IMG/VR virus record: IMGVR_UViG_3300032304_000977
Span: 1 to 64,000 of that record
Direction: 5' to 3' (one strand)
Length of the DNA stretch: 64,000 bases
DNA from: a virus
Lineage: Duplodnaviria > Heunggongvirae > Uroviricota > Caudoviricetes
Shown: positions 1 through 64,000 of the stretch, one piece after another
Numbering within the stretch: position 1 is the stretch's first letter
Layout of the letters: every line of letters starts with the position of its first letter
Notes under the pieces: model-generated
Seen by the model: the letters and a program-made list of their open reading frames with translations, nothing else
The model's database searches: none
Told to the model about the DNA's origin: nothing
Made by a program: the position numbers and the translations under genes

Positions 1-67
1 TTTGGTAATATCACTGAACATCCAGCAAGTAATATTACGAAAGGAAATATTAGTATGTTTTTCATAT

Positions 68-1279
68 TTACCTCGGTCTATTTAAGAAATTATTTCTAGA
101 AAACTCAAGACGATCCACCAACTTAACAACACGATCACCCTGAACAGCTACAAATCCTTCTGGCGTTGTTGCTACTAAAGAATTACCACGCTCAACGAAA
201 CCAGAAACTCCTGTTTCTAACTTATTTAACTTATTTACAATGATCATCTTACATGTAACGATTAATGAAAATGCTTCATACGCTTTCTCAAGAACTGCTC
301 TATTCTTGTCTAAAAAATCAATAATGTTTTGTCTCTCATCAGATTTTTTTGTTTTCGATGCAGGTGTTTTTACTTTATCTATATCTTTCTGCAGTTCGTC
401 ATGCACAAACTGAGCAAACCCATTCGCATGGGTAAGACCAGTGTAATTACCAGCACGAACATTAGAATTATTGTATTTCGCCATTAATGGATATACCAGT
501 TTATGTGATGACAAAAATGTTAAAAATGATGTCGGTATTGCCACTTTAAGTTTTTGTAATTGAGCATGCGCTTTTAACACAACTGCTTGCTCATCGGCAG
601 ACAACGATAGATCTTTTGTTTTATCTTTTAAAATAGCATCATCAACAAATACATTTCGAGATTTTTTAAGTTTGGCTACTGAGTATCCAAAATTTGCTTT
701 CATACTGGAAAAATCATTACCAGTATAATAAGTATGAAAAATAATACCCATCTTACTTGCGAGGATTTTTCTACCAAGATCACTGTCAGCAACGACAGCA
801 TAAACAATAGTATTGGGTTTGAAAGTAACATGTTTTACTCCATCAATAGTTTGTGGTTTCAAGTCATTATCAGTATATAGAAAATCTCCTTGCACTGTGC
901 CATTTATATTGAGCTCTTTGCAGTATTTTAATGCGAATTTTAATTTCTCAACAAGACCAGCAGAATGACCATGATTCTTTTCAATATCTTCATCTGTGCG
1001 GTTTAATTTTGGTGTCGCATTAAATGCTGATTTTGATGCTACCCAAAAATCTGTTCCCGAATCATGAACAATAATTGATGGCGAACCATCCCATTTTGTT
1101 GTAATTAGCGTTCCTGATGATTTGTTATACAGAGCATTGATGTAAATTTGAATGCTCTCAATAGCAAACTCTAAACCTGCTTTCCCTTCTTCAAACATCA
1201 AATCTTCTAAATGAGAGAGATGTTTAAGTCTAGTAGTATCATTTGCTGCTTCTGATATGTATTCTTTTAATTTTAACAT
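68..1279 (-). CDS. ATP-dependent nucleic-acid ligase family protein (RNA ligase-like nucleotidyltransferase)
   Basis: 403 aa. It has a covalent nucleotidyltransferase motif I KxDG (TKWDGSPSII) in an N-terminal position like T4 RnlA. Its position at the edge of the replication module fits. I cannot tell RNA ligase from DNA ligase without alignment. Confidence 0.45.
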   Translation of the reverse strand: MLKLKEYISEAANDTTRLKHLSHLEDLMFEEGKAGLEFAIESIQIYINALYNKSSGTLITTKWDGSPSIIVHDSGTDFWVASKSAFNATPKLNRTDEDIEKNHGHSAGLVEKLKFALKYCKELNINGTVQGDFLYTDNDLKPQTIDGVKHVTFKPNTIVYAVVADSDLGRKILASKMGIIFHTYYTGNDFSSMKANFGYSVAKLKKSRNVFVDDAILKDKTKDLSLSADEQAVVLKAHAQLQKLKVAIPTSFLTFLSSHKLVYPLMAKYNNSNVRAGNYTGLTHANGFAQFVHDELQKDIDKVKTPASKTKKSDERQNIIDFLDKNRAVLEKAYEAFSLIVTCKMIIVNKLNKLETGVSGFVERGNSLVATTPEGFVAVQGDRVVKLVDRLEFSRNNFLNRPR

Positions 1280-2010
1280 TATACGTTTACCAATACTGCG
1301 GTTGATGGGACTTTGTCAGTAACAACGATTCTTCCTGCTGAATCGCCACGGGATGGAGATACACCATAGATCTTTGGTGTTCCATCTTTGTCTTTTGCTG
1401 CTGGATCGAATCTCTGGTCTTCCCTTCTTGCTCTAAGTCTGAAATATAAATCATGTGATTTAGCATATTCGTCTGCTTTAGTGAGTGCGCCATTTAATTT
1501 TACTGTATTTGTTTTGGCATCATATGGTCCAGTAACTGTCATTGGACCAATATACATATAGTCGATTGGTCCACCCATCGCTGCGTTACCAACAACAATT
1601 TTCATTTTTGGCGTTGCGCCAATTTTACCAAAAACATCTGGGACTTTGTCACCAGGATTAAGGGTTTTCTTTAACTTCTTAAACGCTTCGGTCATAAACT
1701 TTTTTGCTATTCCTGGAACAGCTAGTTCTAAACCACGCAATCCACCACCAGCAAGTGATGGCGCAGATTCGCCCTTCAAAGAACAATTAATTTTCTCAAT
1801 CTTGTTACCCTTCTTTACATGAATAACAACATCAGTGTATGGCTCAGAACCAGATTCTTGTCTACCAGTATACTTTTCTGCATGAATTACACCCGTAATC
1901 TTGGTTTTACCAGCGATTACTGTTACAGGATTTTTACTGTTCTTTTTTACTGCGTCAATTATTGCTTTAATGACGCCATTTTCTTGTCGTTCAGCAGATG
2001 CACCAGCCAT
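1279..2010 (-). CDS. hypothetical protein (Gly-rich)
   Basis: 243-aa ORF in uniform minus-strand coding context. No motif recognised with confidence. Confidence 0.45.
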   Translation of the reverse strand: MAGASAERQENGVIKAIIDAVKKNSKNPVTVIAGKTKITGVIHAEKYTGRQESGSEPYTDVVIHVKKGNKIEKINCSLKGESAPSLAGGGLRGLELAVPGIAKKFMTEAFKKLKKTLNPGDKVPDVFGKIGATPKMKIVVGNAAMGGPIDYMYIGPMTVTGPYDAKTNTVKLNGALTKADEYAKSHDLYFRLRARREDQRFDPAAKDKDGTPKIYGVSPSRGDSAGRIVVTDKVPSTAVLVNV

Positions 2011-2040
2011 TTATATCTCCGATTATGAAATCTGATATAT

Positions 2041-2742
2041 TTAGGCTACTCCATGCCTTTCGTAGCGACGATGCCATTTGTAAACTTCAGAAAGTAGTTT
2101 GTGCAAACAATCATTGTTTCTGAAATCGTAATCAAATGTTTTGAGGATTGATGTTAGAGTTGGAGAGTTAGAACGAATTTTGCAAGAACTTAATAGTTCT
2201 TCTATTGATTTATTAGGATATTTACAACGATAGTCTAGATAGATACAATGAGCATATGCTTGGATTTCGTCAAAGTGACTGTAGTAGTTTCGATCCTCTT
2301 CAATTTTATGACGATTGCTACTTTTGTATTGGTAATAATAGGAAGTTCCCTCATCATATCTACGATCGTACTGCATAAAATGCACAAATTCGTGCATAAG
2401 TGTTTGTATAAACTTATATTTAAATCTGTCCCAAGAACGCTCGGTGAACTCAAACACATCATATGTGTTGGTGTAGATAATGACTGTGCTTCGTCTAGTC
2501 TCAGAGTCGTATTCCCCACCGACTGCGACATATTCTTGATAAAATTTTGATTTAGATGTATTGCGGACAAACTTAATGCAAGTTTTCCATTTTTTGCAAA
2601 AATTAATTAACCCGATTGGATCATTTTTGAAGCGATCTAGATCATTCCATGCTTTTGATGGAATGAACTTTGCTCTGAAAGGACGCTCAGAGAAAGGTAA
2701 AAAGTCTATGAAATCTATCGAGAGGTTTTTTATGAATTCCAT
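2041..2742 (-). CDS. HExxH motif protein, putative zinc metallopeptidase-like
   Basis: 233 aa with LMHEFVHFMQY (HExxH). Directly downstream of an early promoter at 2777-2805. Confidence 0.4.
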   Translation of the reverse strand: MEFIKNLSIDFIDFLPFSERPFRAKFIPSKAWNDLDRFKNDPIGLINFCKKWKTCIKFVRNTSKSKFYQEYVAVGGEYDSETRRSTVIIYTNTYDVFEFTERSWDRFKYKFIQTLMHEFVHFMQYDRRYDEGTSYYYQYKSSNRHKIEEDRNYYSHFDEIQAYAHCIYLDYRCKYPNKSIEELLSSCKIRSNSPTLTSILKTFDYDFRNNDCLHKLLSEVYKWHRRYERHGVA

Positions 2743-2776
2743 GACATCCCCATAAAGTTAAGATTATTTATCCTTT

Positions 2777-2805
2777 ATTATACCTTATGGGTTGTTCGAT
2801 GTCAA
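2777..2805 (-). promoter_or_regulatory. sigma70-type early promoter TTGACA-N17-TATAAT
   Basis: On minus strand: cTTGACAtcgaacaacccataaggTATAAT. Upstream of the HExxH gene. Confidence 0.6.
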
Positions 2806-2810
2806 GCAAT

Positions 2811-4160
2811 TTATCCGAAAAATTCGTCCAAACTCTGAATTTCTTGTTTTTCGAAGTGTTCTTCGAACATATTCCTCGAAGTTTTCGCCAAATTTGGGTC
2901 GAAATTCGTTTTTGTAAGAACTTCGTTTAGATAGCCTGTTGGCTTTTGTTCGGCAAGATCAAGATAGTGCTGAGCAATTCGTTTCCGATCAAACTGTTGA
3001 ATTAGACCATAATTATTATCGACGATACGCATATATTCAGCTTCAGACATGTCGCAGTATTCAGTAATCTTATGCGCATACTCTTTTGGAGTAGAACCCT
3101 TTTTAATCATACAGTAGTTGACACCAGCCTTCAGAACTACACCATTGCCATCTTCATTATTTGAAACACCATAATTAATAGCAATTGGTACTGTTCCGAT
3201 TCGCATAGCATCTACCACAACACGATTGAAGTGTTCGCCAAATGTATTACTCCAACTTGGATCAACCAAAAATTTAGAGGAAGATAGGATTTCGTCACGT
3301 TTAGCGCCAGAGATAAAACCGAGATATTCAAAGTTGCCAGAATCCTCAGCATTTTCCCAGATACGTTTTCCGATCATCTTGTCTGTTGCATCTGGATCAT
3401 ATTGTTTTGTGCAAAAATATTCTTCTTTACACTTATCTTTTGACATCATATATGCTGCTTCAATACCATATCCCCCAACCAAAGTTTTGACCATGGGCAT
3501 GTGAGGAACAGCACGAATAAGGTCGTCCACACGCTTCCAGCGTTTAAAGGTTTGTATAGACAGGATTTTGTTCTCGCGACCAGCAAATTTTGGGGTAGGT
3601 GGAACGCCAGCGATATCCTGTGGGTTCAAAATTAACGCTCGAGGTGTGGACATAAAATCAGCTGATTCGTATGCAGCAGGATGCACGCACGCAAGACCAG
3701 CAAAATGTTTTTCGAATAAACTAATCCAAGGATATAGTTTTTTCAAATTAGCATCATGAATGATTACGATTTGTTTGGCTTTCACATTCTCAATCATTGG
3801 TAGCCATTCTTTGTATTGCTCGGTATCTTTGTTCTTAAATCCAAAGATAGATTGCCAAATTACAACATCATGTTTGTTGGCATCTTGAACGAACTGCTCA
3901 ATAGAATCTTTTACTTTATATGAATAATATGGAGCAAGCCAACCATCTCCCTGATGCACAGGAAATCCAGAACCAATACCAATCTCCCATCCCTCTTTCA
4001 ATACAGAAGGAATTTCAACAGGTTTTACCTGTTTGTTTGGCTTAAGATAAGCGAACGTCACTTCATGACCAAGTTCTTTCAACCCTGCCATTAAATGTTC
4101 ACAGTGATTGATAATACCTCCAAAATTGTTGAAGGTGTGCATCGCCATCATAATTTTCAT
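2811..4160 (-). CDS. GT-B fold glycosyltransferase (GT4-like; N-terminus resembles T4 alpha-glucosyltransferase)
   Basis: 449 aa. N-terminus MKIMMAMHTFNNFGG...GHEVTF resembles the GT-B/GT4 start (T4 a-gt MRICIFMARGLEGCG...GHEVTL). C-terminal EX7E-like block TFGEHFNRVVVDAMRIGTVPIAI. Confidence 0.6.
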   Translation of the reverse strand: MKIMMAMHTFNNFGGIINHCEHLMAGLKELGHEVTFAYLKPNKQVKPVEIPSVLKEGWEIGIGSGFPVHQGDGWLAPYYSYKVKDSIEQFVQDANKHDVVIWQSIFGFKNKDTEQYKEWLPMIENVKAKQIVIIHDANLKKLYPWISLFEKHFAGLACVHPAAYESADFMSTPRALILNPQDIAGVPPTPKFAGRENKILSIQTFKRWKRVDDLIRAVPHMPMVKTLVGGYGIEAAYMMSKDKCKEEYFCTKQYDPDATDKMIGKRIWENAEDSGNFEYLGFISGAKRDEILSSSKFLVDPSWSNTFGEHFNRVVVDAMRIGTVPIAINYGVSNNEDGNGVVLKAGVNYCMIKKGSTPKEYAHKITEYCDMSEAEYMRIVDNNYGLIQQFDRKRIAQHYLDLAEQKPTGYLNEVLTKTNFDPNLAKTSRNMFEEHFEKQEIQSLDEFFG

Positions 4161-4321
4161 TTAATATCCTTTGTGTTATTGTCTAACCATTGTTTTGCTT
4201 CTTCTTCTGAATCAAAATATGGTCCAAAAGTTTTGTGGTTTTCATCAACCCAAAAAAACGTATAGGATGGTAAACCAGCATCTCTATATTTCACCAGTTT
4301 TAGTTTAAGTCCAAAGTCCAT
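4161..4321 (-). CDS. small hypothetical protein (53 aa, not in supplied ORF track)
   Basis: ATG at 4319-4321 and TAA at 4161-4163 on the minus strand, filling the gap between two genes. Protein MDFGLKLKLVKYRDAGLPSYTFFWVDENHK... Ends 1 nt before the glycosyltransferase start. Confidence 0.25.
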
Positions 4322-5153
4322 GACGCACCTTGATCAAACGAATCATCATTTCTTCATCTTCGTCTTCGTATTGTTTTTCGAGTTTAGAACACTCATCAAG
4401 CATTTTACTTACACGCTCACGTTGTTCAGGTGTTTTCTCATCACGGAACAATCCCAGTGACTCTCCATCTTCATCTTTCTCATTACGTTTCTCATCGCAA
4501 TAAGCAGACCAACCTGATGCTTCATGAGGATCAACACGCTTAGGACGTTCAACTGTCCACCATGTATATAGATCTAGTATTTCTTGCGCTTGAATCGCTT
4601 GTTGAGTTGGCTTGCCGAATTTTTCGTCTTCGGGGGTTAGACCATAACCTTCATCAGAAATCAACTTACGTTGCCATTCTAAGTTGGCAAGACCACACTC
4701 TGGATTGCGCCATGTTCTCCAACGGAACCAACCCCAAGCCCACCATGGTGCAACAAATTTCTTGCGAGCATCTTGGTCCCATGCTACGTGCCACCATGCC
4801 AATTCTATTTCAACAAAATCTACAAGTTCATTGAAAAGACATGGAAGAAATCTATTTCCAACATCTTGCCATTGTCCTGGCTTAATATCACGAGGGTGAG
4901 CAGTAAGCTGATGAGTGCGAGTAACGAATCGGTTGTTAATATAATACTTGACAGAATAGATTTTGTCAGGCACGAACATGATGGCGTTTTGGATTATGTC
5001 AAGACCTTCTTCTGCTAACCAGTAGCGGAAAGGGTAAGACTTCTTTGCCAGTTTATTCCAAGCTGCCCATCCTTCACTTGTTTCTGCATGTGGCTTTGCT
5101 GTACCACGCAGCCAGTCAGCGAATTTCGAACAAGTCCAATAATTACTTCTCAT
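4305..5153 (-). CDS. hypothetical Trp-rich protein
   Basis: 282 aa, unusually W-rich (WWAWGWFRWRTWRN), acidic C-terminus. Sits in the operon between the 2OG oxygenase and glycosyltransferase genes. Confidence 0.45.
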   Translation of the reverse strand: MRSNYWTCSKFADWLRGTAKPHAETSEGWAAWNKLAKKSYPFRYWLAEEGLDIIQNAIMFVPDKIYSVKYYINNRFVTRTHQLTAHPRDIKPGQWQDVGNRFLPCLFNELVDFVEIELAWWHVAWDQDARKKFVAPWWAWGWFRWRTWRNPECGLANLEWQRKLISDEGYGLTPEDEKFGKPTQQAIQAQEILDLYTWWTVERPKRVDPHEASGWSAYCDEKRNEKDEDGESLGLFRDEKTPEQRERVSKMLDECSKLEKQYEDEDEEMMIRLIKVRHGLWT

Positions 5154-5176
5154 AGTTACTCCAAGTTTTATACCTA

Positions 5177-5205
5177 ATTATACCCGATTATAGTTTAAAT
5201 GTCAA
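5177..5205 (-). promoter_or_regulatory. sigma70-type early promoter TTGACA-N17-TATAAT
   Basis: Minus strand: cTTGACAtttaaactataatcgggTATAAT. The -35 overlaps the stop of the 2OG oxygenase gene. Drives the W-rich and glycosyltransferase genes. Confidence 0.6.
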
Positions 5206-6518
5206 GCAAAAAAATCAGCCAAATCTGCTTTCATTGCATTCGGGTGGTACTTCGAAAGAACTTCTTCGCCAAGTTTTTCTCGAAGATATTCATACCACTC
5301 TTGCTCTTCCCACATTCCTGGCGAAACACCATTCCACAATTTTTTCCAAAGAGGATGTTCTTTATTCAATCTACGCGATTCAACAAATTCATATCTAGCG
5401 TTTTCATATTCAAACGAACCAAGTTCAAGCATGTTTTCACGGAAGTACACAACCAATGAAATTCGTTCAGTTTGATCGTCATTTAATACGATGGGAGTGT
5501 TTCCATGGATAATTTCATGGTTGTTAACAAGTAGTAGGTCTCCTGGACGGACATTAACAGCCATACGAATTTCTGGGAACACCAAGTAACCACCTGTGAA
5601 ATTGCCAGTGTTAGACAAAACCAATAAATTAGACAAACCAGAATCCAAGTCACCAGCATCACGATGTGCTGCGGTGCGGAATGTTTTGTTAACTGTGATT
5701 GTTGTGAATGGTGTTTCTGGAACAAGGTATCGTTTGTCAAGGTTTTTCGCAGCCTCCATTTGATTATTATAACGCCAAGGTAGTAACTCTTTAAAACCAC
5801 GTGCCAAAGATTGTAAGAATGGATATGCCATTGCAAACTTCTCTGGATTGTCGCGAGTATATGTAGTCGCACGACCATAAGGGATTCGAGGATAACGATC
5901 ATACCAACCTGCGATACCAGAATCAACTGGATTGCCATAAGATGTTTCGCTGATCATCTTCATTGTTTCTTTTGTTGATTCTGCTCTCTGCGCAGGTGTT
6001 AATGGAATAATACTATCAACCCATTCGTCAAAATTAAACTTGTTTCTGAAACGTGATATAACCCAGACATTATTCTTACCAGAACCCAATGCCTTTAAAC
6101 GTGCTTCTAGTGTTGGATAGCGTGATCTAACATCTTCAATAATATCTTCATCACCGAGTTTTGCTTTTTCTGCATTTAGCAAAGCAAGCATCATTTCTTC
6201 CTGATAATTAGTAACCCACTCACGACCCTCACCAGTTACCGATGTTCCTTCTTTAATTCCAGAAGCAAGACCACGATTTTCGGTGCGAACAGCTGCTTCA
6301 CGCAAACCAACATATGCTAAATCCTGCTCTTCTTTCGAAAAAAAGTTTTTTCTAAATTTAAATGCAATGTGTCGTTCATCAGGATCTACACCATATCCAG
6401 ATGGGAGAAAACAGTCTGTGTCTTCTTCAATAAGGATATCGTAGTGGTTCTCATCAACAAACATACCGAGCAAATGCTCACAATTTTGTTTTTGATCTAG
6501 TTTAATAATCTGTGTCAT
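5202..6518 (-). CDS. 2OG-Fe(II) dioxygenase domain protein (C-terminal HxD...H...RxS)
   Basis: 438 aa. C-terminal AAHRDAGD ... HEIIHGNTPI ... RISLVVYF is the canonical 2-oxoglutarate/Fe(II) oxygenase triad plus the 2OG-binding RxS. The N-terminal ~250 aa are unassigned. Confidence 0.6.
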   Translation of the reverse strand: MTQIIKLDQKQNCEHLLGMFVDENHYDILIEEDTDCFLPSGYGVDPDERHIAFKFRKNFFSKEEQDLAYVGLREAAVRTENRGLASGIKEGTSVTGEGREWVTNYQEEMMLALLNAEKAKLGDEDIIEDVRSRYPTLEARLKALGSGKNNVWVISRFRNKFNFDEWVDSIIPLTPAQRAESTKETMKMISETSYGNPVDSGIAGWYDRYPRIPYGRATTYTRDNPEKFAMAYPFLQSLARGFKELLPWRYNNQMEAAKNLDKRYLVPETPFTTITVNKTFRTAAHRDAGDLDSGLSNLLVLSNTGNFTGGYLVFPEIRMAVNVRPGDLLLVNNHEIIHGNTPIVLNDDQTERISLVVYFRENMLELGSFEYENARYEFVESRRLNKEHPLWKKLWNGVSPGMWEEQEWYEYLREKLGEEVLSKYHPNAMKADLADFFA

Positions 6519-7897
6519 TCGAATATCTCCGATTTAATTCTTCTTCCAAATTTTGTCGCATCAAACAAAGGTGTGTCATCATCAACTTTACCTTGTCCCT
6601 CAATATGTAGTTGTGCGCTCATTTCAACATTATAAAGTCTCATATGTTTTCTATCAATACCAACCACAAATCTCTTATAAAAGTTTGGATCAGAATAACG
6701 ATTCTTCAATTGTTTTACCATAATCTGATTCATTTGATCGAGTTCTTCAGTAGCAATCAACGCAACCATCAAGTCGGCTGTCGCTGGCAAACCAAAAGAT
6801 TCAGAAGTATCTTCAAGTCCAGGATCGGTGTTAGCAAATCCAGAACGAGTCGTTTGTGTAGCGCTTACAACAGGAACTTTATATTCTCCAGCCAATCCCC
6901 TCAATTCTTCTGCGATAGACTTAATGTATGTATAAGAATTGACATTCGCTCCCATACGTAGTCTTTGGGAAGAGCAGATATTAAGGTAATCGATAAAAAT
7001 CACATCAGGGATAAACTCCCTCTTCATCTTCAACTCTTCAATCAATGCACGGAAATGACCAGCATGAGCAGAAGCAGTAGGATATTCTTTTACGATCAGT
7101 TTACCTTTTGTCTTATTACTAATCTTCTCAATCCTAGAATCAAAGATTCTTCTTTCCATTAACTTCAAACCATCCATAGTGATTTCTAAGAGGTTTGCGT
7201 CAATACGTTCAGCAATCTTTTCTTCAGCCATCTCCATAGTTATGTATAACACATTTTTACCCTGAAGCATAAAACTTGCAGCGAAATGACACATAGCCAA
7301 AGATTTACCAACACCAGTTCCAGCCAAAATAATGTTTAGAGTTTTCCTACTAAGACCACCATTTGTTATTTTGTTAAGAAGGTCGATATCGAAAGGAATT
7401 TTCTCTTCAACTCTGTGATAAAAATCATAGCGATCAGAAGCATTCTCAATATAGTCATGCCCAATATTACTATCAAACGTGACAGCCAAAGCATCGCTAA
7501 GTAAAGATACAATCGCATCTTGGTTGTGATTTTTGTCTTTTCCTTCAATAATTTTGATTGATTGGATGATTGCATTATAAACAGCTCTGTCTTTACAAAA
7601 TTTCTCTGTAGTATCAGTTATCCAATCTTCATTTGTTTTCTCTTCGCTAAGAGAATCCAAAGTCTCGTAAGATCCCTTTACCTCATGTTCAGTTACGTCT
7701 GTCCTATTGCTAATTTCAAGTTTTAATACATCAACAGTAGGAACAGTATTATACTTGTTGAAGAAATTGTTATATTCTTCAAAAATAATCTTATCAGTTC
7801 TATCCGTAAAGTATTCAGGAAATAAGAAAGGAAACACCTTTCTTGCATATTCTTCATTACATAACAGATTTGAAAAAATTTGATTCTCAATCCTCAT
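6515..7897 (-). CDS. 41: DnaB-family replicative DNA helicase (T4 gp41 homolog)
   Basis: 460 aa. Walker [14 protein letters not shown], DnaB-like C-terminal RecA fold. Synteny next to uvsX as in T4-like phages. Confidence 0.85.
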
Positions 7898-8945
7898 TCA
7901 AAACTTCCTCCTCTTCAACAGCAGATTCTACAACATCACTACCATAATTATACTTCTTCTTACAATATGTGTCAAGTTGTGATAAGATATCTTCTGTGAA
8001 AAACTCGGAAGGATTGTTTGCAATATTTTTGCCGAAAACTTTACGACCATCGTGAACTTCAATTCGTCCACCTTGCGCTTTCCAGATTCCTGCTTCAACA
8101 GCAAGGTCGGTAAGACCATGATAACGATCAAGTCCCTTAGTGAAAGACAACTTTGTTTCAACCATAGACTTCTCACGTGTGAATCTTGATTTCTCAAGTT
8201 TACATTTAATGATGTTACCAACAACCTCAGTTCCATCCTTATCCTGTGACTTAGATAGGAACACAATTGTTGAGGCAGCATATTTCAAACCATCACCACC
8301 ACCCATCGTTTTGGTTGGCATGTATGCGCCAACAACTGCATATGTGTGATTCGTAACAACCATCGCTACATCTAGTTTCGCCAACTTCAAAGATAAGACC
8401 CTAAACGCACCTCGAATCAACTGCGCACGGGTCATGTCTCGAGTATCTTTCCCCTCAAGCGTATCTTCCATTTCTTTTGAAGTTGATAGCATACCCAATG
8501 AATCGAGGAAAAACATCAATGGTGGTCTATCTTTCTTGGATGTCTTTTCATAAGCATCTAGAATCTTGGTCGCTTGAGTGCGAAACTCTTGAACAGTTGA
8601 AACAGGAACAATCATAAAACGCTTGGTGTCGATACCACGTTCAACAAGCATTTCTTTGTTTAATGCTCCCTCTGTTTCGAAGTAAATGACTCCAGCTTGT
8701 TCATTAGTGCGTAGAAAGTTGTTCGCAATACCCAAAGCATAGAATGTTTTTCCAGTGGAAGACTCACCAGCCAGAGCTGTAACTTTGTTCCCAGGAAGAC
8801 CACCATAAATGCTACCACTGAGAAGAGCATTAAGGGTATAAGAACCAGTATCGATAAACTTAGTTGTATCACCAACAACGCCATCATCAGCCAATCCCGC
8901 ATACTCATTGTCTAACTCCTTAACTATATTCTTCAAAAAACTCAT
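7887..8945 (-). CDS. uvsX: UvsX RecA-like recombinase
   Basis: 352 aa. RecA core with P-loop GESSTGKTF. Located between gp43 and gp41 as in T4-like genomes. Confidence 0.85.
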
Positions 8946-9166
8946 TGCTTTGTCTCCTCAGGTAATTGATATTCTACTTCGCTTGCGATCATTGAAAGAT
9001 AATCGATAGCACACACTAAACAGTATGATTTCTTTTCATATCCATGTTCTGGCATATTAACACGAAACACATACTCGTCTCTGACTTCTCCGTGTTTTGG
9101 GCAGATAACTTTCGGTGGATTGTTTGGGTCTACTTCTAAAAATTCTAATTGTTTCTCATCAGTCAT
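8942..9166 (-). CDS. small zinc-ribbon protein
   Basis: 74 aa with CPKHG...CLVC cysteine pairs. Tightly packed between gp43 and uvsX. Confidence 0.4.
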
Positions 9167-9217
9167 AATTGTATCCTTTCATATAGTATACATGATCTAT
9201 GTATAAATGTAAATTGT

Positions 9218-11728
9218 TTATCCGAAAAATTCATCAAGAGAATTCTTTTCTTCTAGAGTCCAACCGATTGCTTCTAGAATTGATTCTAATGGATGAACGA
9301 AAACCTTTTCAAATTGTTTTTCATAATCTACGTATTTATGTAAACCAAATTCCTTTGGTAATTCATTTGTAAAACTAATCACATCTTCGTGTATGATATT
9401 TGGCTCTTTCAAGTAGATAAATTTAATTCGGTCGCCCTCTCGGATCAAGGGATAATTGTTTGCCAAATTATGTTCTTTGAGAACGTGATTATACATCAAC
9501 GCACCACGAACATGTATCGGTGTAGATTTACGATAAATTGTTCCATTGTCAGAATATTCTTTGAGGTTATTTACACTTCTTGGAAATGCAGCGTCTTCTA
9601 CTGGCAACTCAAAGAATTCCTTTTTATAATCCAACACAAATTTACGTAAAGCAATAGAATCACCAGAAATAATTAAACTCATCGCCTCTTTTAGTTTACC
9701 ACGAACAACATGCGGTGTAGAAGATTTGATCATTTCAAGACCCATAATCTTCATCTTTGGTACTGAGTATTGAACACCCTCAGAGTTGTGTACATTCAAC
9801 ACGTATCGTTTCTTTGCAACAAAGATACCCTTATCCGCAATAGATTCACGCTTCATGATCATCTTTTGATCATAAGCATTTTGCCTTTGCGCCAACTCAA
9901 CATAGCATTCATCTATGTAGGATTGCATTTTATCTTCACAAAACGTATCAATAGTTTTAACAACTTTCTCTTTATCTTTTTGTTGATCTTTTGTGAAGAT
10001 TTTATCAACCAGTGGACCCATGTTAAGATAAACTGAATCGGTGTCGACAGCAATAACATAATCTTTGCTTTCGGTCTTTAACACTTTATTCATGTAGTCA
10101 TTTAATTTGTTGTGAATCCAACGAATTGATAACTGACCACTCAACGTAATACCCTCAGCCATTCTTCTATCATAGTAACGGAAATACTGATTAGCCAAAG
10201 CACCATAAGCAGAATTAAGAGCAATCTTCAAAGCCATCTGCAAATTATTCAGACGTGATATTTCATTTTTAAGATGCTTCTGGCTTTTATCATTTTCATA
10301 CTGTTGTTGAATGACAAGCATTTGTTTCTTTGCTTTGCTTCTATCAGCATACATCTTTTCCATCAACTCAGGTAAGAATCCTCTTATATCTTTTCGATAG
10401 CACCAGCCATTAGCACTACACGCAAGATTTAAATCTTTGAATCCACCTGTCTCTTCATGCTCTAAGAAATAACCAACACCACCAACATGTGTATAGTTGC
10501 TTACTAATGTTTCTGGTGAGATGTTATATTGCATAATCAAGTGAGGATACAAACTGTTGAGGTCGAATGAAACTACCCAATCGTGCATCCCAACAATTGG
10601 GTCTTTAACGTACGCACCCTCAATAACAGAATCTTTATCGTTGCTTGTTTTGTTTGGAATGACAATTTTCTTTGCTCTTAAATGGTTGTAGATAATTGTA
10701 TCCCACATACGCACCTGAGAGAAAACATCCTCATAGTTGACTTTAGCATTATATGCCATAACAATCGCCAACTCGATTAACTTCATTTTCTCTTCTAACT
10801 TAAATACCAGAACAGTATCATGAATGTTATATTCAACAAACTTCTTCCACCCATTTGTGTAGAATTCTTTAAACGAATCATATTCAGAGTGGTCTAGTTT
10901 GTTTTCGCCAAGTTCAACATAAGCAATGTGATCCAATCTGTATGATTCTTGCATTGAATATGTGAATTTTTTATACAGATCGATGTAATCTAAAATCGAA
11001 ACTCCTGCGATTTCATACATAATCTGCTCATTACCTTTAACGTGAATTCGTCTCTCGGTAATGTCGCCCCATGGAGATAATGTGTTAGCGTGTGATTCGC
11101 CAAGCACATTTGTTATCCGTCTGATTAGATATGGTATATCAAAGAAATTGATGTTCCAACCAGAAACGATATCTGGGCAGTTTTCTTTCCAAAATTTTAA
11201 AAAAGTCAACAACAGTTCTGTTTCATTTTGCACACAATGATAGTTTACATCTTTATTGGCAGTATACGGACTACGACCAAAGGTATGGATCTCATTGGTT
11301 TTAGAATCCATCAAAGTAATAAGAAGAATTTCCTCATCGGCTGTCTCAACATCAGGGAATCCACTATTAGTTGTGGTCTCGATATCAACGAAGAAACATT
11401 TAATCAAATCTTTATCAAATTTGATTTCTGATGGATAATTATCAGATATGTATTGAAACGCATATTGTGAGTTGCCGTAAACATCAAACCCATCAACACC
11501 TTTATATCTTTCTACAAATTCACGTGTGTCCTTCATGCTTCCTGGTTGAATCTCATAAAGAACCTGCCCATCCAATGTGCGAAAAATCTCACCAGAAGAA
11601 TTCTTCTTCTTAGATGAGACGTAAAGAGTTGGACGAAAATCTATTTTATCTTTAGTTGCTATTCCATTGCTATAACCACGAACACATAGTTTGTTTCCTG
11701 ATCGAAACACATTTGTGTAAAATTCCAT
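9218..11728 (-). CDS. 43: family B DNA polymerase (T4 gp43 homolog)
   Basis: 836 aa. Exo I FVDIETT, polymerase motifs DxxSLYPS-like (SFDLNSLYPHLI) and IAVDTDSVY. Size and position typical of gp43. Confidence 0.9.
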   Translation of the reverse strand: MEFYTNVFRSGNKLCVRGYSNGIATKDKIDFRPTLYVSSKKKNSSGEIFRTLDGQVLYEIQPGSMKDTREFVERYKGVDGFDVYGNSQYAFQYISDNYPSEIKFDKDLIKCFFVDIETTTNSGFPDVETADEEILLITLMDSKTNEIHTFGRSPYTANKDVNYHCVQNETELLLTFLKFWKENCPDIVSGWNINFFDIPYLIRRITNVLGESHANTLSPWGDITERRIHVKGNEQIMYEIAGVSILDYIDLYKKFTYSMQESYRLDHIAYVELGENKLDHSEYDSFKEFYTNGWKKFVEYNIHDTVLVFKLEEKMKLIELAIVMAYNAKVNYEDVFSQVRMWDTIIYNHLRAKKIVIPNKTSNDKDSVIEGAYVKDPIVGMHDWVVSFDLNSLYPHLIMQYNISPETLVSNYTHVGGVGYFLEHEETGGFKDLNLACSANGWCYRKDIRGFLPELMEKMYADRSKAKKQMLVIQQQYENDKSQKHLKNEISRLNNLQMALKIALNSAYGALANQYFRYYDRRMAEGITLSGQLSIRWIHNKLNDYMNKVLKTESKDYVIAVDTDSVYLNMGPLVDKIFTKDQQKDKEKVVKTIDTFCEDKMQSYIDECYVELAQRQNAYDQKMIMKRESIADKGIFVAKKRYVLNVHNSEGVQYSVPKMKIMGLEMIKSSTPHVVRGKLKEAMSLIISGDSIALRKFVLDYKKEFFELPVEDAAFPRSVNNLKEYSDNGTIYRKSTPIHVRGALMYNHVLKEHNLANNYPLIREGDRIKFIYLKEPNIIHEDVISFTNELPKEFGLHKYVDYEKQFEKVFVHPLESILEAIGWTLEEKNSLDEFFG

Positions 11729-11737
11729 ATTTCTCCT

Positions 11738-12304
11738 TTATTTGCCATGAACCAACTGCATAATATCGTAAGCGCAGTCATGCACAGGATGGTGTTTGAT
11801 TACATTCGCACCTTTATCGAATGGGATCTTTAATTGACAATAACCATTTTTAGTCGTTTCACAAAGACAATCTAATGCTGTTCTAATATCACGCCAACTG
11901 TTGTATGGCGCAAGAAGATCAACACCAACAACTTTACACAAACTATCAATCGACATTTGATCAAGAGAGCCACGTGACCAAAATGTTGATTTGTCTGGAT
12001 CTTTAATATAACTACGCAATTTTTCTATACCATCAGAAGCAGAAAGATCGTTCTTTGATGGTACGAAACTTACCTCTCGTATAGCAGGGTGAATTTTATT
12101 CCACCACTCGATAGTCGATTTGTCGATTGTGCGGTTATATTTTTTTACCTGCTCTTCTACAGAAAATTTAACAAACAATGCATCTGAGATATACTCATCG
12201 TATGTTGTTTCAGTTTTTGTTGGATCGAAACGGATAATAGCAGCAGACAATATAACAGTAGTAGACTCTACACCAAGAGTCTCTACGTCAAACATATACA
12301 TCAT
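11738..12304 (-). CDS. DEDDh 3'-5' exonuclease (DexA-like)
   Basis: 188 aa. Exo motif I MFDVETLG (DxE) and C-terminal HxAxxD motif HHPVHDCAYDI, typical of the DnaQ/DEDDh fold. Confidence 0.5.
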   Translation of the reverse strand: MMYMFDVETLGVESTTVILSAAIIRFDPTKTETTYDEYISDALFVKFSVEEQVKKYNRTIDKSTIEWWNKIHPAIREVSFVPSKNDLSASDGIEKLRSYIKDPDKSTFWSRGSLDQMSIDSLCKVVGVDLLAPYNSWRDIRTALDCLCETTKNGYCQLKIPFDKGANVIKHHPVHDCAYDIMQLVHGK

Positions 12305-12852
12305 TGTTCTTCTTCTTTCTGATCTTCTTGATACTGATGGTAGTAATCAACCAAACCAGTAAATTCTTTTATGTCATCGGGTAGACAATCAATTGAATCC
12401 CAATCATCGAGAGAGTATTCAAAATAATCACCCTCACCATCAATCCATTGTCCGCAATAAGCCATACCACTCTCATGATAGTATGCTTCTACATACCACT
12501 CATTCTCAAATAAAAATTCATAAAGAGCTTCTGGTGGCGACCAAGCAGTATCAAACGCAATCCAAACTGTAGCGTCATCTTCGCGATCCCAATCGATGAT
12601 TGACATGTCCCACTTTGTTCCCCAATTGTTTATGTTCCAGTCATACCAATTTTCTTTCTCAGAGTCAGGCATGGGGCGCAGATGTTGGAATACTTGCTGA
12701 TTATCTTTATCTTCAAGAACTGCTACCAACGCATCAATCTTTTCTTTACTCGCACTTAAACGAACACTGTTGTTGCACCAATTAGGCATCTTCATCTCCA
12801 AGTTTAACCATACGCATTTCGTCGTAAAGGTTTGGGTATTTAAAAAACTCAC
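12301..12852 (-). CDS. hypothetical acidic Trp-rich protein
   Basis: 183-aa ORF with 4-nt overlap to the upstream gene. No motif recognised. Confidence 0.4.
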   Translation of the reverse strand: MSFLNTQTFTTKCVWLNLEMKMPNWCNNSVRLSASKEKIDALVAVLEDKDNQQVFQHLRPMPDSEKENWYDWNINNWGTKWDMSIIDWDREDDATVWIAFDTAWSPPEALYEFLFENEWYVEAYYHESGMAYCGQWIDGEGDYFEYSLDDWDSIDCLPDDIKEFTGLVDYYHQYQEDQKEEEQ

Positions 12853-12963
12853 TCACTTTTGTTTCGGCTTCTAGCCAATTATCGCAGTATTCTGTGCGAA
12901 CACTAGTACCTCGGTAGAATGCCTCAATTTTATATTTTATTTTGCTTGCATCTAATTCGTTCA

Positions 12964-13161
12964 TCAGTTTAGCAATCCATTTTCAACTTCACTGAAGACT
13001 ATTTTATTCTCATTCATCTTTTTTGTCAAAATTTTTTCTTCAACCAATTCATATACACGTTTTTCGATATACTTGAGTTCTTCCATAGTCAACGAATCTG
13101 GTGGTAATTTTCCTGACAAAACATTCTCAGCAATAGCGATACGTTCTGATGACATTCTCAT
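12964..13161 (-). CDS. small hypothetical protein
   Basis: 65-aa ORF in minus-strand gene array. Confidence 0.3.
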   Translation of the reverse strand: MRMSSERIAIAENVLSGKLPPDSLTMEELKYIEKRVYELVEEKILTKKMNENKIVFSEVENGLLN

Positions 13162-13286
13162 TTGACATTTTCCTTCACAACTGTTTTTGTTTCATTTACA
13201 AATTTATCTAGGTATGTAGCAACACCAGAAAAACCAATTGTTGCTACAACGATTCCAAAAAATACACCAAAAATAAAGTTTAGCAT
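13155..13286 (-). CDS. small membrane protein (43 aa, not in supplied ORF track)
   Basis: Minus-strand ATG at 13284-13286. Product MLNFIFGVFFGIVVATIGFSGVATYLDKF... has a single predicted TM helix. Coordinates approximate. Confidence 0.25.
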
Positions 13287-13507
13287 AGTATCCTCTGTAG
13301 TTCATATTGCGCTTCACGAATAGAATTTACTTTTTTTCCATTGATTTTGATATTTTTGTGTGTCCGAATCACAACATTTGTGTTGCTGATTGACAATGTG
13401 GTTTCTTCACGTGTTTTTGCTTTTCCAACACGTTCACCAGATGCGAAAAACAGTGTATCAAACAACGCATCGGAAGCAACCTTACGCATAAAAAAATTAT
13501 TCGCCAT
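13280..13507 (-). CDS. hypothetical protein
   Basis: 75-aa ORF directly downstream of the consensus early promoter at 13541-13569, with a GGGGA RBS-like sequence. Confidence 0.35.
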   Translation of the reverse strand: MANNFFMRKVASDALFDTLFFASGERVGKAKTREETTLSISNTNVVIRTHKNIKINGKKVNSIREAQYELQRILC

Positions 13508-13540
13508 ACTATCCCCAAAAATAGAGTTTTTACAGTAACA

Positions 13541-13569
13541 ATTATACTATAAACGTGAATTTATGTCAA
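13541..13569 (-). promoter_or_regulatory. sigma70-type early promoter TTGACA-N17-TATAAT
   Basis: Minus strand: aTTGACAtaaattcacgtttatagTATAAT. Confidence 0.6.
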
Positions 13570-13576
13570 TACCTAT

Positions 13577-13597
13577 AACCCTACTGGCTGTAGGGTC
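13577..13597. repeat. ACCCTAC-N5-GTAGGGT hairpin family, copy 1
   Basis: aaccctacTGGCTgtagggtc followed on plus strand by ATTTTTT. About 8 bp from the -35 of the promoter at 13541-13569. Confidence 0.6.
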
Positions 13598-13745
13598 ATT
13601 TTTTAAGCGATTTTGGAGGATTTTTGTGAGTTGGGTGGGGGATAGGTCGCTTGGACCAGAAAAAACGTCCCTGTAGGGTCTAAAATCGTCCTACAAGAGT
13701 CTTTTTTTGGGGTTTAGACCTTATGGGGTCGGTTTTTTAACAACC

Positions 13746-13994
13746 TCAGTCGTCTGGAAACCCCATTTTATTGACTTTTCCACTTCTATTTTGTAAATAA
13801 TCAAGAAAAGCAACAACCTGATGATAATTATGAAACATTTTCGTAAAAAATTCAGAAGTTGTTCTGTCAAAACCAATTAACATTACTTGTTCATCTTTAT
13901 AGACGGATGCTTTGATGAGCCAATCCCCTCTTACTATTGTTTTGTAAGATAACAGATCGTTGTTAATAGATACATGTTTTTGTTTTTGGTTCAT
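13746..13994 (-). CDS. hypothetical protein (start trimmed to ATG at 13992-13994)
   Basis: The track ORF 13746..14027 begins inside the GC hairpin at 14006-14024. The internal Met (MNQKQKH...) at 13994 is the first start clear of that structure. Confidence 0.35.
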   Translation of the reverse strand: MNQKQKHVSINNDLLSYKTIVRGDWLIKASVYKDEQVMLIGFDRTTSEFFTKMFHNYHQVVAFLDYLQNRSGKVNKMGFPDD

Positions 13995-14005
13995 GCAAAT
14001 ATTTA

Positions 14006-14024
14006 GGGGGACACGAAGTCCCCC
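14006..14024 (-). terminator. GC stem-loop (terminator or regulatory hairpin)
   Basis: GGGGGAC-ACGAA-GTCCCCC flanked by the inverted AAATATT arms. An isolated GC hairpin in an AT-rich spacer downstream of the hsp20 operon. Confidence 0.45.
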
Positions 14025-14109
14025 CAAATATTATCTATCACTTTTGTTGCGGTTCTGGTAATTTGCCATTAACCCAATCCCAATCATCATCTGTCATCGG
14101 AATCCAGTG

Positions 14110-14246
14110 AGTTACTTGCATTTTGCATATTCCTCCATAATTTGGTTTGCTCTTTTGTGATCGCCTTGTCTAGCATGAAACGCAGCAGCACGAGCATAAC
14201 CAATTCCTTTGATGATAACGTAAACACCTCTTAGAAAGTTTTTCAT
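14110..14246 (-). CDS. small basic protein (45 aa) translationally coupled to hsp20 (not in track)
   Basis: ATGA overlap: the hsp20 stop TGA at 14244-14246 shares nucleotides with the ATG of MKNFLRGVYVIIKGIGYARAAAFHARQGDHKRANQIMEEYAKCK. Approximate coordinates. Confidence 0.25.
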
Positions 14247-14791
14247 GCTGATTTCTTTCTTGATGCTTTCTTGCTTTCCATTTCTAGGATTTCGTGTTCC
14301 TGAAGAAGTTGAGGATTGTCTTGAGCATACAAAGAGACTGTCGATGCCTCATCAGAAATTTCAATTTGTCTTGGTTTCTTATGTTCAGGGATAATGCGCT
14401 CTAAGAAAATTTTGAGCATACCATTGATCATTTGTGCGCCTTGCACAACAACTTGATCATCAACTACGAAACTACGAGTAAACGCACGAGTAGCAATTCC
14501 TTTGTATAAAAATGCTTGTGTGTCATCTTTCGTTTCGCCTTTGACAATAAGTTTGTCAGCATCAAGTGTAATTTCTACATCTTGTTTGCCGAAACCAGCA
14601 ACTGCCAATTCAATAACATATTTGTTATCTTCTGTTTTGTAGATATTATATGGTGGATAATTGGGAATATGTTTTGTCATGTCATCATGCATTTTCGCAA
14701 GACGATTAAACTGATCATCAAACCCAACAAAAACTTTGTCAAAATCTTTGAATGTGTTGCTCCATGGAGCAGGAATAAAATCTAGTCCCAT
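14243..14791 (-). CDS. hsp20: Hsp20/alpha-crystallin family small heat-shock protein
   Basis: 182 aa. Alpha-crystallin domain signature YNIYKTEDNKYVIELAVAGFGKQDVEITLD...LIVKGE ... AFTRSFVVDDQV ... NGMLKIFLER. Confidence 0.8.
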   Translation of the reverse strand: MGLDFIPAPWSNTFKDFDKVFVGFDDQFNRLAKMHDDMTKHIPNYPPYNIYKTEDNKYVIELAVAGFGKQDVEITLDADKLIVKGETKDDTQAFLYKGIATRAFTRSFVVDDQVVVQGAQMINGMLKIFLERIIPEHKKPRQIEISDEASTVSLYAQDNPQLLQEHEILEMESKKASRKKSA

Positions 14792-14800
14792 ATGTCCCCC

Positions 14801-14998
14801 TTATTTCTTTGTTACTTTATTAGTAACATGATCAGCGATTTCGTGTGCTGTTTTTGCTATCGTTTTAGCAAATTCTGAGCCAGCATCGATGGCTGTTTGT
14901 AGGGGTTTGCGGTATACCTCATCTGTTACAACTGTAGAGAGGATTTTAGACTGAGCACCATGAATGGTGTCGATAGTTGAATTGAAATATGAAATCAT
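14801..14998 (-). CDS. small hypothetical protein
   Basis: 65-aa ORF immediately upstream of hsp20. Confidence 0.3.
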   Translation of the reverse strand: MISYFNSTIDTIHGAQSKILSTVVTDEVYRKPLQTAIDAGSEFAKTIAKTAHEIADHVTNKVTKK

Positions 14999-15152
14999 AT
15001 TTTCTCCTTGTTAAGCGAGTTAATTAAAAAATGCTACCCCGAAGGCATAGCGATCCTGCTTACTGTTTACAGGGACACCTTATCGTAGTGTCAGCCTTAG
15101 ACGCTCCTAAGGTAGTAGAGTCTATACGTTCCCATCCCGAATGGGACAAAAT

Positions 15153-15160
15153 TATTTATA
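15153..15160 (-). promoter_or_regulatory. candidate late promoter TATAAATA upstream of the hsp20 operon
   Basis: Plus-strand TATTTATA in the intergenic region, about 155 bp upstream of ORF 14801..14998 and hsp20. A single 8-mer, so weak evidence. Confidence 0.25.
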
Positions 15161-15367
15161 TCACTTTTTCTGTGATTTCTTCTTTTCTTCTACTTTTTTC
15201 TTTGCAGCTTCACGAGCTTTTTTGGCTTTTTCTGGATCAGCATGTTTAATGCCATCATCCTTCTTTGCAGCTTGTTTCTTTTGTTGCTGCTTTGGCTGCT
15301 GCTTTGGTTGTTCTGCAACAACTGGCATCGCCAGCGAAACGAGTAGAGCGAAAATTAAGTGTTTCAT
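15161..15367 (-). CDS. small secreted lysine-rich protein
   Basis: 68 aa. N-terminal signal-peptide-like MKHLIFALLVSLAMPVVA, then a KQQPKQQQKK.../AKKAREAAKKKVEEKKK low-complexity basic tail. Confidence 0.4.
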   Translation of the reverse strand: MKHLIFALLVSLAMPVVAEQPKQQPKQQQKKQAAKKDDGIKHADPEKAKKAREAAKKKVEEKKKSQKK

Positions 15368-15546
15368 TTTTGTTCTTCTGTTGTAGTTACTGTCGATCCC
15401 TCTTCTTGTGCTTTGAGAGCTTCATATTGAGGGACTGCTTGTGCACGAATTTTATTTATCACTTCAGATACTTTAACAAATGGCATCTCACCAAGTGCGG
15501 TTAAAATCGTATCAATATCATCAACTTTCAATTTCAATGTAATCAT
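15364..15546 (-). CDS. small hypothetical protein
   Basis: 60-aa ORF overlapping the neighbouring stop by 4 nt. Confidence 0.3.
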   Translation of the reverse strand: MITLKLKVDDIDTILTALGEMPFVKVSEVINKIRAQAVPQYEALKAQEEGSTVTTTEEQK

Positions 15547-15558
15547 TTGTTACTCCTA

Positions 15559-15984
15559 TTATTTAACATTACTTTTTTTACCAATATTATATTTAGGAAC
15601 AAGTTCCCACTGGTCTTTATCTTTATACGAGATAACTTTAATTTGCGACAATGATGCTTGTTGCTCTGCTTTGGCTGGAAATTTGATCTTTAGCAATCCC
15701 CAATCTTCAAGCAAAACAGCGACTGTATTTCTACGCTCAATGTCATTGTTTGTTATGTTTGCTTCTTTGCCATCTAAAGCAAACAACTCTTTAAAGTGGA
15801 CGATAAAGTATCGTCCCTGTTTATGTAAAATGTGACAGGACTGAAAGAGTTTATTGTCTTTTCTCGATGCGATACCAATCCTTGTCAATGTTTCTTTAAT
15901 TTTTAGAAAATTGTCAGGTTCTGGGAGTGTCACCTCGAGCATACTCTCTGAAGTCCAATCATAAAACACTGTTTCAACTGTCAT
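15559..15984 (-). CDS. regA: RegA translational repressor
   Basis: 141 aa. Strong similarity by eye to T4 RegA (KETLTRIGIA...SCHILHKQGRYFIVHFKEL...LLEDWGLL...WELVPKYNIG). Conserved position downstream of gp62. Confidence 0.85.
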   Translation of the reverse strand: MTVETVFYDWTSESMLEVTLPEPDNFLKIKETLTRIGIASRKDNKLFQSCHILHKQGRYFIVHFKELFALDGKEANITNNDIERRNTVAVLLEDWGLLKIKFPAKAEQQASLSQIKVISYKDKDQWELVPKYNIGKKSNVK

Positions 15985-16361
15985 GTTCTTCCACCTTTAT
16001 CGAATGCTTTTCTTATTATAGATAACTGCTCATCACTTAAAATGCTGAGCGCAGTCATCGCTTTTCTTTTATTACATGCATAGTATTGCATTATAAGTTC
16101 CAAGTCACTGACTTTTTCAGTTTTAGACCATTTACTGAATCTTTTTTTCTTGGAAACACTATTTAGTAAATAAGAAAATTGCCAATCTACAGGAATCCAG
16201 TGTCTCTGATTCATTTCGTTGGCTTGCAATACGGTATCGTGAAAGTATGCCAATCCTCTATTTATGATGAATGGCTTATAGTCTTTTTCTCCATTTGGTT
16301 GCTTGATTAAACTACTATCCTTTGTCTGATTGATGGCATTTATAAAATCGAATGGTGTCAT
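15981..16361 (-). CDS. 62: clamp-loader small subunit (gp62 homolog)
   Basis: 126 aa. Position between gp44 and regA; blocks resembling T4 gp62 (KDY.KF... and KRFSKWSKTEKVSDLELIMQYYA). Confidence 0.6.
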   Translation of the reverse strand: MTPFDFINAINQTKDSSLIKQPNGEKDYKPFIINRGLAYFHDTVLQANEMNQRHWIPVDWQFSYLLNSVSKKKRFSKWSKTEKVSDLELIMQYYACNKRKAMTALSILSDEQLSIIRKAFDKGGRT

Positions 16362-16368
16362 AGCGACC

Positions 16369-17310
16369 TCACTTGAATTTACAATTAGCCATAATCTCGA
16401 TCAATGCTGCAACATTGTTGACCTCAATATCCGCAACGAATGCAGCCTTGTGTTGATAATCAGCCAAAGTAAGAATGAGTTGTGGGATGGAAGATTGCTC
16501 TAGATAGTCTGTGGCTGTGTCGTAAAGTCTTCGGAAAAGAACAGTAGTTTCAATGTCGTTATTTTTTGCAATCCATGCTCTGGCTTTCATGAAGTCTTTC
16601 TTCTTTAGGAATTCGATAAGTTCCTTCATCGATTCATCAGAAAGATTTGCAATAATTTGCGCATCGATACTACCACCTTTACTATAACGCTGAAGTTCGT
16701 TTAGAACTCTGCGGAAGTCAGGAAAGAAAGTCTCAACAACTTTTGCTACAACCTTTTGGTCGAATTCGATATTCTCAATTGAGAGAATGTCAACAACTCT
16801 ACGATAGAATGCTGCAGCAATTTTTGGTTTATCTTTACTTTCAATTCTAAATTCAACCACCGCACATCGTGAATGAAGTGGCTCAATTATTCTGTTTTTG
16901 AAGTTACAGGTAAGGATGAATCTGCAATTTGCTGAAAATTCTTCAATAAAAGCACGCAGGGCTGCTTGCGCATCTGGGGTGAGATAATCGGCTTCGTCGA
17001 GGATGACGACTTTCGGACCATCTTGGGTGATGCTAACAGACGAGGCAAAGGTTTTGATTTTTGTTCGTAATACATCTATTCCTCTTTCTTCTGAACCATT
17101 AATAAACATAAATTCAGCATTGACTTCATTACACAATGCTCTTGCTACTGTTGTTTTACCAACACCAGCGCTACCAGAAAAAATAAAATTTGGTAGTTGA
17201 CCCTCAGCAATATAATGCTTAAAGTTTTGTTTCAACTCTTCAGCAAGAATACAATCATCAATGGTTTTTGGGCGATACTTCTCGCACCATAAGAATTCTT
17301 CACGACTCAT
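16369..17310 (-). CDS. 44: clamp-loader AAA+ ATPase (gp44 homolog)
   Basis: 313 aa. Walker A SGSAGVGKTT, Walker B ILDEAD, RFC-box architecture. Position between gp45 and gp62. Confidence 0.85.
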   Translation of the reverse strand: MSREEFLWCEKYRPKTIDDCILAEELKQNFKHYIAEGQLPNFIFSGSAGVGKTTVARALCNEVNAEFMFINGSEERGIDVLRTKIKTFASSVSITQDGPKVVILDEADYLTPDAQAALRAFIEEFSANCRFILTCNFKNRIIEPLHSRCAVVEFRIESKDKPKIAAAFYRRVVDILSIENIEFDQKVVAKVVETFFPDFRRVLNELQRYSKGGSIDAQIIANLSDESMKELIEFLKKKDFMKARAWIAKNNDIETTVLFRRLYDTATDYLEQSSIPQLILTLADYQHKAAFVADIEVNNVAALIEIMANCKFK

Positions 17311-17330
17311 AATATAACTCCAGTTGAAAT

Positions 17331-17996
17331 TTATTCAGCTGTTGAACCTGCCTCAACAGCAACATAGTAACAAAGTTCTGCGCTTGTGTTTTTGAAACGA
17401 CAAATCTTCATCTTAGCAATGGTAACATCGTATGCTCCTGGAAGCATTTTTAGGTTTTCTACTTTCAAATAAGCTGTAAACTTCTTGTCCGATTTACCTA
17501 GATCGATTTCGAACTTATTGCTCATTACATTTTTCACATCAACCACACGTGCAACAACTGTATTACCGTCGCCAACAACTGTGAGATCATTCACCTTTAA
17601 AATGCCAGCCGAGCGAATGATATGATCTAAATCTGATGCTGCTAATTTGAAAGTGATATTGCTTTCATCTTCTGGAAAAACAATAGATTTAGATGGCGCT
17701 TTTAGAATGTTTGCTTCTGCTGCTTTGTATTTAATAACATTCTTACCTTCCTTAACTTCAACAATGTCACCATTGAATGCGAAGTCGGGACTCTCGAACA
17801 ACGAAACAACACCCAAAAATTCATTGACGTCATAAATGCCAAAGTCTTGTGGGAATGTCTCAGAAACAGTTACTTCAGCGAAGACATTGTTTCCCTCATT
17901 TCGAGTTGACAATTTGTTTCCCTGTTTGATCAACAAATTCATGTTGATTGAAGCAAAGTTCTTAACGAGTGTTTGCGTTTCTTTTGATAATTTCAT
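17331..17996 (-). CDS. 45: sliding clamp (gp45 homolog)
   Basis: 221 aa. N-terminus MKLSKETQTLVKNFASIN matches the T4 gp45 start MKLSKDTTALLKNFATIN. Preceded by a consensus early promoter. Confidence 0.85.
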   Translation of the reverse strand: MKLSKETQTLVKNFASINMNLLIKQGNKLSTRNEGNNVFAEVTVSETFPQDFGIYDVNEFLGVVSLFESPDFAFNGDIVEVKEGKNVIKYKAAEANILKAPSKSIVFPEDESNITFKLAASDLDHIIRSAGILKVNDLTVVGDGNTVVARVVDVKNVMSNKFEIDLGKSDKKFTAYLKVENLKMLPGAYDVTIAKMKICRFKNTSAELCYYVAVEAGSTAE

Positions 17997-18025
17997 ATTT
18001 TCTCCTTGTCATAATATGTATAACG

Positions 18026-18054
18026 ATTATACCCCAAATGTGTGTTTGTGTCAA
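18026..18054 (-). promoter_or_regulatory. sigma70-type early promoter TTGACA-N17-TATAAT
   Basis: Minus strand: tTTGACAcaaacacacatttggggTATAAT. Upstream of gp45. Confidence 0.6.
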
Positions 18055-18056
18055 AT

Positions 18057-18857
18057 TTATTTTCCAATCATCAAACCAGTCATATTGCTTGGAACAACAA
18101 TCGTTTGAACCTTGCCATTCTTAATACCCTCAGAGATATTCAATGCAGCTTGTGCGTTCATAAAAGCAATGGAACTGGCAGAGTTATTTGCAAGAGCAGC
18201 CATGCGTTCAGCTTCTTTTCTGGCAGTCTGTACTTCAACTTCTTTCTGCTTATATTCGTTCTTGGCACGAACCAGAGCATTGGCAGATTCCACAACAGAG
18301 TCAGCTGGGACAATGTTACGAATCAATACCTGACCAATAACCAAACTACCATCTAACTTTTCTTCAGCCAAAGACTTTTGAATCTGCTCACGAATAGATT
18401 GTTCCATAACCTGACGATTATCAGCCATATCTAGAGCATCATACTTACGTGCTTCTTTGTAGATTGCATTACGAGTAGCCTGAACGATGTAGTTATACAT
18501 CAAGTAGATGTCGCCATTATGGCGAGCATGGAATGCTTGGCTTTTCTGGCTATACAACTCAGCAACTTGTGCTTGGTTAATGTTGTAGATAACTACAGCA
18601 TCAAAGTCTTTCATTGTACTGTTATCTTTGGCAACAGGAGTCATATCATCCAGTTTAACATTAACGTCTTTGACTGGGAAAGTCAAGACATCGCCAATCA
18701 AAACTTGATTGAACGATCCAGGAAGCAACTCACCCTGCTTAACCTGTTTATCAAAACCAACACGAACACCTACCTCGCCAGTTTCAATTCGAGTGCAACC
18801 TGTAGAAAGAACTGCTGCTGCCAAAACACCGATAGTAAAAACTTTTTTCATATTCAA
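18057..18857 (-). CDS. SPFH/band-7 (prohibitin/stomatin-like) lipoprotein
   Basis: 266 aa. Lipoprotein signal MNMKKVFTIGVLAAAVLSTGC, SPFH core with a coiled-coil tail (VRAKNEYKQKEVEVQTARKEAERMAA). Confidence 0.65.
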   Translation of the reverse strand: MNMKKVFTIGVLAAAVLSTGCTRIETGEVGVRVGFDKQVKQGELLPGSFNQVLIGDVLTFPVKDVNVKLDDMTPVAKDNSTMKDFDAVVIYNINQAQVAELYSQKSQAFHARHNGDIYLMYNYIVQATRNAIYKEARKYDALDMADNRQVMEQSIREQIQKSLAEEKLDGSLVIGQVLIRNIVPADSVVESANALVRAKNEYKQKEVEVQTARKEAERMAALANNSASSIAFMNAQAALNISEGIKNGKVQTIVVPSNMTGLMIGK

Positions 18858-18861
18858 TCCT

Positions 18862-19037
18862 TAAAATAAAACAACGACAATAGTAAGAAACACAATAACG
18901 AGAAGAGCGATCGTTACGCTGTAAATGGTAGTCTTTGCGACTTCCCATTTCTCTTTGCCACTAAACTTACGGAAGATTTCAATTCCCGTATAGAATATAA
19001 CAAAAAGAAATATAAATGCAATTAACATTTTAAACAT
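18862..19037 (-). CDS. small two-TM membrane protein (58 aa, not in supplied track)
   Basis: Minus-strand ATG at 19035-19037, stop at 18862-18864. Product MFKMLIAFIFLFVIFYTGIEIFRKFSGKEKWEVAKTTIYSVTIALLVIVFLTIVVVLF. Sits immediately upstream of the SPFH gene. Confidence 0.35.
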
Positions 19038-19038
19038 T

Positions 19039-19371
19039 TTATTCCTTAGAATACTTTACATCATGCTCATAAAGAAACATTAGACAACACATTGCATGAG
19101 CCAAATGATTCTTACCAGTTTCGGGATCATTTTGTTCTCCCTCTTTCCATGCCCAGAGGTGTCTTTGCATTGCATCAAAGTACCTTCGTTTAGAATCTGG
19201 AACATTTTTCCAATTATCTGGTTCGTATTTCTCGGCACCAAATGTTAGAATTTCTACAGTTGCTTTTAATGCAAGTGGTGGTAGTAAACCATATTGTAGT
19301 TTACCACCATCAAATTTTCTACCACCTGTTGTGGCATTTTGAGATTTTTTAATTTCTTCTTTAGTAGCCAT
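19039..19371 (-). CDS. conserved phage protein of unknown function (start trimmed to MATKEE)
   Basis: Track ORF 19039..19401. The first 10 codons overlap the hairpin at 19394-19417, so Met11 is the likelier start. Contains a KFDGGKLQYGLLPP block that I recognise only vaguely from other phage proteins. Confidence 0.4.
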   Translation of the reverse strand: MATKEEIKKSQNATTGGRKFDGGKLQYGLLPPLALKATVEILTFGAEKYEPDNWKNVPDSKRRYFDAMQRHLWAWKEGEQNDPETGKNHLAHAMCCLMFLYEHDVKYSKE

Positions 19372-19393
19372 TTTTCCTCCAGTAAAACGACAA

Positions 19394-19417
19394 ATGGACA
19401 CTCGGGAGAATGTCCAT
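19394..19417 (-). terminator. stem-loop candidate
   Basis: ATGGACA-N10-TGTCCAT. On the minus strand it is followed by a U-rich run. Overlaps the annotated start of ORF 19039..19401. Confidence 0.3.
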
Positions 19418-19434
19418 TAATTACTTACTAAAGA

Positions 19435-19722
19435 TTAGCGAGTAAATGCTTGTGCGCCAAGAATGTTTGCAGCAAGAGCAACCATACGCTTTGTTGGTGT
19501 GCCGATACGATACTTAACAACACGATCACCTGTGCTCAATGTAGTTGGGTTGCTGTATACACATACGCCATGCTCAGTGCGAAGAGCATGAATGGCACGA
19601 CTTGGGTTCTTAAGACCAAATGTGCCAGAGATTTGGCGTGCAGTTACTTCATTACCAGATTCCATATACGAAACCAATTTTGAGATTTTAGACATAGTAA
19701 GTCTCCATAAAAAATTCACCAA
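19435..19722 (-). CDS. hypothetical protein
   Basis: 95-aa ORF followed on the minus strand by a stem-loop. Confidence 0.35.
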   Translation of the reverse strand: MVNFLWRLTMSKISKLVSYMESGNEVTARQISGTFGLKNPSRAIHALRTEHGVCVYSNPTTLSTGDRVVKYRIGTPTKRMVALAANILGAQAFTR

Positions 19723-19736
19723 TCAAAATGGAAAAT

Positions 19737-19762
19737 GGATGCGCTGGTGAAACCACGCATCC
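19737..19762 (-). terminator. stem-loop terminator candidate
   Basis: GGATGCG-N12-CGCATCC 7-bp stem. On the minus strand it is followed by AUUUUCCAUUUU. Lies downstream of ORF 19780..20175. Confidence 0.45.
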
Positions 19763-19779
19763 TCCATGAAAGAAACTAA

Positions 19780-20175
19780 TCAGTTGCTAGACACAAGTTC
19801 TTGCTTGATCGTTTCTAGTTCTTCGTCGTAAGAATCGTCTTCAATAACAGATTCTTCAATAATTTTTTCGAATTTACTTTTCTCAGCAGCAGCTGTTTTT
19901 GTAACAACTTTAGCGGAAGCAGTATCAAGTGGGAGGGCGAACACGCCACGACCAACTTTATTTTTGGCAGTCAACCAGTTGGGGAAACCAACTTTCTCGC
20001 CACCAGCTGCACGCTTTTCATTGAGAGTCCAGTAAATAGACTCAAGTTCTTTACGAGAAACCTGTCCTGTTTTTGCAACAGTAGGGAATTCGCGAACAAC
20101 AGCATCAACGAAACGCTTTTGGGCTTTAGTAAGATCAGAATATTTCAACATAACAATTTCCTTTCGGGTTTTCAA
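19780..20175 (-). CDS. small protein sharing an N-terminal domain with the CobS-like ATPase
   Basis: 131 aa. The segment TGQVSRKELESIYWTLNEK...FPNWLTAKNKVGRGVFAL parallels SGTVSRQQIMSTMEALNTTKYPTWLMQNKVGRGLYAI in the downstream 391-aa ATPase. Preceded by a consensus promoter and followed by a hairpin terminator. Confidence 0.45.
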   Translation of the reverse strand: MKTRKEIVMLKYSDLTKAQKRFVDAVVREFPTVAKTGQVSRKELESIYWTLNEKRAAGGEKVGFPNWLTAKNKVGRGVFALPLDTASAKVVTKTAAAEKSKFEKIIEESVIEDDSYDEELETIKQELVSSN

Positions 20176-20187
20176 GTTTACAAGATA

Positions 20188-20216
20188 ATTATACTACGAT
20201 TTAACATTAATGTCAA
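20188..20216 (-). promoter_or_regulatory. sigma70-type early promoter TTGACA-N17-TATAAT
   Basis: Minus strand: tTTGACAttaatgttaaatcgtagTATAAT. Confidence 0.6.
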
Positions 20217-20223
20217 ACACCAT

Positions 20224-21372
20224 TTAGAACGGGATCTCACCATTCGTAGCCTGTTCGGTAACAGGGGCTACAGTGGCTGGTCCCACCTCAGCGTTTGGGT
20301 CTGCCGAAACTTTGTCAAACAGATCCAAAAACGCATCTTTCGTCAACGGATCGAAACGATTGATAGCAAGATTCACTGACTTACGCTTATCACGATAGAT
20401 CGAAAAGTTCTTAACGATATGAACTAAACGACGAGTCGTAATAACTTCATCAACGCCACCATCTTCGAAAGTACGACGAATAGCATCTGCCCATTTGACG
20501 AGTGTCGAAGCAAACTCACCATCAAGACAGTTAAATTTTTGCATAAGATTCGTAACGATTTTTGTTTCGATCTTAGCAGAAGGATAATCTTGTTCAAACA
20601 CAACAGCGAATCGCTCAAGGAATGCTTCATTCAAAACATTCGTACCAATATAGCGACCATCATCAGATCCCTTACCTTTGGTATTAGCAGTCGCAAGAAT
20701 ATTGAATCCTGCGGTAGGATACACAATCTCATTCTTTGCTTTGATATAATATGGTTTACCCTCAAGAATACCTTGGAGACACATCAACAAGTTGGCTGAG
20801 CCAGCGTCAATTTCGTCAACGAGAATTGGGATACCACGACGCATAGCAACAATCATTGGACCATCTTCAACCACCACGTTACCATCGATCAAAGTCTTAG
20901 ATGCAATCAATTTATCTTCGTCATCAGTGCTGTTCAAGTTCACACGGATGAGAGGGATTTTATGCTTCGCGCAAATCTGCTCAATCATAGTCGACTTACC
21001 ATTACCAGTCGGACCTGTTACATAGACAGGGTGAAACAGACGACTAGTGATAATCTTATCTAGATCAGCATGATTACCCCAAGCAACATATGCAGGGTCA
21101 ACAAGTGGAGCAGCAACTTCTGCTTCGGTTACGTAGACTGGTTTACGCACATCATTCTCGGGGTTTGTTTGTGGGACAGGTTTCATCACAGTATTTCCAC
21201 CAGCAATGGCATAAAGACCACGACCAACTTTGTTTTGCATTAGCCAAGTGGGATACTTGGTTGTATTTAGAGCTTCCATCGTGCTCATAATTTGCTGCCG
21301 ACTTACGGTTCCTGACGACTGAACATCGGGAAACAACTCGAACAGTTTGGTTTCGAACAATTCTTGATTCAT
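20224..21372 (-). CDS. cobS: CobS-like / MoxR-family AAA ATPase (start trimmed to MNQELF)
   Basis: Track ORF 20224..21399 begins with a TTG that lies inside the -10 hexamer. ATG at 21370-21372 has an AGGTGA RBS 4 nt upstream. Walker A GPTGNGKST, Walker B ILVDEIDAG, CobS/MoxR-like spacing. Confidence 0.75.
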   Translation of the reverse strand: MNQELFETKLFELFPDVQSSGTVSRQQIMSTMEALNTTKYPTWLMQNKVGRGLYAIAGGNTVMKPVPQTNPENDVRKPVYVTEAEVAAPLVDPAYVAWGNHADLDKIITSRLFHPVYVTGPTGNGKSTMIEQICAKHKIPLIRVNLNSTDDEDKLIASKTLIDGNVVVEDGPMIVAMRRGIPILVDEIDAGSANLLMCLQGILEGKPYYIKAKNEIVYPTAGFNILATANTKGKGSDDGRYIGTNVLNEAFLERFAVVFEQDYPSAKIETKIVTNLMQKFNCLDGEFASTLVKWADAIRRTFEDGGVDEVITTRRLVHIVKNFSIYRDKRKSVNLAINRFDPLTKDAFLDLFDKVSADPNAEVGPATVAPVTEQATNGEIPF

Positions 21373-21398
21373 AATCACCTTTCTCATAATATAGAACA

Positions 21399-21427
21399 AT
21401 TATACATTAAAATTGAATTAATGTCAA
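21399..21427 (-). promoter_or_regulatory. sigma70-type early promoter TTGACA-N17-TATAAT
   Basis: Minus strand: cTTGACAttaattcaattttaatgTATAAT. Upstream of the cobS-like gene. Confidence 0.6.
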
Positions 21428-21432
21428 GCATT

Positions 21433-21897
21433 TTACCAACTCGACTGATAGTAAAAATCACACTTATCAAAAGTAGGTTCTTCTAGGATTTTCTTGATGC
21501 GATCAGCAGTAAACTGAATATCGCCCATATACCAATCATCGTACTCAGTTGAACCAAAGAAGAAACCACTACGTGTCGGCAACAATTCAATCGCCACTTT
21601 CGGGTTTGCGAGAATTTGCTCACAAATTTTCATAAGGGATTCTAGTTGTTCGCGAGATACTTCATATTGATCGCAGTCGTCTTGACCATCTTGAACATTG
21701 TCGACAAACCACTGGTGAATAGCATTGGCTTTGCGCCAGTAAGCAGCACGGAAAATTACTTCCTGTGCACCATAATCGTTTTCTTCATCACCCTCGATGC
21801 CAAACAATTCATTGATAGAATTGATTCGCTCAGAATCTTTCTCATCAAAATATCGACTCATGTATTTCTTAGCCGACAGATACATATCTAAACCCAT
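21433..21897 (-). CDS. hypothetical protein
   Basis: 154-aa ORF in minus-strand array. Confidence 0.4.
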   Translation of the reverse strand: MGLDMYLSAKKYMSRYFDEKDSERINSINELFGIEGDEENDYGAQEVIFRAAYWRKANAIHQWFVDNVQDGQDDCDQYEVSREQLESLMKICEQILANPKVAIELLPTRSGFFFGSTEYDDWYMGDIQFTADRIKKILEEPTFDKCDFYYQSSW

Positions 21898-21908
21898 AAC
21901 AAATCCCC

Positions 21909-22283
21909 TTACGCTACTTTACGAAAATAACCATACGGTAAACCAAGCAGAAAACAAAGGTACTCATCATCACCATCGCTACCTTCTGCTTCGTGAACCC
22001 AGCGCAATGCTTGCTCACGACTTTTTGCGCCACTCATCATAAGATTAAGCATACGCATTTCAAAATCATGCGAAGCACGATCTTCGTCAATCTGACGCTG
22101 TTTGTCATTACACTCAATCACTGCCACACACTGCTCAAGTTCTTCCTTCAGCTGTTCAATGGACATAGATTCTATATTCATAAACCGAGGACGGATTCCA
22201 TGCGCATCTTTATACGCATCCCACAAAGAACACTCAAGCTGTTCTTTTTCTGTCATTTCTTCCCATGATTTTAACATTATCAA
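21909..22283 (-). CDS. hypothetical protein
   Basis: 124-aa ORF. Confidence 0.4.
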   Translation of the reverse strand: MIMLKSWEEMTEKEQLECSLWDAYKDAHGIRPRFMNIESMSIEQLKEELEQCVAVIECNDKQRQIDEDRASHDFEMRMLNLMMSGAKSREQALRWVHEAEGSDGDDEYLCFLLGLPYGYFRKVA

Positions 22284-22478
22284 TTATCCCTTTTTAAAAG
22301 CAGCAACCGCACGAGGAAAACCATTCGCGAAACCTGAATTACCAGACACGAAACCACGAGAATTTTTGCAAGTCATTTTTGACTTTGGGGTTTTCGTTGG
22401 TTTGTATACAGTAACAGTAACATTATGTACTGGGTCAATGTAAGTGGTCAAAACATTTCGTGGTTTCTTCGTAGTCAT
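22284..22478 (-). CDS. small basic protein
   Basis: 64 aa. Preceded by AAGGAA RBS and the consensus promoter at 22508-22536. Confidence 0.35.
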   Translation of the reverse strand: MTTKKPRNVLTTYIDPVHNVTVTVYKPTKTPKSKMTCKNSRGFVSGNSGFANGFPRAVAAFKKG

Positions 22479-22483
22479 TTAAG

Positions 22484-22537
22484 TTCCTTTTCAATCATCA
22501 TAAGATAATTATACGTCCAAACCGAATTAATGTCAAG
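22484..22537. repeat. 54-bp exact direct repeat, copy A (promoter plus leader)
   Basis: ttccttttcaatcatcataagataattatacgtccaaaccgaattaatgtcaag is identical to 34962-35015. Confidence 0.8.
22508..22536 (-). promoter_or_regulatory. sigma70-type early promoter TTGACA-N17-TATAAT
   Basis: Minus strand: cTTGACAttaattcggtttggacgTATAAT. Lies within the 54-bp exact repeat. Confidence 0.6.
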
Positions 22538-22551
22538 TCCCCCGAATAATA

Positions 22552-22571
22552 ACCCTACAGACTGTAAGGGT
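22552..22571. repeat. ACCCTAC-N5-GTAGGGT hairpin family, copy 2 (imperfect)
   Basis: accctacAGACTgtaagggt, next to the promoter at 22508-22536 and the 24-bp palindrome. Confidence 0.5.
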
Positions 22572-22572
22572 A

Positions 22573-22596
22573 TTAAGTTAGTGGTCACTTACTTAA
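22573..22596. repeat. 24-bp palindrome TTAAGTTAGTGGTCACTtACTTAA (one mismatch)
   Basis: Near-perfect inverted repeat immediately 3' of hairpin copy 2. Confidence 0.6.
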
Positions 22597-22660
22597 AAAA
22601 GGGTCGTCCAATGGGCTTCACAGACCACATATGGACGACCATAAGGTCACCTGACTCGAC

Positions 22661-24970
22661 TCAGGCGACAACCCCTACAAACCGATTCAAAAGAACACGA
22701 CTTGTTTTTTTAGCGGAAAGATGTTTACCGAACTGTTTTGCAATCGCTGCAGCAGTCATTTTTGTCATATCCTCAGTCAACTCTTGCTCATCAACCTTGT
22801 GGTCGGATTTGAGCAAGAACAATTCGTCATGACCTTCTACATCCAATGCAGCAAAACCTTCCTTCAACATATCGCGACGAACATTGTATACAACAACATC
22901 ATTTGTTGGCAGCAAATATGTATTCATCGCATAGTTGATATCACGAGAACGCTTATCGGTAACGTGGAATCCAATCGTCCCACAGTTATATCGATCTTTG
23001 ATCAGTTTCGTAAGAAGATTACCCCACTGAGTATGAGGTTCGATTTGATAAACTTTCTTTGTTATAGGACAACGCAAGAAACGGACATAACGAACTCTGG
23101 TATTATTTTCATACGTATGTGTACTGTTGATGTTACTGCTAGTATATCCATATCGTTCAGCATAAGGATCTCCTGTTGCTACATTTTTTGTCATACAAGA
23201 AGTAACTCTACCCCCATCACCATCTGTCAATTTGATCAATGTAAACTTCTCAATCTGATTGCCAAGAATAAACTTCTCAGAATAGTCATAGAGAAATGCC
23301 AATGATTCATTAAGTGGCGTTCCACCAAGTTCATAATTATCTGCGACAAACCCAAGAGACATACCAAACACTGTTTTACACATCTTATTGAATTCAGTCG
23401 TAGTCATGCGATTGCTGAACAACTCAATCATAGAAAAATCTGGTCGAATTTCTAACACATATTGCGAATCGCCAATTAATTTGTGTATATCATTTTTGTA
23501 GTTTTGATAACGTAGCTGCTCACGATATTCTTGTGACCATGATGGGTCAACAACTTCTACCGATTTCTTCATTTCTTTGTTATCACTAAAAGCGAACACT
23601 TGGAATGGAATCTTGATTCGATGACAAAACATTACCAGCGAAATAAGTTGCTTTACAGTATCGTTCAGATATTCTGACATAGATCCTGACCAATCAAGAA
23701 CAAATATCATACCATGTTTCTTACCATCTTTGGTAATGTTGATGGACTTGAACAAGTCTTCACGAATTTTATATTGAGACAATTTACGCACATCAAGAAC
23801 ACCTGACTTAGCAATCTGAACACGTTTGTAATCAGTTGCTGCTTTGCGCATTTCAAATTCTTTTACAAGATATGATACTACACGTTGTGTTTCCTGCATA
23901 AACTTATCATAGTCAATGTTTTGTTGAGCAGACAGTTTCATAATGTGGTTGATACGATGTTCATAACCACCATCAATAGTCTTCTTAATAACTGCATCAA
24001 CAACACCAACATGATCATTTAAAACTTGTTTGTATGGAACAATAATATCATCGATAAATGGACCAAATCGAACCATGTCGATATATTGATATCGAGTGTT
24101 TACGTCAGCAGATTCTGCCAATTTTTCTTCAAATGATTTGACAGTAACAGGATCCTTAACAGTTTCTTCTGTTTTGATGTTATCGGAATCCGCACCTGCG
24201 CCACGACCAGTGATATCATCACGATCTTCTTTTGGTTCAGTAGTATCCTCGCCAGATTCTTCATACTCATGGCGATTTTCTTCATCATCAAAATCAAAAT
24301 CGTCATCTAACGCATCAAGGTCATCATAATCATCATCTATTTGATTATGTTCTTCCAGCATTTTCTTATATTCTGCATCACCCTCTAGTGATTTGAGAAT
24401 ATCTTGTTTTTGTTTCTTAGTGAAGTCATATACTTTGCGAGCAAGATTGATAACATCATCAACTGTCTCAAGACGTGCGACTTGATCAACGAGATACTTT
24501 TCGGCTGGTGTAAACTTCACACCACATTCAAACCCTGCCTTGTAGTACAGATTAATTCTGTCAATCAACTGCAACGAAGCAAGTTCGTGTTTCTTGACAC
24601 CAAAGAAATCTCGCTCATTGAGTTGTTTATAACCCTTCGCGAATGCGGATCGAAGTCCAGGATACTTGCGCTTCATTAATTTCTCAATACGAGCATCCTC
24701 AAGAATATTACAGAAGCCATGTGGAATACCTTTACGTTCTTCGGTTGCTTTTGCTTTCTCGAAAATAGTAAAATCGGTATAAAGAGCATGAGCAACTTCG
24801 TGCGCTTTGAGCATCTCCTCAATCTCGGGAGTCATGTTTTGCCATTGCGGTAAAGTCAACACACGATTGACAACATCAAATGATGCAGTCGTAACAGGTG
24901 CTCGCTGGATCAACAGGTTTTCCTGAGCCAATAGGCGAGTAGTGATGTCGTTGGTTTGATGTTTATCCAT
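22661..24970 (-). CDS. von Willebrand factor A (vWA) domain protein, CobT-like
   Basis: 769 aa. MIDAS motif VLDWSGSMSEY in the C-terminal half; long poly-acidic linker (DDDYDDLDALDDDFDFDDEEN...) as in CobT; N-terminal HEVAH (HExxH). Located 3 genes downstream of the CobS-like ATPase. Confidence 0.7.
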   Translation of the reverse strand: MDKHQTNDITTRLLAQENLLIQRAPVTTASFDVVNRVLTLPQWQNMTPEIEEMLKAHEVAHALYTDFTIFEKAKATEERKGIPHGFCNILEDARIEKLMKRKYPGLRSAFAKGYKQLNERDFFGVKKHELASLQLIDRINLYYKAGFECGVKFTPAEKYLVDQVARLETVDDVINLARKVYDFTKKQKQDILKSLEGDAEYKKMLEEHNQIDDDYDDLDALDDDFDFDDEENRHEYEESGEDTTEPKEDRDDITGRGAGADSDNIKTEETVKDPVTVKSFEEKLAESADVNTRYQYIDMVRFGPFIDDIIVPYKQVLNDHVGVVDAVIKKTIDGGYEHRINHIMKLSAQQNIDYDKFMQETQRVVSYLVKEFEMRKAATDYKRVQIAKSGVLDVRKLSQYKIREDLFKSINITKDGKKHGMIFVLDWSGSMSEYLNDTVKQLISLVMFCHRIKIPFQVFAFSDNKEMKKSVEVVDPSWSQEYREQLRYQNYKNDIHKLIGDSQYVLEIRPDFSMIELFSNRMTTTEFNKMCKTVFGMSLGFVADNYELGGTPLNESLAFLYDYSEKFILGNQIEKFTLIKLTDGDGGRVTSCMTKNVATGDPYAERYGYTSSNINSTHTYENNTRVRYVRFLRCPITKKVYQIEPHTQWGNLLTKLIKDRYNCGTIGFHVTDKRSRDINYAMNTYLLPTNDVVVYNVRRDMLKEGFAALDVEGHDELFLLKSDHKVDEQELTEDMTKMTAAAIAKQFGKHLSAKKTSRVLLNRFVGVVA

Positions 24971-25002
24971 GATATTATTTAATGTCGAGTTTCAATAATT
25001 CA

Positions 25003-25031
25003 ATTATACACCGAAATGAAATAAATGTCAA
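25003..25031 (-). promoter_or_regulatory. sigma70-type early promoter TTGACA-N17-TATAAT
   Basis: Minus strand: cTTGACAtttatttcatttcggtgTATAAT. Upstream of the vWA gene. Confidence 0.6.
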
Positions 25032-25036
25032 GTATT

Positions 25037-25249
25037 TTATCTCAAGACGTATGTGTTGATTACAAGCGAAGATTTTTTGTTCGAGGGAACACGACTCTTC
25101 AGCACGCATCTTGTTTTTAATTTCGATTCAGACTGTTCAAATATTTGAACATATCGTTGTTCGGATTCAAGACACTGTTCTTTTGTTTCATAAGATGAAT
25201 GTATTGTGTAATCGGATGGTGCTGCTACGATGAAGAGAAGTGCCCACAT
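25037..25249 (-). CDS. small hydrophobic N-terminus protein
   Basis: 70-aa ORF. Confidence 0.3.
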   Translation of the reverse strand: MWALLFIVAAPSDYTIHSSYETKEQCLESEQRYVQIFEQSESKLKTRCVLKSRVPSNKKSSLVINTYVLR

Positions 25250-25251
25250 AA

Positions 25252-25992
25252 TTACACCACGAATCCTGTAGTATCTTTCTTAGCACGTCCCTTCGCCTTC
25301 AATCCAACGATAACATTTTTTTTGTCAAGAAAACGCAAATCGGTTTCATCGCCGTTGATAACAGGACGACCAAAATAGGTTTCAGGGAGTGAGCGGAAAA
25401 CAGCAGCCACATTCATACCAGCTGACGCAGCCAGACGAGTATCCATGTCATTACCATCTGCTTTAGAAAATGTAAGATGATAATTCTTTAGATGAGCAAC
25501 CTTACGATTGCGCATTTTTGTGTAGTCATAGAACTGCACTTCAGGAAACATCTGGAAAATGTTACGACCCTCTAGGATCTCATACTTTTCCCATGCAATA
25601 TCGCTAGTACCATTGAGACGGAAGCAAGGAATCAATCCTTTCTTTTCGGCTTGCTTGATTGCGAGTGTGATGTCTTTGAGCAGTTTACTCATAAACTCAG
25701 TACGATTTTCGTAAAATAATTTTGTTTTGCGAATACGTGCTTGCTGAATCACGTTGGTGGTTTCGCCTTTCTTGAACATACCACCACGACCAGCTGTGTT
25801 CAAACATGCAGCTGTGCAACCAGCAGTTCTTTTTGGACAAGTTTCGTAGCCAGATAAATTGGCAGGGGCGAGATGAAGGATGAAGGACATGTATCCTTTC
25901 TTTTCGCCTTTGAGTAACTTTGGGTTTCCAGTAGAAAGTAAATTCATATAAACCTCAAACCAATTTGCTGATTGAAACGTCGTATGACACAC
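25252..25992 (-). CDS. Cys-cluster protein (possible metal/Fe-S binding)
   Basis: 246 aa with YETCPKRTAGCTAACLNTAGRGG (C-x6-C-x3-C). Family not identifiable by eye. Confidence 0.4.
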   Translation of the reverse strand: MCHTTFQSANWFEVYMNLLSTGNPKLLKGEKKGYMSFILHLAPANLSGYETCPKRTAGCTAACLNTAGRGGMFKKGETTNVIQQARIRKTKLFYENRTEFMSKLLKDITLAIKQAEKKGLIPCFRLNGTSDIAWEKYEILEGRNIFQMFPEVQFYDYTKMRNRKVAHLKNYHLTFSKADGNDMDTRLAASAGMNVAAVFRSLPETYFGRPVINGDETDLRFLDKKNVIVGLKAKGRAKKDTTGFVV

Positions 25993-26167
25993 GATTCATC
26001 TTGTGGTCATAGACATGCATTCTGGAAGAAATGCCAATTCCATTAAACAAATTCTCAAACAGTTGACGCACAACAGTATTTACACTCACCGAGTCACCAA
26101 CGCCACGTTTGATAGCAGCAGCACTGGTATAAAACGAAACGCCATTCACAATCACACGATATTTCAT
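25955..26167 (-). CDS. small hypothetical protein
   Basis: 70-aa ORF immediately downstream of the promoter at 26197-26225. Overlaps the next gene by 38 nt. Confidence 0.3.
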   Translation of the reverse strand: MKYRVIVNGVSFYTSAAAIKRGVGDSVSVNTVVRQLFENLFNGIGISSRMHVYDHKMNRVSYDVSISKLV

Positions 26168-26196
26168 AACAACTCCTATTCGATCAATATAGAGTA

Positions 26197-26225
26197 ATTA
26201 TGCCTGGAAACCGAATAAATGTCAA
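26197..26225 (-). promoter_or_regulatory. sigma70-type early promoter TTGACA-N17-CATAAT
   Basis: Minus strand: cTTGACAtttattcggtttccaggCATAAT. Confidence 0.55.
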
Positions 26226-26230
26226 GCATT

Positions 26231-26251
26231 AACCCTACAGCTGGTAGGGTT
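26231..26251. repeat. ACCCTAC-N5-GTAGGGT hairpin family, copy 3
   Basis: aaccctacAGCTGgtagggtt, 5 bp from the -35 of the promoter at 26197-26225. Confidence 0.6.
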
Positions 26252-26275
26252 ATTTGGATCCTTACTGGATGGGGC

Positions 26276-26761
26276 TTACAGGCGCTCGACAATCGGTTTA
26301 TCTAGCATATCTTCGCCAAGGGAAAAATTCTCGTAATAACAGCGGACAAAACCCTTACGCTCAAGAGAGGTTATAATAATCAATTGTCGCATTGTCATTA
26401 ACTGGCGATTCATACCTTCCATATCATCATTGGGTAAATTTGTTCCCTCAGCATGAGATAGCATCAATGTCAGCAACAATAGTTGTTCCGTCTCATAGCA
26501 ATGTTCATTGTCTTCAGATTCCTCAGCCAATTCAAATATCTCTTGAAAAGAACGCTCGCCCAAACTCATAAGCCAATCGCCGACTGTTAGGTATGGTGTT
26601 TTTTGTAACGTAGCAGCCAGTAGTCGAATGGTTGGTGATGTGGTTTCAGATTTTAAAATATTGTCATAATTAAGATACCATTCTCGATCGCTGCCTGGAT
26701 AGTCAAACTCTAGATCCATATCATTCTTCTCCATTTCGTCGTTTTTGATATTCAGCTTCAT
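26276..26761 (-). CDS. hypothetical acidic protein (start uncertain)
   Basis: Track ORF 26276..26827 overlaps the upstream gene by about 107 nt. An internal Met (MKLNIKNDEM or MEKND) is more plausible. Confidence 0.35.
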   Translation of the reverse strand: MKLNIKNDEMEKNDMDLEFDYPGSDREWYLNYDNILKSETTSPTIRLLAATLQKTPYLTVGDWLMSLGERSFQEIFELAEESEDNEHCYETEQLLLLTLMLSHAEGTNLPNDDMEGMNRQLMTMRQLIIITSLERKGFVRCYYENFSLGEDMLDKPIVERL

Positions 26762-27278
26762 GCTTATCACACAGAGTGCGAATCCATCCACCATGACGAA
26801 TTGTGCCACGATCGCCACAAGTTTCACAAGTCACAGATGCCCATGACTCAGCCATACGAACCATACCATACACTTGGTCATCACCACCTTCATAATAGAA
26901 GCGGAGACCACCAAACTTTTCTTTGACTTGAACAACAGTTACATGTTGTATTTTGTCGGCGATCTTAATACCATTCTCCATAATTTCTTGAGCACGCTCT
27001 TCATCCCACTCTCGGACAGGTCGACCACGTGATAAATGTTTTATCAGAGCATCGTATCCTTTTCGACGAGCACGTTCAATGCGCAAGTCATAAGCACGTG
27101 AATTACGTTTCCATTTAATGTGGCTGTCGATATTACGACACAGAGAGTGCAGAATGTCAAACCATCCATCACCACACTCAAATCCCCAGCACATAGCAGT
27201 CTCGGTCATCGGAGCATAGCGACCTCGAAACATACGAGGAAATTCCTTAACCAATTGTGCATCTAGTTCTTCACGCAT
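26721..27278 (-). CDS. zinc-ribbon protein, member of YC-x-[KE]H paralog family
   Basis: 185 aa. CETCGDRGTIRHGGWIRTLCDKHEAE resembles the C-termini of ORFs 31440..31658 and 31666..32016. Confidence 0.4.
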   Translation of the reverse strand: MREELDAQLVKEFPRMFRGRYAPMTETAMCWGFECGDGWFDILHSLCRNIDSHIKWKRNSRAYDLRIERARRKGYDALIKHLSRGRPVREWDEERAQEIMENGIKIADKIQHVTVVQVKEKFGGLRFYYEGGDDQVYGMVRMAESWASVTCETCGDRGTIRHGGWIRTLCDKHEAEYQKRRNGEE

Positions 27279-27782
27279 TTAAAGCTCCTCATTAGGAAAG
27301 GCATCTGTTGGTTCAAACACATATTCTCTCTTCGGTGTATAAGGGAAAACAATTGGCACAAAGGACGCAGATCCAGTGTAGTATGATTTGAAAGGTTTAC
27401 CATCCTCATCACTCATATACCAGTTCCAAAAAATTTTACCTTCTAGGTCATAGGGCTGACCATTGAATCGATCAGATTGTTTGAACACATGGCTGCAACG
27501 ATTGTTTTGAAACACACCATCACTCACTTCATTCCACTCAGAGTCTTCTCCTGTGAGTGGAATGATTGGTTCAAAGGAAGCCAACTTCTTGAACAAGTCG
27601 ATAGTATAAGGTGCAGTCGAACCCGAGTGACCCTTTTTCGAAAACATATTAATCAATTTTAGAACATGCTGACAAATCGCACCCTGCATCTCATCGCAGT
27701 ATGTACCATCCTCATTCAACCAACCAGCTACTTTAAATTCTCTCAATGCGTGTTTTTTTAAATTGCTCATGCTGTAATCCAA
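27279..27782 (-). CDS. hypothetical protein
   Basis: 167-aa ORF. Confidence 0.4.
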   Translation of the reverse strand: MDYSMSNLKKHALREFKVAGWLNEDGTYCDEMQGAICQHVLKLINMFSKKGHSGSTAPYTIDLFKKLASFEPIIPLTGEDSEWNEVSDGVFQNNRCSHVFKQSDRFNGQPYDLEGKIFWNWYMSDEDGKPFKSYYTGSASFVPIVFPYTPKREYVFEPTDAFPNEEL

Positions 27783-28231
27783 TAATCGTTTTCTTTATAC
27801 ATAATAGACTCAGAGCCATCATATTCATCAATACGAAACTGAGTACCCTCTGGTATCCACTCAATGGTCAAATCGCCAGCGCCACCAAAATAGCCATCGG
27901 GGTATTTTTTTTCGCAATAGGCTACGATGTTATCAACCCAGCTGCTCCGACTCGCATCTTCAGCTTTCTCCATTTCCTCAACCATATAAACAATCGAGGG
28001 ATCAAACATCAACTCATCTCCGAGAATTTCTCCACGCATTGTGTTCCAAGTGCTCCAGCCAGCACCATATCCTGGCGAATACAGAACCGCAACCAATCCA
28101 TTCCGAATCTCTTTTTTTACACCACTCATAGGATAATTCCTCTTTTCAACAAATTTAATAAACTCTGGATCATCCAAAGGAACAATCCTATCCATATTAG
28201 CCATCGCTTTTTTGCTTCGATATCCACTCAT
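27767..28231 (-). CDS. hypothetical protein
   Basis: 154-aa ORF. Confidence 0.4.
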   Translation of the reverse strand: MSGYRSKKAMANMDRIVPLDDPEFIKFVEKRNYPMSGVKKEIRNGLVAVLYSPGYGAGWSTWNTMRGEILGDELMFDPSIVYMVEEMEKAEDASRSSWVDNIVAYCEKKYPDGYFGGAGDLTIEWIPEGTQFRIDEYDGSESIMYKENDYWITA

Positions 28232-28587
28232 CTGCTCACACTCAATTCTGCATTCGGATTATCCCAGCAAGCATTCCTGTAATTATAAACAAAATTACAA
28301 AGACCATCATAAGAACCCCAACCATTTTCTGGATTAAACTTCTTGAAATACTCGGGATCGGAAAGTAGAATATTCCAACCAATATCAAGAAGATCAGAGA
28401 TTTCTTTAGCGTATTTAAACCCATGCTCATCTGGTCGCCAGAGAACATCATACAACGATAGATCCGCAACACCTACCCACTCTAGACCATACTTAACCTC
28501 ACGAGCCATTGCTCCAAGATTATGTGTGATATTACCAGAGTAAACCGAAGTCGGCTGAACTACCATCAAATCAACATCAAGACTCAT
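28228..28587 (-). CDS. hypothetical protein
   Basis: 119-aa ORF with 4-nt overlaps to both neighbours (operon packing). Confidence 0.4.
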   Translation of the reverse strand: MSLDVDLMVVQPTSVYSGNITHNLGAMAREVKYGLEWVGVADLSLYDVLWRPDEHGFKYAKEISDLLDIGWNILLSDPEYFKKFNPENGWGSYDGLCNFVYNYRNACWDNPNAELSVSR

Positions 28588-28811
28588 ATCGATTTCCCTC
28601 TGATTACGTTGACCTTAAAATCAACACAAGTACCTTCCAACAGCTCAATCTTACCTTGACCTGCCATTTTAACCAAATCTCGCATACGTTGCTTTTGCAT
28701 TTCCATATCCACCATACATTCAGTTTCGTCTGTGTAATAACCTGTAGACTGCATAAACTCACAATTGCCATTCAAACATATAAACAGCAAGGGTATAAAA
28801 ATAGTTGTCAC
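28584..28811 (-). CDS. small Cys-containing protein
   Basis: 75-aa ORF. Confidence 0.3.
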   Translation of the reverse strand: MTTIFIPLLFICLNGNCEFMQSTGYYTDETECMVDMEMQKQRMRDLVKMAGQGKIELLEGTCVDFKVNVIRGKSI

Positions 28812-29062
28812 GAAAAATCCTTCAATCGTTTCATTCCCTTAGCAGGGACATGTACTACATAACGTGTATCGCCATTCATCTTTATCGGAAGATCGAGATG
28901 GCAAAGAATCATAGTAGAATCCTCATATTCTTCACGAATTACCATACCAATCACTGGAACCTTACCAACCTTACCTGAGATACGATCGCCATAGACCCAT
29001 GTAGGTGTAGGTTTATTCGCATCTCGCTTCTCAAAATAATCTTTAAGACTTGCCATAAACAC
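28808..29062 (-). CDS. small hypothetical protein
   Basis: 84 aa. Downstream of the consensus promoter at 29227-29255. Confidence 0.35.
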   Translation of the reverse strand: MFMASLKDYFEKRDANKPTPTWVYGDRISGKVGKVPVIGMVIREEYEDSTMILCHLDLPIKMNGDTRYVVHVPAKGMKRLKDFS

Positions 29063-29226
29063 CCCATTTCCTAATACAGAGAGTGATGATTAAACCTACC
29101 GTAAGTTCTACAGCAAATAAACCAAGAATTATCCATAGTATAATCATTGTAATCTCTTATATCGAATATACAAACCAATACATACCAAAATGAAAATGAA
29201 AGTCATTGTCTAATCCATCCTTCGTT

Positions 29227-29255
29227 AATTATACACGTGTCGCTGATTAATGTCA
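29227..29255 (-). promoter_or_regulatory. sigma70-type early promoter TTGACA-N17-TATAAT
   Basis: Minus strand: cTTGACAttaatcagcgacacgtgTATAAT. Confidence 0.6.
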
Positions 29256-29362
29256 AGAGATATGTCCGAAGTTCGAAAGGAAGAAGAAAAAGTCTCGGGG
29301 GACAAGCCGAAAGGGACCCGACCCGAAAAAAAAGGACCCGAATTTAATAGTCCATTTTTTGA

Positions 29363-29372
29363 CCCCCCCCCC
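29363..29372. repeat. homopolymeric C10 tract (G10 on the coding strand)
   Basis: gaCCCCCCCCCCttatgggg, within a locally GC-rich non-coding stretch that contains GACCCGA direct repeats (29300-29345). Confidence 0.7.
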
Positions 29373-29402
29373 TTATGGGGTGCTGAATGTCATTTAGTCT
29401 TC

Positions 29403-29579
29403 GTCACTCAGACTCATCATCCAGTACTGATTCTCCTGCTCTAGCCATTCCATGTATTCTTCATGTTCTTCTTGGTATAGCATAGCCACATACTCTTTTA
29501 CTCTTTCTTCTCTCTCTTGCTCAGCAATCTCTTGTAACAACGCATTCACATCATCCATGGTAGTAGTCATAGTGCTAGT
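29403..29579 (-). CDS. small highly acidic protein (58 aa, below track threshold)
   Basis: Minus-strand ORF MTTTMDDVNALLQEIAEQEREERVKEYVAMLYQEEHEEYMEWLEQENQYWMMSLSDED. About one third Asp/Glu. Coordinates approximate. Confidence 0.3.
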
Positions 29580-29740
29580 CCTTAGTCTTTCTCTTAGAAA
29601 CCTCTACATGGTTATTATACAGTTCTTCCTCATAGTTGTCAAATAAATCTCCGAACACATGTGATTCTTCGAATGTCTCTTCATCAGAGATCAACACATG
29701 CATGGGAACACCCAACAGGGAGGATGCATCAGCGAGGGTC
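29570..29740 (-). CDS. small acidic protein (about 56 aa, below track threshold)
   Basis: Minus-strand ORF MTLADASSLLGVPMHVLISDEETFEESHVFGDLFDNYEEELYNNHVEVSKRKTKD. Coordinates approximate. Confidence 0.25.
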
Positions 29741-29750
29741 ATAGTAGGCT

Positions 29751-29758
29751 CCCCCCCC
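29751..29758. repeat. homopolymeric C8 tract immediately 3' of the AAA ATPase stop codon
   Basis: ggctCCCCCCCCta followed by tta (stop on minus strand). Confidence 0.7.
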
Positions 29759-29760
29759 TA

Positions 29761-30693
29761 TTAAGCAGTCAACATATAAGTAGCCAGATCTTTCCACTCG
29801 GTGTTGGCAGCACGAACCTTGGACACAGAGATCAGCGTACGCAGGGAGATTTCTTTGCACTCATCTTTGATCTCACGGATCAGCGCCAGCGAGTCAGCGA
29901 TGATAGACTTATCGTACTCAGGGAGAAACTCATCAGACATAGCGATGTGCTCCATGCGCTCAATCTTCTGATCAGTTGTCATGCTCAGATCAATCATCAT
30001 TGAACGTGAGCGGATGGCTTGGTCAATCTTACCATCATCCATATTAGAGATGAAGATAATACGACCTTCAAAGTTGAAGCTCTTAGGCAGGTCTTCATCT
30101 TTGAAGTCAGCGTTCCAGGAAATGATGCGCTTACCGTAGCTGTCAAGAGCAGACTTCAGAATGTTCAGCGCAACTGGGTCTTTGAGAATGCTATCGCAGT
30201 CATCAAACACGATGATGCCTTTGTTGTTCTCAAACAAAGTGCGGTACAAACCCTTGGGAGTAGAGTAACCCTTGACCATGCGATAGCACTTGCGCATGTT
30301 CAGAATAGAACCAACAGCAAACTCACCGAGATCCGAGATGTCCTTCAGACCATTGCTCTCAAGTGTCTTGGTGACAGTGTAAGTCTTACCGAGACCACCT
30401 TCGCCAGTGATAATAGCGGAGGGCTGTACACCAGTCGCGACCATGTTCACCAACTTCTCAACAAAGCCGAAGCGAGTGTTAATGCCAAACTTGTCGGCTT
30501 TGGGTTCAGTCACGGGAGTGGTACCAACGATCTGAGCAAATGCCATTTTAGTACCAGTGATCTTCTTGTAGTGATATTCAACCACCTGTTCGAGACCAGC
30601 ACCAGTTTTGCCAGTCTTCACAATCTTGTCGCCAAGACGGATCTCAGATTTACCATCACGGAAGGTCTTCACAGAGACTTTAAGAGCATTCAT
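29761..30693 (-). CDS. AAA+/P-loop ATPase of unknown function (start trimmed to MNALKV)
   Basis: Track ORF 29761..30753 starts inside the -35 box. ATG at 30691-30693 has an AGGA RBS. Walker A GEGGLGKTY, Walker B IIVFDDCD, sensor-like IIFISNMD. Coding GC visibly higher than surrounding genes. Confidence 0.6.
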   Translation of the reverse strand: MNALKVSVKTFRDGKSEIRLGDKIVKTGKTGAGLEQVVEYHYKKITGTKMAFAQIVGTTPVTEPKADKFGINTRFGFVEKLVNMVATGVQPSAIITGEGGLGKTYTVTKTLESNGLKDISDLGEFAVGSILNMRKCYRMVKGYSTPKGLYRTLFENNKGIIVFDDCDSILKDPVALNILKSALDSYGKRIISWNADFKDEDLPKSFNFEGRIIFISNMDDGKIDQAIRSRSMMIDLSMTTDQKIERMEHIAMSDEFLPEYDKSIIADSLALIREIKDECKEISLRTLISVSKVRAANTEWKDLATYMLTA

Positions 30694-30724
30694 TTCAATT
30701 CCTTTTTTCATATTCAATAATAGA

Positions 30725-30753
30725 ATTATGCCTGAGAACCGAATTAATAGCAA
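30725..30753 (-). promoter_or_regulatory. sigma70-type early promoter TTGCTA-N17-CATAAT (variant)
   Basis: Minus strand: aTTGCTAttaattcggttctcaggCATAAT. Same conserved spacer TTAATTCGG as the other copies. Upstream of the AAA ATPase. Confidence 0.5.
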
Positions 30754-30758
30754 TAGAA

Positions 30759-30780
30759 AAACCCTACGTATAGTAGGGTT
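30759..30780. repeat. ACCCTAC-N5-GTAGGGT hairpin family, copy 4
   Basis: aaccctacGTATAgtagggtt adjacent to the promoter at 30725-30753. Confidence 0.6.
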
Positions 30781-30788
30781 ATCTTAAG

Positions 30789-30950
30789 TTAGTTAGTACT
30801 TACTTCCAGGTCTATATTATAAATCGGGGTTTCGCCCGAATCGTTATATTCTAGCCATTTCTGGATTTCTTTTATAGCCGATTTATAATTATCAAATTCA
30901 GAAACAAAAAATTTAACCCCAAACTCGTCCGTAATATAAAGTTTAAACAT
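30789..30950 (-). CDS. small hypothetical protein (start trimmed to MFKLYI)
   Basis: Track ORF 30789..30983 starts inside the -10 hexamer 30971-30976. The internal Met is clear of the promoter. Confidence 0.3.
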   Translation of the reverse strand: MFKLYITDEFGVKFFVSEFDNYKSAIKEIQKWLEYNDSGETPIYNIDLEVSTN

Positions 30951-30970
30951 CTTTTCTCCTTTGAAAAGAT

Positions 30971-30999
30971 GATTATAACTCATCTTTGGATTAATGTCA
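30971..30999 (-). promoter_or_regulatory. sigma70-type early promoter TTGACA-N17-TATAAT
   Basis: Minus strand: aTTGACAttaatccaaagatgagtTATAAT. Confidence 0.6.
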
Positions 31000-31022
31000 A
31001 TCCGATGTAAGTAAGCACTAAC

Positions 31023-31379
31023 TTACCTCCACAGATCTCCATCCCTGTCTATCTCATACGAGAATCCAGGATCCTCAGGGGGAATAACGCCAAACTCCTC
31101 CATCTCAGCATACAGTTGCTCGGCTGTCTTTCCATCCGCACGTTTCTGCTGAGTAATAATCCACTTGCTTTTCTCAGCAGACTCTTTACCACTTGCCATA
31201 TGCGCACGATTACCATCCGCGATCTTAGTCTTTGTTTCCTGTGAGTGCGATCTTAACGTAGCAGCACAACTACGAGAGCAGTTTGGTCCACGTTTCCTAT
31301 GCTCAGCACCGCAAACAGGACACTCTTTTAATCTATAAACTCCTGGCATGTTTCTCCTTACGCAACTGTTCGAACACAA
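31023..31379 (-). CDS. zinc-ribbon protein
   Basis: 118 aa with CPVCGAEHRKRGPNCSRSC. GC-elevated coding. Confidence 0.4.
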   Translation of the reverse strand: MCSNSCVRRNMPGVYRLKECPVCGAEHRKRGPNCSRSCAATLRSHSQETKTKIADGNRAHMASGKESAEKSKWIITQQKRADGKTAEQLYAEMEEFGVIPPEDPGFSYEIDRDGDLWR

Positions 31380-31439
31380 CCACCACTAAATAGAGCACAT
31401 CACAATTCTACCTTGAGATGCTCCTGCGTCACTAGATGC

Positions 31440-31658
31440 TCATGCTTCACTCCAATATGTATAAGAATCATTCACATAATAATCTTCCTCTTCCATTGCA
31501 TGCTTTAAGCAATAAGGATGATCACCTGCGAATTGTGTATGTCTAATATGTACTGCCATTGCTCCACATTCTAAACATCTCTCATATTCTTTACTTGCAG
31601 CCTCTTCAGCTTGCTCAACTATTCTATTGTTCAGCTTTGTATAATCAATTTTGCTCAT
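31440..31658 (-). CDS. zinc-ribbon protein, YC-x-[KE]H family
   Basis: 72 aa. CLECGAMAVH...HPYCLKHAMEEED. Confidence 0.4.
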   Translation of the reverse strand: MSKIDYTKLNNRIVEQAEEAASKEYERCLECGAMAVHIRHTQFAGDHPYCLKHAMEEEDYYVNDSYTYWSEA

Positions 31659-31665
31659 ATTCTTC

Positions 31666-32016
31666 TTAACTCTCTCTTCCTGCTATAAATGCAGCTTGCA
31701 ACCATACCATTATACGCTTGGCTTTCTCAGGTGTCAACTCACAATCAGTGAAGAATCTATCACTACGATATGAATATCCAGATGCTCCTGCGTCACTTTC
31801 AAGTTCATTAAACCAATCAAAGAACGCCAACTCTTTTCTATTCTCCCAATAGGATGTATCTGTATCCTGACAGAAGTCATCTTCAAAAATAGCATGTTCA
31901 TCGCAGTAATTCATATCTCCGTGAACTGTTTTTCTTATCCAATCGACCTTGTTATGACAGTCGGGAGAGCAGCAAAAAAGAGCCGTAGTCTTTTTCATTG
32001 GTTTGGTTGCGGTCAT
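31666..32016 (-). CDS. zinc-ribbon protein, YC-x-[KE]H family
   Basis: 116 aa. CCSPDCHNKVDWIRKTVHGDMNYCDEHAIFEDD. Paralogous to the previous gene. Confidence 0.4.
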   Translation of the reverse strand: MTATKPMKKTTALFCCSPDCHNKVDWIRKTVHGDMNYCDEHAIFEDDFCQDTDTSYWENRKELAFFDWFNELESDAGASGYSYRSDRFFTDCELTPEKAKRIMVWLQAAFIAGRES

Positions 32017-32234
32017 ACATATCCCTTTCCGAACAGTTTATGTATAGATGTAGTTGCATCTTCACGTTCAGCGATTATTTCCATCTCGTACTTACTTGGA
32101 TAATGTCTAAGTAAACGTCTTGCACGCTCACGAATGTCCTTTGGTACTCTGGGTGTTTTACTTGGATCTAGCAATTCATATAAGAATTCCTGAGTCCAAA
32201 CCACTGCGTTTGTTCTTTCTACTGGGACTGTCAT
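32013..32234 (-). CDS. small hypothetical protein
   Basis: 73-aa ORF, 4-nt overlap packing. Confidence 0.3.
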   Translation of the reverse strand: MTVPVERTNAVVWTQEFLYELLDPSKTPRVPKDIRERARRLLRHYPSKYEMEIIAEREDATTSIHKLFGKGYV

Positions 32235-32464
32235 TCTATACCACCAAATGCACGAATTATCATATTACATGCGGTAATATTTGTTTTGTTGCCAACCACA
32301 TCATCAGGGTGTAACCAATAGCCATTCGGATTTAATTCACTGCGAGGATTGTCTTCCCATTGCTTTAGTTCATCAATCAAATAATCACGCCACTGTGTCA
32401 CGTTTGCGATCGTGATAGCATCAGCTGCAGCCTGTGGAATCTCAAATGCATTTGTCATTACCAA
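32231..32464 (-). CDS. small hypothetical protein
   Basis: 77-aa ORF. Confidence 0.3.
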   Translation of the reverse strand: MVMTNAFEIPQAAADAITIANVTQWRDYLIDELKQWEDNPRSELNPNGYWLHPDDVVGNKTNITACNMIIRAFGGIE

Positions 32465-32667
32465 TCCTTTTCGTCTTTTAATGTAAATGTAACTGTTCCC
32501 GCAGACTTAAACATCTTCACATCATGAATCGCTACCTTCAGGTATGTTCCTATGCCAGATGATGAATCTGCTATCAACTCTACTTGTGCTGAATCAGGGA
32601 ATTCTTCAAACAACTCTGTCAATAGTTTTACATCGTTGCGTGTTAGCCAAATGTTATTACTTGTCAT
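32458..32667 (-). CDS. small hypothetical protein
   Basis: 69-aa ORF. Confidence 0.3.
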   Translation of the reverse strand: MTSNNIWLTRNDVKLLTELFEEFPDSAQVELIADSSSGIGTYLKVAIHDVKMFKSAGTVTFTLKDEKDW

Positions 32668-32668
32668 T

Positions 32669-32881
32669 CTATCGCTCCAATATTACATAATCGCCAAAGT
32701 ATTTATCAAAGGTAGTGATCAGATGTTCATAGTTGCCAGCTGTCATCTCATTTACAATTTCTGCACCATTCAGCTCCAGCTGTTTTGCTAGTTGCTTTGC
32801 TGTTCCCATCAAATAGAATGCGTTACCCTGTGGACCTGTGAGATCAATCACAGGGGTAGTGTTTTGTTTTTCACGAATCAT
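32669..32881 (-). CDS. small hypothetical protein
   Basis: 70-aa ORF. Confidence 0.3.
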   Translation of the reverse strand: MIREKQNTTPVIDLTGPQGNAFYLMGTAKQLAKQLELNGAEIVNEMTAGNYEHLITTFDKYFGDYVILER

Positions 32882-33329
32882 AGCTGGCTCCCAACACTCT
32901 CATCATCTTACTCTTTACTCTTAAGTTTGGTTGACGGTAGCGATCAGTGGGCGTAAATCCCATCATCGCTCCAATCTCAACCACTGCACCACTACGGCAG
33001 ATACCAGCATGGCAGTGCACTAGCACGTTCATACTTTTCTCCATAGCGTGGCTCAACAACATCACAAGTTCATTGGCTTGACTGTCGTTGATTTTAAAAT
33101 CATCATCAAATCCATCCTCGTCCTCTGCATCCAGAAACTCAAAGCAATGAACTTCTTTAAATTGTCGCTTGGTAGCTTTGAATTCAGTAGCAGGATCTTG
33201 AATGCGAATGAGCATGACATTCTCACCAAGATCACTATGATGACCAAGATGAATGTCTGCCATGCTACAGTTTTCAATCCAACGTATCACTTTACCACTC
33301 GCTTTCGTATTCTTCTTCGTAGGTTTCAC
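32871..33329 (-). CDS. protein tyrosine / dual-specificity phosphatase
   Basis: 152 aa with the CX5R catalytic loop VHCHAGICRSGAV (HCxxGxxRS). True start may be an internal Met. Confidence 0.6.
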   Translation of the reverse strand: MKPTKKNTKASGKVIRWIENCSMADIHLGHHSDLGENVMLIRIQDPATEFKATKRQFKEVHCFEFLDAEDEDGFDDDFKINDSQANELVMLLSHAMEKSMNVLVHCHAGICRSGAVVEIGAMMGFTPTDRYRQPNLRVKSKMMRVLGASYDS

Positions 33330-33510
33330 TCAAATCAATGATATCGCTGAGGTCGGTAGCACCCCTGCGGATATAACTGCGACCACCATCAGTAAAGATA
33401 GCACCACAACCACAACGTACAAAATCATGGCGATGTTTGCTTTCAATAACATCGCCACACTTTGCGCATTGACATTTGTTGACAACCACGACCTCACGTT
33501 TTCTAATCGG
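33292..33510 (-). CDS. zinc-binding protein (C-terminal part of track ORF 33292..33738)
   Basis: CQCAKCGD...HRHDFVRCGCGAIF cysteine/histidine cluster. The N-terminal half of the track ORF overlaps ORF 33515..33766 in another frame, so a start at MPIRKRE is proposed. Confidence 0.3.
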   Translation of the reverse strand, partial: PIRKREVVVVNKCQCAKCGDVIESKHRHDFVRCGCGAIFTDGGRSYIRRGATDLSDIIDLSETYEEEYESEW

Positions 33511-33514
33511 CATA

Positions 33515-33766
33515 TCATATCCAATCTTTCTTACCATCAAATTGCTCATTATATTCATAGCCAGCGAAATAAGCACGCAGTTCTGCCATTGACATTTCTG
33601 CTGACTCAATGCGCTTTCCGTGACCTGTTCCCTCAGGATACCAGTGTGGATCTTGTGGGCGACTATACCAGCTGTCAGCTGAACCTCGATCAAAGGGACT
33701 ACCATGTGTACGATCGAATGTTTGTCCACGATATTCAATTGTGTTGTTCATCTCTTCACTCATCAT
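33515..33766 (-). CDS. hypothetical protein
   Basis: 83-aa ORF. Competes with the 148-aa overlapping ORF. Confidence 0.3.
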   Translation of the reverse strand: MMSEEMNNTIEYRGQTFDRTHGSPFDRGSADSWYSRPQDPHWYPEGTGHGKRIESAEMSMAELRAYFAGYEYNEQFDGKKDWI

Positions 33767-34026
33767 TCTTCTCCGTAGTAACCATAATCTTCATCGGTAC
33801 CAAACCCAGCACTTGCCATTGCTGAGTCAAAGTCACCATCCATTTCGCCAGGATCAGCATCATAGTTTTCGTCAGCATAATCACGCACAATCTCACTGAC
33901 TTCTGTCACTGGTATATCAAACTTGGCAGCAATATCTTCGTCTGCCCATCCATCATTATGCATATCCATAATGTCAACAATTAAATCTGAAAAGTATCCC
34001 ATTTTATATCCTGTAAGCAATACCAA
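33763..34026 (-). CDS. small highly acidic protein
   Basis: 87 aa, very D/E-rich (ENYDADPGEMDGDFDSAMASAGFGTDEDYGYYGEE). Confidence 0.35.
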   Translation of the reverse strand: MVLLTGYKMGYFSDLIVDIMDMHNDGWADEDIAAKFDIPVTEVSEIVRDYADENYDADPGEMDGDFDSAMASAGFGTDEDYGYYGEE

Positions 34027-34264
34027 TTACATAAATGAGCAACAATCCTGCATTGACAGCGATCATTGCTCGCTCTTTAATACAAATTCCCCAAATCAAA
34101 AACAACAATGCACCAGCATTTAGCAACCAGATGTTGAGCGGATCAAGCATCAGCGCAGTTGCTGCAGCACCAGCAAGGGTAACTGCGGTAGCAATCCATT
34201 TCAGCAAATTCACATACATCTCAATCTCCTGAATCAATCTGATAGCGATCACCACAATGAACAC
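34004..34264 (-). CDS. small membrane protein
   Basis: 86 aa with 2-3 hydrophobic helices (WIATAVTLAGAAATALML, LLNAGALLFLIWGICI). Confidence 0.35.
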   Translation of the reverse strand: MFIVVIAIRLIQEIEMYVNLLKWIATAVTLAGAAATALMLDPLNIWLLNAGALLFLIWGICIKERAMIAVNAGLLLIYVIGIAYRI

Positions 34265-34505
34265 AGGTATATTCAGTCAAACAGCGACCAACAGTTTTGC
34301 TGGTATATTCATGAGTACATGCACTACCATCAGGACGAGCACGGACTTCGCCTTTCGGACTGCCGAACATATACTGACCACCACAATTTCTGCAGGGTAG
34401 TGTATCAGTTTCTTTATCGTAGCCAGCGATCACGGACTTATACTTATTATCGCCAGCGGAGATACGACCGCTACCGTTACAAACAGGACAAACACATTTC
34501 AACAT
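34221..34505 (-). CDS. zinc-finger protein
   Basis: 94 aa with CVCPVCNGSG ... CRNCGG ... CVHCGD: four CxxC pairs. Confidence 0.4.
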   Translation of the reverse strand: MLKCVCPVCNGSGRISAGDNKYKSVIAGYDKETDTLPCRNCGGQYMFGSPKGEVRARPDGSACTHEYTSKTVGRCLTEYTCVHCGDRYQIDSGD

Positions 34506-34738
34506 TAAACAACTTTCTTCATAGCATTAACACCACTTGCCATAATCAACAAACCAGCGATCGCCAGTCCAGTACAGACCAACACATCATTTTCAGGAAC
34601 ATCAAGACCACCAACTGCACCAAACACAATCAGTAGACCAACAATCATTCGAATCGAACCCTTCATAATTTTCTCCTTACTTAGACAAGTTGATAATGCG
34701 ACCATCATATTCCATGAAAGAAACTTCCATCGGAACAA
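34505..34738 (-). CDS. small membrane protein
   Basis: 77 aa, two hydrophobic helices. Confidence 0.35.
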   Translation of the reverse strand: MFRWKFLSWNMMVALSTCLSKEKIMKGSIRMIVGLLIVFGAVGGLDVPENDVLVCTGLAIAGLLIMASGVNAMKKVV

Positions 34739-34961
34739 ACACAGTTTTCGCTATACGGGAAGAACGAACACCCTTACATTTTTTACCATCAAACACATCG
34801 GTCATCACATAGATTTTGAAAGATGCGTATGGCACTTCACGAGGATTTATTTCTTCAATTCTACCTTCAACGTAGCAGTCGTTGCGACCAAGCATCGGTT
34901 TGAAGTCATAAGCACGGATTACATCACCAACTGTAGCAATATTTGCGTTTTTCATATTCAT
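34677..34961 (-). CDS. hypothetical protein (start trimmed to MNMKNAN)
   Basis: Track ORF 34677..34979. AAGGAA RBS precedes the internal ATG. Downstream of the promoter copy at 34986-35014. Confidence 0.35.
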   Translation of the reverse strand: MNMKNANIATVGDVIRAYDFKPMLGRNDCYVEGRIEEINPREVPYASFKIYVMTDVFDGKKCKGVRSSRIAKTVFVPMEVSFMEYDGRIINLSK

Positions 34962-35015
34962 TTCCTTTTCAATCATCATAAGATAATTATACGTCCAAAC
35001 CGAATTAATGTCAAG
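34962..35015. repeat. 54-bp exact direct repeat, copy B
   Basis: Identical to 22484-22537. Contains the RBS, -10, spacer and -35 of the promoter. Confidence 0.8.
34986..35014 (-). promoter_or_regulatory. sigma70-type early promoter TTGACA-N17-TATAAT
   Basis: Minus strand: cTTGACAttaattcggtttggacgTATAAT. Identical to the copy at 22508-22536 (part of the 54-bp repeat). Confidence 0.6.
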
Positions 35016-35352
35016 CGAATAACCCTACACGCTGTAGGGTCTTTTTGAACGTGTTCAGGGCTGGCTGCAGGTCGTTGATCAGCTGGGTTTCGTAAGCATG
35101 AGCATCTTTTTTGCCACGCACTACTGTGATCACCTGCGTATCCCAGTTTTCGTAGGTACGGATGGCTTCTGACAGTGCCCAGTCTTTGTCTTGACGATGA
35201 GCACGATATTGATGCTGTTGCCAGCGAGTCGCAAGGGTTTTAAGTTGGGCACGTCCACGCATCACTGTTACACCAATGTAGCTGTCGCCTGTGTCAAGAC
35301 AGGTCAGCTGGTATATCAGGTGGTTACGATCAGTTCGTTTTTTCCTATTCAT
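35011..35352 (-). CDS. GIY-YIG family nuclease (homing-endonuclease-like, catalytic domain only)
   Basis: Track ORF 35011..35388 starts with TTG inside the -35 box. Met13 at 35350-35352 is likelier. Motif HLIYQLTCLDTGDSYIGVT...R...RWQQH...YETQLIN fits GIY-YIG (GIY...YIG...R...H...E...N). Its stop codon lies inside the next promoter's -35. Confidence 0.55.
   Translation of the reverse strand: MNRKKRTDRNHLIYQLTCLDTGDSYIGVTVMRGRAQLKTLATRWQQHQYRAHRQDKDWALSEAIRTYENWDTQVITVVRGKKDAHAYETQLINDLQPALNTFKKTLQRVGLFA
35021..35041. repeat. ACCCTAC-N5-GTAGGGT hairpin family, copy 5
   Basis: aaccctacACGCTgtagggtc adjacent to the promoter at 34986-35014. Lies within the last codons of the GIY-YIG ORF. Confidence 0.6.
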
Positions 35353-35359
35353 ACAGTCT

Positions 35360-35388
35360 ATTATAGGGGAAAACCGAATTATTGTCAA
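35360..35388 (-). promoter_or_regulatory. sigma70-type early promoter TTGACA-N17-TATAAT
   Basis: Minus strand: cTTGACAataattcggttttccccTATAAT. Upstream of the GIY-YIG gene; would give a nearly leaderless transcript. Confidence 0.55.
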
Positions 35389-35394
35389 GCAATA

Positions 35395-35414
35395 ACCCTA
35401 CAAGTTGTAGGGGT
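35395..35414. repeat. ACCCTAC-N5-GTAGGGT hairpin family, copy 6 (variant CCCTAC...GTAGGGG)
   Basis: aaccctacAAGTTgtaggggtt adjacent to the promoter at 35360-35388 and the 24-bp palindrome. Confidence 0.55.
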
Positions 35415-35438
35415 TTAAGTTAGTGGTCACTAACTTAA
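35415..35438. repeat. 24-bp perfect palindrome TTAAGTTAGTG-G-TCACTAACTTAA
   Basis: Perfect 11-bp arms around a central G. Overlaps the stop of ORF 35435..36055. Degenerate copies at about 30783-30807 and 31005-31024. Confidence 0.65.
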
Positions 35439-36055
35439 AGATTTAATTCAGTTAGAGATACATTCTTTCCGATATTACCTTTTACGAATATATTGAACGC
35501 AAGACTGACACGTGGTGTCTCATGTTCTTTTTTATCTACGTAATGTATAACACTAGATGGAAATAAAATTATTTTACCTGGATTAACTTTAAACCATGAC
35601 ATCTCTGCATTAAACATGTTGCTGTCTTCAGGATTATCTGGTTGAATCTTTATCTGCTCATAAGCTGTTTTCTCAAAACAAATCCTGTCATCTTCGCCAT
35701 GAATATACAACACACCAGAAATATAACTGTTGGAGTGTGTATGTTTATGATGAAATTGATCTTTCATTGTCCAATTTAACCAACTCTGAGTAATGTATGG
35801 TTGTGCGTTTTTATTCTTAATTAGTTTAGTAAACCAATAATTAACAACCTCCATTAAATCAGTTCTTAAATTCAGTAACTCTGGTTCATCAAGAACATAA
35901 TTGTTATGTGAGGTTGCATTACCTTCATTCTTAATGGTTTTCTTCCCCATCTCATTGAAGAAATCTATTTCCTCATCTGTAAATTCCCTACCCAAAGCAC
36001 TATGCAATGTTGGTATTGGAAATATAGGTTCAACTGTTGGTTGTATGATTGGCAT
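35435..36055 (-). CDS. 2OG-Fe(II) oxygenase-like / cupin protein
   Basis: 206 aa with HHKHTHSNSYISGVLYIHGEDD, resembling the phage-type 2OG-Fe(II) oxygenase signature (H.H..S..SGV.Y). Low certainty. Confidence 0.4.
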   Translation of the reverse strand: MPIIQPTVEPIFPIPTLHSALGREFTDEEIDFFNEMGKKTIKNEGNATSHNNYVLDEPELLNLRTDLMEVVNYWFTKLIKNKNAQPYITQSWLNWTMKDQFHHKHTHSNSYISGVLYIHGEDDRICFEKTAYEQIKIQPDNPEDSNMFNAEMSWFKVNPGKIILFPSSVIHYVDKKEHETPRVSLAFNIFVKGNIGKNVSLTELNL

Positions 36056-36183
36056 TATTATTTCTCTCTTTAAAGTATTTGTACATCCTCACATAGTATG
36101 CGAATCTAATTGGTTCATGAATTGGGTTGGGGAGTTTATCTCCCCATTCCTTTAGCATCTCATCATATGCTTGAAGCACCTCA

Positions 36184-36477
36184 TCATCTGTCATATGATT
36201 CCAAAACTTTTAGCAACTTAACATCTTCATTCGGAGCAAGATAAACTGTTGCGCTGATTCTGCGTTCAAATGTTATTGGGTCTAGTGGTCTTGACACAAT
36301 ATCCACCAATCTACGATCAATTATATTATCAACAATTGCCGTAACAAGTTCTTGACGATATTTGCGCTTATCATCTTCAGTCAAATCCACAAAATTCTCT
36401 TTAGGAATTGTTATATACGCTTCTACCTTTTTTCCACCAATGGCATAGGATTTATAATCAAGTTTAATATTGTTCAT
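36184..36477 (-). CDS. hypothetical protein
   Basis: 97-aa ORF, 4-nt overlap with gp46. Confidence 0.4.
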   Translation of the reverse strand: MNNIKLDYKSYAIGGKKVEAYITIPKENFVDLTEDDKRKYRQELVTAIVDNIIDRRLVDIVSRPLDPITFERRISATVYLAPNEDVKLLKVLESYDR

Positions 36478-38186
36478 ACGATCACCGAAAAGTCATTTTG
36501 TTTCTGGAATTTAATCACACTGCGGAATTTATCAAACAGCTGATCGCCCTTGTGACTAATAACAAACACATTAGTATTCTCACCAAACGCATCCATCAAA
36601 GTCAGAAAATAGTCTGTACCTGCAACATCCAGACTGCTATCGAAAATCTCATCAAGAATAAGAAGATTGGTATTAACACTGTTCTTCATCTTAGCAATCT
36701 GACGCCAAGTAAAAAGAATAGCCAAGTCAATGCGCATCTTTTCACCCTCAGAGAAACTTGCATATGTGAATGCATCTCTGTGACGAGATTTGATTATCTC
36801 ATTGAATACCTCGTCTAACTCGAAGTGTACAAAGAACTCCATAGATTGCAAATATTTGTTAATCAACTTGTTCATAGTCGGCAAATATTCACGAATGATT
36901 TTAGTTTTAATACCAGTGTCACGTAAAAGATTTGATGCTACTTCTTGATAGTATCTATCTGTTGATAGTGTATTTTTTCTATCAAGTAAGGTGATTGCTT
37001 CTTGAGCCATCTCTTTCAGTTTGACCTTTTCCTCAGTAACATTACTTTTATCTTCTTGAGTTTCGGTAATCTCTCGCATCAACTGTTGATTCATAGTGTT
37101 CAAAAACGTAATTGACTGATTAGCAGTTGAAACTTCGATATTCTTATCAGATATTAAATTTTGTACTGTATTGATCTGTTCTAATCTTTCCTCTAGTTTC
37201 CCTAGTGCTGCTGTAATATCCTCAATATGCTTCATATTTTCTTCATAATCACGTTGTATTTCCTCAATAATTCTCGTTTTATGCTCATGTGGGATGCCTT
37301 GATCACATTGAGGACAAACCTCATTACCATTAAAGAATTCAACTGTTTCTGTTAGATCTGCAATCTTATTGGTTTTCTTATTGGCAATTGTTTTCGCCTT
37401 CTCAATTTGGGATAGGATTTCTGTCCTGTCTGCGATGCTTTGTTTAAGACTATTAATGTCTTGAGTGAGAACCTCAATAGTTTCATTCGTGGCTTTGATA
37501 GATACATCATTATTGTCAATCTTTGCCTGTAAAGAAGATACAACCTCTTTTCTGTTGTCGAGCAATATTTTAATCGTCTTTTGCTGATTATCAACCCTCT
37601 CACGTGCCAATGTGAGTTTAGATTCAGTAGCTGCGATTTCATCCTTTGTCTCCTGCATTTTCTGTTTCAGAATAGTATTCATTGTGCTGAATACACGGAT
37701 ATCTAGAATATCCTCAATAACCTCACGTCTTGTTGCTGATGGTAATTGCATAAAAGGAACGAATGATGCGCTACCAAGGATAACAACTTGAGTAAATGTT
37801 TTGTAATTTAACTTTAGAATTTGTTGCTCAAGAACCTTTTGATAATCTTTTGCTGCAGCATCCTGATTCATTAACACATTATCTTGATAAATCTCGAACA
37901 CATTTGGTTTTATACCACGAACAATTCTGTATTCTGTTTTTCCAATATCAAATTCAATCTCAACAACACAATTCTTTTGGTTGATGCTGTTAATTAATTG
38001 CGGTTTGTTGATGTTTCTAAATGGTTTCCCAAAAAGAGAAAAGCACAATGCATCTAGAATTGTGCTTTTGCCATCACCATTTTTACCAACAATAAGAGTT
38101 GTTGTACTTCTGTTTAGAATTACTTTGTTCTCTGCATTACCTGTTGATAAGAAATTTTTCCAAGAAATCGTTTTAAATGTAATCAT
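36474..38186 (-). CDS. 46: recombination endonuclease subunit gp46 (SbcC/Rad50-like)
   Basis: 570 aa. N-terminal Walker A LIVGKNGDGKSTILDA, long coiled-coil middle, CxxC zinc hook (CPQCDQ), C-terminal Walker B LLILDEIFD. Confidence 0.85.
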   Translation of the reverse strand: MITFKTISWKNFLSTGNAENKVILNRSTTTLIVGKNGDGKSTILDALCFSLFGKPFRNINKPQLINSINQKNCVVEIEFDIGKTEYRIVRGIKPNVFEIYQDNVLMNQDAAAKDYQKVLEQQILKLNYKTFTQVVILGSASFVPFMQLPSATRREVIEDILDIRVFSTMNTILKQKMQETKDEIAATESKLTLARERVDNQQKTIKILLDNRKEVVSSLQAKIDNNDVSIKATNETIEVLTQDINSLKQSIADRTEILSQIEKAKTIANKKTNKIADLTETVEFFNGNEVCPQCDQGIPHEHKTRIIEEIQRDYEENMKHIEDITAALGKLEERLEQINTVQNLISDKNIEVSTANQSITFLNTMNQQLMREITETQEDKSNVTEEKVKLKEMAQEAITLLDRKNTLSTDRYYQEVASNLLRDTGIKTKIIREYLPTMNKLINKYLQSMEFFVHFELDEVFNEIIKSRHRDAFTYASFSEGEKMRIDLAILFTWRQIAKMKNSVNTNLLILDEIFDSSLDVAGTDYFLTLMDAFGENTNVFVISHKGDQLFDKFRSVIKFQKQNDFSVIV

Positions 38187-38189
38187 AGA

Positions 38190-38804
38190 TTAGTGTGAGG
38201 GATTGTTTAAGTCAAAAGTGTCAAGATCAAATAATGAAATAACCTTTACCTCTTTTGGTAAATATATGTCAGAATATAGTCGATGATCATGAACACCCTT
38301 GTTTGATTTATTAACAATTACTACTGCTAAATTTGCAGATGGTAGTTTCAACGCATTGCTGGCAATATTATGAGCATGAGCAAGAGATGTTGAAGAGTTA
38401 CACAAATCATCAACAAGTACATAAGGTATTTTGTTATACGCCATACCTTCATGCCAATTCATTAATCCGTATCCTTTTCGTTCTTTTCTAACAACGAAAG
38501 AACCAAGTCTTATGCCATGTGTTTTTGCTACAAGTGGCATCGCTGCAGCAATTGGTGTTCCAGCAGTTTCAGCACCACAGATTTGAAAGTTGTAGTCACC
38601 AAGTTCTTGATGAATTCTATACAACATCATCTCGCTTACATATTGTAAAAAATCTGCATTGAACAAACCATTCCTAAGATAAAACATCCAGGTATATTTT
38701 GTTCCTGGAAGTTTTCCTGGCATATTACCTTTAATTATACAATGTTTTTGTATAAAATGTCTCACAACTTCTTCACATTGTTTGTATTGCTCTTCGGTTA
38801 TCAT
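38190..38804 (-). CDS. phosphoribosyltransferase-domain protein
   Basis: 204 aa. PRPP-binding-like acidic loop VLVDDLCNSSTSL and upstream ICGAETAGTPIAAAM as in type I PRTases. Inserted between gp47 and gp46. Confidence 0.45.
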   Translation of the reverse strand: MITEEQYKQCEEVVRHFIQKHCIIKGNMPGKLPGTKYTWMFYLRNGLFNADFLQYVSEMMLYRIHQELGDYNFQICGAETAGTPIAAAMPLVAKTHGIRLGSFVVRKERKGYGLMNWHEGMAYNKIPYVLVDDLCNSSTSLAHAHNIASNALKLPSANLAVVIVNKSNKGVHDHRLYSDIYLPKEVKVISLFDLDTFDLNNPSH

Positions 38805-39871
38805 ACACTCTCCTGATTCACTGCCTCAGTATATAATACTCTCATCAATGTTTTTACTCTATCTTTATCTGCTTCAGTTTCAATTGAATCGATATAGTTA
38901 CTTAATACTGACATTGTATCTTCAAGGTTTATGTTTTCGTCAATTTCACCCTCATCAAGCGAAGACATATCCTCAATAATTTTAATCTCATGACATCCTT
39001 TTTTGTAGAGTTTATTCGTAAACTCATCATACTTTGCGATGTCAGTTTTGTTCACAACAACCAACTTAACGAATTTGTCTGTTAAGTCCAGGGAATCAAC
39101 ATCTCTAGTTTGGGTTTCGGCTCTATCATCGTACTCGATTCTTTCATACATAGTATATGGATTTGGGATGAAGTCAAGTTTTCTCGTGTCAACATCAAAC
39201 AAGTGAAATCCTCTGGGATCATTATAATCCTGCCATGTGAGTTCGTATGGGTTTCCCAAATAAAATATATGACCATCATCTGAGCGATGATGATAATGCC
39301 CACTGAACACCATATCAAATTTCTCGAATGTCTTTTTATCCAGTCCTTCATGAGATTCCATTCCTCTATACATTGCGAAACCAGCAACCTCTAAGTGCCC
39401 CATACATATTGTGGCACTTGTGTTTTGAATTTCTGTTAATGATTGTGTGTAATTATCTGCACATATCCATGGTAGCATCAATATATCAGCACTAGTATTA
39501 CCATAATCTAAATGTATCGTCTGAGGTGTGTCAATGACATTGATGTTGTCGTATTCTCTTAGAAGCAAATCTGGAGAATTTACATCATTAGTGTTTTTGT
39601 AGTAGGTGTCGTGGTTGCCAGCAAGCATGTGAACTTGAATGTTTCTTTGCGCTAGTTTATCAAAGAACATTTCTTTGGTTCTTTGTAGGGCATAGAAGTT
39701 TACATACTTGCGTCTATCAAAGGTATCACCAAGAACAAGTACGGTATCAATGCCAGCAGAATCAATAGTAGGAAAGAAAGTATTTTCATAAAATTTCTCA
39801 AAAAAATCTAAGAACAATATGCTGTCATTACGAGCACCAAAATGTTGGTCGGTTATAATTGCTACTCTCAT
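38801..39871 (-). CDS. 47: recombination endonuclease subunit gp47 (SbcD/Mre11-like)
   Basis: 356 aa. Calcineurin-like phosphoesterase motifs ITDQHFG, LGDTFD, GNHD, GHLE. Adjacent to gp46. Confidence 0.85.
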   Translation of the reverse strand: MRVAIITDQHFGARNDSILFLDFFEKFYENTFFPTIDSAGIDTVLVLGDTFDRRKYVNFYALQRTKEMFFDKLAQRNIQVHMLAGNHDTYYKNTNDVNSPDLLLREYDNINVIDTPQTIHLDYGNTSADILMLPWICADNYTQSLTEIQNTSATICMGHLEVAGFAMYRGMESHEGLDKKTFEKFDMVFSGHYHHRSDDGHIFYLGNPYELTWQDYNDPRGFHLFDVDTRKLDFIPNPYTMYERIEYDDRAETQTRDVDSLDLTDKFVKLVVVNKTDIAKYDEFTNKLYKKGCHEIKIIEDMSSLDEGEIDENINLEDTMSVLSNYIDSIETEADKDRVKTLMRVLYTEAVNQESV

Positions 39872-40143
39872 GAAAGGTCTAAGTCTGCTGCTGGGTATCC
39901 AACTGGCAGTGGATTTGTCTCTGCATAATATTTCGTTTCAAGAACACGATCTCCTAATTTTCTAGAAAACTCAAATGCTGCCTCAGAAGTCTTAAACCAT
40001 TTAAACATCACAGCATCATAAGAGTTTGTATGATCTGCGTAATACACTACTTTATACATTACCTTCCTCCATAAAATCATCAAGAGAAGATGTTTTGTTC
40101 TTCTTCTTTTTTGGTTTCTTTGGTACATTATACTCGCTATCAT
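39868..40143 (-). CDS. small hypothetical protein
   Basis: 91-aa ORF overlapping the gp55 3' end. Could be spurious. Confidence 0.25.
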   Translation of the reverse strand: MIASIMYQRNQKRRRTKHLLLMILWRKVMYKVVYYADHTNSYDAVMFKWFKTSEAAFEFSRKLGDRVLETKYYAETNPLPVGYPAADLDLS

Positions 40144-40609
40144 TATTATTACGCAAATAATCTAACATCTGACTTGTATATTCACTATCTTCGTCATGTT
40201 CCTGCAGTTCGAACGCTTCTAGTGGCATTTCAAGCATCATTTTATTTTTTACAATAGATTGTTTTTTCTCTTTTTGTATTTTTCGAATAAATGCGTAATA
40301 AATTATTTGAGTAAAATATGCGAACGGATTACTTGATTTTGTTGGATCAAAATTACTTATGTACTGTAAACAATTTTCTACACCATCCAGAATCATGTCC
40401 TCACGATATGTGTAGTTAATGAAGTTGTGCTTGTATGATAGATGTGTTGCAATCTTCAAAAGGCAGTCGCCAATATATTCGGGTACTCGGGGTTTTGGTT
40501 TGCCAGCAGCTGCTGCTTCATCACATTCTGCTCGCCACTTCTTAATTGCTTCAAGAAAGTCAGCGTTGCTTACGTAATGTGGCTTTGGTTTTGGTTGAAC
40601 TTCAATCAT
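40052..40609 (-). CDS. 55: late-transcription sigma factor gp55
   Basis: 185 aa (T4 gp55 is 185 aa). Shared blocks by eye: PKPHYVSNADFLEAI vs T4 KPKYNYVNNKELLQAI; NFINYTYRED...DGVEN vs NFSGYTQSW...DGIEA. Confidence 0.8.
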   Translation of the reverse strand: MIEVQPKPKPHYVSNADFLEAIKKWRAECDEAAAAGKPKPRVPEYIGDCLLKIATHLSYKHNFINYTYREDMILDGVENCLQYISNFDPTKSSNPFAYFTQIIYYAFIRKIQKEKKQSIVKNKMMLEMPLEAFELQEHDEDSEYTSQMLDYLRNNNDSEYNVPKKPKKKKNKTSSLDDFMEEGNV

Positions 40610-40668
40610 ACTCGCTCCTTACATGTTATATACATTATACCTTTAATTAACAAAAAAGTCAAATATAT

Positions 40669-41091
40669 TTAATGAATTACCTTTGACTCGAAATTTTGTA
40701 ATTCTTCTAATTCGTCATTATCGTTCTCAATGTGCTCTAACAAATCAGCACCAAAGTCTTTCGGTTTTATCAGGTGATTAAGATTGTACGCAAGAAGTCT
40801 TTCCTCTTCCTCATGACGATTTAACATGTCAACATAATATGGAACAGCTTCTTGGTTCATCGATTTGACAAACATTAGATTTCTTTTTTGAAACACGAAT
40901 TCTTTATCATCAGTAAATGGACAGAAGGATGTAGTTGTATGCACTTCCCTCATTAACGTATCAGTCATTTGTATAGTTTGTTTAGATAAAATCATTGGAA
41001 ATAATACAGTGATGTATTCGTTAGTTTCTTCTTTGACTATTCCTAAGAAACTTTCTCCTGTGTTCAGTCTAATAACTTTAAATTCTGTCAT
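40669..41091 (-). CDS. hypothetical protein
   Basis: 140-aa ORF between uvsW and gp55. Confidence 0.4.
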   Translation of the reverse strand: MTEFKVIRLNTGESFLGIVKEETNEYITVLFPMILSKQTIQMTDTLMREVHTTTSFCPFTDDKEFVFQKRNLMFVKSMNQEAVPYYVDMLNRHEEEERLLAYNLNHLIKPKDFGADLLEHIENDNDELEELQNFESKVIH

Positions 41092-42602
41092 AGATCCAAT
41101 TCTACAATTTTTACTTTAAATTGTTCTTCCGAATACAACTTCACTCTTTCTAGGAAGTGATTTAGTGTATGGTTTTTCCAAGACTTATATGTCAAATCAT
41201 CAGCAATATCAAACAAATTACAAGCATCTTTACCTTCTTTTAATCGTAAGCCACGACCAATTGATTGTAAATTTCTAATCCTAGATTTACTTGGACTAGC
41301 AAATATAATATTCTCGATAGATGGTATATTGATTCCAGTAGAGAAAGTACCATAGGATGCTAGAATAATCATGTTATCTTTTTTCTCAGCATTCAATCGA
41401 ATAAACTCTCTGTCATCAACACTAACATCACCATGAACAATAGCAATTTCTTTTCCTTCTATTTCACCAAACAGTTCATGTAAAACTTTACCATGTTTCT
41501 CGACATACTGAAACAATATCAATGTATTTCCTGTAGTGGAGCTGGCAAGATTTTTAATGAAACGATTACGTTTCTGGTTTGAGACTAAAAAGTCCATCTC
41601 CTCTTGGTATAAATTATTCTTGCGTACCTTACAGGTTTGCTCATCGTGCTTCAACAATATACACTTAATATTTAGTTGAGCAACTCTTTGAGTTTCCATC
41701 AATTGTTTTGTGGTTGTTACTTTGTATACTGGACCAAACAATCCTTCCAACACAAGACGATGAACCTGTTTATTATCTAATGTCCCAGTAGTTCCTATTC
41801 TGTATGGTATACTTGTCATCTTTTCCATAACAGTTGATAAAGACTTTGCTTTAAACTGATGCGCTTCGTCGCCAAACACTACTTGAAACTGATCAAACCA
41901 ACTACGTGGTTGCTTGTAAATAGATTGCCAAGTGGTAATCAGTACACTAGAATCAAACACCTTAGAAAAACCTGAGTATAATTTTTGACAGTGTTTCTTT
42001 ACACTCCAACCATTTTCATATGAATAATCAGAGAAATCTGTATACATTTGTTCAACCAGTGATGTGGTTGGAACGATAAGAATACACTTCTTACCCTCGC
42101 CAACGTAGTGACGCATTAAAGTATAGATGATTAGAGATTTACCAGACGCAGTTGGTGATAATAGTAGCTGTCTGTTGTTGTTTAAACAATTTAATATTGC
42201 ATCAATTTGATAGTCTCGAATCTCAATCGGTTTCCCTCGAGCAGTGAGATGGAGAGCTTCTGCGTATGATTGTATCTCGTCGTGTGTGAATTTGTTTCGA
42301 GGCACTGGTTTAAAATCTGTTGCTGCCACCTCGATATATTGATACTGGTTTCTTTTCGCAAACTCCTCAACATAATTTTTGAGTCCAGCGTAGAGTGTCT
42401 TTCTTTGTAAGTCGTATAGTCTAATCTTTCCATCCCACAACCTCGCTTTATATGCTGGCATAAATTTTGCACCAGGAACATCGAATGTGAAAAAGTTACT
42501 TAACTCTTGCTCAACATTTGGCTCAGAGAAAACACGGATATTAACATTATCAAAATTTTCTACGTATATTTTCATTACATACCAACTAAGAACTGCTTCC
42601 AA
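41088..42602 (-). CDS. uvsW: UvsW SF2 DNA/RNA helicase
   Basis: 504 aa. Walker A LLLSPTASGKSLI, DEAH box GDEAHQF, C-terminal helicase motifs. Adjacent to uvsY. Confidence 0.8.
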   Translation of the reverse strand: MEAVLSWYVMKIYVENFDNVNIRVFSEPNVEQELSNFFTFDVPGAKFMPAYKARLWDGKIRLYDLQRKTLYAGLKNYVEEFAKRNQYQYIEVAATDFKPVPRNKFTHDEIQSYAEALHLTARGKPIEIRDYQIDAILNCLNNNRQLLLSPTASGKSLIIYTLMRHYVGEGKKCILIVPTTSLVEQMYTDFSDYSYENGWSVKKHCQKLYSGFSKVFDSSVLITTWQSIYKQPRSWFDQFQVVFGDEAHQFKAKSLSTVMEKMTSIPYRIGTTGTLDNKQVHRLVLEGLFGPVYKVTTTKQLMETQRVAQLNIKCILLKHDEQTCKVRKNNLYQEEMDFLVSNQKRNRFIKNLASSTTGNTLILFQYVEKHGKVLHELFGEIEGKEIAIVHGDVSVDDREFIRLNAEKKDNMIILASYGTFSTGINIPSIENIIFASPSKSRIRNLQSIGRGLRLKEGKDACNLFDIADDLTYKSWKNHTLNHFLERVKLYSEEQFKVKIVELDL

Positions 42603-43012
42603 GTAATTCCATTTTTAATTTGGAAATCTCTAGATTTAATTTGCGTCATGATAGACTCAAGGAAATATACGATGGTGCTTAGATACTCAACCTTTTGTTC
42701 CATTTGAACTAATTCGGTATCTCCTTGTAGAAATTCATCCATCTCATTCTTCAATGGCTTAACACCTTGCCATTGTTGCCACCCAAGATCTTCTAACTCT
42801 TGTTTTGATAACTCGCCACGATAGTATCTGAATTTGTTTTTACGTAACAGATTGTATTCAGCTTTCATCTTAGCGAGTTTGAGTTTATAAGAAACAAGAT
42901 AGTTTATGTATTTAGAATGTAGATTTGGGGTATTGGTTGATGCTTCTCCGAGATGATTGTCGTCAATTTTACAATCGTTCTCCCAAGTTTCCATTAATTG
43001 CTCAAGATTCAT
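42575..43012 (-). CDS. uvsY: UvsY recombination mediator
   Basis: 145 aa. Blocks resembling T4 UvsY (YYRGELS vs YYSGRGD; IKSRDFQIKNG vs IKSRGFAIKH). Position between gp3 and uvsW as in cyanomyoviruses. Confidence 0.7.
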   Translation of the reverse strand: MNLEQLMETWENDCKIDDNHLGEASTNTPNLHSKYINYLVSYKLKLAKMKAEYNLLRKNKFRYYRGELSKQELEDLGWQQWQGVKPLKNEMDEFLQGDTELVQMEQKVEYLSTIVYFLESIMTQIKSRDFQIKNGITWKQFLVGM

Positions 43013-43030
43013 AACAACTCCAAAAATAAA

Positions 43031-43579
43031 TTAATTTTCGAACACGTAGTAATTATACCTGAAAGTTGCATTTCCTATCAAATAATTTACATCACTTTCG
43101 ATTCCAGTAAACGTCAAACTTTCTAGCGAAACTGGAAACATGTTCTTAAACGTAACAAGTTTACTCTCAGTGTTATTATTTGTCAAAATAAAAAGCGAAG
43201 CATCTGATGTGTTTCTGGTGTATTCGGATGATCCCTGCGCAACTGTGTCTTGTGCTAGAAAGTTGGAATATTGCGAACGATCAATTGGAAATCCCAATCC
43301 GAATAGCCATGTATTGATTGCTTTATAGTTTTCTAAAGTTTCGTCAACAAGAAATTGAATTGACAATTCACCAAACTCCAATTTATCTCCAGGGATTGGA
43401 ACATTTGATAGTGGCGTTGTATATACAGCATCAGGAAGGGTTATGCTTGGAAGATTTACTGTCTGGCAGTAAAATTGCATTTTAGGTAATTTGGTGATGA
43501 GAAACCTGAATCCCGATGGCGCAAGAGGATTCATGTTACTGGGTATTTTAGCAGACCATTGTGCTGGTATTGTTGGCAT
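43031..43579 (-). CDS. 3: tail completion / sheath stabiliser gp3
   Basis: 182 aa (T4 gp3 is 176 aa). Located immediately downstream of gp23 as in marine T4-like phages. A candidate late promoter lies upstream. Confidence 0.5.
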   Translation of the reverse strand: MPTIPAQWSAKIPSNMNPLAPSGFRFLITKLPKMQFYCQTVNLPSITLPDAVYTTPLSNVPIPGDKLEFGELSIQFLVDETLENYKAINTWLFGLGFPIDRSQYSNFLAQDTVAQGSSEYTRNTSDASLFILTNNNTESKLVTFKNMFPVSLESLTFTGIESDVNYLIGNATFRYNYYVFEN

Positions 43580-43597
43580 AGTATCTCCTTTGATTCA

Positions 43598-43605
43598 CTA
43601 TTTAT
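43598..43605 (-). promoter_or_regulatory. candidate late promoter AATAAATA (NATAAATA class)
   Basis: Plus-strand TATTTATT, 19-26 bp upstream of the gp3 start. Confidence 0.35.
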
Positions 43606-43684
43606 TTGACATAAATTTGTTGTGCATGTAAAATAACAATGTCGGGTTTGAACTGATGCATCTAAAGAACTGTTGACTACAATG

Positions 43685-43709
43685 AAAAAGAGCCACCCGA
43701 AGGTGGCTC
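43685..43709 (-). terminator. rho-independent terminator after gp23
   Basis: Minus-strand GAGCCACC-TTCG-GGTGGCTC, 8-bp GC stem with tetraloop, followed by UUUUU. Sits 30 nt after the gp23 stop. Confidence 0.75.
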
Positions 43710-43738
43710 AAATACTGATCTTACGTCAGCTTCATCAA

Positions 43739-45100
43739 TTACATAATGTTCTGTACACGAACTCTACGGTAGTAGACGTTGTTATTTGAACCGATTGATG
43801 TTGCCAATGATGTTCCAGTTGCGAATGGGTTTGCGATCATGCCGTAGCGTGTCTTGAAACCAATCTTAGGCTGGAATGTATTTGGATCAACTGCGCGAAC
43901 CATTTGCAATGGAACGTATGGGCAATAGAAGATACCAGCGTCGAATGCGCTAGAACCTTTGTAACCAACTACATAGAATTGGTCATTTGCGCCACCATTA
44001 GATGCATATGGATCGATATAAACACGATAGCGTCCATTTAGAACACCAGCGAATGTGTTACCTGCGTCATCAACTTGTAAATTTGTTGACAATGCTGGAG
44101 TGTAGTCAAGAACGCCAGCCATTGCTAATGCAGATGCAACATCTGAAGAGCAAAGGATGAAGTTACCTTTTCCACGACGTGTTTCTTGTGCAATTACGTT
44201 AGCATCACGTTCGATTTGGAACAATAGACCCTTGAATTTCTCAACTGACCAACGTCCGTTAGCGTCTGTGTCTAAGTCAAACACACCAGCTGTTGTAACT
44301 GTACCAGATGCTGCACCGCTCTTAGCTGTGTAGTAAATTGTACGAACAACTTCACGATTGATTTCAGCAAGAATTTCTGTTGAAAGGATGTTGCTCAACT
44401 CTGACTCAGCGTCAAGACCATGAACTGCTTTCAAGTCTTGTGCCAATTCAATTGAGTACTCAGCCTTCAAAGCACGAGATCTAGCAGTTACGCTTGTCTT
44501 CTCGATTGAGAATGCCATTTCATTAAAAGATGTAGAACCTGGACCTGGATCAGATGCTGGAGATGCGCCTGTTGAAGAAGCAGAGTGACCACCTTCAGCT
44601 TGCTGAGTAGTCATACCACCAGCAGCGTTTACTGTGTTAAACCAGTTAGAACCAGAGATTGCTGTTTGGTTTGTGTTAGCACCTAAGTCTGCGCCTGAGA
44701 ACTCAGCATTTGCTTCGTTGTAGCCAGCTTCTGTACCACCTTGTGAACCATAACGTGCTTTCATAGCAAACACTAGACCTGTTGGACCTGTCATTGGCTG
44801 AACACCGCATAGATCGTAAGCGATCATTTGTGGAGCAGCACGACGTACCAAGTTGATCAAGATTGGATCATACTTAGCAACACCACCTGTGTCTGGGTTT
44901 GTTGATGAGCCATTATAGTTGGCGTTTGTTGGAACTGCTTCGAAAAGTGCAGAACGCTCTTCGCGCAATGCTTTTTCTTGGTTCTCTAAAAGAACCGCAG
45001 TACATTCTTTACGATATTGATCCTTGATTGGATCAAGACTTTCGTGCTCGAGCACTGGTGCCCATTTTTTCACTAAGTCTTCTCTTAACATTGTTGACAT
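43739..45100 (-). CDS. 23: major capsid protein gp23
   Basis: 453 aa. Position after the gp22 scaffold and before a strong rho-independent terminator. Composition typical of T4-like MCP. Confidence 0.8.
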   Translation of the reverse strand: MSTMLREDLVKKWAPVLEHESLDPIKDQYRKECTAVLLENQEKALREERSALFEAVPTNANYNGSSTNPDTGGVAKYDPILINLVRRAAPQMIAYDLCGVQPMTGPTGLVFAMKARYGSQGGTEAGYNEANAEFSGADLGANTNQTAISGSNWFNTVNAAGGMTTQQAEGGHSASSTGASPASDPGPGSTSFNEMAFSIEKTSVTARSRALKAEYSIELAQDLKAVHGLDAESELSNILSTEILAEINREVVRTIYYTAKSGAASGTVTTAGVFDLDTDANGRWSVEKFKGLLFQIERDANVIAQETRRGKGNFILCSSDVASALAMAGVLDYTPALSTNLQVDDAGNTFAGVLNGRYRVYIDPYASNGGANDQFYVVGYKGSSAFDAGIFYCPYVPLQMVRAVDPNTFQPKIGFKTRYGMIANPFATGTSLATSIGSNNNVYYRRVRVQNIM

Positions 45101-45125
45101 TTTTGTCTCCTAATTTGTTGAAAGG

Positions 45126-46094
45126 TTATTTCTTTAATTTACCAATTGCATCTGCATAATGAGCGATTGATTCACTAATGAATTTTTCAGTCGCTGGTTC
45201 TGTAGCATCATCTAATTTCGCAACTGGTTTTGCCTTTGCGAAATATGATTCACGGATAGTTTCAAGTTTCTTTGTAAAAGAACCTTCGCTTTCGTAAACA
45301 ATTTCAGATGCCAATGCTGTAAATTTCTCTGTTTCTGTATCTGTTAGACCATCTGACAAAGAATTAACAATTTGCGAACGCTTCATTTCTGCTAGCTGCT
45401 TATTCATTTCAATATTATGATTTACGGACTCATTCAGCTTCTCTTCCAGCTGTCCTACTTTTTCTTCTAGAGAACCAAGTACGTCATATTTCTCAGCTGG
45501 TACATCAACATAGTGCTCTTCGAACACTTGTTTAATACCTTCGATAAATGACTCAGCTAATTCAGCTTTGATTCCGCTTTCGAGGGCTAGTTCATTCTGT
45601 TTCATCCACTGCTCAACCATATAGTTGAGGTATCCATCGACCTTGTCAACAAGTTCCTCTTTAATGATAGCAAACTCTTCAACGAGTTTGTTGTCATATT
45701 CTTCTTGAATCTTAGAAATTTCTTCTTTGACTCTTGTAACAACTGCTGCTTCAAAAATTGTTGCAGCTTTTGTTTTAAATTCTTCTGACAACTCTTCACC
45801 TTCTACAAGGGCAGCAACGTCATCAGTTGAATCATAAGAAATTTCTTCTTTCTTTACTGATGGTTGTGGCTCAGATCCTGAACCACCCGCACCTGCCTTA
45901 GAGTTGTCTTTCTTTGTGCTAACTTCTGGGGCTTTGTCTTCGCCTTCCATACCCTTAGCATTGTCTGGATTTTGACCAGTTCCCTGACCAGTTCCTTTGG
46001 CTTTAATAGTTTCTGCCGCACCTTCCTCAATCTCTTGAGTATTAAGTTTTTCTGATTCGGCTAGTAATTCTGCAATTTTCTGTTCAACTGACAT
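45126..46094 (-). CDS. 22: prohead scaffold protein gp22
   Basis: 322 aa, highly acidic with coiled-coil character and low complexity. Between gp21 and gp23. Confidence 0.65.
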   Translation of the reverse strand: MSVEQKIAELLAESEKLNTQEIEEGAAETIKAKGTGQGTGQNPDNAKGMEGEDKAPEVSTKKDNSKAGAGGSGSEPQPSVKKEEISYDSTDDVAALVEGEELSEEFKTKAATIFEAAVVTRVKEEISKIQEEYDNKLVEEFAIIKEELVDKVDGYLNYMVEQWMKQNELALESGIKAELAESFIEGIKQVFEEHYVDVPAEKYDVLGSLEEKVGQLEEKLNESVNHNIEMNKQLAEMKRSQIVNSLSDGLTDTETEKFTALASEIVYESEGSFTKKLETIRESYFAKAKPVAKLDDATEPATEKFISESIAHYADAIGKLKK

Positions 46095-46146
46095 TTATAG
46101 TCTCCTGTTTTTAGTAGGTTATGTCCGATTAGTTTCGATATAATTC

Positions 46147-46154
46147 TATTTATA
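46147..46154 (-). promoter_or_regulatory. candidate late promoter TATAAATA
   Basis: Plus-strand TATTTATA (T4 late consensus TATAAATA on minus), about 53 bp upstream of gp22, overlapping the end of gp21. Confidence 0.35.
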
Positions 46155-46158
46155 AAAT

Positions 46159-46809
46159 TCAAAGTTTCTTCAAAAAACGAGCAAATTCTTTAAGAGATTG
46201 CTCTTGTAATCTTTTCGAAGGTGTCGCTTTGATAATTTTCTTTGCTGTTTCAATGTCTCTTTGCACGTATTTTCCATCAACATAAACCCACTCGACACCC
46301 TCCATAATGCCACGAACGAAGGCATCTGGAGCTGATGGGTCGGCTACGATGTCTGCTGCAGTTGACAGCATAAAATCGTCCTGAACAATTTGAACACCAT
46401 CTTTGTCTTCTTTCAAAGAACCAAGTGCTCTGCTAGAAACTCCAAGGTTTGCGCCACCGTCCAAAAGACCACGTGCAATCATACCCATTGGGGTTTCTAA
46501 AACCTTTGCTTTACCAATATAGTTCGTGCCTTCTTTTCTTAGATCAACAATAATGTGTGATACACGATCTAAATTAATAGTTGGTGTATCTGGGTGACCC
46601 AATTCGCCATAAGCACGATTATTCTTTACGTATTGCTCCATATAGCGATTGACTTCTTTGTCCATCACACCTTCTGGATACATACGACCATTGCGGTTTT
46701 TCAATTCTGATTGAAGGAACACTCCCTCAATAAAATATTGTTTTCCTTTGCCAAGTTTTTCTTCAACAATCAACTTGGTTTCTGATAGCTGTTCTCTAAT
46801 TAATTTCAT
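46159..46809 (-). CDS. 21: prohead protease gp21
   Basis: 216 aa (T4 gp21 is 212 aa). Position upstream of gp22. Confidence 0.65.
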   Translation of the reverse strand: MKLIREQLSETKLIVEEKLGKGKQYFIEGVFLQSELKNRNGRMYPEGVMDKEVNRYMEQYVKNNRAYGELGHPDTPTINLDRVSHIIVDLRKEGTNYIGKAKVLETPMGMIARGLLDGGANLGVSSRALGSLKEDKDGVQIVQDDFMLSTAADIVADPSAPDAFVRGIMEGVEWVYVDGKYVQRDIETAKKIIKATPSKRLQEQSLKEFARFLKKL

Positions 46810-46810
46810 T

Positions 46811-47227
46811 TTAGCTACCTACTGCGTTAATGTTATCGCCACCACCGAAAGATCCTGGCTCAAACTTTGGCGAGAATCCGCTTACTTTTGTCAATTCAAG
46901 CAATACCATTCCTGGTCCACCCACAAATGTAACAACAATATCACTGGTGTTTTGATCGGTTAATACCCAGTCTGATTCATCGATAATATCAGAACCATAA
47001 AATGCGCCCACAGTAGTTCCGTTGCGTGCTAGTGTGATGCTGTTTGCTGTACTCGCTTTAACTTTTGCGATGTTTATTGCTACTGTTCCACCTGCAGTCA
47101 GCGCTTCAAAGGTGCCGAGACAATCTACATCCAAATCTACTGTTGATGTATCGCTCGATGCTGTAGCAACAATGCGTATAAGGCATTTGTTGATGTTATT
47201 TCTTACAACTGTTTTTGTAGCAGCCAT
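46811..47227 (-). CDS. hypothetical virion-associated protein
   Basis: 138-aa ORF in the gp20-gp21 interval (T4 has prohead core genes 67/68 here). Confidence 0.4.
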   Translation of the reverse strand: MAATKTVVRNNINKCLIRIVATASSDTSTVDLDVDCLGTFEALTAGGTVAINIAKVKASTANSITLARNGTTVGAFYGSDIIDESDWVLTDQNTSDIVVTFVGGPGMVLLELTKVSGFSPKFEPGSFGGGDNINAVGS

Positions 47228-47237
47228 TTGGTCTTCC

Positions 47238-47798
47238 TTATAATTGTTTAACTACATGCATAAAATGTTTAACATTCTCTTGCATATAGTTAAGAATTTC
47301 TTCTTTATTATCAGAACTATTTAGCAAATTGCAAATCTTCTCGAAAGTTTCTTCGTTAATTGCTACGCATTTATCGTCATTTAATCTAAAATCAATTTTG
47401 TTTTCTATAAGATTTGACGTCTTATATGTCGTTCTTATTTCAGCAAGAACGGGATCAGTAGTAAACGATTTAGAGGAAGCAAGGGAGATATATGATTCTA
47501 TAAGTGTAGTTGTTACTTTTAGCGATTCATTATGTTTTCTGATAATTCCTGCTATCTTAATGTCTGTAATTGTTTCGTATAATTTTTCTTTAGTCTCGTT
47601 TGCAGATTCTTGTAAATTAATGTATTCCCTTACTTCCTCCAAATCGCTCAGTTTTGATTCTATCAAAACTCCATCTACGAAATATTGTCCTTTATCATTT
47701 TCTATAATCTGATGATCGTAATGTGTTACAACAGAAACTACTTTTCCATAGTTTCCGTTCTTAGAATATAGATTATTGATAAAATCCTTTAATACCAT
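47238..47798 (-). CDS. hypothetical protein
   Basis: 186-aa ORF in the gp20-gp21 interval. Confidence 0.4.
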   Translation of the reverse strand: MVLKDFINNLYSKNGNYGKVVSVVTHYDHQIIENDKGQYFVDGVLIESKLSDLEEVREYINLQESANETKEKLYETITDIKIAGIIRKHNESLKVTTTLIESYISLASSKSFTTDPVLAEIRTTYKTSNLIENKIDFRLNDDKCVAINEETFEKICNLLNSSDNKEEILNYMQENVKHFMHVVKQL

Positions 47799-47799
47799 A

Positions 47800-48123
47800 T
47801 TACTCTGGTGTAGATTCTGGTGGGGGAGTTTCTTCTGAAGTTTCTTCTGAAGATTCCTCAGAATTTTCTTCTACACCATCCCAAACATCCATTTGACCAG
47901 ATGGAAATTGACCATCGCCGTGTTCGCCTTCGCCAGTATCTTCTGTTGAGTTTTCCTCAGTTACTGGTTCTGGATTGAAAAACGAGTTAGCAACATCTTG
48001 ACGATACTGCTCGATTCTATCTACCAACTTGTCATTAATGATGTTCTGAAACACTGTTTCAGAATCTACTGAATTCTCATCAACGATCGCATCAATAAGA
48101 TCTCTAATTGATTCGTGTGCCAT
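47800..48123 (-). CDS. acidic small protein, possible prohead core protein
   Basis: 107 aa with acidic Ser/Glu-rich tail (EENSEESSEETSEETPPPE). Position equivalent to T4 gp67/gp68. Confidence 0.35.
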   Translation of the reverse strand: MAHESIRDLIDAIVDENSVDSETVFQNIINDKLVDRIEQYRQDVANSFFNPEPVTEENSTEDTGEGEHGDGQFPSGQMDVWDGVEENSEESSEETSEETPPPESTPE

Positions 48124-48135
48124 AAAATATTCTCC

Positions 48136-49707
48136 TTAATTGGTTTCGCTAGTTGGTGCTTCCTGTGTTTCAGGTGGAGCATTTTTCTGTAAATAAACTT
48201 GTTGAGCAGTTTGAGTAACACCAGCAACAGTTCCTTGATGATCAGCATCAACAAACTCTTGTTGTTTTTCCGCTTCAATTTCTGTTTCCATCTTCTTAAT
48301 TTGTTCATCAGTAAGACGGAGAATTTCTTCTTGTATATATCTCTTGGAATAATATTTTCCAGCAAATGGATCTAGCTGAGTCAACATAGCAACACGTCCA
48401 GAAATGATTTCTGTTTCTTTCAATTCAGCATAGTAATTGTCATAATTGAAAGAATAACGAATTTGTGAACTAATAGTATCCCACTCATCGGCACGAATAA
48501 TTCCCTTTAGAATGAGTTGTACTCGAAGAATTTCTGAAAACAGCATAGAAAAGCGACTACGCAATCTAGAAATAAACTTCGAGAATTTAATCTCATCACG
48601 AGAAATCTCAGCTGACTTACCAACATTAAACATACCACCATCTTGCGTCAAACGTGTCAATGGGACGTTTAAAGATTGATATAGTTTTTGCTTAAAGTAC
48701 TCAACGTCATCTAATTGTCCTAAACTTCCACCACCTGGGAGAGTAGTAATCTCAGTACCTTTACCGCCTTCACGACGAGGCATCCAAAAGTCTTCAAGCA
48801 TTGACATATGCTTGCGATCATCTTTAATCTCTCCAGTATTCGCATCATAAACAAGTTTATTGCGGTACTTGTTCATGATGTCACGAACATACTGTTCTGC
48901 TTTTACTTTTGGTAAATTACCAACATCGATGTAAAATATACGACGTTCTGGTGCACGAGATACACGATAAATTACCAAAGAGTCTTCAATCATTTTTAAT
49001 TGATTGACAGGTTTAATTGCTTTGTGGAGATGACTCAAGACCATGTTTTTGCCTTGATCCACCAACCCAGATGTGCAAGAAACAACACTATCTGCGCTCA
49101 GTTTTACACCTTGCGTAGTGTTGTTAACAATTCCTTTGTCATTATATACGTAGTATTCTTCTGTTGATTTTACAACATCAATACCAGTTTTCTTATCACG
49201 TTCTTTTTTAACTTCTTTGACTTTACGAATTTTAGTAGAGTCAATATATCTTAATTCTTTAATTCCAGATTTGGTATCTTTGTCGTCCAACAAAATTTGA
49301 TAATGTACTCTTCCATCTACATACCAATTACGAAATATGTCATGACCCTTCATGTGAAATGCTAAAAGCGATAACACATTATCAAATTCGTCATGAAATT
49401 TTTTCTTAATGGAGTCAGAAAGTTTTAATTCATCTAAATTTAACTCAACAACTTTCTCACTTTCTTCACTAACAATTGATTCGTTGACGATATCTTCAAT
49501 TGCTGCATCTACTTCAGTAAATCCAGCGATTTCACGATATTTCTTTAATAAATCATTCTCAGTTGTTATCTGAGTGTCAGTATTAAGTGTTTGCGCATAA
49601 TATCCAGCTTGTGTAGATATTAGCGTTGATCCGTCATCGATCGGTGGAGCAACCACCGAATCGATTTCAGTTTTCTTTCGCTTTATTTCAAATCCAAAAA
49701 AGTCCAT
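48136..49707 (-). CDS. 20: portal protein gp20
   Basis: 523 aa (T4 gp20 is 524 aa). Position between gp19 and the prohead core, scaffold and capsid genes. Confidence 0.8.
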   Translation of the reverse strand: MDFFGFEIKRKKTEIDSVVAPPIDDGSTLISTQAGYYAQTLNTDTQITTENDLLKKYREIAGFTEVDAAIEDIVNESIVSEESEKVVELNLDELKLSDSIKKKFHDEFDNVLSLLAFHMKGHDIFRNWYVDGRVHYQILLDDKDTKSGIKELRYIDSTKIRKVKEVKKERDKKTGIDVVKSTEEYYVYNDKGIVNNTTQGVKLSADSVVSCTSGLVDQGKNMVLSHLHKAIKPVNQLKMIEDSLVIYRVSRAPERRIFYIDVGNLPKVKAEQYVRDIMNKYRNKLVYDANTGEIKDDRKHMSMLEDFWMPRREGGKGTEITTLPGGGSLGQLDDVEYFKQKLYQSLNVPLTRLTQDGGMFNVGKSAEISRDEIKFSKFISRLRSRFSMLFSEILRVQLILKGIIRADEWDTISSQIRYSFNYDNYYAELKETEIISGRVAMLTQLDPFAGKYYSKRYIQEEILRLTDEQIKKMETEIEAEKQQEFVDADHQGTVAGVTQTAQQVYLQKNAPPETQEAPTSETN

Positions 49708-49738
49708 ATCGACCCCACGTAAACATTAAAAAAATCAA

Positions 49739-50341
49739 TTAAATTCTAATACCTGGAAGCTGGAATCCACCCACATTGACATTAACACCACCACTGATTA
49801 ACGAACCAGTTGATGTTGATTGTGTAGACAACCAGTAGTTGTACTGGAATGTTACTGTAAATTCTTCGACCTGATTGTTTGTATCAAAGTTTAGTTCAAT
49901 TGCTCCAACTTCAGTTGGGAATGCATCAACAAATTTATAGTTTTTAATAGGATTACCATTGCGGTCAAGTTGCGCTACTTCCATATCAACTTGATATTGA
50001 GCTGCGTTGATTAATCCAGTATTGCTAGCATTGTTGTTAATTCCATTCATCCATGCTTCAAATGCATTTCTTAACAGAAAATCGTTATCGTTTAGAATTG
50101 TAACAGTCCAAGGTGCGAAAGTTCTCTCACCAGCAAAGTTTACTTGACGACCACGGTAATTTACTGGGGTATTGTCAATTGTTGATGCTGGTAATTGTGC
50201 TCCCTTACATACGAACTGACCTTTGGCAGATGCCAATGTGCCAGAAGATACGTAGTTTGGAAATGTTAAATTAACGAAAAACTGGTTGGCACGTGCGCCA
50301 CCACCGATCATGTTGGCTTTAAAAGCGTCAATATTTGCCAT
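49739..50341 (-). CDS. 19: tail tube protein gp19
   Basis: 200 aa. Blocks resembling T4 gp19 (ARANQFFVNLTFP vs ARPNLFQVEISY; AGERTFAPWTVTILND vs AGDRTFDDWTVTVMND). Confidence 0.8.
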   Translation of the reverse strand: MANIDAFKANMIGGGARANQFFVNLTFPNYVSSGTLASAKGQFVCKGAQLPASTIDNTPVNYRGRQVNFAGERTFAPWTVTILNDNDFLLRNAFEAWMNGINNNASNTGLINAAQYQVDMEVAQLDRNGNPIKNYKFVDAFPTEVGAIELNFDTNNQVEEFTVTFQYNYWLSTQSTSTGSLISGGVNVNVGGFQLPGIRI

Positions 50342-50366
50342 GTCTTATTCTCCTGAGTTTTTCTTT

Positions 50367-50374
50367 TATTTATT
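50367..50374 (-). promoter_or_regulatory. candidate late promoter AATAAATA
   Basis: Plus-strand TATTTATT, 26-33 bp upstream of the gp19 start. Confidence 0.35.
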
Positions 50375-52451
50375 AAGCGCCAAGCTCGTCAAAACTCACA
50401 CTTGTTCTAGCAGCAACAAAGTTGAGAGTAATGAAATTGATAGAGCGAGCAGGTTTAACAAAAATGTCTGCTACAAATTGATTTGTGTCAATAATTTGTC
50501 CAGTATTATTTGTCTCATCACATACAACACGGAAGTCGAAAATACCACGACGACCTTGCACATCACGTAGATATGGCTCTACTAGGTTCTTAAATTGAGC
50601 ACGTGTAAACGTGTCGTTAAATTCAAATAATTGAAACTTAGCAGCTGTAGAAATAGATTTCTCAAGAATGATGAATAAACGACGCACGTTAATACGATCA
50701 AATGCGCTTGGCTTGCTCAACATTGTCTTATCGCCAAACAACACAGTTCCTTGTCCTGGGAATGTAACAACTGGATTAATACCGTTCTTATACAATGTAT
50801 CACGTTCTGTTTGGCTTGGATTGTATGCCAATTTAACAACATTCTTGATAACACCACGACTGTATCCACCTGGAGAGAACCATGGGTCAGCTGTGTAATC
50901 TGTTCTTGCGCATAGACCTGCGATATCTGCATTTAATGGAACATACAAATATTTGTCATTGTACTTATCGTACTGATATTTGTAACCAGAGTCCATTGTT
51001 GCGTAAGAAGTTGATGTATTTACAGAGTTACTTGCTGCAGTTCTGTAAGAAACCAAAGAAGCAAACTCACTTGTTTTTGTAACAGGTGTCAAACTAGAAC
51101 CATCGTCTTTAGCAGCAGAGATAAACACAACACAATCTTTTCTTGTTTCTGCGATTGCAATAACGTATTTTGCAACAACTGATTCAACTTCACCAACAGC
51201 GATTAAGCCAACATCAATTTCTTCTGTATTGCTAAATTTGTCATATGCTAACTGTAAACCAGATTTAATAGCTGCATCATGCGCTTTAGAAGATGTTGTA
51301 AATCCATCAACACCTTTACCATTTGTCATAATTGCAATAGCACCAGTTGCTTCTGTTACATTATAACCCATCACTGCTGTATATGGACGCTTTAGTGTAA
51401 TAAACACTGTATTAGCACCCATACCACCTGTTGCAACATTAACGGAGAATGCTGCAGCTGAAGATGTGTTTTGATATGTTACAGAAACGATATCATCAAT
51501 GTCACGTAAATTCCAAATATATTCAGAAGAACGATTGATAACAGTTTTGTAGTAATTGTTTGTTCCATCTGATAAAACTGAGTCAGCAGCTTTAGATACG
51601 TTCTCAAATTTTTCAAGAACTGTACCTTGAACGCCAGTAAATTGACCAAGACGATCAACAACAACGATGTGCATTTCGTCTTTGGCAGCCGACAAACCTT
51701 GAGAGGTAGCATATGCAGATGTTCCTGGAGCAGCAACAAAACTATCAGCATATTCCCATTCAAAAACAATCGATACGATAGCTGAAGCGATTCCTGGGTT
51801 GCTTGTTAATGTTGCAGCAGAAGCAGATGTGATAGAAGCGATTGCTGAAGTTCCTAGCAATGTTCCAGTACCACCAGCTGCGCTATAAAACTTTACAACA
51901 GATCCAACTGTTGCTTGTGTAGTGATTGCGCCACCAGTAATTGATAATGCTGTGCTAGTTTGTGCGCCAGCAATAGTTCCAGTAGCAACTGTACGGAATG
52001 AATCTGCATCGCAAACAGAAACTTTAAGTGTATTGCCAAGTGATCCTGGATATTTTGCAACCCATGTTGAGTTTGGCGAAGATGCAGTTGAGTAGTTTGC
52101 GACGTAATCATCGGCGCTCTTAATTACAATTGCTGTAACGTCTTCTGACTGAGCATTTTTAGAATCAGAAGTTCCACCTGTTGTTGGAAGAGCACGAACA
52201 ACGACCATGTTGTTTGAGTATCCCAAAAAGTTAGATGCAGTAAAGAATGAACGAGCGATAAAGTCGTTCACACCTACTGGTTTTCCGAATGTGGTTGCTA
52301 GATCTGCTTCACTGGCTAGTGTTGTTGGTAGCTCGGCTGGTCCCCAACGGAAAAACCCAGCAGTAGCACCAATGGAAGCAGCAATCTGAGGAATTACTAA
52401 AGAGAGATCTTTCTCTACAACTGCAACTCCTGGAGAAACTTGAAATGGCAT
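50373..52451 (-). CDS. 18: tail sheath protein gp18
   Basis: 692 aa. N-terminal FRWGPAELPTTLASEADLATTFG matches T4 gp18 FQWGPAFQIKQVTNEVDLVNTFG. Confidence 0.85.
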   Translation of the reverse strand: MPFQVSPGVAVVEKDLSLVIPQIAASIGATAGFFRWGPAELPTTLASEADLATTFGKPVGVNDFIARSFFTASNFLGYSNNMVVVRALPTTGGTSDSKNAQSEDVTAIVIKSADDYVANYSTASSPNSTWVAKYPGSLGNTLKVSVCDADSFRTVATGTIAGAQTSTALSITGGAITTQATVGSVVKFYSAAGGTGTLLGTSAIASITSASAATLTSNPGIASAIVSIVFEWEYADSFVAAPGTSAYATSQGLSAAKDEMHIVVVDRLGQFTGVQGTVLEKFENVSKAADSVLSDGTNNYYKTVINRSSEYIWNLRDIDDIVSVTYQNTSSAAAFSVNVATGGMGANTVFITLKRPYTAVMGYNVTEATGAIAIMTNGKGVDGFTTSSKAHDAAIKSGLQLAYDKFSNTEEIDVGLIAVGEVESVVAKYVIAIAETRKDCVVFISAAKDDGSSLTPVTKTSEFASLVSYRTAASNSVNTSTSYATMDSGYKYQYDKYNDKYLYVPLNADIAGLCARTDYTADPWFSPGGYSRGVIKNVVKLAYNPSQTERDTLYKNGINPVVTFPGQGTVLFGDKTMLSKPSAFDRINVRRLFIILEKSISTAAKFQLFEFNDTFTRAQFKNLVEPYLRDVQGRRGIFDFRVVCDETNNTGQIIDTNQFVADIFVKPARSINFITLNFVAARTSVSFDELGA

Positions 52452-52533
52452 GGCTATATCTCCTTGATACGATTATTAGTAGTTGTTATACAACTTTTTT
52501 GTTTCATCTATTTTATTTAGTTTTTTAGGATTT

Positions 52534-54117
52534 TTAGAAGTGTTGGTGTTCGTTTTCAGGAATTCCATCTTCAATAAATCCAAATGGTGTAAGTTCTTCT
52601 TCAATTGCCAGCATTTGCTTTTCGTACATCTCTTTTCTTAAATCGATGGCTTTATTGTGCATATCTTTGAAGTATGTATTGGTTGTCAACCAACCAAACA
52701 GAACTAATGGCATAACGAGGTCATCATGATATCCTTGGTCTGCAGCAAAAGAACCTCTAGACTCAATGAATGTAGTTATCTCAGAGATAGTATCAATATC
52801 GTTGACTATGAGTTTTTTCTCCTCAACCATGGCTTTAAAATTTTGACATCCAATACGTTTTACACGCTTATCGGTATTCACGCCAAATTGAACTTTACCT
52901 CCACCAAAACCACCAGAAACTACTTGTCCTGCTGTAGTTCTATTCACAAAAATGATGTTTTCATACATCAATTCATCATGTAAAATATAAGCTACTTGTT
53001 CGCTTATGTTAATTTCAATCAAAACAAAGGCATCATTATAGTCTCTTGCTACCTTATGTATCACATTTGGGTACAATATTGGACTCATTTTGTTATTTCT
53101 GTATTTACCCACCATTTTATATGGCGCTTCTGTCATATCAATAATAACAAACGCAGAATAATCATTCTCGACACCCTTCGCTACGTCTGCAATAAGAACA
53201 TATTGATGATTTTTCTGAGGGAATGCGGTAAGATCTAGACCATCTTTTGAGTATATATAAGCATCGGGCGACATTTGCGCAATAGTATCTGCGTTGACAA
53301 GTGTAAGACTAGAACCCAAAAACTTACATAAGACTTCTTGATTATATTTCAATTCTCCAAGTTGCCTTCTTTGCTCTTCTGCCCACTTATCATCACGACC
53401 TGGAATTCTCCAATATGGAATAAACATAGAAACAAAATCATTACGCTTATTTTCAGCATCGTTCCAAAATTTCCAGAAGTGATTGTAACCAAGTGGTGTC
53501 GATGTAATCAAAATCTTAGTGGTTGTACCAGCAGAAATTGTTGGATAGACCGATGTGAAGAATGCTTCTGCAATAGTGTTGGGAATAATCGCTGCTTCGT
53601 CAATGTATAATAAATTTACTGACTTAGAACGAATACCTGCTGCAGTTGTAGCAGCAGTAAACACTTTGGAACCATTCTCCAGTTCAATGTCGCCTTTGTT
53701 CCATGTCGTAACACCTTGTTGCATCCAAAGTGGTAAATTTTCATACATGGTTTGGTATCTAGATAATATTTCTCTTGCAGTTGATGCTTTGTTTGCTAGA
53801 ATAGCCACGTTTTTGTTTTGTTGAAACAATGTATACCAAAGAATATATGCTGCTGATGTTGTGGTTTTACCTTGCTGTCGACCTTCCATCAAAATAACTT
53901 TGCGATTGTCGTGTATTAATTTTATTTTTTCTTTTTGGCAATCGTATAATTTAAACATCTGAAGACCATGATCTAGTGTAACAATATAACAATAATTGTC
54001 AATAAAATACACTGGATCTTGAGAACATTTGATATATTCCTTAATATCCTCTTGTGTGAATGGTATGTCTACACCAGCTGCTTTGAGGTTCGCATTCGCA
54101 TTATAATTTCTTGTCAT
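52534..54117 (-). CDS. 17: terminase large subunit gp17
   Basis: 527 aa. Walker A MEGRQQGKTT (T4 SRQLGKT), Walker B LLYIDEAAI, C-terminal RNase-H-like nuclease region. Confidence 0.85.
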   Translation of the reverse strand: MTRNYNANANLKAAGVDIPFTQEDIKEYIKCSQDPVYFIDNYCYIVTLDHGLQMFKLYDCQKEKIKLIHDNRKVILMEGRQQGKTTTSAAYILWYTLFQQNKNVAILANKASTAREILSRYQTMYENLPLWMQQGVTTWNKGDIELENGSKVFTAATTAAGIRSKSVNLLYIDEAAIIPNTIAEAFFTSVYPTISAGTTTKILITSTPLGYNHFWKFWNDAENKRNDFVSMFIPYWRIPGRDDKWAEEQRRQLGELKYNQEVLCKFLGSSLTLVNADTIAQMSPDAYIYSKDGLDLTAFPQKNHQYVLIADVAKGVENDYSAFVIIDMTEAPYKMVGKYRNNKMSPILYPNVIHKVARDYNDAFVLIEINISEQVAYILHDELMYENIIFVNRTTAGQVVSGGFGGGKVQFGVNTDKRVKRIGCQNFKAMVEEKKLIVNDIDTISEITTFIESRGSFAADQGYHDDLVMPLVLFGWLTTNTYFKDMHNKAIDLRKEMYEKQMLAIEEELTPFGFIEDGIPENEHQHF

Positions 54118-54896
54118 TAAAAATTAAAATCCCACTCTTCAGTTATTGGTATCGGAGAAGTTCCTACTGCAGTATTTGATGGATCTACTGATGCGGTATA
54201 TCTTCCAGTAACACCTGAAACAGTCGAACCATCAACATCTTTTTGCTCTTTGTTAATGTTTGCTGTTACTGTTCTTATCAGATTAGTTTCATTTATTGGT
54301 CCAAACATTTGTGTCTTCATTGTAAAAGTAAGTGTGTATAGAACAACTCGTTTAATTTCAAACTGCCCATCATAATCATCTTGTAATGTGACACTATTCA
54401 ATATAGTTGGAACATCAAAACTATAACCCATTTGCGGATTAATATTTACTGTTAAATTGTAAGCTGGTGTGAAGAATGGTAGAATTTGCTCAACAATTTG
54501 AAGAGCATCCTCTTGCGTTTTGGATATAATATACATAGTTATACCCAAATTGTATGGAACAGGAACAAATTGTGTTCTTCTCTTTTGATCGTTTTCTGTA
54601 TCTTCAACAACCAATTGATTTAAAGAATTTAATTTTCTAGTTGTATCGTATTGGAAATCAGTAATCTCAAATGTCATCCTTGGTAAAACAATTTCAACTG
54701 GACGATCTAATGTTGGATCATTTTGCGAACGCTGTAACCATTTTTCTTTTGGACCATACGTCATTGGAACTTTTACTAATTGATTTGGTGTTCCATCACT
54801 ATTATCACGTTTGATGTAGACTTGATTGAACAATTTACCAAACACAATAATACTATTTCTTACTGTGGCATGATAGAAGTGTGAGTGATTAAGCAT
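54117..54896 (-). CDS. 15: tail sheath stabiliser / tail completion protein gp15
   Basis: 259 aa. IKRDNSDG...VKVPMTYGPKE and VLPRM match T4 gp15 IKRQLESG...IRVPITYASKE and ILPRI. Confidence 0.75.
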   Translation of the reverse strand: MLNHSHFYHATVRNSIIVFGKLFNQVYIKRDNSDGTPNQLVKVPMTYGPKEKWLQRSQNDPTLDRPVEIVLPRMTFEITDFQYDTTRKLNSLNQLVVEDTENDQKRRTQFVPVPYNLGITMYIISKTQEDALQIVEQILPFFTPAYNLTVNINPQMGYSFDVPTILNSVTLQDDYDGQFEIKRVVLYTLTFTMKTQMFGPINETNLIRTVTANINKEQKDVDGSTVSGVTGRYTASVDPSNTAVGTSPIPITEEWDFNF

Positions 54897-55614
54897 TCTT
54901 TACCTCGCCGAATGGATTTGTTTCATCAAAATCAACAAGACCAGTTCCTTCAGAATCGTATCTATCATTGTCTGATATGTCTGTTGCTGGATCGCCCTCT
55001 GTTTCTAGTTCATATTCTTCATCAGTTTGTTCGCCTTCAATAAATTCTCCATCCTCAGCACGAATCATATCAGTGTCATAAGAGAATGTTTCTTCAATGT
55101 TGTCGATTTCTGGTATTCCTGTATCCAGTTTTTCACTAGCATATTGGAATGTTTCAATGCGCAACTTAAACACATACAGTTTTCCAAGTTGATAAAATGG
55201 ATCTTCGTGTTCTACGAAACGAATCTCAAATAATTTCTTTGTTAGGGGAAAGTAGATTAAATCGCCTTCTGCTGGACGAGAAGGAATTCTTGTTACACCA
55301 TGTCTGCCGATTAATTGTTCCCATCTACGACGTGCAACAACAAGAGTTGCAGACTTTTCTATTTCTATGCCAAATTTTTGTAGAAATGTTCCTTGACCTT
55401 GAAAATCATCAACGTCTTCAAAATACATTTCTATGTCATAAGCTGCCTCAAATTTAGATAAAACGTCTTCTCCAAGAACTAAGTCTTGTTTTACTAGAAC
55501 TCTTGGGATATAATATACATCTTGACCATAAATCTGCAATGATTCAACAATTATGTCTTCAAGAAGATACTGCTCGCTTTTAGTTCCTTGAGTGAAATAT
55601 ACATTTTTTGGCAT
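54889..55614 (-). CDS. 14: neck protein gp14
   Basis: 241 aa. LQIYGQDVYYIPRV matches T4 gp14 IQIFGFDVYYIPRV. Confidence 0.7.
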   Translation of the reverse strand: MPKNVYFTQGTKSEQYLLEDIIVESLQIYGQDVYYIPRVLVKQDLVLGEDVLSKFEAAYDIEMYFEDVDDFQGQGTFLQKFGIEIEKSATLVVARRRWEQLIGRHGVTRIPSRPAEGDLIYFPLTKKLFEIRFVEHEDPFYQLGKLYVFKLRIETFQYASEKLDTGIPEIDNIEETFSYDTDMIRAEDGEFIEGEQTDEEYELETEGDPATDISDNDRYDSEGTGLVDFDETNPFGEVKNA

Positions 55615-55615
55615 T

Positions 55616-56368
55616 TCATCCCATCATAAAATCTGGTGGTAAAGAGAAAGTGTTTTGTGCTTGTTCTTCTAATTCTTTTATTTCGTCCATAGCCTCTTGG
55701 TACAGCTTATCGCCATCTAAAGTGACACCACCTGGAAGTTGAAGACCTGAAAACTTTTTAATGTTCGCAGCCCACTGTCTTTTAATAAGAGCAGTAGCAT
55801 ACTTTTTTAACCACATATCGTTCCAAACATCTGACCATGTTGTTGGATCCATAGCACGATAACAGTCAACAATAATGTATTGACCAGCATTTATTTCCTG
55901 TGTCCAATTCATATCAATGTATAAACGATTTTGATGTTTATTAAATCTTAATGGCTTTGCTCCATTCAACAACATATCTAATAAAGCAATATAATCTCGA
56001 ACAGTGTTATAGTATATTAAGGATGTATTTGTTAGATCGTAAAGATCATTTAATCTTAATTGATACTGTAAATTAAACAGACCAGAGTCGGCTCCACTAA
56101 CATTATCTCCACTAAATGGTAATATATTTCTAACACCAATAATTAAATCGGTTAAAGGTATATAACCATCAGAAATATTTTGAGATGTTACTAGATGTTT
56201 TAGATAAATTCTCTCAACACCATCGTAATGAAACTCTTGATAGAATTGCAATGCTTCGTCTATGCGATCGGAAACTTGATCATCATCTACGTTAATTTCT
56301 ATAACAGGATGACCAAGTTGTCGCAAACAATAATCTGTAAAAGTATCTCTTGTTGTTGGGATAGCCAT
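55616..56368 (-). CDS. 13: neck protein gp13 (by position)
   Basis: 250-aa ORF immediately upstream of gp14. Assignment by synteny only. Confidence 0.5.
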   Translation of the reverse strand: MAIPTTRDTFTDYCLRQLGHPVIEINVDDDQVSDRIDEALQFYQEFHYDGVERIYLKHLVTSQNISDGYIPLTDLIIGVRNILPFSGDNVSGADSGLFNLQYQLRLNDLYDLTNTSLIYYNTVRDYIALLDMLLNGAKPLRFNKHQNRLYIDMNWTQEINAGQYIIVDCYRAMDPTTWSDVWNDMWLKKYATALIKRQWAANIKKFSGLQLPGGVTLDGDKLYQEAMDEIKELEEQAQNTFSLPPDFMMG

Positions 56369-56371
56369 ATA

Positions 56372-59300
56372 TTACGCCTGTGCTTCAGTCCATGACATAC
56401 GAGCAGCAATTTGTCCTGGTGGTGAAATTACAACAGTTCCGTTAATACCAGAAGTTGCGTTTCTTGAGAAAGAAACATCAAAATTACCAGCAGCCTTAGC
56501 AGTAACAGAAAGAACAACGCTACCAACTTGAATACCACCTGTTGATGAAGTCACAACCCATCCTGGCGTAAAACTTGTTACATTATCGTATGTAACAATT
56601 GGCGAACCAGTTGTTGTTGATGTTGGAGAAGTAATTGCTGGTGTTAATACGTTTGAACAGCAAACAGTAACAATATCTGGACCATCTGGAAATATACCAA
56701 CTCCAGAATTCAATGTTAATGTGTTAGACAGTCCACCACCAAGAACAGAATTGCCTAGATCTCTAATTTTATCCAATTCATAAGACGTTGTTGAGTAATT
56801 CAATCCACCACCACCCTGATCAGTGTAGAAAGCGAAGATCGTTTCACCACCAGTAATCTGTGTTCCATTTGGATGGTATGCGATTTGCGAAAGGGAAGAT
56901 CCACCAACAGATTGGAATGTTGGCGCATTAGTAACAAATTTAGGATTAAGCACCATACGAACAAACAAAGCACCATTAGAAGTAATACCTAATTGACGCA
57001 TTGTTAGCTGCATTCTGTTTATAACTTCTTTAACACCAAGCAAACCAGTTGCGCCATTATCTACTGATGGTGCCACACGAATACTCAAAACAGCATTAAT
57101 CGATGATGTGTAGTTTGTTACATAAGAAGGATTACCAGCTGTAAACACTAAAGATTTGTCATCATCATAACGACCATCCATAATTACTGAAGTTCCCCAG
57201 TGATTTGCTGTCGGAGCAAATTGGTGTGTATGTAAAAATACAGGAATTGCTGGTCCATCAGTGTCGAAAGTATGCGTAACACCAGAGTTATTAATACCAT
57301 TGGCATTTGATGACATTGCATAAATCAAAAAGTTTGTTATTGATCCAGTAGCAGTTGCGGCTTGACTCAATTCAATTGTTGAACCTGAGGAGTTGTAACC
57401 AGTAATATATGTTCCTTCAGGTATACCAGTTCCTGTTACGAAAGAGCCGACTGGCGCCATGTTGAGCGAATTTCCGATAGCATTTGTCGAAAACCCTTTT
57501 GATGTTGTAACAGTGTTACTTCCTGATGTTGTTGATACTGTTCCACTAGATGTATTAAAGTAATTAGAACGATAACCATCAATTGTTGCACCAGTCATAC
57601 CCAATCCAGCGCCACGTTGTGTTACTGTGAATGTTGTTGCAGTTTTACCATTATATTGAACATATTCGTAATAATCATCACCACCTGGACCACCAGATGA
57701 TAATGCAGCATCAGCAGATGTTCTTCCTGGATCTCCGATCAATAATGTTCCAGAAGATGGGAATGCGCTAGTATCGGCAACTGTTAGTGTAGATGTTCCA
57801 GAGTTGAATGTTGCAGTCATATATGTGTATGGAACAAATGTATTTGTTTCATAACGAGCTGGTAAATTACCAGATCTTAAATATGCTTCAGTGTTTATAT
57901 TAGAGTTTACAATACGATGACAGTATATAACTCTTCCCTCTTGGTCTTTAAAACCAAAACGAATAGCACCAGCACCGTACCACGCATAATCCATAAACAC
58001 CATTTGCATTTTGTTTAGGTCTAGCGTAAATCCTGATGGTCCATAACCATCGCAACGATCGATATTCCAAGAAGATTGTGGGATTTTAGTTTCTACAATT
58101 TTACTAATTGTTCCACCACTAATTGTTGTTCCACGATATTCTGGATTAATTCTAATTCTTTGGTCATTAATTACTTCCATTACACGATATGTTTGACCAC
58201 GAACATTAATCCAATCTCCTGGAGTAAGTTGCTTTAAGAATTTGGTTTGTTTTGCTGCACCAAGAGTTGTCAAAGATGTAATTTGATCTGATCCATTTGT
58301 TGCTGCAATCAATCCAGAAATTTGCAAGACACTATTTCTACGAACTGCGGAAAGTGTTTGACCATCGTATTCTAAGAAAAATCCATTCGCAGAGTCCATC
58401 ATACCAATAGCAATAGCAGCGCCTCTCCAACTACTTGCGCCAACAATAGGATAACCATAAGCAGTCGTTACTGATGGTGTTGATGCCATTTGATATGTGA
58501 ATTCAAATTCGTTATTTACATCAAGAAGAGTAAATGTGCCATTATATGCGCTAGATGCTTGTCCTGGCTCTGTTGCGCCAGTTACATTAATAGTCAATCC
58601 TGGTTGTAAATTGTGTGGTTCTTTTGTTGTCGCTGTTGCAATATTTGCAACAGAAGTCAAAGCATCAAGTGTAAAGTTTGGTCTTAACACACATCCTGTT
58701 GAGAATTGAATTCCTTTACCAGATTGATAACGGAAATATCTTCTTGTTTGTCTCAATGCCTGATAATTGTGACTTTGTGTATTTGTTGAAAAACGAACAC
58801 CACCATCAAACGGACGATGGGAGAATGAAGATTCATTTCTTGCATAACAACCCAAAGTGCCGATAGCTGTAATCGTTGGTACGTTTGAACCAGCTGCCAT
58901 CAGTACACCAAATTTACGTGGGCTGTAAACAGCAATAACAATATAAGATGTTCCTCCTGGATTTGTTCCAGTAGAAAGAGTAGCTGATCCTGTTAAGTAA
59001 ACAAGATTACCAACTGTCAAACCATGATTTCTTGCAGTCGTCAAAACAACCACAATATCGTTCGCTGGACTACCAGCTGCTGTTGCTGAGAAAGCAGCAG
59101 CGCTTGACAGAGTTATTTGCGCATTGCTGTAAAAACTACCAGCAAATACAGAAGTAATACCAGTGTTAAGAATTGAGCCAGTCGTTCCAGTAAACGCAGC
59201 TGAAGAACGATAGCGGATTTCCCATCTAGATGATGCGATTACAGCTGTTGTAAGTTCGATAAGATAGCCACCATTCGCTGCTGGGAAAAGTGTTTCTTGT

Positions 59301-60049
59301 ATTTGAATTGGTGTACCGATGTCTGGGATTTTCTGTGGAGCGATTCTAAATGCTGCTGCTGCGATAGCAACTGCACCATTCGATTGCAATGTCAATGATG
59401 TGTCAGATTCAACAGAAGAAACGACACCAACAAAAACATCAGAAGAATTATAAAGAGCATATCCAGGAAAAACTTGCGTTAAAAATGAAGTACCAGCTCC
59501 AGTTACAGTTGTTGATGATGTTGATACCGTAACAGTTCCTGTTCCAGAAGTATACGTCGCATAAACTATTACGTTTCTTGATCCATTAGTAGCTTGGACA
59601 TCATTAATAACAATTGGCGCTTGTAAATCAACATAGAATGATGGACGTCCATTCAATAGAGAAATATTTTCCCATTTAGTTGGCTGCGTTCCATATTCAA
59701 AGTCAGTATCAATTAAAGATTGTGGCGTTGACATGCGCATTTTCTGCACAGGATCCTGATATACCTCAGCAGGAACAATTTCTTGAACAGTATCGTCATA
59801 CACAAATTGCAATGCATCTGACGCAGACATAGATGTCGTGTTGTAATTTAATGTAATGGTTGTAACACCATTAACAACAGTATAACCAGTAGCTGTTAGA
59901 TTAGGGTCGCTGAAGTTGTAAATAACCTTATTGGTTGTCACGTTTGTGATAAGAACAAGGTTTTCTCTTTGAATTGCTTTTGGAATTACAACCTGACGTG
60001 ACGCTGGCGTAAAGGTATAATACTGTTCTGTCAAGACTTTCTTAGCCAT
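56372..60049 (-). CDS. giant Gly/Ser/Thr-rich virion structural protein (putative fibre/baseplate-associated), paralog A
   Basis: 1225 aa. Shares at least 5 long conserved blocks with the 61077..64000 protein, e.g. STPQSLIDTDFEYG.QPTKWE, QTRRYFRYQSGKG, WNIDRCDG.GPSGF...MDY.WYGAG.IR.GF, YCHR...N.N.EAY.RSGNLPARYETNTF, HWGTSVIMDGR.DDDKS.VF, and a C-terminal WTEAQA. Sits upstream of the neck genes, where T4 has gp12/wac. Confidence 0.6.
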   Translation of the reverse strand: MAKKVLTEQYYTFTPASRQVVIPKAIQRENLVLITNVTTNKVIYNFSDPNLTATGYTVVNGVTTITLNYNTTSMSASDALQFVYDDTVQEIVPAEVYQDPVQKMRMSTPQSLIDTDFEYGTQPTKWENISLLNGRPSFYVDLQAPIVINDVQATNGSRNVIVYATYTSGTGTVTVSTSSTTVTGAGTSFLTQVFPGYALYNSSDVFVGVVSSVESDTSLTLQSNGAVAIAAAAFRIAPQKIPDIGTPIQIQETLFPAANGGYLIELTTAVIASSRWEIRYRSSAAFTGTTGSILNTGITSVFAGSFYSNAQITLSSAAAFSATAAGSPANDIVVVLTTARNHGLTVGNLVYLTGSATLSTGTNPGGTSYIVIAVYSPRKFGVLMAAGSNVPTITAIGTLGCYARNESSFSHRPFDGGVRFSTNTQSHNYQALRQTRRYFRYQSGKGIQFSTGCVLRPNFTLDALTSVANIATATTKEPHNLQPGLTINVTGATEPGQASSAYNGTFTLLDVNNEFEFTYQMASTPSVTTAYGYPIVGASSWRGAAIAIGMMDSANGFFLEYDGQTLSAVRRNSVLQISGLIAATNGSDQITSLTTLGAAKQTKFLKQLTPGDWINVRGQTYRVMEVINDQRIRINPEYRGTTISGGTISKIVETKIPQSSWNIDRCDGYGPSGFTLDLNKMQMVFMDYAWYGAGAIRFGFKDQEGRVIYCHRIVNSNINTEAYLRSGNLPARYETNTFVPYTYMTATFNSGTSTLTVADTSAFPSSGTLLIGDPGRTSADAALSSGGPGGDDYYEYVQYNGKTATTFTVTQRGAGLGMTGATIDGYRSNYFNTSSGTVSTTSGSNTVTTSKGFSTNAIGNSLNMAPVGSFVTGTGIPEGTYITGYNSSGSTIELSQAATATGSITNFLIYAMSSNANGINNSGVTHTFDTDGPAIPVFLHTHQFAPTANHWGTSVIMDGRYDDDKSLVFTAGNPSYVTNYTSSINAVLSIRVAPSVDNGATGLLGVKEVINRMQLTMRQLGITSNGALFVRMVLNPKFVTNAPTFQSVGGSSLSQIAYHPNGTQITGGETIFAFYTDQGGGGLNYSTTSYELDKIRDLGNSVLGGGLSNTLTLNSGVGIFPDGPDIVTVCCSNVLTPAITSPTSTTTGSPIVTYDNVTSFTPGWVVTSSTGGIQVGSVVLSVTAKAAGNFDVSFSRNATSGINGTVVISPPGQIAARMSWTEAQA

Positions 60050-60080
60050 TTAATTGCTCCAATTAATGTTTCTCTTTTGT

Positions 60081-60088
60081 TATTTATT
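60081..60088 (-). promoter_or_regulatory. candidate late promoter AATAAATA
   Basis: Plus-strand TATTTATT, 32-39 bp upstream of the 1225-aa structural gene. Same geometry as the gp19 and gp3 sites. Confidence 0.35.
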
Positions 60089-61073
60089 AGGTAAAATTAG
60101 TAATCTCTGTAAGAATCCATCCATATTCCATATACTGATGAACGAGATAATTCGTACCTGTTCCAGCATGATTAAAATACTGAAGTTTGTAAGTTACTGG
60201 TAAAAGTGTTCCAGGTGTATCGAAATATTTTAAATTCATGTCCGACCAAGTTGCTTCTTTATAAGACCAGCCATATTGATATCTAGATGATCCACCTGAT
60301 TTTGGTGTTAAATTTGTATACCCACCACCATTTATATCACGAAACAACATAGTTCCTAACTGCGAACTAGCAGCTGCTCCATATGCCATAGTAGAAAAGA
60401 ACTCAACTTCTATTCTACTATTTATGTATTTTGGTGTAATCGATAGTGTTAGTGGTAAATCTGCTGGAGTTGTCGTTGCAGTTGAGATGTGAGATGTTGG
60501 CATTGCGCTAACATATTTTTTCTGAACTACAGTTGGTGATTGCACTGCCAGTGTTAATTGATCAACCGATGGGGGGATTACTGGATTGTCCTGATAACCA
60601 ATCCAATTTGTTCCACCATCAAAGGTTATGAACTTAAAAACATCAACACGGAATGGTAATGATTGAAGTGATGGAAAAATTTGATTTGCTGTTGATGTTC
60701 CTGTATTAGGAAATTTTACATTTGTTAATGCAGAGAAATTCAAAACTCTACTACCAACAACATCTTGATTAAAGTATACAGTAACAAGAAATGCTCCATC
60801 CGTTGATGATGGAACATTTGTGAACGTGATGCCTGTCGCATTCGCAGCCATAATAACATTATGGTTCTGGTACGAACAATCTATCAATAGGTTCTGGTTG
60901 GAATAGATGTGATTTGTTGTTACAAATGGAGTGGCAACACGATTCGCATAAATCGTATTGCCAACTCTTAGATCATTTTCTATACCAACATTTCTACCAA
61001 GGGCGACATTGCCGCCATCGGTATTAATTTGATTACCTACCTGTAATCCATTTTGTGGTAAAGTTTGTTTCAT
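60087..61073 (-). CDS. putative structural protein
   Basis: 328 aa. Gly/Asn/Thr-rich and beta-rich by composition. Sandwiched between the two giant paralogs. Confidence 0.45.
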   Translation of the reverse strand: MKQTLPQNGLQVGNQINTDGGNVALGRNVGIENDLRVGNTIYANRVATPFVTTNHIYSNQNLLIDCSYQNHNVIMAANATGITFTNVPSSTDGAFLVTVYFNQDVVGSRVLNFSALTNVKFPNTGTSTANQIFPSLQSLPFRVDVFKFITFDGGTNWIGYQDNPVIPPSVDQLTLAVQSPTVVQKKYVSAMPTSHISTATTTPADLPLTLSITPKYINSRIEVEFFSTMAYGAAASSQLGTMLFRDINGGGYTNLTPKSGGSSRYQYGWSYKEATWSDMNLKYFDTPGTLLPVTYKLQYFNHAGTGTNYLVHQYMEYGWILTEITNFT

Positions 61074-61076
61074 TCA

Positions 61077-64000
61077 TTATGCTTGTGCTTCAGTCCAACC
61101 AACACGGCAAGCAATATCTTGTGCAGTACCAGTGATGTTTTGGGCGATAATATGAATAGTATCTGGACCATCTGGGTAAATTGCAGCGTTACCAGCAGTA
61201 CCACCACCACCGAGAATAGAGTTACCAAGATCACGAATCAACGACAAGTCTTGCGCTGTAGTTGTGTAACCAGAACCAGATCCTGGGTTGGTATAGAAAC
61301 CACCAATAACTTCACCACCAGAAATTGTTGTGCCTGTTGCATAGATAATATACTGAGCAAGAGAAGAACCACCCTGAGATACCCATGTACCAGCAGTTGA
61401 TGGGGTTCCGTTCAACACAAATGTAATCAAGAAACGACCATTAGATAGAACACCAGTTTGACGAAGAACCATTTGCATACGATTCACAAGATCACGCGAA
61501 CCAATCGCAGAAGCTGCAGATCCGTTAGAGACGAATGGAGCAATACGAACAGCCATCAATGCGTTTGTTGCGCCGATAGCAATATTGATTGTTGATGGCA
61601 TACCACGCAAGAACACAAACGATTTATCGTCATCGAAACGACCATCCATAATCACCGATGTGCCCCAGTGATTGATTGTTGATGCAACTAGTGGAGAATG
61701 CAACTGAACAGCTGTTGGTAAAGTTGCTGAGTAGTTAAACGTCTGAGCAGTTTGACCCATCGGAGCGTATACTAATGTAGTTGTCGCTGAAGATTGAGCA
61801 GCACGACTTAAAGTAATGCTCGAGTTAGCAACAAAACTTACAACATATGTTCCTTGTGGGAAAATACCAAGAGATGGCGCAACCACAAATTGACCAATCT
61901 GAACACCTGATGTTGACGCTACAGTTACTGTGTTAGAACCAGTTGTATGTGTAGAGCTGATAGAACCACCACCCTGACCACGTGTTACACCAGCAAAAGT
62001 AGTTGCTGTTTTGCTTGTGTAGTTTACATATTCAGTTTGAGTATTGTTACGAATCATCAACGTACCTGTTGATGGGAATTCGGATGTTGATAACACGTTA
62101 ATTGTTGTATCAGAAGAGCCAATAGTTGCTGTAGTGATTGTGTTTTTGCTAAATGTATTTGTCTCATAACGAGCTGGCAAGTTACCAGATCTCATATATG
62201 CTTCAACATTAAGGTTATTATTCATCATTCTGTGACAGTAAGTAATATTGCCATCAGCTGTACGGAATCCCCAACGAATAAATCCTGCACCGTACCATGA
62301 GTAATCCATGTAATACATTTGCATCTTAGAAGAATCTAAGACGAATCCAGATGGACCTGTTCCATCACAACGATCGATATTCCAAGCTGACTGAGCAATT
62401 CTTGTATCAACAGTTTTGCTCATAATACCTTTAGTAAGGTTAGCCGAGCCACGATATGCTGGATAGATTGTCAAAGATGTATCAGAGTTTACTGTAAGAA
62501 CTTTATATGACGAACCACGGATAACAACGAAATCATTTGGTCTTAGTTGGTTCGAGAAATAAGTTGTCACACCATTAACAGTTAAACCAGTAACAGTGTT
62601 ATCATTAGCGCTGACAGAAATAAAACCACCGATTTGATATGTCGAGCTACGACGAACAACATATGTTCCTTGACCATCGTGTTCAAAGAAAATACCATTC
62701 TGTGAATCAAACAAACCAGTGCGGTTTGCGCCACCATACCAGCTGTCGATTGTTATTTGAGGTGTTCCAGATGCAGCAGTTACACCTGGTGATCCGCTCG
62801 CCACATACTCAAAACGATAACGATTAACAACACGTGTTACAGTATATGTTCCGTTGAATGCTGATTCAGTTGCGCCAGAAACTTTAATCGCAACTCCTGG
62901 CTGTAAATTATGCTGAAATTTTGTATATGCAGTAATTGTAGAACCAGAAGCAGTTAATGCGTCAATAAGAACTTGTGTTTTTAATGTTGTTCCTGTTGAA
63001 ACTTGAACACCCTTACCAGATTGGTAACGGAAATAACGACGAGTCTGACGAATCATTTGATGATTGTGAGATGGTGTGTTTGTTGAGAATGTCACACCAC
63101 CATCAAATGCGCGATGGTTTGATGTTCCTGGAGGACGAACATAAATTGTATTAGCTGAACCAGTTGGAGCACCTGCGTTAGCTGTTACGTCTGTATAATA
63201 AGTGAATACAGTTGGAGATAAAACAGAAGCGACAAAATGATTACCATACTGAGAGTCGGTTGCACCACCTGTTTTGCTATTAACAAGCATAAGTTCGTTA
63301 CCAATTTCAAGACCATGAGGTAATGATGTTGTAACTTGTTGTAGCTGACCAGATGGAGCAGCATAAGTTGGTGTGCCACCTAAACCAGCGCCTGTGTAGA
63401 ACTGAGCATCATAAATTGTTGTTGGAATATTTGCATCATTGATGTCTGTTGATGGCGTATCGCCAGTAACCCATGCTTCTGACGCTTTGTATGTGAAAGA
63501 AGTACCACCTGGAACAGTTTCAATTAAAAATAATCCGTTAGCAGGTGCCCACTGAGAATCTTGAATGAAGATACCTTGACCAACTGCGAAACCAGTAGAA
63601 GAAGCAACAGTAACAGTAACTAGACGAGAGCCGTTGGACACTGTCAAGTTGGTGATAGTTGTGGCAGACGCTTGCGAACGACCGAAGTTAGGACGATCGA
63701 GGTTGATAAAACATGATGGACGATTATTAACCAACGATAATTGTTCCCACTTAGTTGGCTGTAAGCCATATTCAAAGTCAGTATCAATTAAAGACTGTGG
63801 TGTAGAAACACGGAATTTTCCTACTGGATCGGTTAATGTTTCACCTGGAGTGAACTTGCTTTCGTATTCGTCAACGATAACTTGTAGTTTATCGTTTGCG
63901 CCCATTGAAGTTGTATTATACTGCAATACAATTGTTGTGATTGCATCAGAAGCATAACCCAACGCAGAACCACCAGATGCATGTGTATATGATGTTGCGG
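61077..64000 (-). CDS. giant Gly/Ser/Thr-rich virion structural protein, paralog B (5' partial; continues beyond window)
   Basis: The track start is a TTG read as M. The reading frame stays open to the window edge, and the upstream residues (ATSYTHASGGSALGYASD...) align with residues ~50-70 of paralog A. The true start is therefore outside the window. Confidence 0.6.
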   Translation of the reverse strand, partial: ATSYTHASGGSALGYASDAITTIVLQYNTTSMGANDKLQVIVDEYESKFTPGETLTDPVGKFRVSTPQSLIDTDFEYGLQPTKWEQLSLVNNRPSCFINLDRPNFGRSQASATTITNLTVSNGSRLVTVTVASSTGFAVGQGIFIQDSQWAPANGLFLIETVPGGTSFTYKASEAWVTGDTPSTDINDANIPTTIYDAQFYTGAGLGGTPTYAAPSGQLQQVTTSLPHGLEIGNELMLVNSKTGGATDSQYGNHFVASVLSPTVFTYYTDVTANAGAPTGSANTIYVRPPGTSNHRAFDGGVTFSTNTPSHNHQMIRQTRRYFRYQSGKGVQVSTGTTLKTQVLIDALTASGSTITAYTKFQHNLQPGVAIKVSGATESAFNGTYTVTRVVNRYRFEYVASGSPGVTAASGTPQITIDSWYGGANRTGLFDSQNGIFFEHDGQGTYVVRRSSTYQIGGFISVSANDNTVTGLTVNGVTTYFSNQLRPNDFVVIRGSSYKVLTVNSDTSLTIYPAYRGSANLTKGIMSKTVDTRIAQSAWNIDRCDGTGPSGFVLDSSKMQMYYMDYSWYGAGFIRWGFRTADGNITYCHRMMNNNLNVEAYMRSGNLPARYETNTFSKNTITTATIGSSDTTINVLSTSEFPSTGTLMIRNNTQTEYVNYTSKTATTFAGVTRGQGGGSISSTHTTGSNTVTVASTSGVQIGQFVVAPSLGIFPQGTYVVSFVANSSITLSRAAQSSATTTLVYAPMGQTAQTFNYSATLPTAVQLHSPLVASTINHWGTSVIMDGRFDDDKSFVFLRGMPSTINIAIGATNALMAVRIAPFVSNGSAASAIGSRDLVNRMQMVLRQTGVLSNGRFLITFVLNGTPSTAGTWVSQGGSSLAQYIIYATGTTISGGEVIGGFYTNPGSGSGYTTTAQDLSLIRDLGNSILGGGGTAGNAAIYPDGPDTIHIIAQNITGTAQDIACRVGWTEAQA

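Follow-up and report, generated by a model that had tools for sequence, protein, structure and literature searches.

A TET/JBP dioxygenase and a glycosyltransferase with putative clamp-binding tails suggest replication-coupled DNA hypermodification in a T4-like phage

Two neighbouring genes of a T4-like phage encode a TET/JBP-family Fe(II)/2-oxoglutarate dioxygenase (5mYOX; hereafter TET) and a GT-B glycosyltransferase (GT) that probably form a module for post-replicative DNA hypermodification, in which a base would be hydroxylated and then glycosylated by clamp-tethered enzymes. Enzyme families and folds, intact catalytic residues, gene adjacency, an exchangeable gene cassette, and the presence, exclusivity and conservation of a short C-terminal tail were computed for the window, i.e. 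the whole 64,000-nt stretch of DNA analysed, and its relatives; from these we infer that DNA is the substrate of both enzymes. The features concerned are the following.

2041-2742, minus strand: HExxH protein (233 aa), putative zinc metallohydrolase
2777-2805, minus strand: early promoter, perfect TTGACA-N17-TATAAT, driving the HExxH gene and genes downstream
2811-4160, minus strand: GT (449 aa), a GT-B, GT4-like, retaining-type glycosyltransferase; predicted DNA glycosyltransferase
2814-2834, minus strand: GT tail S-L-D-E-F-F-G, identical to the gp43 tail in 7/7 residues; putative gp45-binding motif
4157-4321, minus strand: 54-aa ORF, its ends overlapping the Trp-rich gene and the GT gene
4305-5153, minus strand: Trp-rich protein (282 aa)
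5177-5205, minus strand: early promoter, perfect TTGACA-N17-TATAAT, driving the Trp-rich gene, the 54-aa ORF and GT
5202-6518, minus strand: TET (438 aa), predicted DNA thymine hydroxylase
5205-5225, minus strand: TET tail D-L-A-D-F-F-A (family consensus S-L-E-E-F-F-G/A); putative gp45-binding motif
6515-7897, minus strand: gp41 replicative helicase (Pfam DnaB_C)
7947-7975, minus strand: early promoter, perfect consensus, upstream of gp41; likely promoter of the gp41-TET unit
9218-11728, minus strand: gp43 DNA polymerase
9221-9241, minus strand: codons of the C-terminal gp43 tail S-L-D-E-F-F-G, the reference clamp-binding motif
17331-17996, minus strand: gp45 sliding clamp (Pfam gp45-slide_C and DNA_PPF)
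40052-40609, minus strand: gp55 late sigma factor homolog, assigned through its DLP6 homolog, which lies under the gene annotated there as late sigma factor

All four genes that an earlier note had grouped into a candidate modification cluster, namely those of the dioxygenase, the GT, the Trp-rich protein and the HExxH protein, were confirmed at their positions on the minus strand. Perfect TTGACA-N17-TATAAT sites occur 15 times in the window, always on the minus strand, compared to 0.04 expected. The two sites from which the earlier note had the GT and dioxygenase genes transcribed are indeed perfect early promoters, but their assignment to genes had to be revised: the 5177-5205 promoter, whose -35 hexamer contains the TET stop codon, serves the Trp-rich gene and GT and not the dioxygenase, and the one at 2777-2805 belongs to the HExxH gene. 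The dioxygenase gene is instead coupled to gp41, and since the gp41 stop and the TET start overlap, this unit is likely driven from 7947-7975. As previously stated, the window contains no dCMP hydroxymethylase gene (gene 42), with both tblastn and Pfam being negative.

The dioxygenase matched Pfam Tet_JBP (PF12851) over residues 216-361 with 90.7 bits (cut-off 34.9) and an E value of 7.6e-26. Its HxD...H...RxS core is intact (H285-R-D287, H338 and R352-x-S354), the catalytic residues are invariant across 99 homologs, and in an alignment with TET2 its HRD, H and RxS segments find counterparts, among them the TET2 sequence R-I-S-L-V. When the structure model, which is of moderate confidence (pLDDT 65) and from which the substrate-contacting loops are not readable, was submitted to Foldseek, the best 25 matches were all CcTet, NgTet1, TET2 and CMD1, and prolyl hydroxylases appeared at E > 1e-2 only. 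The enzyme is thus a TET/JBP family member by profile and fold, as had been suspected, and the prolyl-hydroxylase-like function considered as an alternative is not borne out. A more general role as protein hydroxylase is likewise disfavoured, as the enzyme groups with DNA dioxygenases in the fold search. The protein comprises an N-terminal region (residues ~1-200), the catalytic core (~216-361) and a C-terminal extension; no J-binding domain was detected. The N-terminal 200 aa found matches in only 106 representative clusters, nearly always at the N-terminus of proteins of ~430-480 aa.

The GT matched Pfam Glycos_transf_1 (PF00534; 40.1 bits, cut-off 26.4, E 3.6e-10), and its AF2 model (pLDDT 88, pTM 0.88) adopts a GT-B fold, which substantiates the earlier classification. 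The EX7E-like block reported previously reads E309-X7-D317, both residues being invariant, and the likeness to T4 alpha-GT noted at the N-terminus comes down to a short local match of marginal significance (hhalign E 0.003, probability 11%). The protein falls outside the alpha-GT and beta-GT Pfam families, and its profile similarity to the two T4 enzymes is marginal or none. Its best Foldseek neighbours were HepE, PimA, MshA and BshA, with glycogen synthase also among them, and T4 alpha-GT was matched at E 2e-8 (TM 0.57/0.67). A retaining-type fold such as this one makes an alpha linkage probable. By itself the fold gives no pointer to DNA, since the substrates of the closest structural neighbours are lipids, small molecules and glycans. 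The earlier note had proposed grouping with cell-wall GT4 enzymes as evidence against DNA modification; such structural grouping was found, yet it does not discriminate, because validated phage GT-B DNA glycosyltransferases group with GT4 enzymes too, being reported as similar to BshA, MshA and PglH (bioRxiv 10.1101/2023.12.21.572611).

The phage is uncultivated. In more than 100 T4-like relatives, likewise uncultivated, TET always lies behind gp41 with an exchangeable cassette after it, and the order gp41-TET-(Trp-rich)-GT-HExxH was found in dozens of IMG/VR contigs. Three cassette types follow TET: the GT, as in the window; a set of AADT (PF18724), P-loop kinase3 (PF18751), GATase, GNAT, amidoligase and sometimes ParB; or a pair of proteins of 335 and 150 aa of unknown function. 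The AADT-type set, which also fills this slot in Caulobacter phage Cr30, is absent from the window, where the GT stands in its place, and the window contains no ParB. On the TET tree the cassette types intermingle, one AADT-type TET being 81% identical to a GT-type TET, and the TET active-site segments do not differ between types, which also holds for Cr30 (AADT, E 1.3e-52) and for HTVC112P, whose TET homolog adjoins ParB and is 46% identical over the core. Furthermore, the TET-GT pair stays adjacent when relocated, either between a CbbQ-like ATPase and gp45 or beside RNase H, so that the adjacency is kept in at least three genomic contexts of T4-like phages.

The remaining members of the proposed cluster could not be linked specifically to the pathway. 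The Trp-rich protein, with 20 W among its 282 residues (7.1%, compared to 1.1% in the window proteome), had no Pfam, PHROG or NCBIfam match; at the TET locus its gene is confined to the closest GT-type relatives, and its family, which numbers over 5,600 proteins, is also found in other large phages, where neither a TET nor a GT gene lies within 6 kb. It shares the transcription unit of GT and is not demonstrably part of the pathway. The 54-aa ORF, annotated as a gene in public assemblies, is 47-62% identical in a subset of relatives. The HExxH protein is a putative zinc metallohydrolase, and conservation across 58 orthologs covers H117, E118 and H121 as well as E159 and H165; its sole Pfam match, DUF3920, was below cut-off. 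Its gene always lies downstream of the TET-plus-cassette unit, flanks every cassette type and delimits the exchangeable cassette on its downstream side in the lineage of the window, but was not found beside the relocated TET-GT pairs.

TET and GT end in a tail resembling that of the DNA polymerase of the same phage. T4 gp43 ends in SLDFLFG and T4 gp55 carries S-L-D-F-L-Y-E-A-N-D; both tails bind gp45 and are interchangeable (PMC2988020). The gp55 homolog of the window, with the near-C-terminal motif S-S-L-D-D-F-M-E-E-G-N-V (SLDDFM), provided a second internal positive control besides gp43. Only 4 of the 84 window genes carry the tail motif, namely gp43, the gp55 homolog, TET and GT. Across loci it was present in the gp43 (35/35), TET (62/66 distinct tails), GT (27/29) and GNATa (12/13) orthologs, the window TET tail (L-A-D-F-F-A) being the least canonical one, and it was absent from the tails of gp41, UvsX, DUF6267, kinase, GATase, HExxH (0/49) and Trp-rich proteins. 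In an unbiased scan of 2,801 ORFs 207 were tailed, all but one (206/207) being TET, gp43, GT, GNATa or AADT. The tail is preceded by a variable linker. The GT and gp43 tails differ by synonymous codons (TCT/AGT, CTT/TTG, GAT/GAC), indicating selection at the protein level. Within genomes, the similarity of the gp43 tail to the TET and GT tails is confounded by phylogeny. The TETs of T4-like DLP6 and C48C1 have the tail, and those of the non-T4-like phages HTVC112P and P12024L do not. We regard the TET and GT tails as putative gp45-binding elements, and their presence on both enzymes speaks for action on DNA to which they are bound and against a function in the cell wall or on small molecules.

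With respect to the target base, a crude motif search detected no C5-methyltransferase signature in the window or in 161 loci (2.2 Mb). Pfam searches found no such enzyme among window ORFs of at least 140 aa up to 49.7 kb, nor was one present in the 10 kb beyond the window start or within 7-10 kb of TET in any of the 161 loci; in this phage the search covered ~74 kb of a roughly 162-kb genome. The AADT, kinase, GATase, GNAT, amidoligase and occasional ParB genes of the relatives are the set reported for phage T-dioxygenases and thymidine hypermodification (PMC13229309). In published assays some clade C1 enzymes lacking ParB showed no activity. According to published surveys, 5hmU is the product of most 5mYOX enzymes that have no methyltransferase nearby. 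The interleaved cassettes, the identical active-site segments and the lack of a nearby C5-methyltransferase make post-replicative conversion of T to 5hmU and then to glycosyl-5hmU the likeliest chemistry. The earlier note had set the locus against the hydroxymethyl-C of T4; base hydroxylation followed by glycosylation is supported by family and fold, gene pairing and clamp-type tails, but the evidence favours thymine over cytosine.

It could be argued that TET and GT form no DNA pathway at all, with the GT acting on the host envelope, a lipid, a protein or a small molecule as an auxiliary metabolic or host-takeover gene and the dioxygenase acting alone, or on RNA or protein. The structural neighbours PimA, MshA, BshA, HepE and glycogen synthase would fit this, as would the JGI label 'glycosyltransferase involved in cell wall biosynthesis' on GT relatives and the lack of a sequence-level match to T4 alpha-GT, T4 beta-GT or TAGT. 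We consider it very improbable, because the GT shares the polymerase tail and keeps it in nearly all orthologs, adjoins TET in three genomic contexts, swaps in one slot with DNA-acting AADT/kinase cassettes, and belongs to a tiny family (333 matches in 5.8e9 proteins, viral contigs only); validated phage GT-B enzymes that modify DNA resemble the same GT4-like proteins, and TET sides with DNA and not protein-modifying dioxygenases. Alternatively, the pathway may operate as proposed with the tail serving not as a clamp tether but as a signal for a different partner, such as a shared chaperone, a protease (degron), a packaging factor or another replisome protein. The motif comprises only 6-7 residues, and T4 alpha-GT, which has no canonical C-terminal tail, nonetheless co-purifies with gp45 (PMC13216743; Sommer et al. 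2004); its dominance in T4 is explained by promoter strength, not by clamp binding (PMC13216743). This reading is unlikely in our view, as sequence, C-terminal position and variable linker match the gp45-binding tails of T4 gp43 and gp55, the motif marks just two known clamp clients besides TET and GT in the window, TETs from phages without gp45 lack it, and so do the kinase and GATase of the same cassettes.

A cytosine route, in which 5mC would be installed by a C5-methyltransferase of phage or host whose gene lies beyond the region covered, the dioxygenase would oxidise it and the GT would make glycosyl-5hmC, accords with the proven phage TET-GT pathways, which use 5mC (PMC8256090; bioRxiv 10.1101/2023.12.21.572611). 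With less than half of the genome covered, a methyltransferase could lie elsewhere. Moreover, the conserved D290, 3 residues past HxD, aligns with TET2 N1387; in TET2 and in NgTet1 (D234) the residue at this position contacts the cytosine N4 amino group, so a 5mC substrate is compatible with the sequence of the window TET. Still, the route appears quite unlikely given that the methyltransferase adjoins TET in the proven 5mC systems and was found neither in the window nor near TET in the 161 loci, that AADT/kinase cassettes are served by orthologous TETs whose active-site segments are identical, and that the surveys assign 5hmU to most such enzymes.

The system of the window is a variant of known phage 5mYOX-GT systems (PMC8256090; bioRxiv 10.1101/2023.12.21.572611), in which a TET/JBP dioxygenase likewise lies beside a GT, hydroxylation after replication is followed by glycosylation, and 'subclass III' GT-B enzymes resemble BshA, MshA and PglH as the window GT does. 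It differs from the characterised clusters, which have an adjoining C5-methyltransferase and target 5mC, in that no methyltransferase was found, in its location in the core replication block of a T4-like phage, and in the gp43-type tail on both enzymes, which Burke et al. 2021 and Pyle et al. 2023 do not mention. The C1/C2 phage T-dioxygenases, some ParB-dependent and some ParB-independent (O'Toole et al. 2026, PMC13229309), also have no neighbouring C5-methyltransferase and share GATase, P-loop kinase, AADT and ParB partners with the orthologs of the window TET, and a GT association was noted for the ParB-independent ones. At 438 aa the window TET is the larger protein; its N-terminal region of ~200 aa is specific to its family, it has the clamp-type tail, and ParB is absent from the window. 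Thymidine hypermodification by a 5-hmdU DNA kinase and an amino-acid:DNA transferase (Lee et al. 2018 and 2022; PF18724, PF18751) uses the set that occupies the same slot after orthologous TETs in sister phages and Cr30; the AADT and GNAT of sister phages carry the clamp-type tail too.

As in the window phage, the modification genes of T4, which serve 5hmC glucosylation, lie amid gp43, uvsX and gp41 (T4 order 43-42-b-gt-uvsX-41). Its alpha-GT has a GT-B fold similar to that of the window GT and, found on gp45 (PMC13216743), sets a precedent for a clamp-bound DNA glucosyltransferase, although only the window GT has the tail. In T4 the hydroxymethyl base is made before replication at the nucleotide level by gene 42, of which the window has no homolog. 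The kinetoplastid base J pathway (JBP1/2 and JGT) resembles the one proposed here in the PF12851 superfamily and in the order T to 5hmU to O-glycosyl-5hmU, but JGT has a GT-A fold whereas the window GT is GT-B and GT4-like; the two would be analogous, not orthologous. DNMT1 is tethered to PCNA by a PIP-box, which couples maintenance methylation to replication. There too a short motif tethers a DNA-modifying enzyme to the sliding clamp and new DNA is modified behind the fork; as this system is eukaryotic and enzyme and motif are unrelated, the parallel is an analogy only.

Altogether, we propose that TET, made early with the helicase, would use Fe(II) and 2-oxoglutarate to hydroxylate a pyrimidine 5-methyl group in phage DNA, most likely converting thymine to 5-hydroxymethyluracil. 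GT, expressed from the next early promoter, would then transfer a sugar from a host nucleotide-sugar donor onto this hydroxyl, giving a glycosyl-5hmU analogous to base J. As both enzymes end in an acidic-hydrophobic tail of the gp43/gp55 type, they would dock on gp45 and probably be brought to clamps on freshly copied DNA, with modification trailing the replication fork. The new element is the predicted gp43-type clamp-binding tail on TET, GT, AADT and GNAT enzymes, and its sharing by TET, GT and gp43 suggests that modification is coupled to replication in this phage, presumably for the purpose of anti-restriction.

The window derives from a T4-like phage in which the replication and structural genes listed below are all encoded on the minus strand, and the positions that the earlier note had assigned to the dioxygenase (TET), glycosyltransferase (GT), Trp-rich and HExxH genes proved exact for all four.

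2041-2742, minus strand, HExxH protein (233 aa)
2811-4160, minus strand, GT (449 aa)
4305-5153, minus strand, Trp-rich protein (282 aa)
5202-6518, minus strand, dioxygenase (438 aa)
6515-7897, minus strand, gp41 helicase
7887-8945, minus strand, UvsX
9218-11728, minus strand, gp43 DNA polymerase
15559-15984, minus strand, RegA
16369-17310, minus strand, gp44 clamp-loader subunit
17331-17996, minus strand, gp45 clamp
36474-38186, minus strand, gp46
38801-39871, minus strand, gp47
41088-42575, minus strand, UvsW
43739-45100, minus strand, gp23 major capsid protein
48136-49707, minus strand, gp20 portal protein

The capsid genes are closest to those of Methylophilales phage Melnitz, Pelagibacter phage Mosig and cyanomyoviruses (~72% nucleotide identity). 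A nucleotide search of the modification region against 50,697 phage records gave no match, and tblastn of the GT, Trp-rich and HExxH proteins against the same records returned nothing; public metagenomes contain an identical dioxygenase, on contigs reaching 162 kb. In T4, gene 42 (dCMP hydroxymethylase) and beta-gt are situated between gp43 and uvsX-gp41 (L132, T4 genome 20000-45000). The two phages therefore carry modification genes in the same replication-gene neighbourhood but differ in the chemistry. Elsewhere in the early region, the ORF at 27279-27770 encodes an anti-defence protein of the Tad3 family of type I Thoeris inhibitors (PF25185, E 6e-36). Neither an Rfam nor a tRNA scan gave any hit in the window.

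Both promoters proposed for the modification region, at 5177-5205 and 2777-2805, are perfect TTGACA-N17-TATAAT sites. The window contains 15 such sites, against an expectation of 0.04, and all lie on the minus (coding) strand (further examples at 7947-7975, 13541-13569, 18026-18054, 20188-20216 and 34986-35014). They are genuine early-type promoters, and many of the 15 share the extended form TTGACATTAAT...GTATAAT, forming a strongly stereotyped early set. The transcription units differ slightly from those described with the promoters: the promoter at 7947-7975 lies upstream of gp41, whose stop codon is overlapped by the start of the dioxygenase gene, that at 5177-5205 drives the GT gene together with the Trp-rich gene and a 54-aa ORF, and that at 2777-2805 drives the HExxH gene. 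The TGA stop codon of the dioxygenase gene (5202-5205) is embedded in the -35 hexamer (T-TGA-CA) of the promoter at 5177-5205.

The 2-oxoglutarate/Fe(II) dioxygenase core (HxD...H...RxS) recognized at the C-terminus of the 438-aa protein was borne out by a match to Pfam PF12851 (Tet_JBP) of 90.7 bits, far above the cut-off of 34.9 (E 7.6e-26, residues 216-361), and all 120 homologs listed carry a precomputed assignment to this family. The Fe(II) triad and the 2-oxoglutarate-binding arginine are present (H285-R-D287, H338, R352-I-S354), with H285, D287, H338, R352 and S354 invariant in 99 homologs, and the AHRD and R-I-S-L-V segments align with human TET2. An AlphaFold2 model built from 30 homologs was of moderate quality (pLDDT 65, pTM 0.62). 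In a Foldseek search of the PDB with this model, the top 25 matches were Coprinopsis CcTet, Naegleria NgTet1, human TET2 and Chlamydomonas CMD1, at E values of 8.5e-6 to 4e-3 and TM-scores of 0.3-0.5 for a model of pLDDT 65. A prolyl-hydroxylase-like or small-molecule function, which had been offered as the alternative, is rejected on the Pfam and fold matches: the best PDB matches were exclusively TET-family DNA dioxygenases, prolyl hydroxylases appeared only at E > 1e-2, and matches to TauD and clavaminate synthase were weak and confined to the C-terminal strands. We predict that the enzyme hydroxylates a 5-methylpyrimidine in DNA.

The N-terminal 200 aa of the dioxygenase constitute a family-specific extension with three highly conserved loops modelled at low confidence. 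A HMMER search of 1.84 billion representative proteins retrieved 106 clusters, in which the match was nearly always at the N-terminus of proteins of 430-480 aa. The region is found almost only in this TET subfamily, and no evidence emerged for its being a mobile DNA-binding domain. GenBank homologs of the dioxygenase occur in Stenotrophomonas phage DLP6 (49% identity), Caulobacter phage Cr30 (43%), phage C48C1 (44%), Synechococcus phage S-CBWM1 and Pelagibacter phage HTVC112P, where they are labelled 'SNF2 DNA repair protein' or 'hypothetical protein' (the SNF2 label is found in KU682439 for DLP6, KF301602 for Cr30, MG450654 for S-CBWM1 and MN698246 for HTVC112P). The SNF2 label is a misannotation. 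These proteins match PF12851-type dioxygenases and adjoin genes for AADT (amino-acid:DNA transferase), TAGT (TET-associated glycosyltransferase), ParB or nucleotide-sugar enzymes.

Assignment of the GT to the GT4/GT-B enzymes was confirmed by matches to PF00534 (Glycos_transf_1, 40.1 bits, cut-off 26.4) and PF13692 (28.6 bits, cut-off 27), and by a confident AlphaFold2 model (pLDDT 88, pTM 0.88) with the two Rossmann domains of the GT-B fold. Sequence searches of the PDB, with the single sequence or a profile, gave nothing significant, and only the fold search was informative: it returned 267 matches at E <= 1e-3 headed by GT4 enzymes, the nearest being the retaining GT4-type HepE, PimA, MshA, BshA and glycogen synthase. 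Matches at E ~2e-8, with similar TM-scores, were also obtained for T4 alpha-glucosyltransferase, among them its complex with HMU-DNA; this structural likeness is real and no greater than that to other GT-B enzymes. Of the EX7E-like block reported previously, E309-X7 is present in the C-terminal domain (G-E-H-F-N-R-V-V-V-D) and the second Glu is replaced by D317, an Asp variant in which both E309 and D317 are invariant among 29 homologs.

The claimed resemblance of the GT N-terminus to T4 alpha-glucosyltransferase persists as a marginal local match in hhalign, limited to residues 25-106 (E 0.003, probability 11%). It does not extend to family membership, which we reject as the GT had no Pfam match to PF11440 at E <= 1; a tblastn search of the window with T4 a-gt as query also found nothing. 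Membership of the T4 beta-glucosyltransferase family is likewise rejected (hhalign E 0.36), and neither PF09198 nor the TAGT family PF20691 was matched at E <= 1. The GT family is small, with 333 matches in 5.8 billion proteins. Its grouping with GT4 enzymes does not speak against a role on DNA, because experimentally validated phage GT-B DNA glycosyltransferases have like neighbours, reportedly resembling BshA, MshA and PglH (bioRxiv 10.1101/2023.12.21.572611).

Scans of IMG/VR with the dioxygenase, GT and HExxH proteins yielded more than 150 loci. In the lineage of the window the gene order is gp43, uvsX, gp41, TET, an exchangeable cassette, and HExxH, and the cassette is of three types:

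Cassette (a): GT, optionally accompanied by the Trp-rich gene and the 54-aa ORF
Cassette (b): GATase, GNAT, AADT (PF18724) and P-loop kinase3 (PF18751), for example at loci L040 (11317-14676), L053 (11302-14946) and L046 (6987-11977)
Cassette (c): a pair of genes for proteins of 335 aa and 150 aa, as at locus L009 (11321-12328 and 12325-12777)

Some examples of cassette (b) additionally encode a protein resembling amidoligases, a ParB-N protein or a small 2-oxoglutarate oxygenase. Cassette (c) was also found at L139, L143, L147, L148, L151-153 and L160; its two proteins match no Pfam, PHROG or NCBIfam family. The 150-aa protein begins with a DxDGV HAD-like motif, and the 335-aa protein aligns in register, at non-significant scores, with the N-terminal half of T4 beta-glucosyltransferase (BLASTP E 0.35, hhalign E 0.13), so that a beta-glucosyltransferase-like nature is a hunch on our part. 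The types are interleaved on the TET tree, and the cassette was evidently swapped repeatedly. A protein of ~140 aa matching no family (L040 13644-14066; homologs at L026, L028, L037 and L038) is encoded both in AADT-type cassettes and, in some of the GT type, ahead of the GT gene. In most relatives the gene for the DUF6267 protein (68-1279 in the window; PF19782, E 1.7e-87) is conserved downstream of the cassette, at a distance of a few genes. The T-T-K-W-D-G-S-P-S segment of this protein is reminiscent of KxDG motif I in nucleotidyl-transferase ligases. The window encodes a second 2-oxoglutarate/Fe(II) oxygenase (35435-36055; PF13759, E 7.7e-20), and in some relatives a homolog with 33% identity resides inside the TET cassette (for example L059 11362-11958, L142, L144 and L160), which may mean that it contributes to the modification chemistry in those phages.

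In more distant T4-like phages TET and GT are still adjacent, in some cases flanked by a CbbQ-like ATPase and gp45 and in others close to RNase H. Joint relocation of the two genes is good evidence that they are functionally coupled. The TET homologs of cultured phages follow the same logic, with these neighbours:

P12024L: TAGT and a methylase of the N6/N4 type
S-CBWM1: TAGT and nucleotide-sugar genes
C48C1: UDP-galactopyranose mutase
Cr30: AADT
HTVC112P: ParB and FkbM methyltransferase

The window locus itself is devoid of TAGT. In C48C1 (L003, 9323-11355) the mutase gene is the second after TET, in S-CBWM1 (L164, 5207-7921) TAGT, a phosphatase, a glucose-1-phosphate thymidylyltransferase and an APH-like kinase are encoded near TET, and in DLP6 (L001, 6274-7965) a 563-aa nucleotidyl-transferase is encoded immediately upstream of it; these gene contexts point to unusual sugars. 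The 32-kb phage HTVC112P (L162, 3036-5258) carries the trio of ParB-N protein, TET and FkbM-type methyltransferase, which resembles the published architecture of ParB-dependent T-dioxygenases, and its TET shares 46% identity with the window enzyme over the core.

The Trp-rich and HExxH proteins were considered as further components. Tryptophan accounts for 7.1% of the 282 residues of the former, compared to 1.1% in the window proteome, with 9 Trp in the 40-residue stretch 121-160. A part in the pathway is unsupported, as the protein belongs to a widespread family of more than 5,600 members that is also represented in large phages, jumbo phages among them, with neither TET nor GT within 6 kb; among the loci examined, the gene was restricted to the closest relatives of the window. 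Homologs with 63-64% identity (L133 and L135) are found next to dCMP deaminase in a 332-kb jumbo phage and next to DNA ligase in a 188-kb phage. It is probably an unrelated early gene that shares the GT transcription unit. The HExxH protein conserves H117, E118, H121, E159 and H165 in 58 orthologs and is a putative zinc hydrolase; its sole family match, to DUF3920 (18.7 bits), fell below the cut-off of 27.3, and PHROG and NCBIfam gave nothing significant. Its gene, with its own promoter, always forms the downstream edge of the cassette in the window lineage, and relocated TET-GT pairs are devoid of it.

The deduced order of reactions would be conversion of T to 5hmU by TET and of 5hmU to glycosyl-5hmU by the GT. 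We infer thymine as the substrate from context. Where the window has the GT, TET orthologs with 56-81% identity are followed by AADT, kinase, GATase, GNAT and, in some cases, ParB, a gene set (cassette b) that has been tied to thymidine hypermodification and phage T-dioxygenases (PMC13229309). The active-site segments of TET are the same across all cassette types, which are interleaved on the TET protein tree, and an AADT-type and a GT-type TET share 81% identity. A motif screen of the window and 161 loci (2.2 Mb) detected no C5-cytosine methyltransferase signature, and Pfam found no C5-methyltransferase in the scanned window ORFs or in the genes of the adjoining 10 kb, past the start of the window. 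Published surveys conclude that enzymes of the 5mYOX (TET/JBP) superfamily with no neighbouring methyltransferase most probably make 5hmU. A cytosine route is possible if a methyltransferase is encoded in the other ~90 kb of the genome. Altogether, the system is probably thymine-directed, and the proposed sequence of TET/JBP-like hydroxylation followed by glycosylation is supported by family, fold, TET-GT adjacency and a shared C-terminal tail.

The tail is an acidic-hydrophobic motif that terminates T4 gp43 (S-L-D-F-L-F-G) and is found near the end of T4 gp55 (S-L-D-F-L-Y), and in both it constitutes an experimentally defined, interchangeable gp45-binding epitope (PMC2988020). Among the 84 genes of the window only four encode it:

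gp43: S-L-D-E-F-F-G
GT: S-L-D-E-F-F-G, identical to that of gp43
Dioxygenase: D-L-A-D-F-F-A (family consensus S-L-E-E-F-F-G/A)
gp55 homolog: S-L-D-D-F-M

Occurrence of the tail motif in related loci, counted over distinct tails
gp43: 35/35
TET: 62/66
GT: 27/29
GNATa: 12/13
GNATb: 6/8
AADT: 10/22 with this search pattern; the remaining tails mostly have a related ending, G-L-E-x-F-A/L
gp41: 0/51
UvsX: 0/20
HExxH: 0/49
DUF6267: 0/22
Kinase: 0/21
GATase: 0/30
Trp-rich: 0/4

When 2,801 distinct ORFs were scanned without bias, 207 had the strict tail, and 206 of these were TET, gp43, GT, GNATa or AADT. A DNA-level recombination junction as the origin of the shared tails is rejected: the Ser, Leu and Asp codons differ between gp43 and GT, as does the downstream DNA, which implies conservation at the protein level. 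In TET and GT the tail is preceded by a variable linker. The TETs of the non-T4-like phages HTVC112P and P12024L are devoid of it, while those of the T4-like DLP6 and C48C1 carry it. Within genomes the gp43 tail co-varies with the TET or GT tail more than in shuffled pairings (p ~2e-4 and 1e-3), an association confounded by shared ancestry and not counted here as primary evidence. A clamp-bound DNA glucosyltransferase has a precedent, since T4 alpha-glucosyltransferase binds gp45 (Sommer et al. 2004; confirmed in PMC13216743). In a literature search, which was not exhaustive, we came across no description of such tails in 5mYOX, GT or AADT enzymes.

The tails of TET and GT look like a putative tether to the gp45 sliding clamp, and this gives independent support to the predicted action of the GT on DNA. 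On balance we lean slightly towards a model in which post-replicative hypermodification enzymes, namely the TET/JBP hydroxylase, the GT-B glycosyltransferase, AADT and the GNAT acyltransferases, acquired the clamp tail of the polymerase and ride on gp45 as a 'toolbelt'. Hypermodification of thymine would then be co-replicative, and the downstream chemistry (sugar, amino acid or other) would be exchanged as a cassette with the tether retained.

Clusters of TET and GT are already known in phages as a means of DNA hypermodification to escape restriction and CRISPR nucleases. The cluster described here is a variant of these 5mYOX-glycosyltransferase systems placed in a T4-like replication module, one more member of, probably, the thymine-directed branch. 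Its predicted product is a base-J-like glycosyl-5hmU. As here, the phage T-dioxygenases of clades C1/C2 have no neighbouring C5-methyltransferase; they are linked to AADT, P-loop kinase, GATase and ParB or to GTs, the latter being the case in the window (PMC13229309). The pathway is analogous to the base J system (JBP and JGT) and not a member of it, because the window enzyme has a GT-B fold, unlike the GT-A fold of JGT, and because the N-terminal region of the dioxygenase matches nothing beyond its own family, whereas the base J hydroxylase has a J-binding domain.

What the present analysis adds concerns mechanism, as the hydroxylase, the GT and the amino-acid-transfer enzymes of sister phages all bear a polymerase-type tail. 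Published work on phage T-dioxygenases called the rationale of post- versus pre-replicative modification unclear and obtained only partial modification in heterologous hosts. A clamp tether, if true, would account for the ability of post-replicative enzymes to protect a genome that replicates fast, and would parallel, in phages, the coupling of DNA methylation to PCNA; co-expression of the cognate clamp and clamp loader could raise enzyme activity in biotechnological uses. The cassette between TET and HExxH, with its third type, represents a natural experiment in modular DNA chemistry.

Follow-up and report, generated by a model that had tools for sequence, protein, structure and literature searches.

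The window, by which we mean the entire 64,000-nucleotide stretch of DNA analysed here, belongs to a T4-like myovirus of an uncultured lineage. Its T4-like genes include gp43, gp41, gp46, gp47, CobS, gp45, gp55, UvsW, gp23, gp20, gp18 and gp17, arranged in the order gp43, gp41, gp45, gp46/47 and gp55, followed by the capsid and tail genes. By gp43, the nearest cultured relatives are cyanomyoviruses, at ~55% identity. A series of promoter sites (Table 1) is restricted to the replication and ORFan part; the last, at ~40.6 kb, coincides with the start of the late module, which is devoid of them although the late genes share the same strand. The late genes have NATAAATA-like motifs instead of early promoters.

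A scan of the window revealed 15 exact matches to TTGACA-N17-TATAAT, against 0.04 expected from shuffles, all 15 on the minus strand and spanning 2777-35388. This bears out the first-pass annotation, which had described at least 14 near-identical sigma70-consensus promoters on that strand. When one mismatch was allowed, 22 matches were found (1.2 expected), 19 of them on the minus strand, and three to four weaker copies accompany the 15 exact ones. Nearly every site has an SD and ATG 21-50 nt downstream; for minus-strand sites with up to one mismatch, an SD-led ATG of a minus-strand ORF lies at this distance in 17/19. The called starts of four ORFs (20224..21399, 29761..30753, 30789..30983 and 35011..35388) do fall inside promoters, as had been pointed out; the true starts are likely 21372, 30693, 30950 and 35352, respectively. 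The fourth ORF, in which Pfam recognized a GIY-YIG domain (E = 6.9e-07), is indeed nearly leaderless. Several promoters form part of cassettes resembling PeSLs, in which strong sigma70-like promoters and terminator stem-loops, located in hyperplastic regions, mediate modular shuffling (PMC2839356; PMC4122927).

Table 1. Promoters, cassettes and a variable gene slot in the window
Feature	Coordinates	Strand	Gene and remarks
Exact promoter, early	2777..2805	minus	ORF 2041-2742; ATG 34 nt past -10
Exact promoter, early	5177..5205	minus	ORF 4305-5153
Exact promoter	7947..7975	minus	gp41-like helicase gene 6515-7897; within 3' end of upstream ORF; both hexamers kept in L030 ortholog
PeSL-like cassette	13541..13596	minus	75-aa ORF 13280-13507; hairpin ACCCTAC-loop-GTAGGGT ~13578-13596 (RNA fold -14.3 kcal/mol); exact promoter 13541-13569
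Exact promoter	18026..18054	minus	gp45 sliding-clamp gene 17331-17996; homology lost 9-10 bp 5' of -35 in contigs 99.6-99.8% identical downstream
Variable gene slot	18064..19045	minus	Band_7-like 266-aa ORF and 58-aa ORF; directly upstream of gp45 promoter
Exact promoter	20188..20216	minus	123-aa ORF 19780-20151
Exact promoter	21399..21427	minus	CobS-like gene; start probably ATG 21372, not TTG 21399
PeSL-like cassette	22508..22594	minus	64-aa ORFan 22284-22478; hairpin B 22575-22594, hairpin A 22553-22569, exact promoter 22508-22536
Exact promoter	25003..25031	minus	769-aa peptidase-like gene 22661-24970
PeSL-like cassette	26197..26250	minus	70-aa ORF 25955-26167; hairpin A ~26232-26250; promoter TTGACA-N17-CATAAT 26197-26225
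Exact promoter	29228..29256	minus	ORFan region; then 20-aa hydrophobic micro-ORF
Exact promoter	29614..29642	minus	58-aa ORF 29394-29570
Degraded PeSL-like cassette	30725..30805	minus	AAA-like ORF 29761-30693; hairpin B 30786-30805; hairpin A 30760-30780, then TTTTT; weakened promoter TTGCTA-N17-CATAAT with TTAATTCGG spacer
Exact promoter with upstream repeat	30972..31028	minus	53-aa ORF 30789-30950; promoter 30972-31000; hairpin-B-like repeat 31005-31028
Exact promoter	31709..31737	minus	72-aa ORF 31440-31658; within 3' end of upstream ORF; spacer least like those of other copies
PeSL-like cassette	34986..35040	minus	92-aa ORF 34677-34955; hairpin A 35022-35040; exact promoter 34986-35014; GIY-YIG ORF tail reads through hairpin and ends in -35 hexamer
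PeSL-like cassette	35360..35438	minus	GIY-YIG endonuclease gene 35011-35352, leaderless, ATG 7 nt past -10; hairpin B ~35415-35438, hairpin A 35396-35412, exact promoter 35360-35388
One-mismatch promoter TTGACT-N17-TATAAT	40634..40662	minus	before gp55 late-sigma gene 40052-40609

Upstream hairpins and gene shuffling

A conserved hairpin, ACCCTAC-loop-GTAGGGTTATT, immediately precedes six promoter copies, among them all five with a TTCGG spacer, and GTAGGGTT occurs six times on the minus strand, in every case directly 5' of a -35. The hairpin is absent from the first-pass annotation. RNA folding gave stems of 7-9 bp with energies of about -9 to -14 kcal/mol, and some copies have a second, AT-rich hairpin B (AAGTTAGT/ACTAACTT). 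The upstream stem-loop identifies such a promoter unit as a PeSL-type composite cassette, but only 6-7 of the ~19 promoters, about a third, carry it, the remainder being plain early promoters. The U-tract past the hairpin is short (UUAUU) except for UUUUU at 30760, so that terminator strength is uncertain.

Across 224 dereplicated promoters from the window and related loci, an upstream hairpin was present in 22%, compared to 3.8% of control positions, and most of these hairpins had the ACCCTA/TAGGGT core, even at promoters not chosen by motif. The hairpin plus promoter motif was found in at least 117 IMG/VR contigs and in no GenBank phage of the INPHARED collection; among bacteria and archaea, 596 Gb of genome sequence gave seven matches, estimated at about the chance level.

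Duplication of promoter cassettes, one of the two explanations initially offered for the similarity of the copies, gains support from a 53-bp block that is identical (53/53) between the cassettes of P22536 (22508..22594) and P35014 (block at 34962-35014), with unrelated flanks, and from TTCGG being limited to a single cassette subfamily with a hairpin. In a related locus, L036, the P22536 ortholog matches the 53-bp block at 48/53 positions. In relatives at 65-87% nucleotide identity, orthologous promoters retain 12/12 hexamer positions, while the spacer has only 3-7 invariant positions out of 17 in sets of at least four orthologs (12/17 where the set has two sequences).

Furthermore, gene gains, losses and relocations among close relatives adjoin the cassettes. 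At the gp45 promoter, homology ends 9-10 bp 5' of the -35 in contigs that are 99.6-100% identical downstream; there, the upstream slot is empty, or holds the Band_7 and 58-aa ORFs, or an Asp/Arg hydroxylase. L036 lacks ORF 25252-25992 and, at the site of the P22536 cassette, the 64-aa ORFan, which in L030 and L015 is found behind another PeSL, in a slot equivalent to 13.5 kb of the window. Gene indels are expected to break intergenically anyway; breakpoints at promoters fit cassette-mediated recombination without proving it.

These rearrangements could also be explained if the hairpin-promoter unit were actively mobile. A dedicated phage enzyme, either a recombinase or a nuclease, would then recognize the CCCTAC/GTAGGG stem and move modules of promoter plus ORF, and the repeats would not be passive substrates of general homologous recombination. 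One candidate enzyme would be a free-standing GIY-YIG protein like the one whose gene sits exactly between two similar cassettes; homologs lie directly behind such a cassette in L011 and apparently, from DNA only, in L052. The stem is conserved in sequence, beyond structure, across many divergent contigs, with ACCCTA/TAGGGT enriched 9-27-fold, including promoters not selected by motif, and one widespread locus keeps the 3' arm and TTATTGC though its 5' arm pairs poorly. Arbiol et al. speculate along the same lines about the GGGG/CCCC stems of RB49 (PMC2839356). However, the apparent stem conservation is in part ascertainment, as the 3' arm was set by the seed pattern of the motif search; the hairpin is missing at most promoters; and identical contigs yielded no variant in which the GIY-YIG module had been excised or inserted, nor any PeSL-by-PeSL deletion of it. 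In addition, T4-type recombination needs just ~50 bp of homology (PMC2839356), which the cassettes supply. We therefore consider dedicated mobility unlikely.

Spacer conservation

According to the first-pass annotation, most copies agree in the first nine spacer bases. This does not hold: TTCGG is present only at five sites (22536, 26225, 30753, 35014 and 35388), and across all copies, conservation beyond the hexamers is limited to TTGACA-ttwAT and to a G abutting TATAAT on its 5' side. In an alignment of 16 sites, T occupies spacer positions 1 and 2 in 11/16 and 10/16 sites, A position 4 in 15/16 and T position 5 in 12/16; G precedes TATAAT in 14/16, and C precedes the -35 in 10/16. In pairwise comparison, spacers matched at a mean of 6.99/17 positions (null, 4.50 +/- 0.18), and still at 6.32 (null, 4.52) once the hairpin subfamily was removed. 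This residual signal lies at spacer positions 1-5 and 17, with positions 6-16 at background. The long spacer similarity (TTAATTCGG...) is attributed to common descent or gene conversion inside a single cassette subfamily and not to any need of promoter recognition. Apart from the G at -13 and the A at spacer position 4, the extra conserved positions hold little information.

The annotation had also raised recognition by an additional, MotA-like factor. In this case, gc-TTGACA-ttwAT...G-TATAAT-t would define a phage-specific promoter class read or boosted by a further phage-encoded protein. The G at -13 and the A at spacer 4 hold in 10/11 promoters lacking a hairpin; cassette ancestry does not account for them, and the G is invariant in orthologous sets in which other spacer bases drift. 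In T4 early promoters, moreover, non-hexamer positions have been linked to Alt-modified RNA polymerase (PMC1524935). Against such a factor, T4-type early promoters are already known to have an extended consensus flanking the hexamers that differs by lineage (PMC1524935); the hexamers and 17-bp spacing are the exact sigma70 consensus, which implies maximal host recognition without further help; the extra positions vary among related lineages, as expected for drift or tuning rather than a fixed factor site; and the long TTCGG motif does not extend beyond its subfamily. In T4 middle promoters, the Mot box, (a/t)(a/t)(a/t)TGCTTtA, stands in place of the -35, which is not so here, and a tblastn search of the window and 118 related loci found no homolog of T4 MotA or AsiA. 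An additional factor thus appears quite improbable. Finally, chance matches in an AT-rich genome (G+C 35-42%) or repeated-assembly artefacts are refuted: weak sites (9/12 hexamer positions) barely exceed shuffles (69 versus 53.8), but the excess of exact sites, their complete strand bias, their placement before genes and their recurrence in independent assemblies and diverged relatives leave virtually no room for either.

Interpretation and comparison with known systems

We interpret the sites, with a probability of roughly 80%, as the early promoters of a T4-like phage, about a third of them in PeSL-type cassettes that are shuffled by recombination. This reading builds on direct observations of sequence anatomy, enrichment, restriction by strand and by module, the conservation seen in relatives, and the indels and relocations that adjoin cassettes. 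Given their perfect or near-perfect match to what should be the consensus of the host primary sigma factor (sigma70 type), the promoters are predicted to be sigma70-dependent and early, fired by unmodified host RNA polymerase immediately upon infection, with replication genes such as gp41, gp45 and CobS under their control, along with many small ORFans. The proposed cassette order is an optional AT-rich hairpin B, the ACCCTAC-loop-GTAGGGTTATT hairpin, the promoter and a short leader with SD and ATG. The conserved hairpin is probably an intrinsic terminator or attenuator of the upstream gene, so that each small gene would form a module that is insulated and drives its own expression. Phage recombination, the putative cause of the rearrangements, would find homology in the repeated cassettes of 45-90 bp, and modules may thereby be duplicated, deleted, swapped and relocated.

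The sites resemble the MotA/AsiA middle promoters of T4 only in the broad sense that a T4-like phage repeats a motif in addition to the -10; they differ in their sigma70-consensus -35 and in that the tblastn search above found no MotA/AsiA homologs. Cyanomyoviruses have a related T4-like backbone, the cobS auxiliary gene and NATAAATA-like late motifs, but S-SKS1 has a single exact TTGACA-N17-TATAAT in its syntenic 42.5 kb, compared to 15 here, and PeSL density in S-PM2 is reported to be low (PMC4503421). Like the early promoters of T4, RB69, RB49, 44RR and Aeh1 (Nolan et al. 2006, PMC1524935), those of the window are of sigma70 type with a strongly conserved -10, show an extended consensus peculiar to the lineage and stand before novel ORFs as well as conserved early genes. 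The -35 is TTGACA as in RB49, whereas T4 has GTTTAC; an A-rich UP element is not evident at -40 to -44, and the extra conserved positions are instead the G at -13 and ttwAT past the -35.

The closest correspondence is to the PeSLs of RB49/phi1, PST/T4 and nt-1/KVP40 (Arbiol et al. 2010, PMC2839356; Comeau et al. 2014, PMC4122927). The cassettes differ in their stem, ACCCTAC/GTAGGGT as opposed to Gn/Cn (RB49), A3-4G3/C3T3-4 (nt-1) and AGNA/TCNT (PST), in the second AT-rich hairpin of some copies, in the fusion of some to leaderless genes, in more uniformly perfect promoters (15 exact in 33 kb, whereas the initial 50 kb of RB49 has 4 that are exact with 17-bp spacing) and in belonging to a phage of an uncultured lineage. 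Yet in both, a stem-loop directly precedes a near-perfect TTGACA-N17-TATAAT, as reported for RB49, and the unit also has a short AT-rich linker and, at its 3' end, an SD and ATG. Both lie between genes, cluster among small ORFans, are less frequent in core gene blocks and are missing from the structural module, with enough homology among copies for recombination, and indels, replacements and relocations between close relatives adjoin both. Stem sequence is lineage-specific in the known PeSLs (PMC2839356; PMC4122927) as it is here, and the PeSL-like system of the window is an ordinary example of this already described kind.

The repeated sites in the window are most probably T4-type early promoters, a subset of which, by analogy with known elements, form cassettes of promoter and putative terminator resembling the promoter-early stem-loop (PeSL) cassettes of T4-type phages. 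Primary analysis revealed 15 exact copies of TTGACA-N17-TATAAT, all on the minus strand and between 2777 and 35388, against an expectation of 0.04 from dinucleotide-preserving shuffles. With at most one mismatch allowed, the window contains 22 sites (1.2 expected), 19 of them on the minus strand. These counts rule out chance as the origin of the matches, and they bear out the first-pass annotation, which had listed at least 14 consensus promoters on this strand.

Promoter placement and the early/late division

Besides the exact sites, the coding strand has three to four copies that are degraded or carry one mismatch. A position weight matrix (PWM) built from 16 sites additionally recovered a degraded copy at 30725-30753 (TTGCTA...CATAAT, spacer TTAATTCGG) and the one-mismatch promoter preceding the gp55 gene. 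At 17 of the 19 minus-strand sites, a Shine-Dalgarno-like sequence and an ATG opening a minus-strand ORF are found 21-50 nt past the -10 element; the remaining two, with one mismatch each, lie within ORFs and may be weak promoters or chance matches (coordinates in the table). The promoter at 29228-29256 is followed by a hydrophobic micro-ORF of 20 aa (MTFIFILVCIGLYIRYKRLQ, approximately 29206-29145) instead of a conventional gene. It had also been noted that several supplied ORFs begin inside promoters, and this was correct for the four ORFs in question, in which the called TTG or ATG falls within the promoter; these calls are artefacts of the longest-ORF rule, and the likely starts are tabulated.

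All genes in the window, which derives from a T4-like myovirus, are on the minus strand. The best matches of the gp43 polymerase are to cyanomyoviruses, at only about 55% amino-acid identity, and a near-DNA search of GenBank phages returned only a 100-bp match in cobS to cyanophages, so that the phage has no close cultured relative. The consensus promoters are restricted to the replication and ORFan part, the last one preceding gp55; eight sites fall between 26 and 36 kb, in the region of small ORFs, and the capsid/tail module (43.7-64 kb) has none. They have the placement of T4-type early promoters, being located 5' of early and replication genes and of novel ORFs and codirectional with them, and late genes lack them. 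No enrichment of the T4 late consensus, TATAAATA, is seen in the window; instead of consensus early promoters, the late genes have NATAAATA-like motifs. All 11 copies of ATAAATA are on the minus strand, several of them just 5' of late structural genes, and the late promoters seem to belong to the NATAAATA type. The distribution matches the standard T4-type split between early promoters served by the host sigma factor and late promoters served by gp55.

On the plus strand, only one site strongly resembles a promoter (TTGACA-N17-TAAAAT, G before the -10 element, PWM score 18.3). It points, in antisense orientation, into the major capsid gene at its 3' end, and may represent an antisense promoter or a coincidental match.

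Positions of promoters, hairpins, genes and variable slots in the window
Feature	Position	Strand	Remarks
Promoters preceded by hairpin A	13569, 22536, 26225, 30753, 35014, 35388	minus	
Hairpin B	22575-22594, 30786-30805, 31005-31028, 35417-35436		
One-mismatch sites within ORFs	6629-6657, 13001-13029	minus	
Likely starts of ORFs called inside promoters	21372, 30693, 30950, 35352	minus	
GIY-YIG ORF	35011-35388 (as called)	minus	
Replication/recombination genes		minus	gp43 polymerase, gp41 helicase, gp46/gp47, CobS, gp45
Next after the replication part		minus	late sigma gp55, UvsW-like helicase
Late module	43.7 kb onward	minus	major capsid protein, scaffold, portal, sheath, terminase
Major capsid gene	43739-45100	minus	
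Plus-strand promoter-like site	43606-43634	plus	
ATAAATA, examples from 43-61 kb	43605, 46153, 50373, 52520, 60087	minus	
Slot 5' of gp45 promoter, window and L129	18064-19045		Band_7-like ORF and 58-aa ORF; L129 100% identical throughout
Same slot, L127 and L128			empty
Same slot, L130			Asp/Arg hydroxylase

Spacer conservation and the question of an additional factor

The first-pass annotation had also reported a 9-base spacer motif in most copies, and from this had considered either duplicated cassettes or a MotA-like factor. The motif does not extend so widely, as TTCGG is found in five sites only. In the 16-site alignment, T predominates at spacer positions 1 (11/16), 2 (10/16) and 5 (12/16), A occupies position 4 in 15 sites, and the bases directly 5' of TATAAT and of TTGACA are G in 14 and C in 10 sites, respectively. 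Mean pairwise spacer identity is 6.99/17, compared with 4.50 +/- 0.18 for random 17-mers, and is still 6.32 versus 4.52 when the hairpin-bearing subfamily is left out; the residual signal resides in positions 1-5 and 17, with positions 6-16 at background. Extended, lineage-specific consensus sequences around the hexamers have been documented for T4-type early promoters (PMC1524935).

An Alt-like or other accessory effect may act at G(-13) and at spacer A4, the most constant of these positions, but nothing in the data requires one. As for a factor of the MotA kind, MotA-dependent middle promoters have a Mot box (TGCTT, centred near -30) in place of the -35 element and require both MotA and AsiA, whereas the sites described here carry a canonical TTGACA at 17-bp spacing from TATAAT. 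Moreover, when T4 MotA and AsiA served as tblastn queries, neither the related loci nor the window, which covers 64 kb of some 150-160 kb of genome, gave a hit below E = 0.99, and both findings speak against this proposal.

Hairpins, cassettes and leaderless genes

Six of the promoters are preceded by a hairpin, ACCCTAC-loop-GTAGGGT followed by TATT or TTTT, positioned 5-13 nt 5' of the -35 element (hairpin A), and all five TTCGG copies belong to this group. The sequence GTAGGGTT has six minus-strand occurrences, each at the hairpin-A position before a promoter. As RNA, hairpin A has stems of 7-9 bp and folds at about -9 to -14 kcal/mol. The linker to the -35 element, TTATT(c)GC, is short and has no long A-tract; A+T at -5 to -8 from the -35 is 75-88% compared to a background of 62%. 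A second, AT-rich hairpin (hairpin B, AAGTTAGT-loop-ACTAACTT) has four copies, each lying just 5' of either hairpin A or a promoter, and its strand-wise matches number 10 versus 2 expected. In the alignment, the cassette begins with the hairpins, includes the promoter and ends at the Shine-Dalgarno sequence, with a total length of about 90-110 bp. The roughly 12 remaining promoters have no hairpin and are plain early promoters, not PeSLs. An Rfam scan of the whole window gave no family match, and the hairpins are therefore not a curated RNA family. A wobble test for selection on a sense-strand RNA hairpin gave 16 G.U versus 5 A.C pairs and was given no evidential weight: with the 3' arm fixed by the seed pattern, most transitions in the 5' arm yield wobbles anyway.

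The composite pattern GTAGGGTTA-N2-12-TTGACA-N17-TATAAT was found in at least 117 IMG/VR contigs, many of them collinear with the window at 65-87% nucleotide identity. In 596 Gb of bacterial and archaeal species-representative genomes it occurs only seven times, in scattered MAGs and at about the number we estimate by chance for 21 fixed bases, so these genomes give no host signal. None of the GenBank phages carries the cassette according to a distant search with its 96-bp sequence. The relatives were collected by DNA motif scan; a locus search based on the peptidase gave one distant locus only. In these relatives, orthologous promoters retain 12/12 hexamer positions and G(-13) while the spacers drift, with 3, 7, 5 and 12 of 17 positions invariant in four ortholog sets, the last of which consists of two sequences only. 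An upstream hairpin accompanies 22% of 224 dereplicated exact promoters from the window and related loci, compared with 3.8% of control positions, and the ACCCTA/TAGGGT cores are enriched 9-27-fold, also at promoters that were not selected by the motif.

The GIY-YIG ORF, identified by Pfam, is the exception to the usual spacing: its ATG is located 7 nt past the -10 element, so that the gene is nearly leaderless, as had been anticipated. Its homolog in the related contig L011 starts 6 nt past the -10 element of a similar cassette. Furthermore, an ATG lies exactly 6 nt past TATAAT in 29 of 210 dereplicated promoters from related contigs, compared to 0-8 at the other offsets from 0 to 9. The N-termini of the leaderless genes align with that of window ORF 68-1279. 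In seven related loci (L009, L022, L007, L045, L006, L080 and L114), leaderless genes that look like different protein families, a KLKHxTHxED type and a HAD-like DIDDTLFHT type, begin with much the same ten residues, M-K-x-[FL]-[KR]-[ED]-[YF]-[IL]-x-E. Cassette homology may reach into these first codons, or leaderless translation may constrain them. In one public annotation the GIY-YIG gene was not called at all, and the recurrence of leaderless starts suggests that genes of these phages are systematically overlooked, or given a wrong start, by standard gene callers.

Probable cassette duplication, possible gene exchange and comparison with PeSLs

The promoters P22536 and P35014 share a block identical at 53/53 bp, from TTGACA through AAAAGGAA, within unrelated flanks, while the ortholog of P22536 in the related contig L036 matches at 48/53. 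At the sequence level, this greater similarity of paralogs than of orthologs indicates recent duplication or gene conversion, in support of the duplication originally suggested. A public contig, L134, ends exactly at window position 34986, the edge of the repeated promoter block, which suggests that repeated cassettes break short-read assemblies of these phages.

Differences between close relatives also adjoin the cassettes. Downstream of the gp45 promoter, the contigs that encode a 100%-identical gp45 match the window at 99.6-100%. Three of the four lose homology 9-10 bp 5' of the -35 element and recover it at the end of a MazG-like gene, the contents of the intervening slot being listed in the table. 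The 64-aa ORFan behind PeSL22536 is absent at that site in L036. In L030 and L015, a homolog with 73-75% amino-acid identity follows a different PeSL, in the slot corresponding to window 13.5 kb, where in the window PeSL13569 drives an unrelated 75-aa ORF. ORF 25252-25992 is also missing in L036. As sequence comparisons, these indels and relocations are consistent with cassette-mediated exchange without proving it, since whole-gene indels have intergenic breakpoints whatever the mechanism. Among identical public contigs, no variants with a PeSL-GIY-YIG-PeSL deletion were found, only identical copies. It is improbable, in our estimate, that the stem CCCTAC/GTAGGG and the adjacent TTATTGC-TTGACA are recognized by a protein, beyond any role as a terminator hairpin, which would make the cassettes an active site-specific gene-shuffling system. 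If so, such a system would be common to a large uncultured clade of T4-like phages, and the free-standing GIY-YIG endonuclease, leaderless on a cassette, could drive mobility.

Understood as early promoters and PeSL-like cassettes, the sites provide a predicted map of early promoters and terminators for an uncultured T4-like lineage present in many metagenomes, along with several corrected gene starts. They leave the current understanding of phage transcription unchanged, and extend the PeSL concept, of regulatory cassettes doubling as recombination linkers for ORFan modules, to a cyanomyovirus-related lineage. The near-identical contigs that differ only in the promoter-adjacent slot are a natural data set for asking whether cassettes direct the shuffling of genes.

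PeSLs of T4-type phages are small intergenic cassettes consisting of a strong sigma70-like promoter, which in RB49 and phi1 is a near-perfect TTGACA-N17-TATAAT, an adjoining stem-loop of lineage-specific stem sequence that has been shown to terminate transcription, an AT-rich linker, and the Shine-Dalgarno sequence and start codon of the downstream gene (PMC2839356; PMC4122927). They are concentrated in hyperplastic regions and have been implicated in ORFan insertion, deletion and replacement and in mini-circle formation (PMC2839356; PMC4122927). Like them, the cassettes of the window have a near-consensus sigma70-type promoter, in six copies a stable intergenic stem-loop directly 5' of it and after the upstream gene, and at the 3' end the Shine-Dalgarno sequence and start codon of the downstream gene. 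Many lie in the ORFan region and none in the structural module, and indels, replacements and relocations among close relatives adjoin them, although intergenic breakpoints are expected anyway. They are PeSL-like cassettes of an uncultured lineage, with a stem sequence particular to it. Within the first 50 kb of RB49, hexamers spaced by 17 bp match the consensus exactly at 4 sites and with one mismatch at 14, and have a flanking consensus of their own, gtg-TTGACA ... ATAAT-acacacatc. S-SKS1, the closest cultured relative, has only one exact site in the syntenic 42.5 kb, and a low PeSL density has been reported for cyanophage S-PM2 (PMC4503421), so that a high density of perfect promoters characterizes this uncultured lineage and not cyanomyoviruses generally.

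Follow-up and report, generated by a model that had tools for sequence, protein, structure and literature searches.

We analyzed a 64,000-nucleotide window of phage DNA and found, within its T4-like replication and recombination region, genes for a CobS-like ATPase, a large CobT-like protein, and a small protein related to the N terminus of the ATPase. All genes of this module are on the minus strand, on which the region reads gp47 (38801–39871), gp46 (36474–38186), the CobT-like gene (22661–24970), the ATPase gene (20224–21372), gp45 (17331–17996), gp44 (16369–17310), and gp43 (9218–11728); the structural cluster, at 43.7–64 kb, lies apart from these neighbors. The original prediction had placed the large gene three small genes downstream of the ATPase. 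Three genes do intervene, but the large gene is upstream, since transcription runs from right to left.

The ATPase has 382 residues and starts at an ATG with the ribosome-binding site aaaggtga. It consists of an N-terminal domain of about 60 residues (21187–21372) and an AAA_5 core with intact Walker A (GPTGNGKST, residues 120–128; 20989–21015) and Walker B (ILVDEIDAG, residues 183–191; 20800–20826) motifs and a lid of the CbbQ_C type. Both motifs were as first read from the sequence and, like the sensor residues, are nearly invariant among 58 related ATPases. The predicted placement in the CobS/MoxR class of AAA+ ATPases was borne out by profile searches: the protein matched phrog_249 (residues 62–364; E = 2.4e-99), the Pfam models AAA_5 (PF07728, 9.3e-13) and CbbQ_C (PF08406, 5.5e-5), both passing their cut-offs, and the PDB entries of midasin (9e-36) and CobS (3.4e-27) as well as CbbQ and NorQ.

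The CobT-like protein, of 769 residues, matched phrog_459 over residues 8–769 (E = 1.8e-162). Its N-terminal domain contains HEVAH (residues 57–61; 24788–24802) and EDARIE (24683–24700) and is followed by an acidic linker (residues 206–275, 44% Asp/Glu; 24146–24355), a helical middle domain, and a vWA domain with a complete MIDAS (DxSxS, T, D), formed by DWSGS within DWSGSMSEY (residues 426–434; 23669–23695), GGT (23306–23326), and TDGD (23210–23230); a conserved C-terminal tail, KKTSRVLLNRFVGVVA, lies at 22664–22711. The HEVAH motif, acidic linker, and MIDAS noted earlier were all located, and the vWA/MIDAS fold was confirmed by profile and fold searches, the listed matches of the latter all being vWA domains. 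The HExxH, ExxRIE, and DxSxS motifs were retained in 30/30 and in 53/53 relatives, with H57, E58, H61, and E91/E96 invariant in both sets, and HExxH is also present in the proteins of the phages S-PM2 and P-SSM2 and of enterobacterial plasmids. An HExxH with a conserved downstream Glu is a zincin-type motif; in profile searches the family matched no peptidase family. The large protein was found in 464 phage records, mostly of cyanomyoviruses plus three Pelagibacter phages, and tblastn gave at least 80% query coverage in 385 phage records.

Promoters of the sigma-70 type resembling T4 early promoters and perfect at 12/12 positions (TTGACA-N17-TATAAT) lie on the minus strand 5' of the CobT-like gene (25003–25031), at the ATPase gene (21399–21427), and at the small gene (20188–20216). 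The original prediction gave each gene an early promoter of its own; the three sites are indeed perfect, but the one at 20188–20216 serves the small gene and not the ATPase. A fourth perfect site, at 22508–22536, was missed in that first reading. The window as a whole contains 15 perfect sites where 0.04 would be expected, and every one of them is on the minus strand. The fourth promoter follows a terminator-like hairpin (22553–22569), and the two form a PeSL-like cassette (22508–22569, minus strand) that recurs, with 52 identical bases, at about 34965–35047. The cassette opens an insert of three small minus-strand genes between the adaptor and the ATPase (64, 124, and 154 residues; 21433–22478), with matches to phrog_21968 and phrog_7971, both of unknown function. 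Their occurrence is limited to the subclade of the window (loci L008 and L009), other loci having a gap of 30–140 nt between the cobT-like and cobS-like genes, and they show no homology to the genes at the same position in P-SSM2. The three inserted genes are outside the conserved module.

The gene pair is the known cobS (T4-GC150, phrog_249) and "peptidase" (T4-GC146, phrog_459) of cyanomyoviruses and pelagimyoviruses, both proteins matching the respective profiles full length, and the module is an early-transcribed member of this cobST family in an uncultured T4-like myovirus. In earlier publications, the pair was named cobST or described as a MoxR-vWA-metallopeptidase chaperone pair. For pelagimyophages and cyanomyophages, both cobS and cobT are listed in PMC7029224, and PMC7824862 reports T4-like jumbo phages with a MoxR-vWA pair that has an N-terminal metallopeptidase domain. 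The "cobS plus peptidase" pair is thus already known from marine and freshwater T4-like phages. The original prediction took T4-like phages to be usually described with cobS alone, a premise that proved incorrect: the vWA partner, annotated as a peptidase, belongs to the core genome of the T4-like cyanophages and immediately precedes cobS in S-PM2 and P-SSM2, and in our survey of related metagenomic loci it was upstream of the ATPase gene in all 44 that had enough flanking sequence. The synteny of S-PM2 and P-SSM2 agrees with that of the window, with gp46/gp47, the peptidase, cobS, and then gp45/gp44, and their proteins belong to the same families (about 45% identity for the ATPase and about 30% for the large protein) with conserved HExxH and MIDAS. 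The window clade differs from the cyanomyovirus and pelagimyovirus pairs in its ATPase N-terminal domain, which is different or not detectably homologous (hhalign E = 0.011, probability 3.7%), and in encoding this domain a second time, as a free paralogue directly 3' of the ATPase; its subclade further adds the three small genes between the two.

The published interpretation of the phage pair is a cobaltochelatase (PMC8651126; PMC7029224). As an auxiliary metabolic enzyme, the pair would join a host CobN, or a ChlH/BchH-like large subunit, and raise the synthesis of cobalamin or pseudocobalamin, to supply, for instance, B12-dependent nucleotide metabolism in the infected cell. We consider this unlikely, though it deserves real weight. 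The aerobic cobaltochelatase similarly has an AAA_5 ATPase with a CbbQ_C lid, encoded adjacent to a partner in which an N-terminal domain and an acidic linker accompany a vWA/MIDAS domain, and homology to CobS is evident both from the PDB match and from the TIGR01650 model (103.6 bits, 1.1e-29). For CobT, the homology is transitive: the N-terminal and vWA domains of the adaptor matched CobT-related proteins (E = 7.9e-15 and 6e-16) that pass both Pfam models, CobT and CobT_C, and that in turn matched true CobT at 5.5e-33; compared directly with one true CobT, the phage profile gave no significant match (E = 0.14).

Against the chelatase role, both proteins fall far below the curated thresholds. 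The TIGR01650 score compares with an equivalog cut-off of 558.55, and the CobS_N domain (PF12556), detected in Rhizobium CobS at 1.5e-16, is absent from the window ATPase in Pfam searches; true CobS, for its part, lacks the 60-residue N-terminal domain. Neither CobT (PF06213) nor CobT_C (PF11775) matched the large proteins of the window, S-PM2, or P-SSM2, and the best CobT value among 30 relatives was 0.14, whereas true CobT gave 2.4e-93 and 6e-111, respectively. The phage segment KAHEVAHALY corresponds to GLGDSMALRL in true CobT; the invariant HExxH, which has no role in chelation, is missing from the true CobT examined. The gene order is also reversed, cobT preceding cobS in the phage module and following it in the true cobaltochelatase, and neither CobN nor any other cob gene turned up among the window genes examined. 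Moreover, the family occurs in Pelagibacter phages and on plasmids of Escherichia coli, Klebsiella, and Yersinia, and none of these four hosts is known to have the aerobic CobN pathway. Because the curated models failed, CobS_N is absent, and the invariant HExxH is not found in Rhizobium CobT, the phage module is, as judged from sequence, homologous to the cobaltochelatase CobS/CobT but not their orthologue. Of the two functions originally suggested, a metal-insertion or a chaperone-like system, the former retains the homology to CobS/CobT but is the weaker option, the proteins falling short of the CobS and CobT family models.

The family also has relatives on other mobile elements. A total of 1092 plasmid records contained CobT-related genes; most were non-mobilizable, about 100–130 kb in size, and came from Klebsiella, E. 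coli, Yersinia, and Acinetobacter. In the three plasmids inspected, the order is cobT-like gene and then ATPase, as in the phage, with the same architecture, N-terminal extensions on the ATPases, and profile homology of both adaptor domains; HExxH was present in 17 of 22 CobT-related proteins. Whereas the phage protein fails both Pfam models, CobT and CobT_C, the plasmid proteins pass them, and the ATPase extensions of the plasmids are unlike that of the window, being Ros/MucR-like in Acinetobacter (1.6e-4) and about 170 residues with no Pfam match in the enterobacteria. On the Klebsiella and E. coli plasmids, unlike in the phage, the gene directly after the ATPase is dnaE; in the Acinetobacter plasmid, dnaE is about 3.8 kb 3' of the ATPase, past three hypothetical genes. 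A distinctly doubtful reading would make the phage and plasmid "CobST" a replication-linked remodeler and protease unrelated to cobalamin, with the N-terminal domain targeting DNA, the replisome, or a nucleoid protein, the MIDAS seizing the target, HExxH cutting it, and, in the window clade, the free paralogue with its acidic tail acting as a regulator or decoy in competition for whatever the N-terminal domain targets. The N-terminal domain considered here would be winged-helix-like in the window clade and Ros/MucR-like in the Acinetobacter plasmid.

For T4-like jumbo phages, a role in virion assembly has been proposed on the model of Acidianus two-tailed virus, whose tail development requires a MoxR-vWA system (PMC7824862). 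The pair would then act in the folding or assembly of structural proteins and in their proteolytic processing, and the MoxR-vWA architecture and conserved HExxH would suit a chaperone combined with a processing enzyme. All units of the module nevertheless have early-type sigma-70 consensus promoters and lie among gp43–gp47, outside the structural cluster, and the plasmid relatives adjoin dnaE and an integrase/regulator region, making this role very unlikely.

The third component is the small gene (19780–20151, minus strand), originally delimited as a 131-residue ORF at 19780–20175. The gene is real, but the TTG start at 20175 gives way to the ATG at 20151, which has the ribosome-binding site aaggaa, agrees with the called gene and all homologues, and is most likely the true start. 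The resulting protein of 123 residues has an N-terminal domain with the motifs GFPNWL and NKVGRGVFA (19924–20151) and a Lys/Ala-rich linker with an acidic C-terminal tail (19783–19923). As predicted, the domain exists both fused to the ATPase and free: BLASTP aligned the two at 33% identity over 76 residues (E = 4e-9) and hhalign over 56 columns (probability 98.3%, E = 1.5e-14). A profile of the free protein found ATPase N termini in 71 of its 80 non-self matches (best E = 1e-6), and, conversely, a profile of the ATPase domain retrieved the free proteins, the lowest E value being 1.6e-9. The homologues form 54 clusters, all of 112–162 residues, and the protein has no match in Pfam, PHROG, NCBIfam, or PADLOC. 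Residues 1–70 were modeled confidently by AF2 (pLDDT 84–91), and the domain may be winged-helix-like. Of 79 related loci, 66 have the paralogue directly 3' of the ATPase, and in about 20 of these 66 the two ORFs overlap by 3–19 nt. That the resemblance arose by chance or low complexity and the ORF is no gene, as the short and 33% identical match and the weakness of single profile matches to some ATPases (E 0.01–1) might suggest, is almost certainly wrong, being contradicted by the nearly exclusive reciprocal retrieval, the hhalign result, the ribosome-binding site and promoter of its own, the conserved length of the homologues, the fixed position, and the confident model. The gene pair being known, the modest new point is that adaptor, ATPase, and free paralogue form a conserved three-gene block.

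We give a probability of roughly 0.6 to an early cobST-family module, non-orthologous to CobS/CobT, in which a MoxR-class ring and a vWA adaptor remodel, and possibly cleave, a client. By analogy with solved relatives of the MoxR/CbbQ/NorQ/CobS class, the ATPase would form a hexameric ring, with the 769-residue protein as its putative adaptor. NorQD, CbbQO, and midasin suggest that the MIDAS would bind an acidic residue of the client protein and that ATP hydrolysis by the ring would then pull on or remodel the bound client. From its HExxH and downstream Glu, the N-terminal domain of the adaptor may cleave the client. The adaptors of NorQ–NorD, CbbQ–CbbO, and midasin (Rea1/MDN1), which act on other clients, lack an HExxH N-terminal domain, and in none of these systems does a domain of the ATPase also exist as a free paralogue. 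In the phage, the free copy with its acidic tail is probably a third subunit or a competitor or regulator for the target of the fused domain. A machine for remodeling and possibly cleaving a client is the most likely function of the module, and we favor a general role in protein remodeling on mobile elements, with expression alongside the replication genes, over cobalt insertion into a corrin.

The ATPase gene (20224–21372) and the gene for the 769-aa vWA protein, here called the adaptor (22661–24970), are part of a series of genes that a T4-like myovirus encodes on the minus strand. The same strand carries gp43 DNA polymerase (9218–11728), gp44 clamp loader (16369–17310), gp45 clamp (17331–17996), gp46 (36474–38186) and gp47 (38801–39871). 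Genes for the major capsid protein, portal, tail sheath and a UvsW-type helicase are likewise in the window. Closer by, also on the minus strand, are an SPFH/Band-7 protein (18057–18857; PF01145, 1.2e-18; phrog_200 "lipoprotein" family), a dATP/dGTP diphosphohydrolase N-domain protein (19039–19401; PF18909, 5.6e-35), a 95-aa protein (19435–19722; phrog_4973) and a GP88-family protein (25252–25992; PF17338, 2.1e-42). A megablast search of 50,697 phage records with the region as query returned a single match, a 100-nt stretch of cobS at 83% identity, and the virus therefore has no close sequenced relative at the DNA level. Its capsid protein shares 62–65% identity with the capsid proteins of Methylophilales phage Melnitz, Pelagibacter phage Mosig and cyanomyoviruses; among cultured phages, the nearest by capsid have Methylophilales and Pelagibacter hosts. 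Metagenomic contigs of 150–162 kb encode an identical 769-aa protein.

The ATPase, of 382 aa, contains the Walker A (GPTGNGKST) and Walker B (ILVDEIDAG) motifs, which are almost unchanged across 58 relatives. Its CobS/MoxR-type identity, proposed from these motifs, was borne out by Pfam matches to the AAA_5 core and the CbbQ/NorQ lid and by its relatives in the PDB: midasin, CobS (3.4e-27), CbbQ and NorQ. Its phage family is phrog_249 (2.4e-99), labelled "porphyrin biosynthesis". The adaptor likewise has each of the predicted elements, HEVAH at residues 57–61, an acidic linker (70 residues, 44% Asp/Glu) and DWSGSMSEY at residues 426–434, and is a vWA protein with a complete MIDAS site and an invariant HExxH. 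Neither the whole protein nor its first 189 aa matched anything in Pfam and NCBIfam scans, and a family scan of 30 adaptor relatives gave only subthreshold matches to VWA_CoxE, VWA and CobT. Against the PDB, a sequence search returned acidic-linker noise and nothing meaningful, and a profile search found no match at E up to 1.

The original prediction contrasted the complete pair with T4-like phages as usually described, with cobS alone. Using tblastn, we detected the adaptor in 464 phage records, comprising 365 Synechococcus phages, 61 records named "Cyanophage", 24 Prochlorococcus phages, three Pelagibacter phages and others. In S-PM2 and P-SSM2, the counterpart is the "peptidase" T4-GC146, which precedes cobS (T4-GC150), either directly or with a few genes in between, and lies, as in the window, between gp46 and gp45. 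All 44 related loci with enough flanking sequence have the adaptor on the upstream side of the ATPase, usually with a gap of 30–140 nt. The pair is already in the literature, including Liu et al.: both cobS and cobT have been listed for pelagimyophages and cyanomyophages (Zaragoza-Solas et al. 2020, PMC7029224), and T4-like jumbo phages have been described as encoding a MoxR-vWA chaperone pair that includes a metallopeptidase domain at the N-terminus (Iyer et al. 2021, PMC7824862). The pair is thus a core element already known from these phages, the claim of novelty fails, and the cobS-alone premise reflects annotation habit rather than biology; the window adds a new, divergent member to the family.

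The relationship of the pair to the cobaltochelatase subunits was traced through plasmid proteins. The best 150 matches of an exhaustive representative search were all close, full-length family members (E < 1e-150), none of them bridging to true CobT, and we made the bridge with a profile built from 22 CobT-related proteins such as those on plasmids. An Acinetobacter plasmid "CobT", encoded directly upstream of a MoxR ATPase gene, passes Pfam CobT_C (4.6e-43) and CobT (1.4e-9). The profile matched the phage family in both the N-domain (E = 7.9e-15, with HEVgH aligned on HEVAH and NilEDvRIE on NILEDARIE) and the vWA domain (E = 6e-16), and it matched a true Rhizobium CobT, whose gene adjoins true CobS, at 5.5e-33; the phage profile against that one Rhizobium protein was nonsignificant (E = 0.14). 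Because the profile chain was significant and the direct comparison was not, we regard the 769-aa protein as a distant member of the CobT superfamily and not an orthologue. The ATPase scored 103.6 bits with the CobS equivalog model, far below the cut-off of 558.55, and lacks the CobS_N motif found in Rhizobium CobS. The true CobT examined has no HExxH and aligns GLGDSMALRL with the phage KAHEVAHALY, whereas S-PM2, P-SSM2, the Klebsiella and E. coli plasmid proteins, and 17 of the 22 CobT-related proteins all carry the motif; the gene order of the module is also reversed relative to the true CobS/CobT system. Judged on these sequence comparisons, the pair does not qualify as true CobS/CobT.

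A CobT-related gene was present in 1092 plasmid records, most of them non-mobilizable plasmids of about 100–130 kb from Klebsiella, E. coli, Yersinia and Acinetobacter. Three inspected plasmids carry the cobT-like gene followed by the ATPase, with dnaE directly after the ATPase in Klebsiella and E. coli and about 3.8 kb downstream in Acinetobacter. In these three, which are non-mobilizable or mobilizable and about 80–130 kb in size, the genes stand beside an integrase and a regulator. The N-terminus of the Acinetobacter plasmid ATPase gave a weak Ros/MucR-like match below the cut-off (1.6e-4), and a search with the other plasmid ATPase extensions, about 170 aa long, gave no match.

Transcription of the module runs from right to left, and the adaptor gene therefore precedes the ATPase; the original prediction was right about three small genes between the two (21433–22478, minus strand) but placed the adaptor downstream. 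This insert, giving a gap of about 1.06 kb, is limited to the window's closest relatives, the subclade loci L008 and L009, and the gap in other related loci is 30–140 nt, or 618 nt in one group. Given this restricted distribution and the short gaps elsewhere, the three genes look like a recent insertion. A comparison with the P-SSM2 genes at the same place gave no match. The predicted early promoters at 20188–20216, 21399–21427 and 25003–25031 are each a perfect TTGACA-N17-TATAAT, and a fourth lies at 22508–22536. The window contains 15 such sites, every one on the minus strand, against an expectation of 0.04, and many share the extended form TTGACATTAATTC...GTATAAT. The insert opens with a cassette resembling the PeSL promoter-terminator cassettes of T4-type phages, and the ATPase's own early promoter follows the insert. 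The cassette occurs at 22485–22569 and 34965–35047 (minus strand) and consists of a terminator-like hairpin (CCCTACAG..TGTAGGG), a perfect early promoter and a leader to the ribosome-binding site (RBS), with 52 identical bases between the copies. In T4-type phages, PeSL cassettes have been reported as mediators of modular shuffling (PMC2839356, PMC4122927).

What may be new here is a conserved third gene, a free paralogue of the ATPase N-domain (19780–20151, minus strand). The proposal that the domain exists both fused and free was upheld by BLASTP (E = 4e-9) and hhalign (98.3% probability, E = 1.5e-14), and in reciprocal profile searches each form almost exclusively retrieved the family of the other. 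The proposed 131-aa reading frame was probably too long: the real start is most likely the ATG at 20151, preceded by an RBS and in agreement with the called gene and all homologues, and gives a protein of 123 aa. In a survey of 80 related viral contigs, the free copy was directly downstream of the ATPase in 66 of 79 loci, with the two reading frames overlapping by 3–19 nt in about 20 of the 66, and was absent from more distant relatives (47–48% identity, a few at 58%). Cyanophage CobS also carries an N-terminal extension, of ~75 residues; comparison with the window's N-domain gave no HMM match and an hhalign E-value of 0.011 (3.7% probability), while a MAFFT alignment hints at a possibly similar helix and "RG-aromatic" hairpin.

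Two further genes were noted. A 167-aa protein about 2.3 kb upstream of the module (27279–27782, minus strand) matches Pfam PF25185 Tad3, a type I Thoeris inhibitor (6.6e-36; 123 bits against a cut-off of 27), and is likely an anti-defence gene. A 438-aa protein (5202–6518, minus strand) matches phrog_24024 at 5e-149 and, weakly, a queuine tRNA-ribosyltransferase-like family (1e-8), which hints at DNA or RNA base modification. PADLOC defence models gave P-loop noise for the ATPase and otherwise no match.

In the module, the AAA_5 ATPase is intact, the vWA partner has a complete MIDAS, the HExxH is invariant, the genes are strictly linked and the promoters are of early type. It most likely works by protein remodelling. 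By analogy with NorQD, CbbQO and midasin, a hexameric ATPase ring would dock the vWA protein, the MIDAS site would bind an acidic residue of a client protein, and ATP hydrolysis would remodel that client. From its motif, the adaptor N-domain could be a zinc peptidase and may cut the client, and the paralogy and position of the 123-aa protein suggest that it serves as a third subunit or competes with the fused N-domain for its ligand. The adaptor's C-terminal tail (KKTSRVLLNRFVGVVA, residues 754–769; 22664–22711, minus strand) is strongly conserved, with K755, T756, S757, R758, L760, L761, N762, F764 and A769 invariant; preceded by a low-confidence linker, this peptide could serve in docking or be inserted into the pore.

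A less likely reading is a cobaltochelatase that inserts cobalt. The failed CobS/CobT family tests argue against this, as do the HExxH conserved in the module, the lack of a cob gene among the window genes examined, and the occurrence of the family in Pelagibacter phages and the 1092 plasmid records. The hosts of these plasmids are not known to have the aerobic CobN pathway. The comparative data strengthen the argument that phage "cobST" is something other than a true cobaltochelatase. A role as a virion-assembly machine fits poorly with the early-type promoters and the placement among replication genes.

The module recurs beside replication genes on phages and large plasmids; its relatives on enterobacterial plasmids, being amenable to genetics, could be used to decide between remodeller and chelatase, and the free paralogue is a small, concrete handle on the binding partner of the ATPase N-domain. 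Few "auxiliary metabolic genes" of marine phages are cited as often as cobS, which is routinely taken as evidence of viruses boosting vitamin B12 synthesis. If the module is indeed a protein remodeller and not a chelatase, many ecological tallies of such genes would be over-interpreted.
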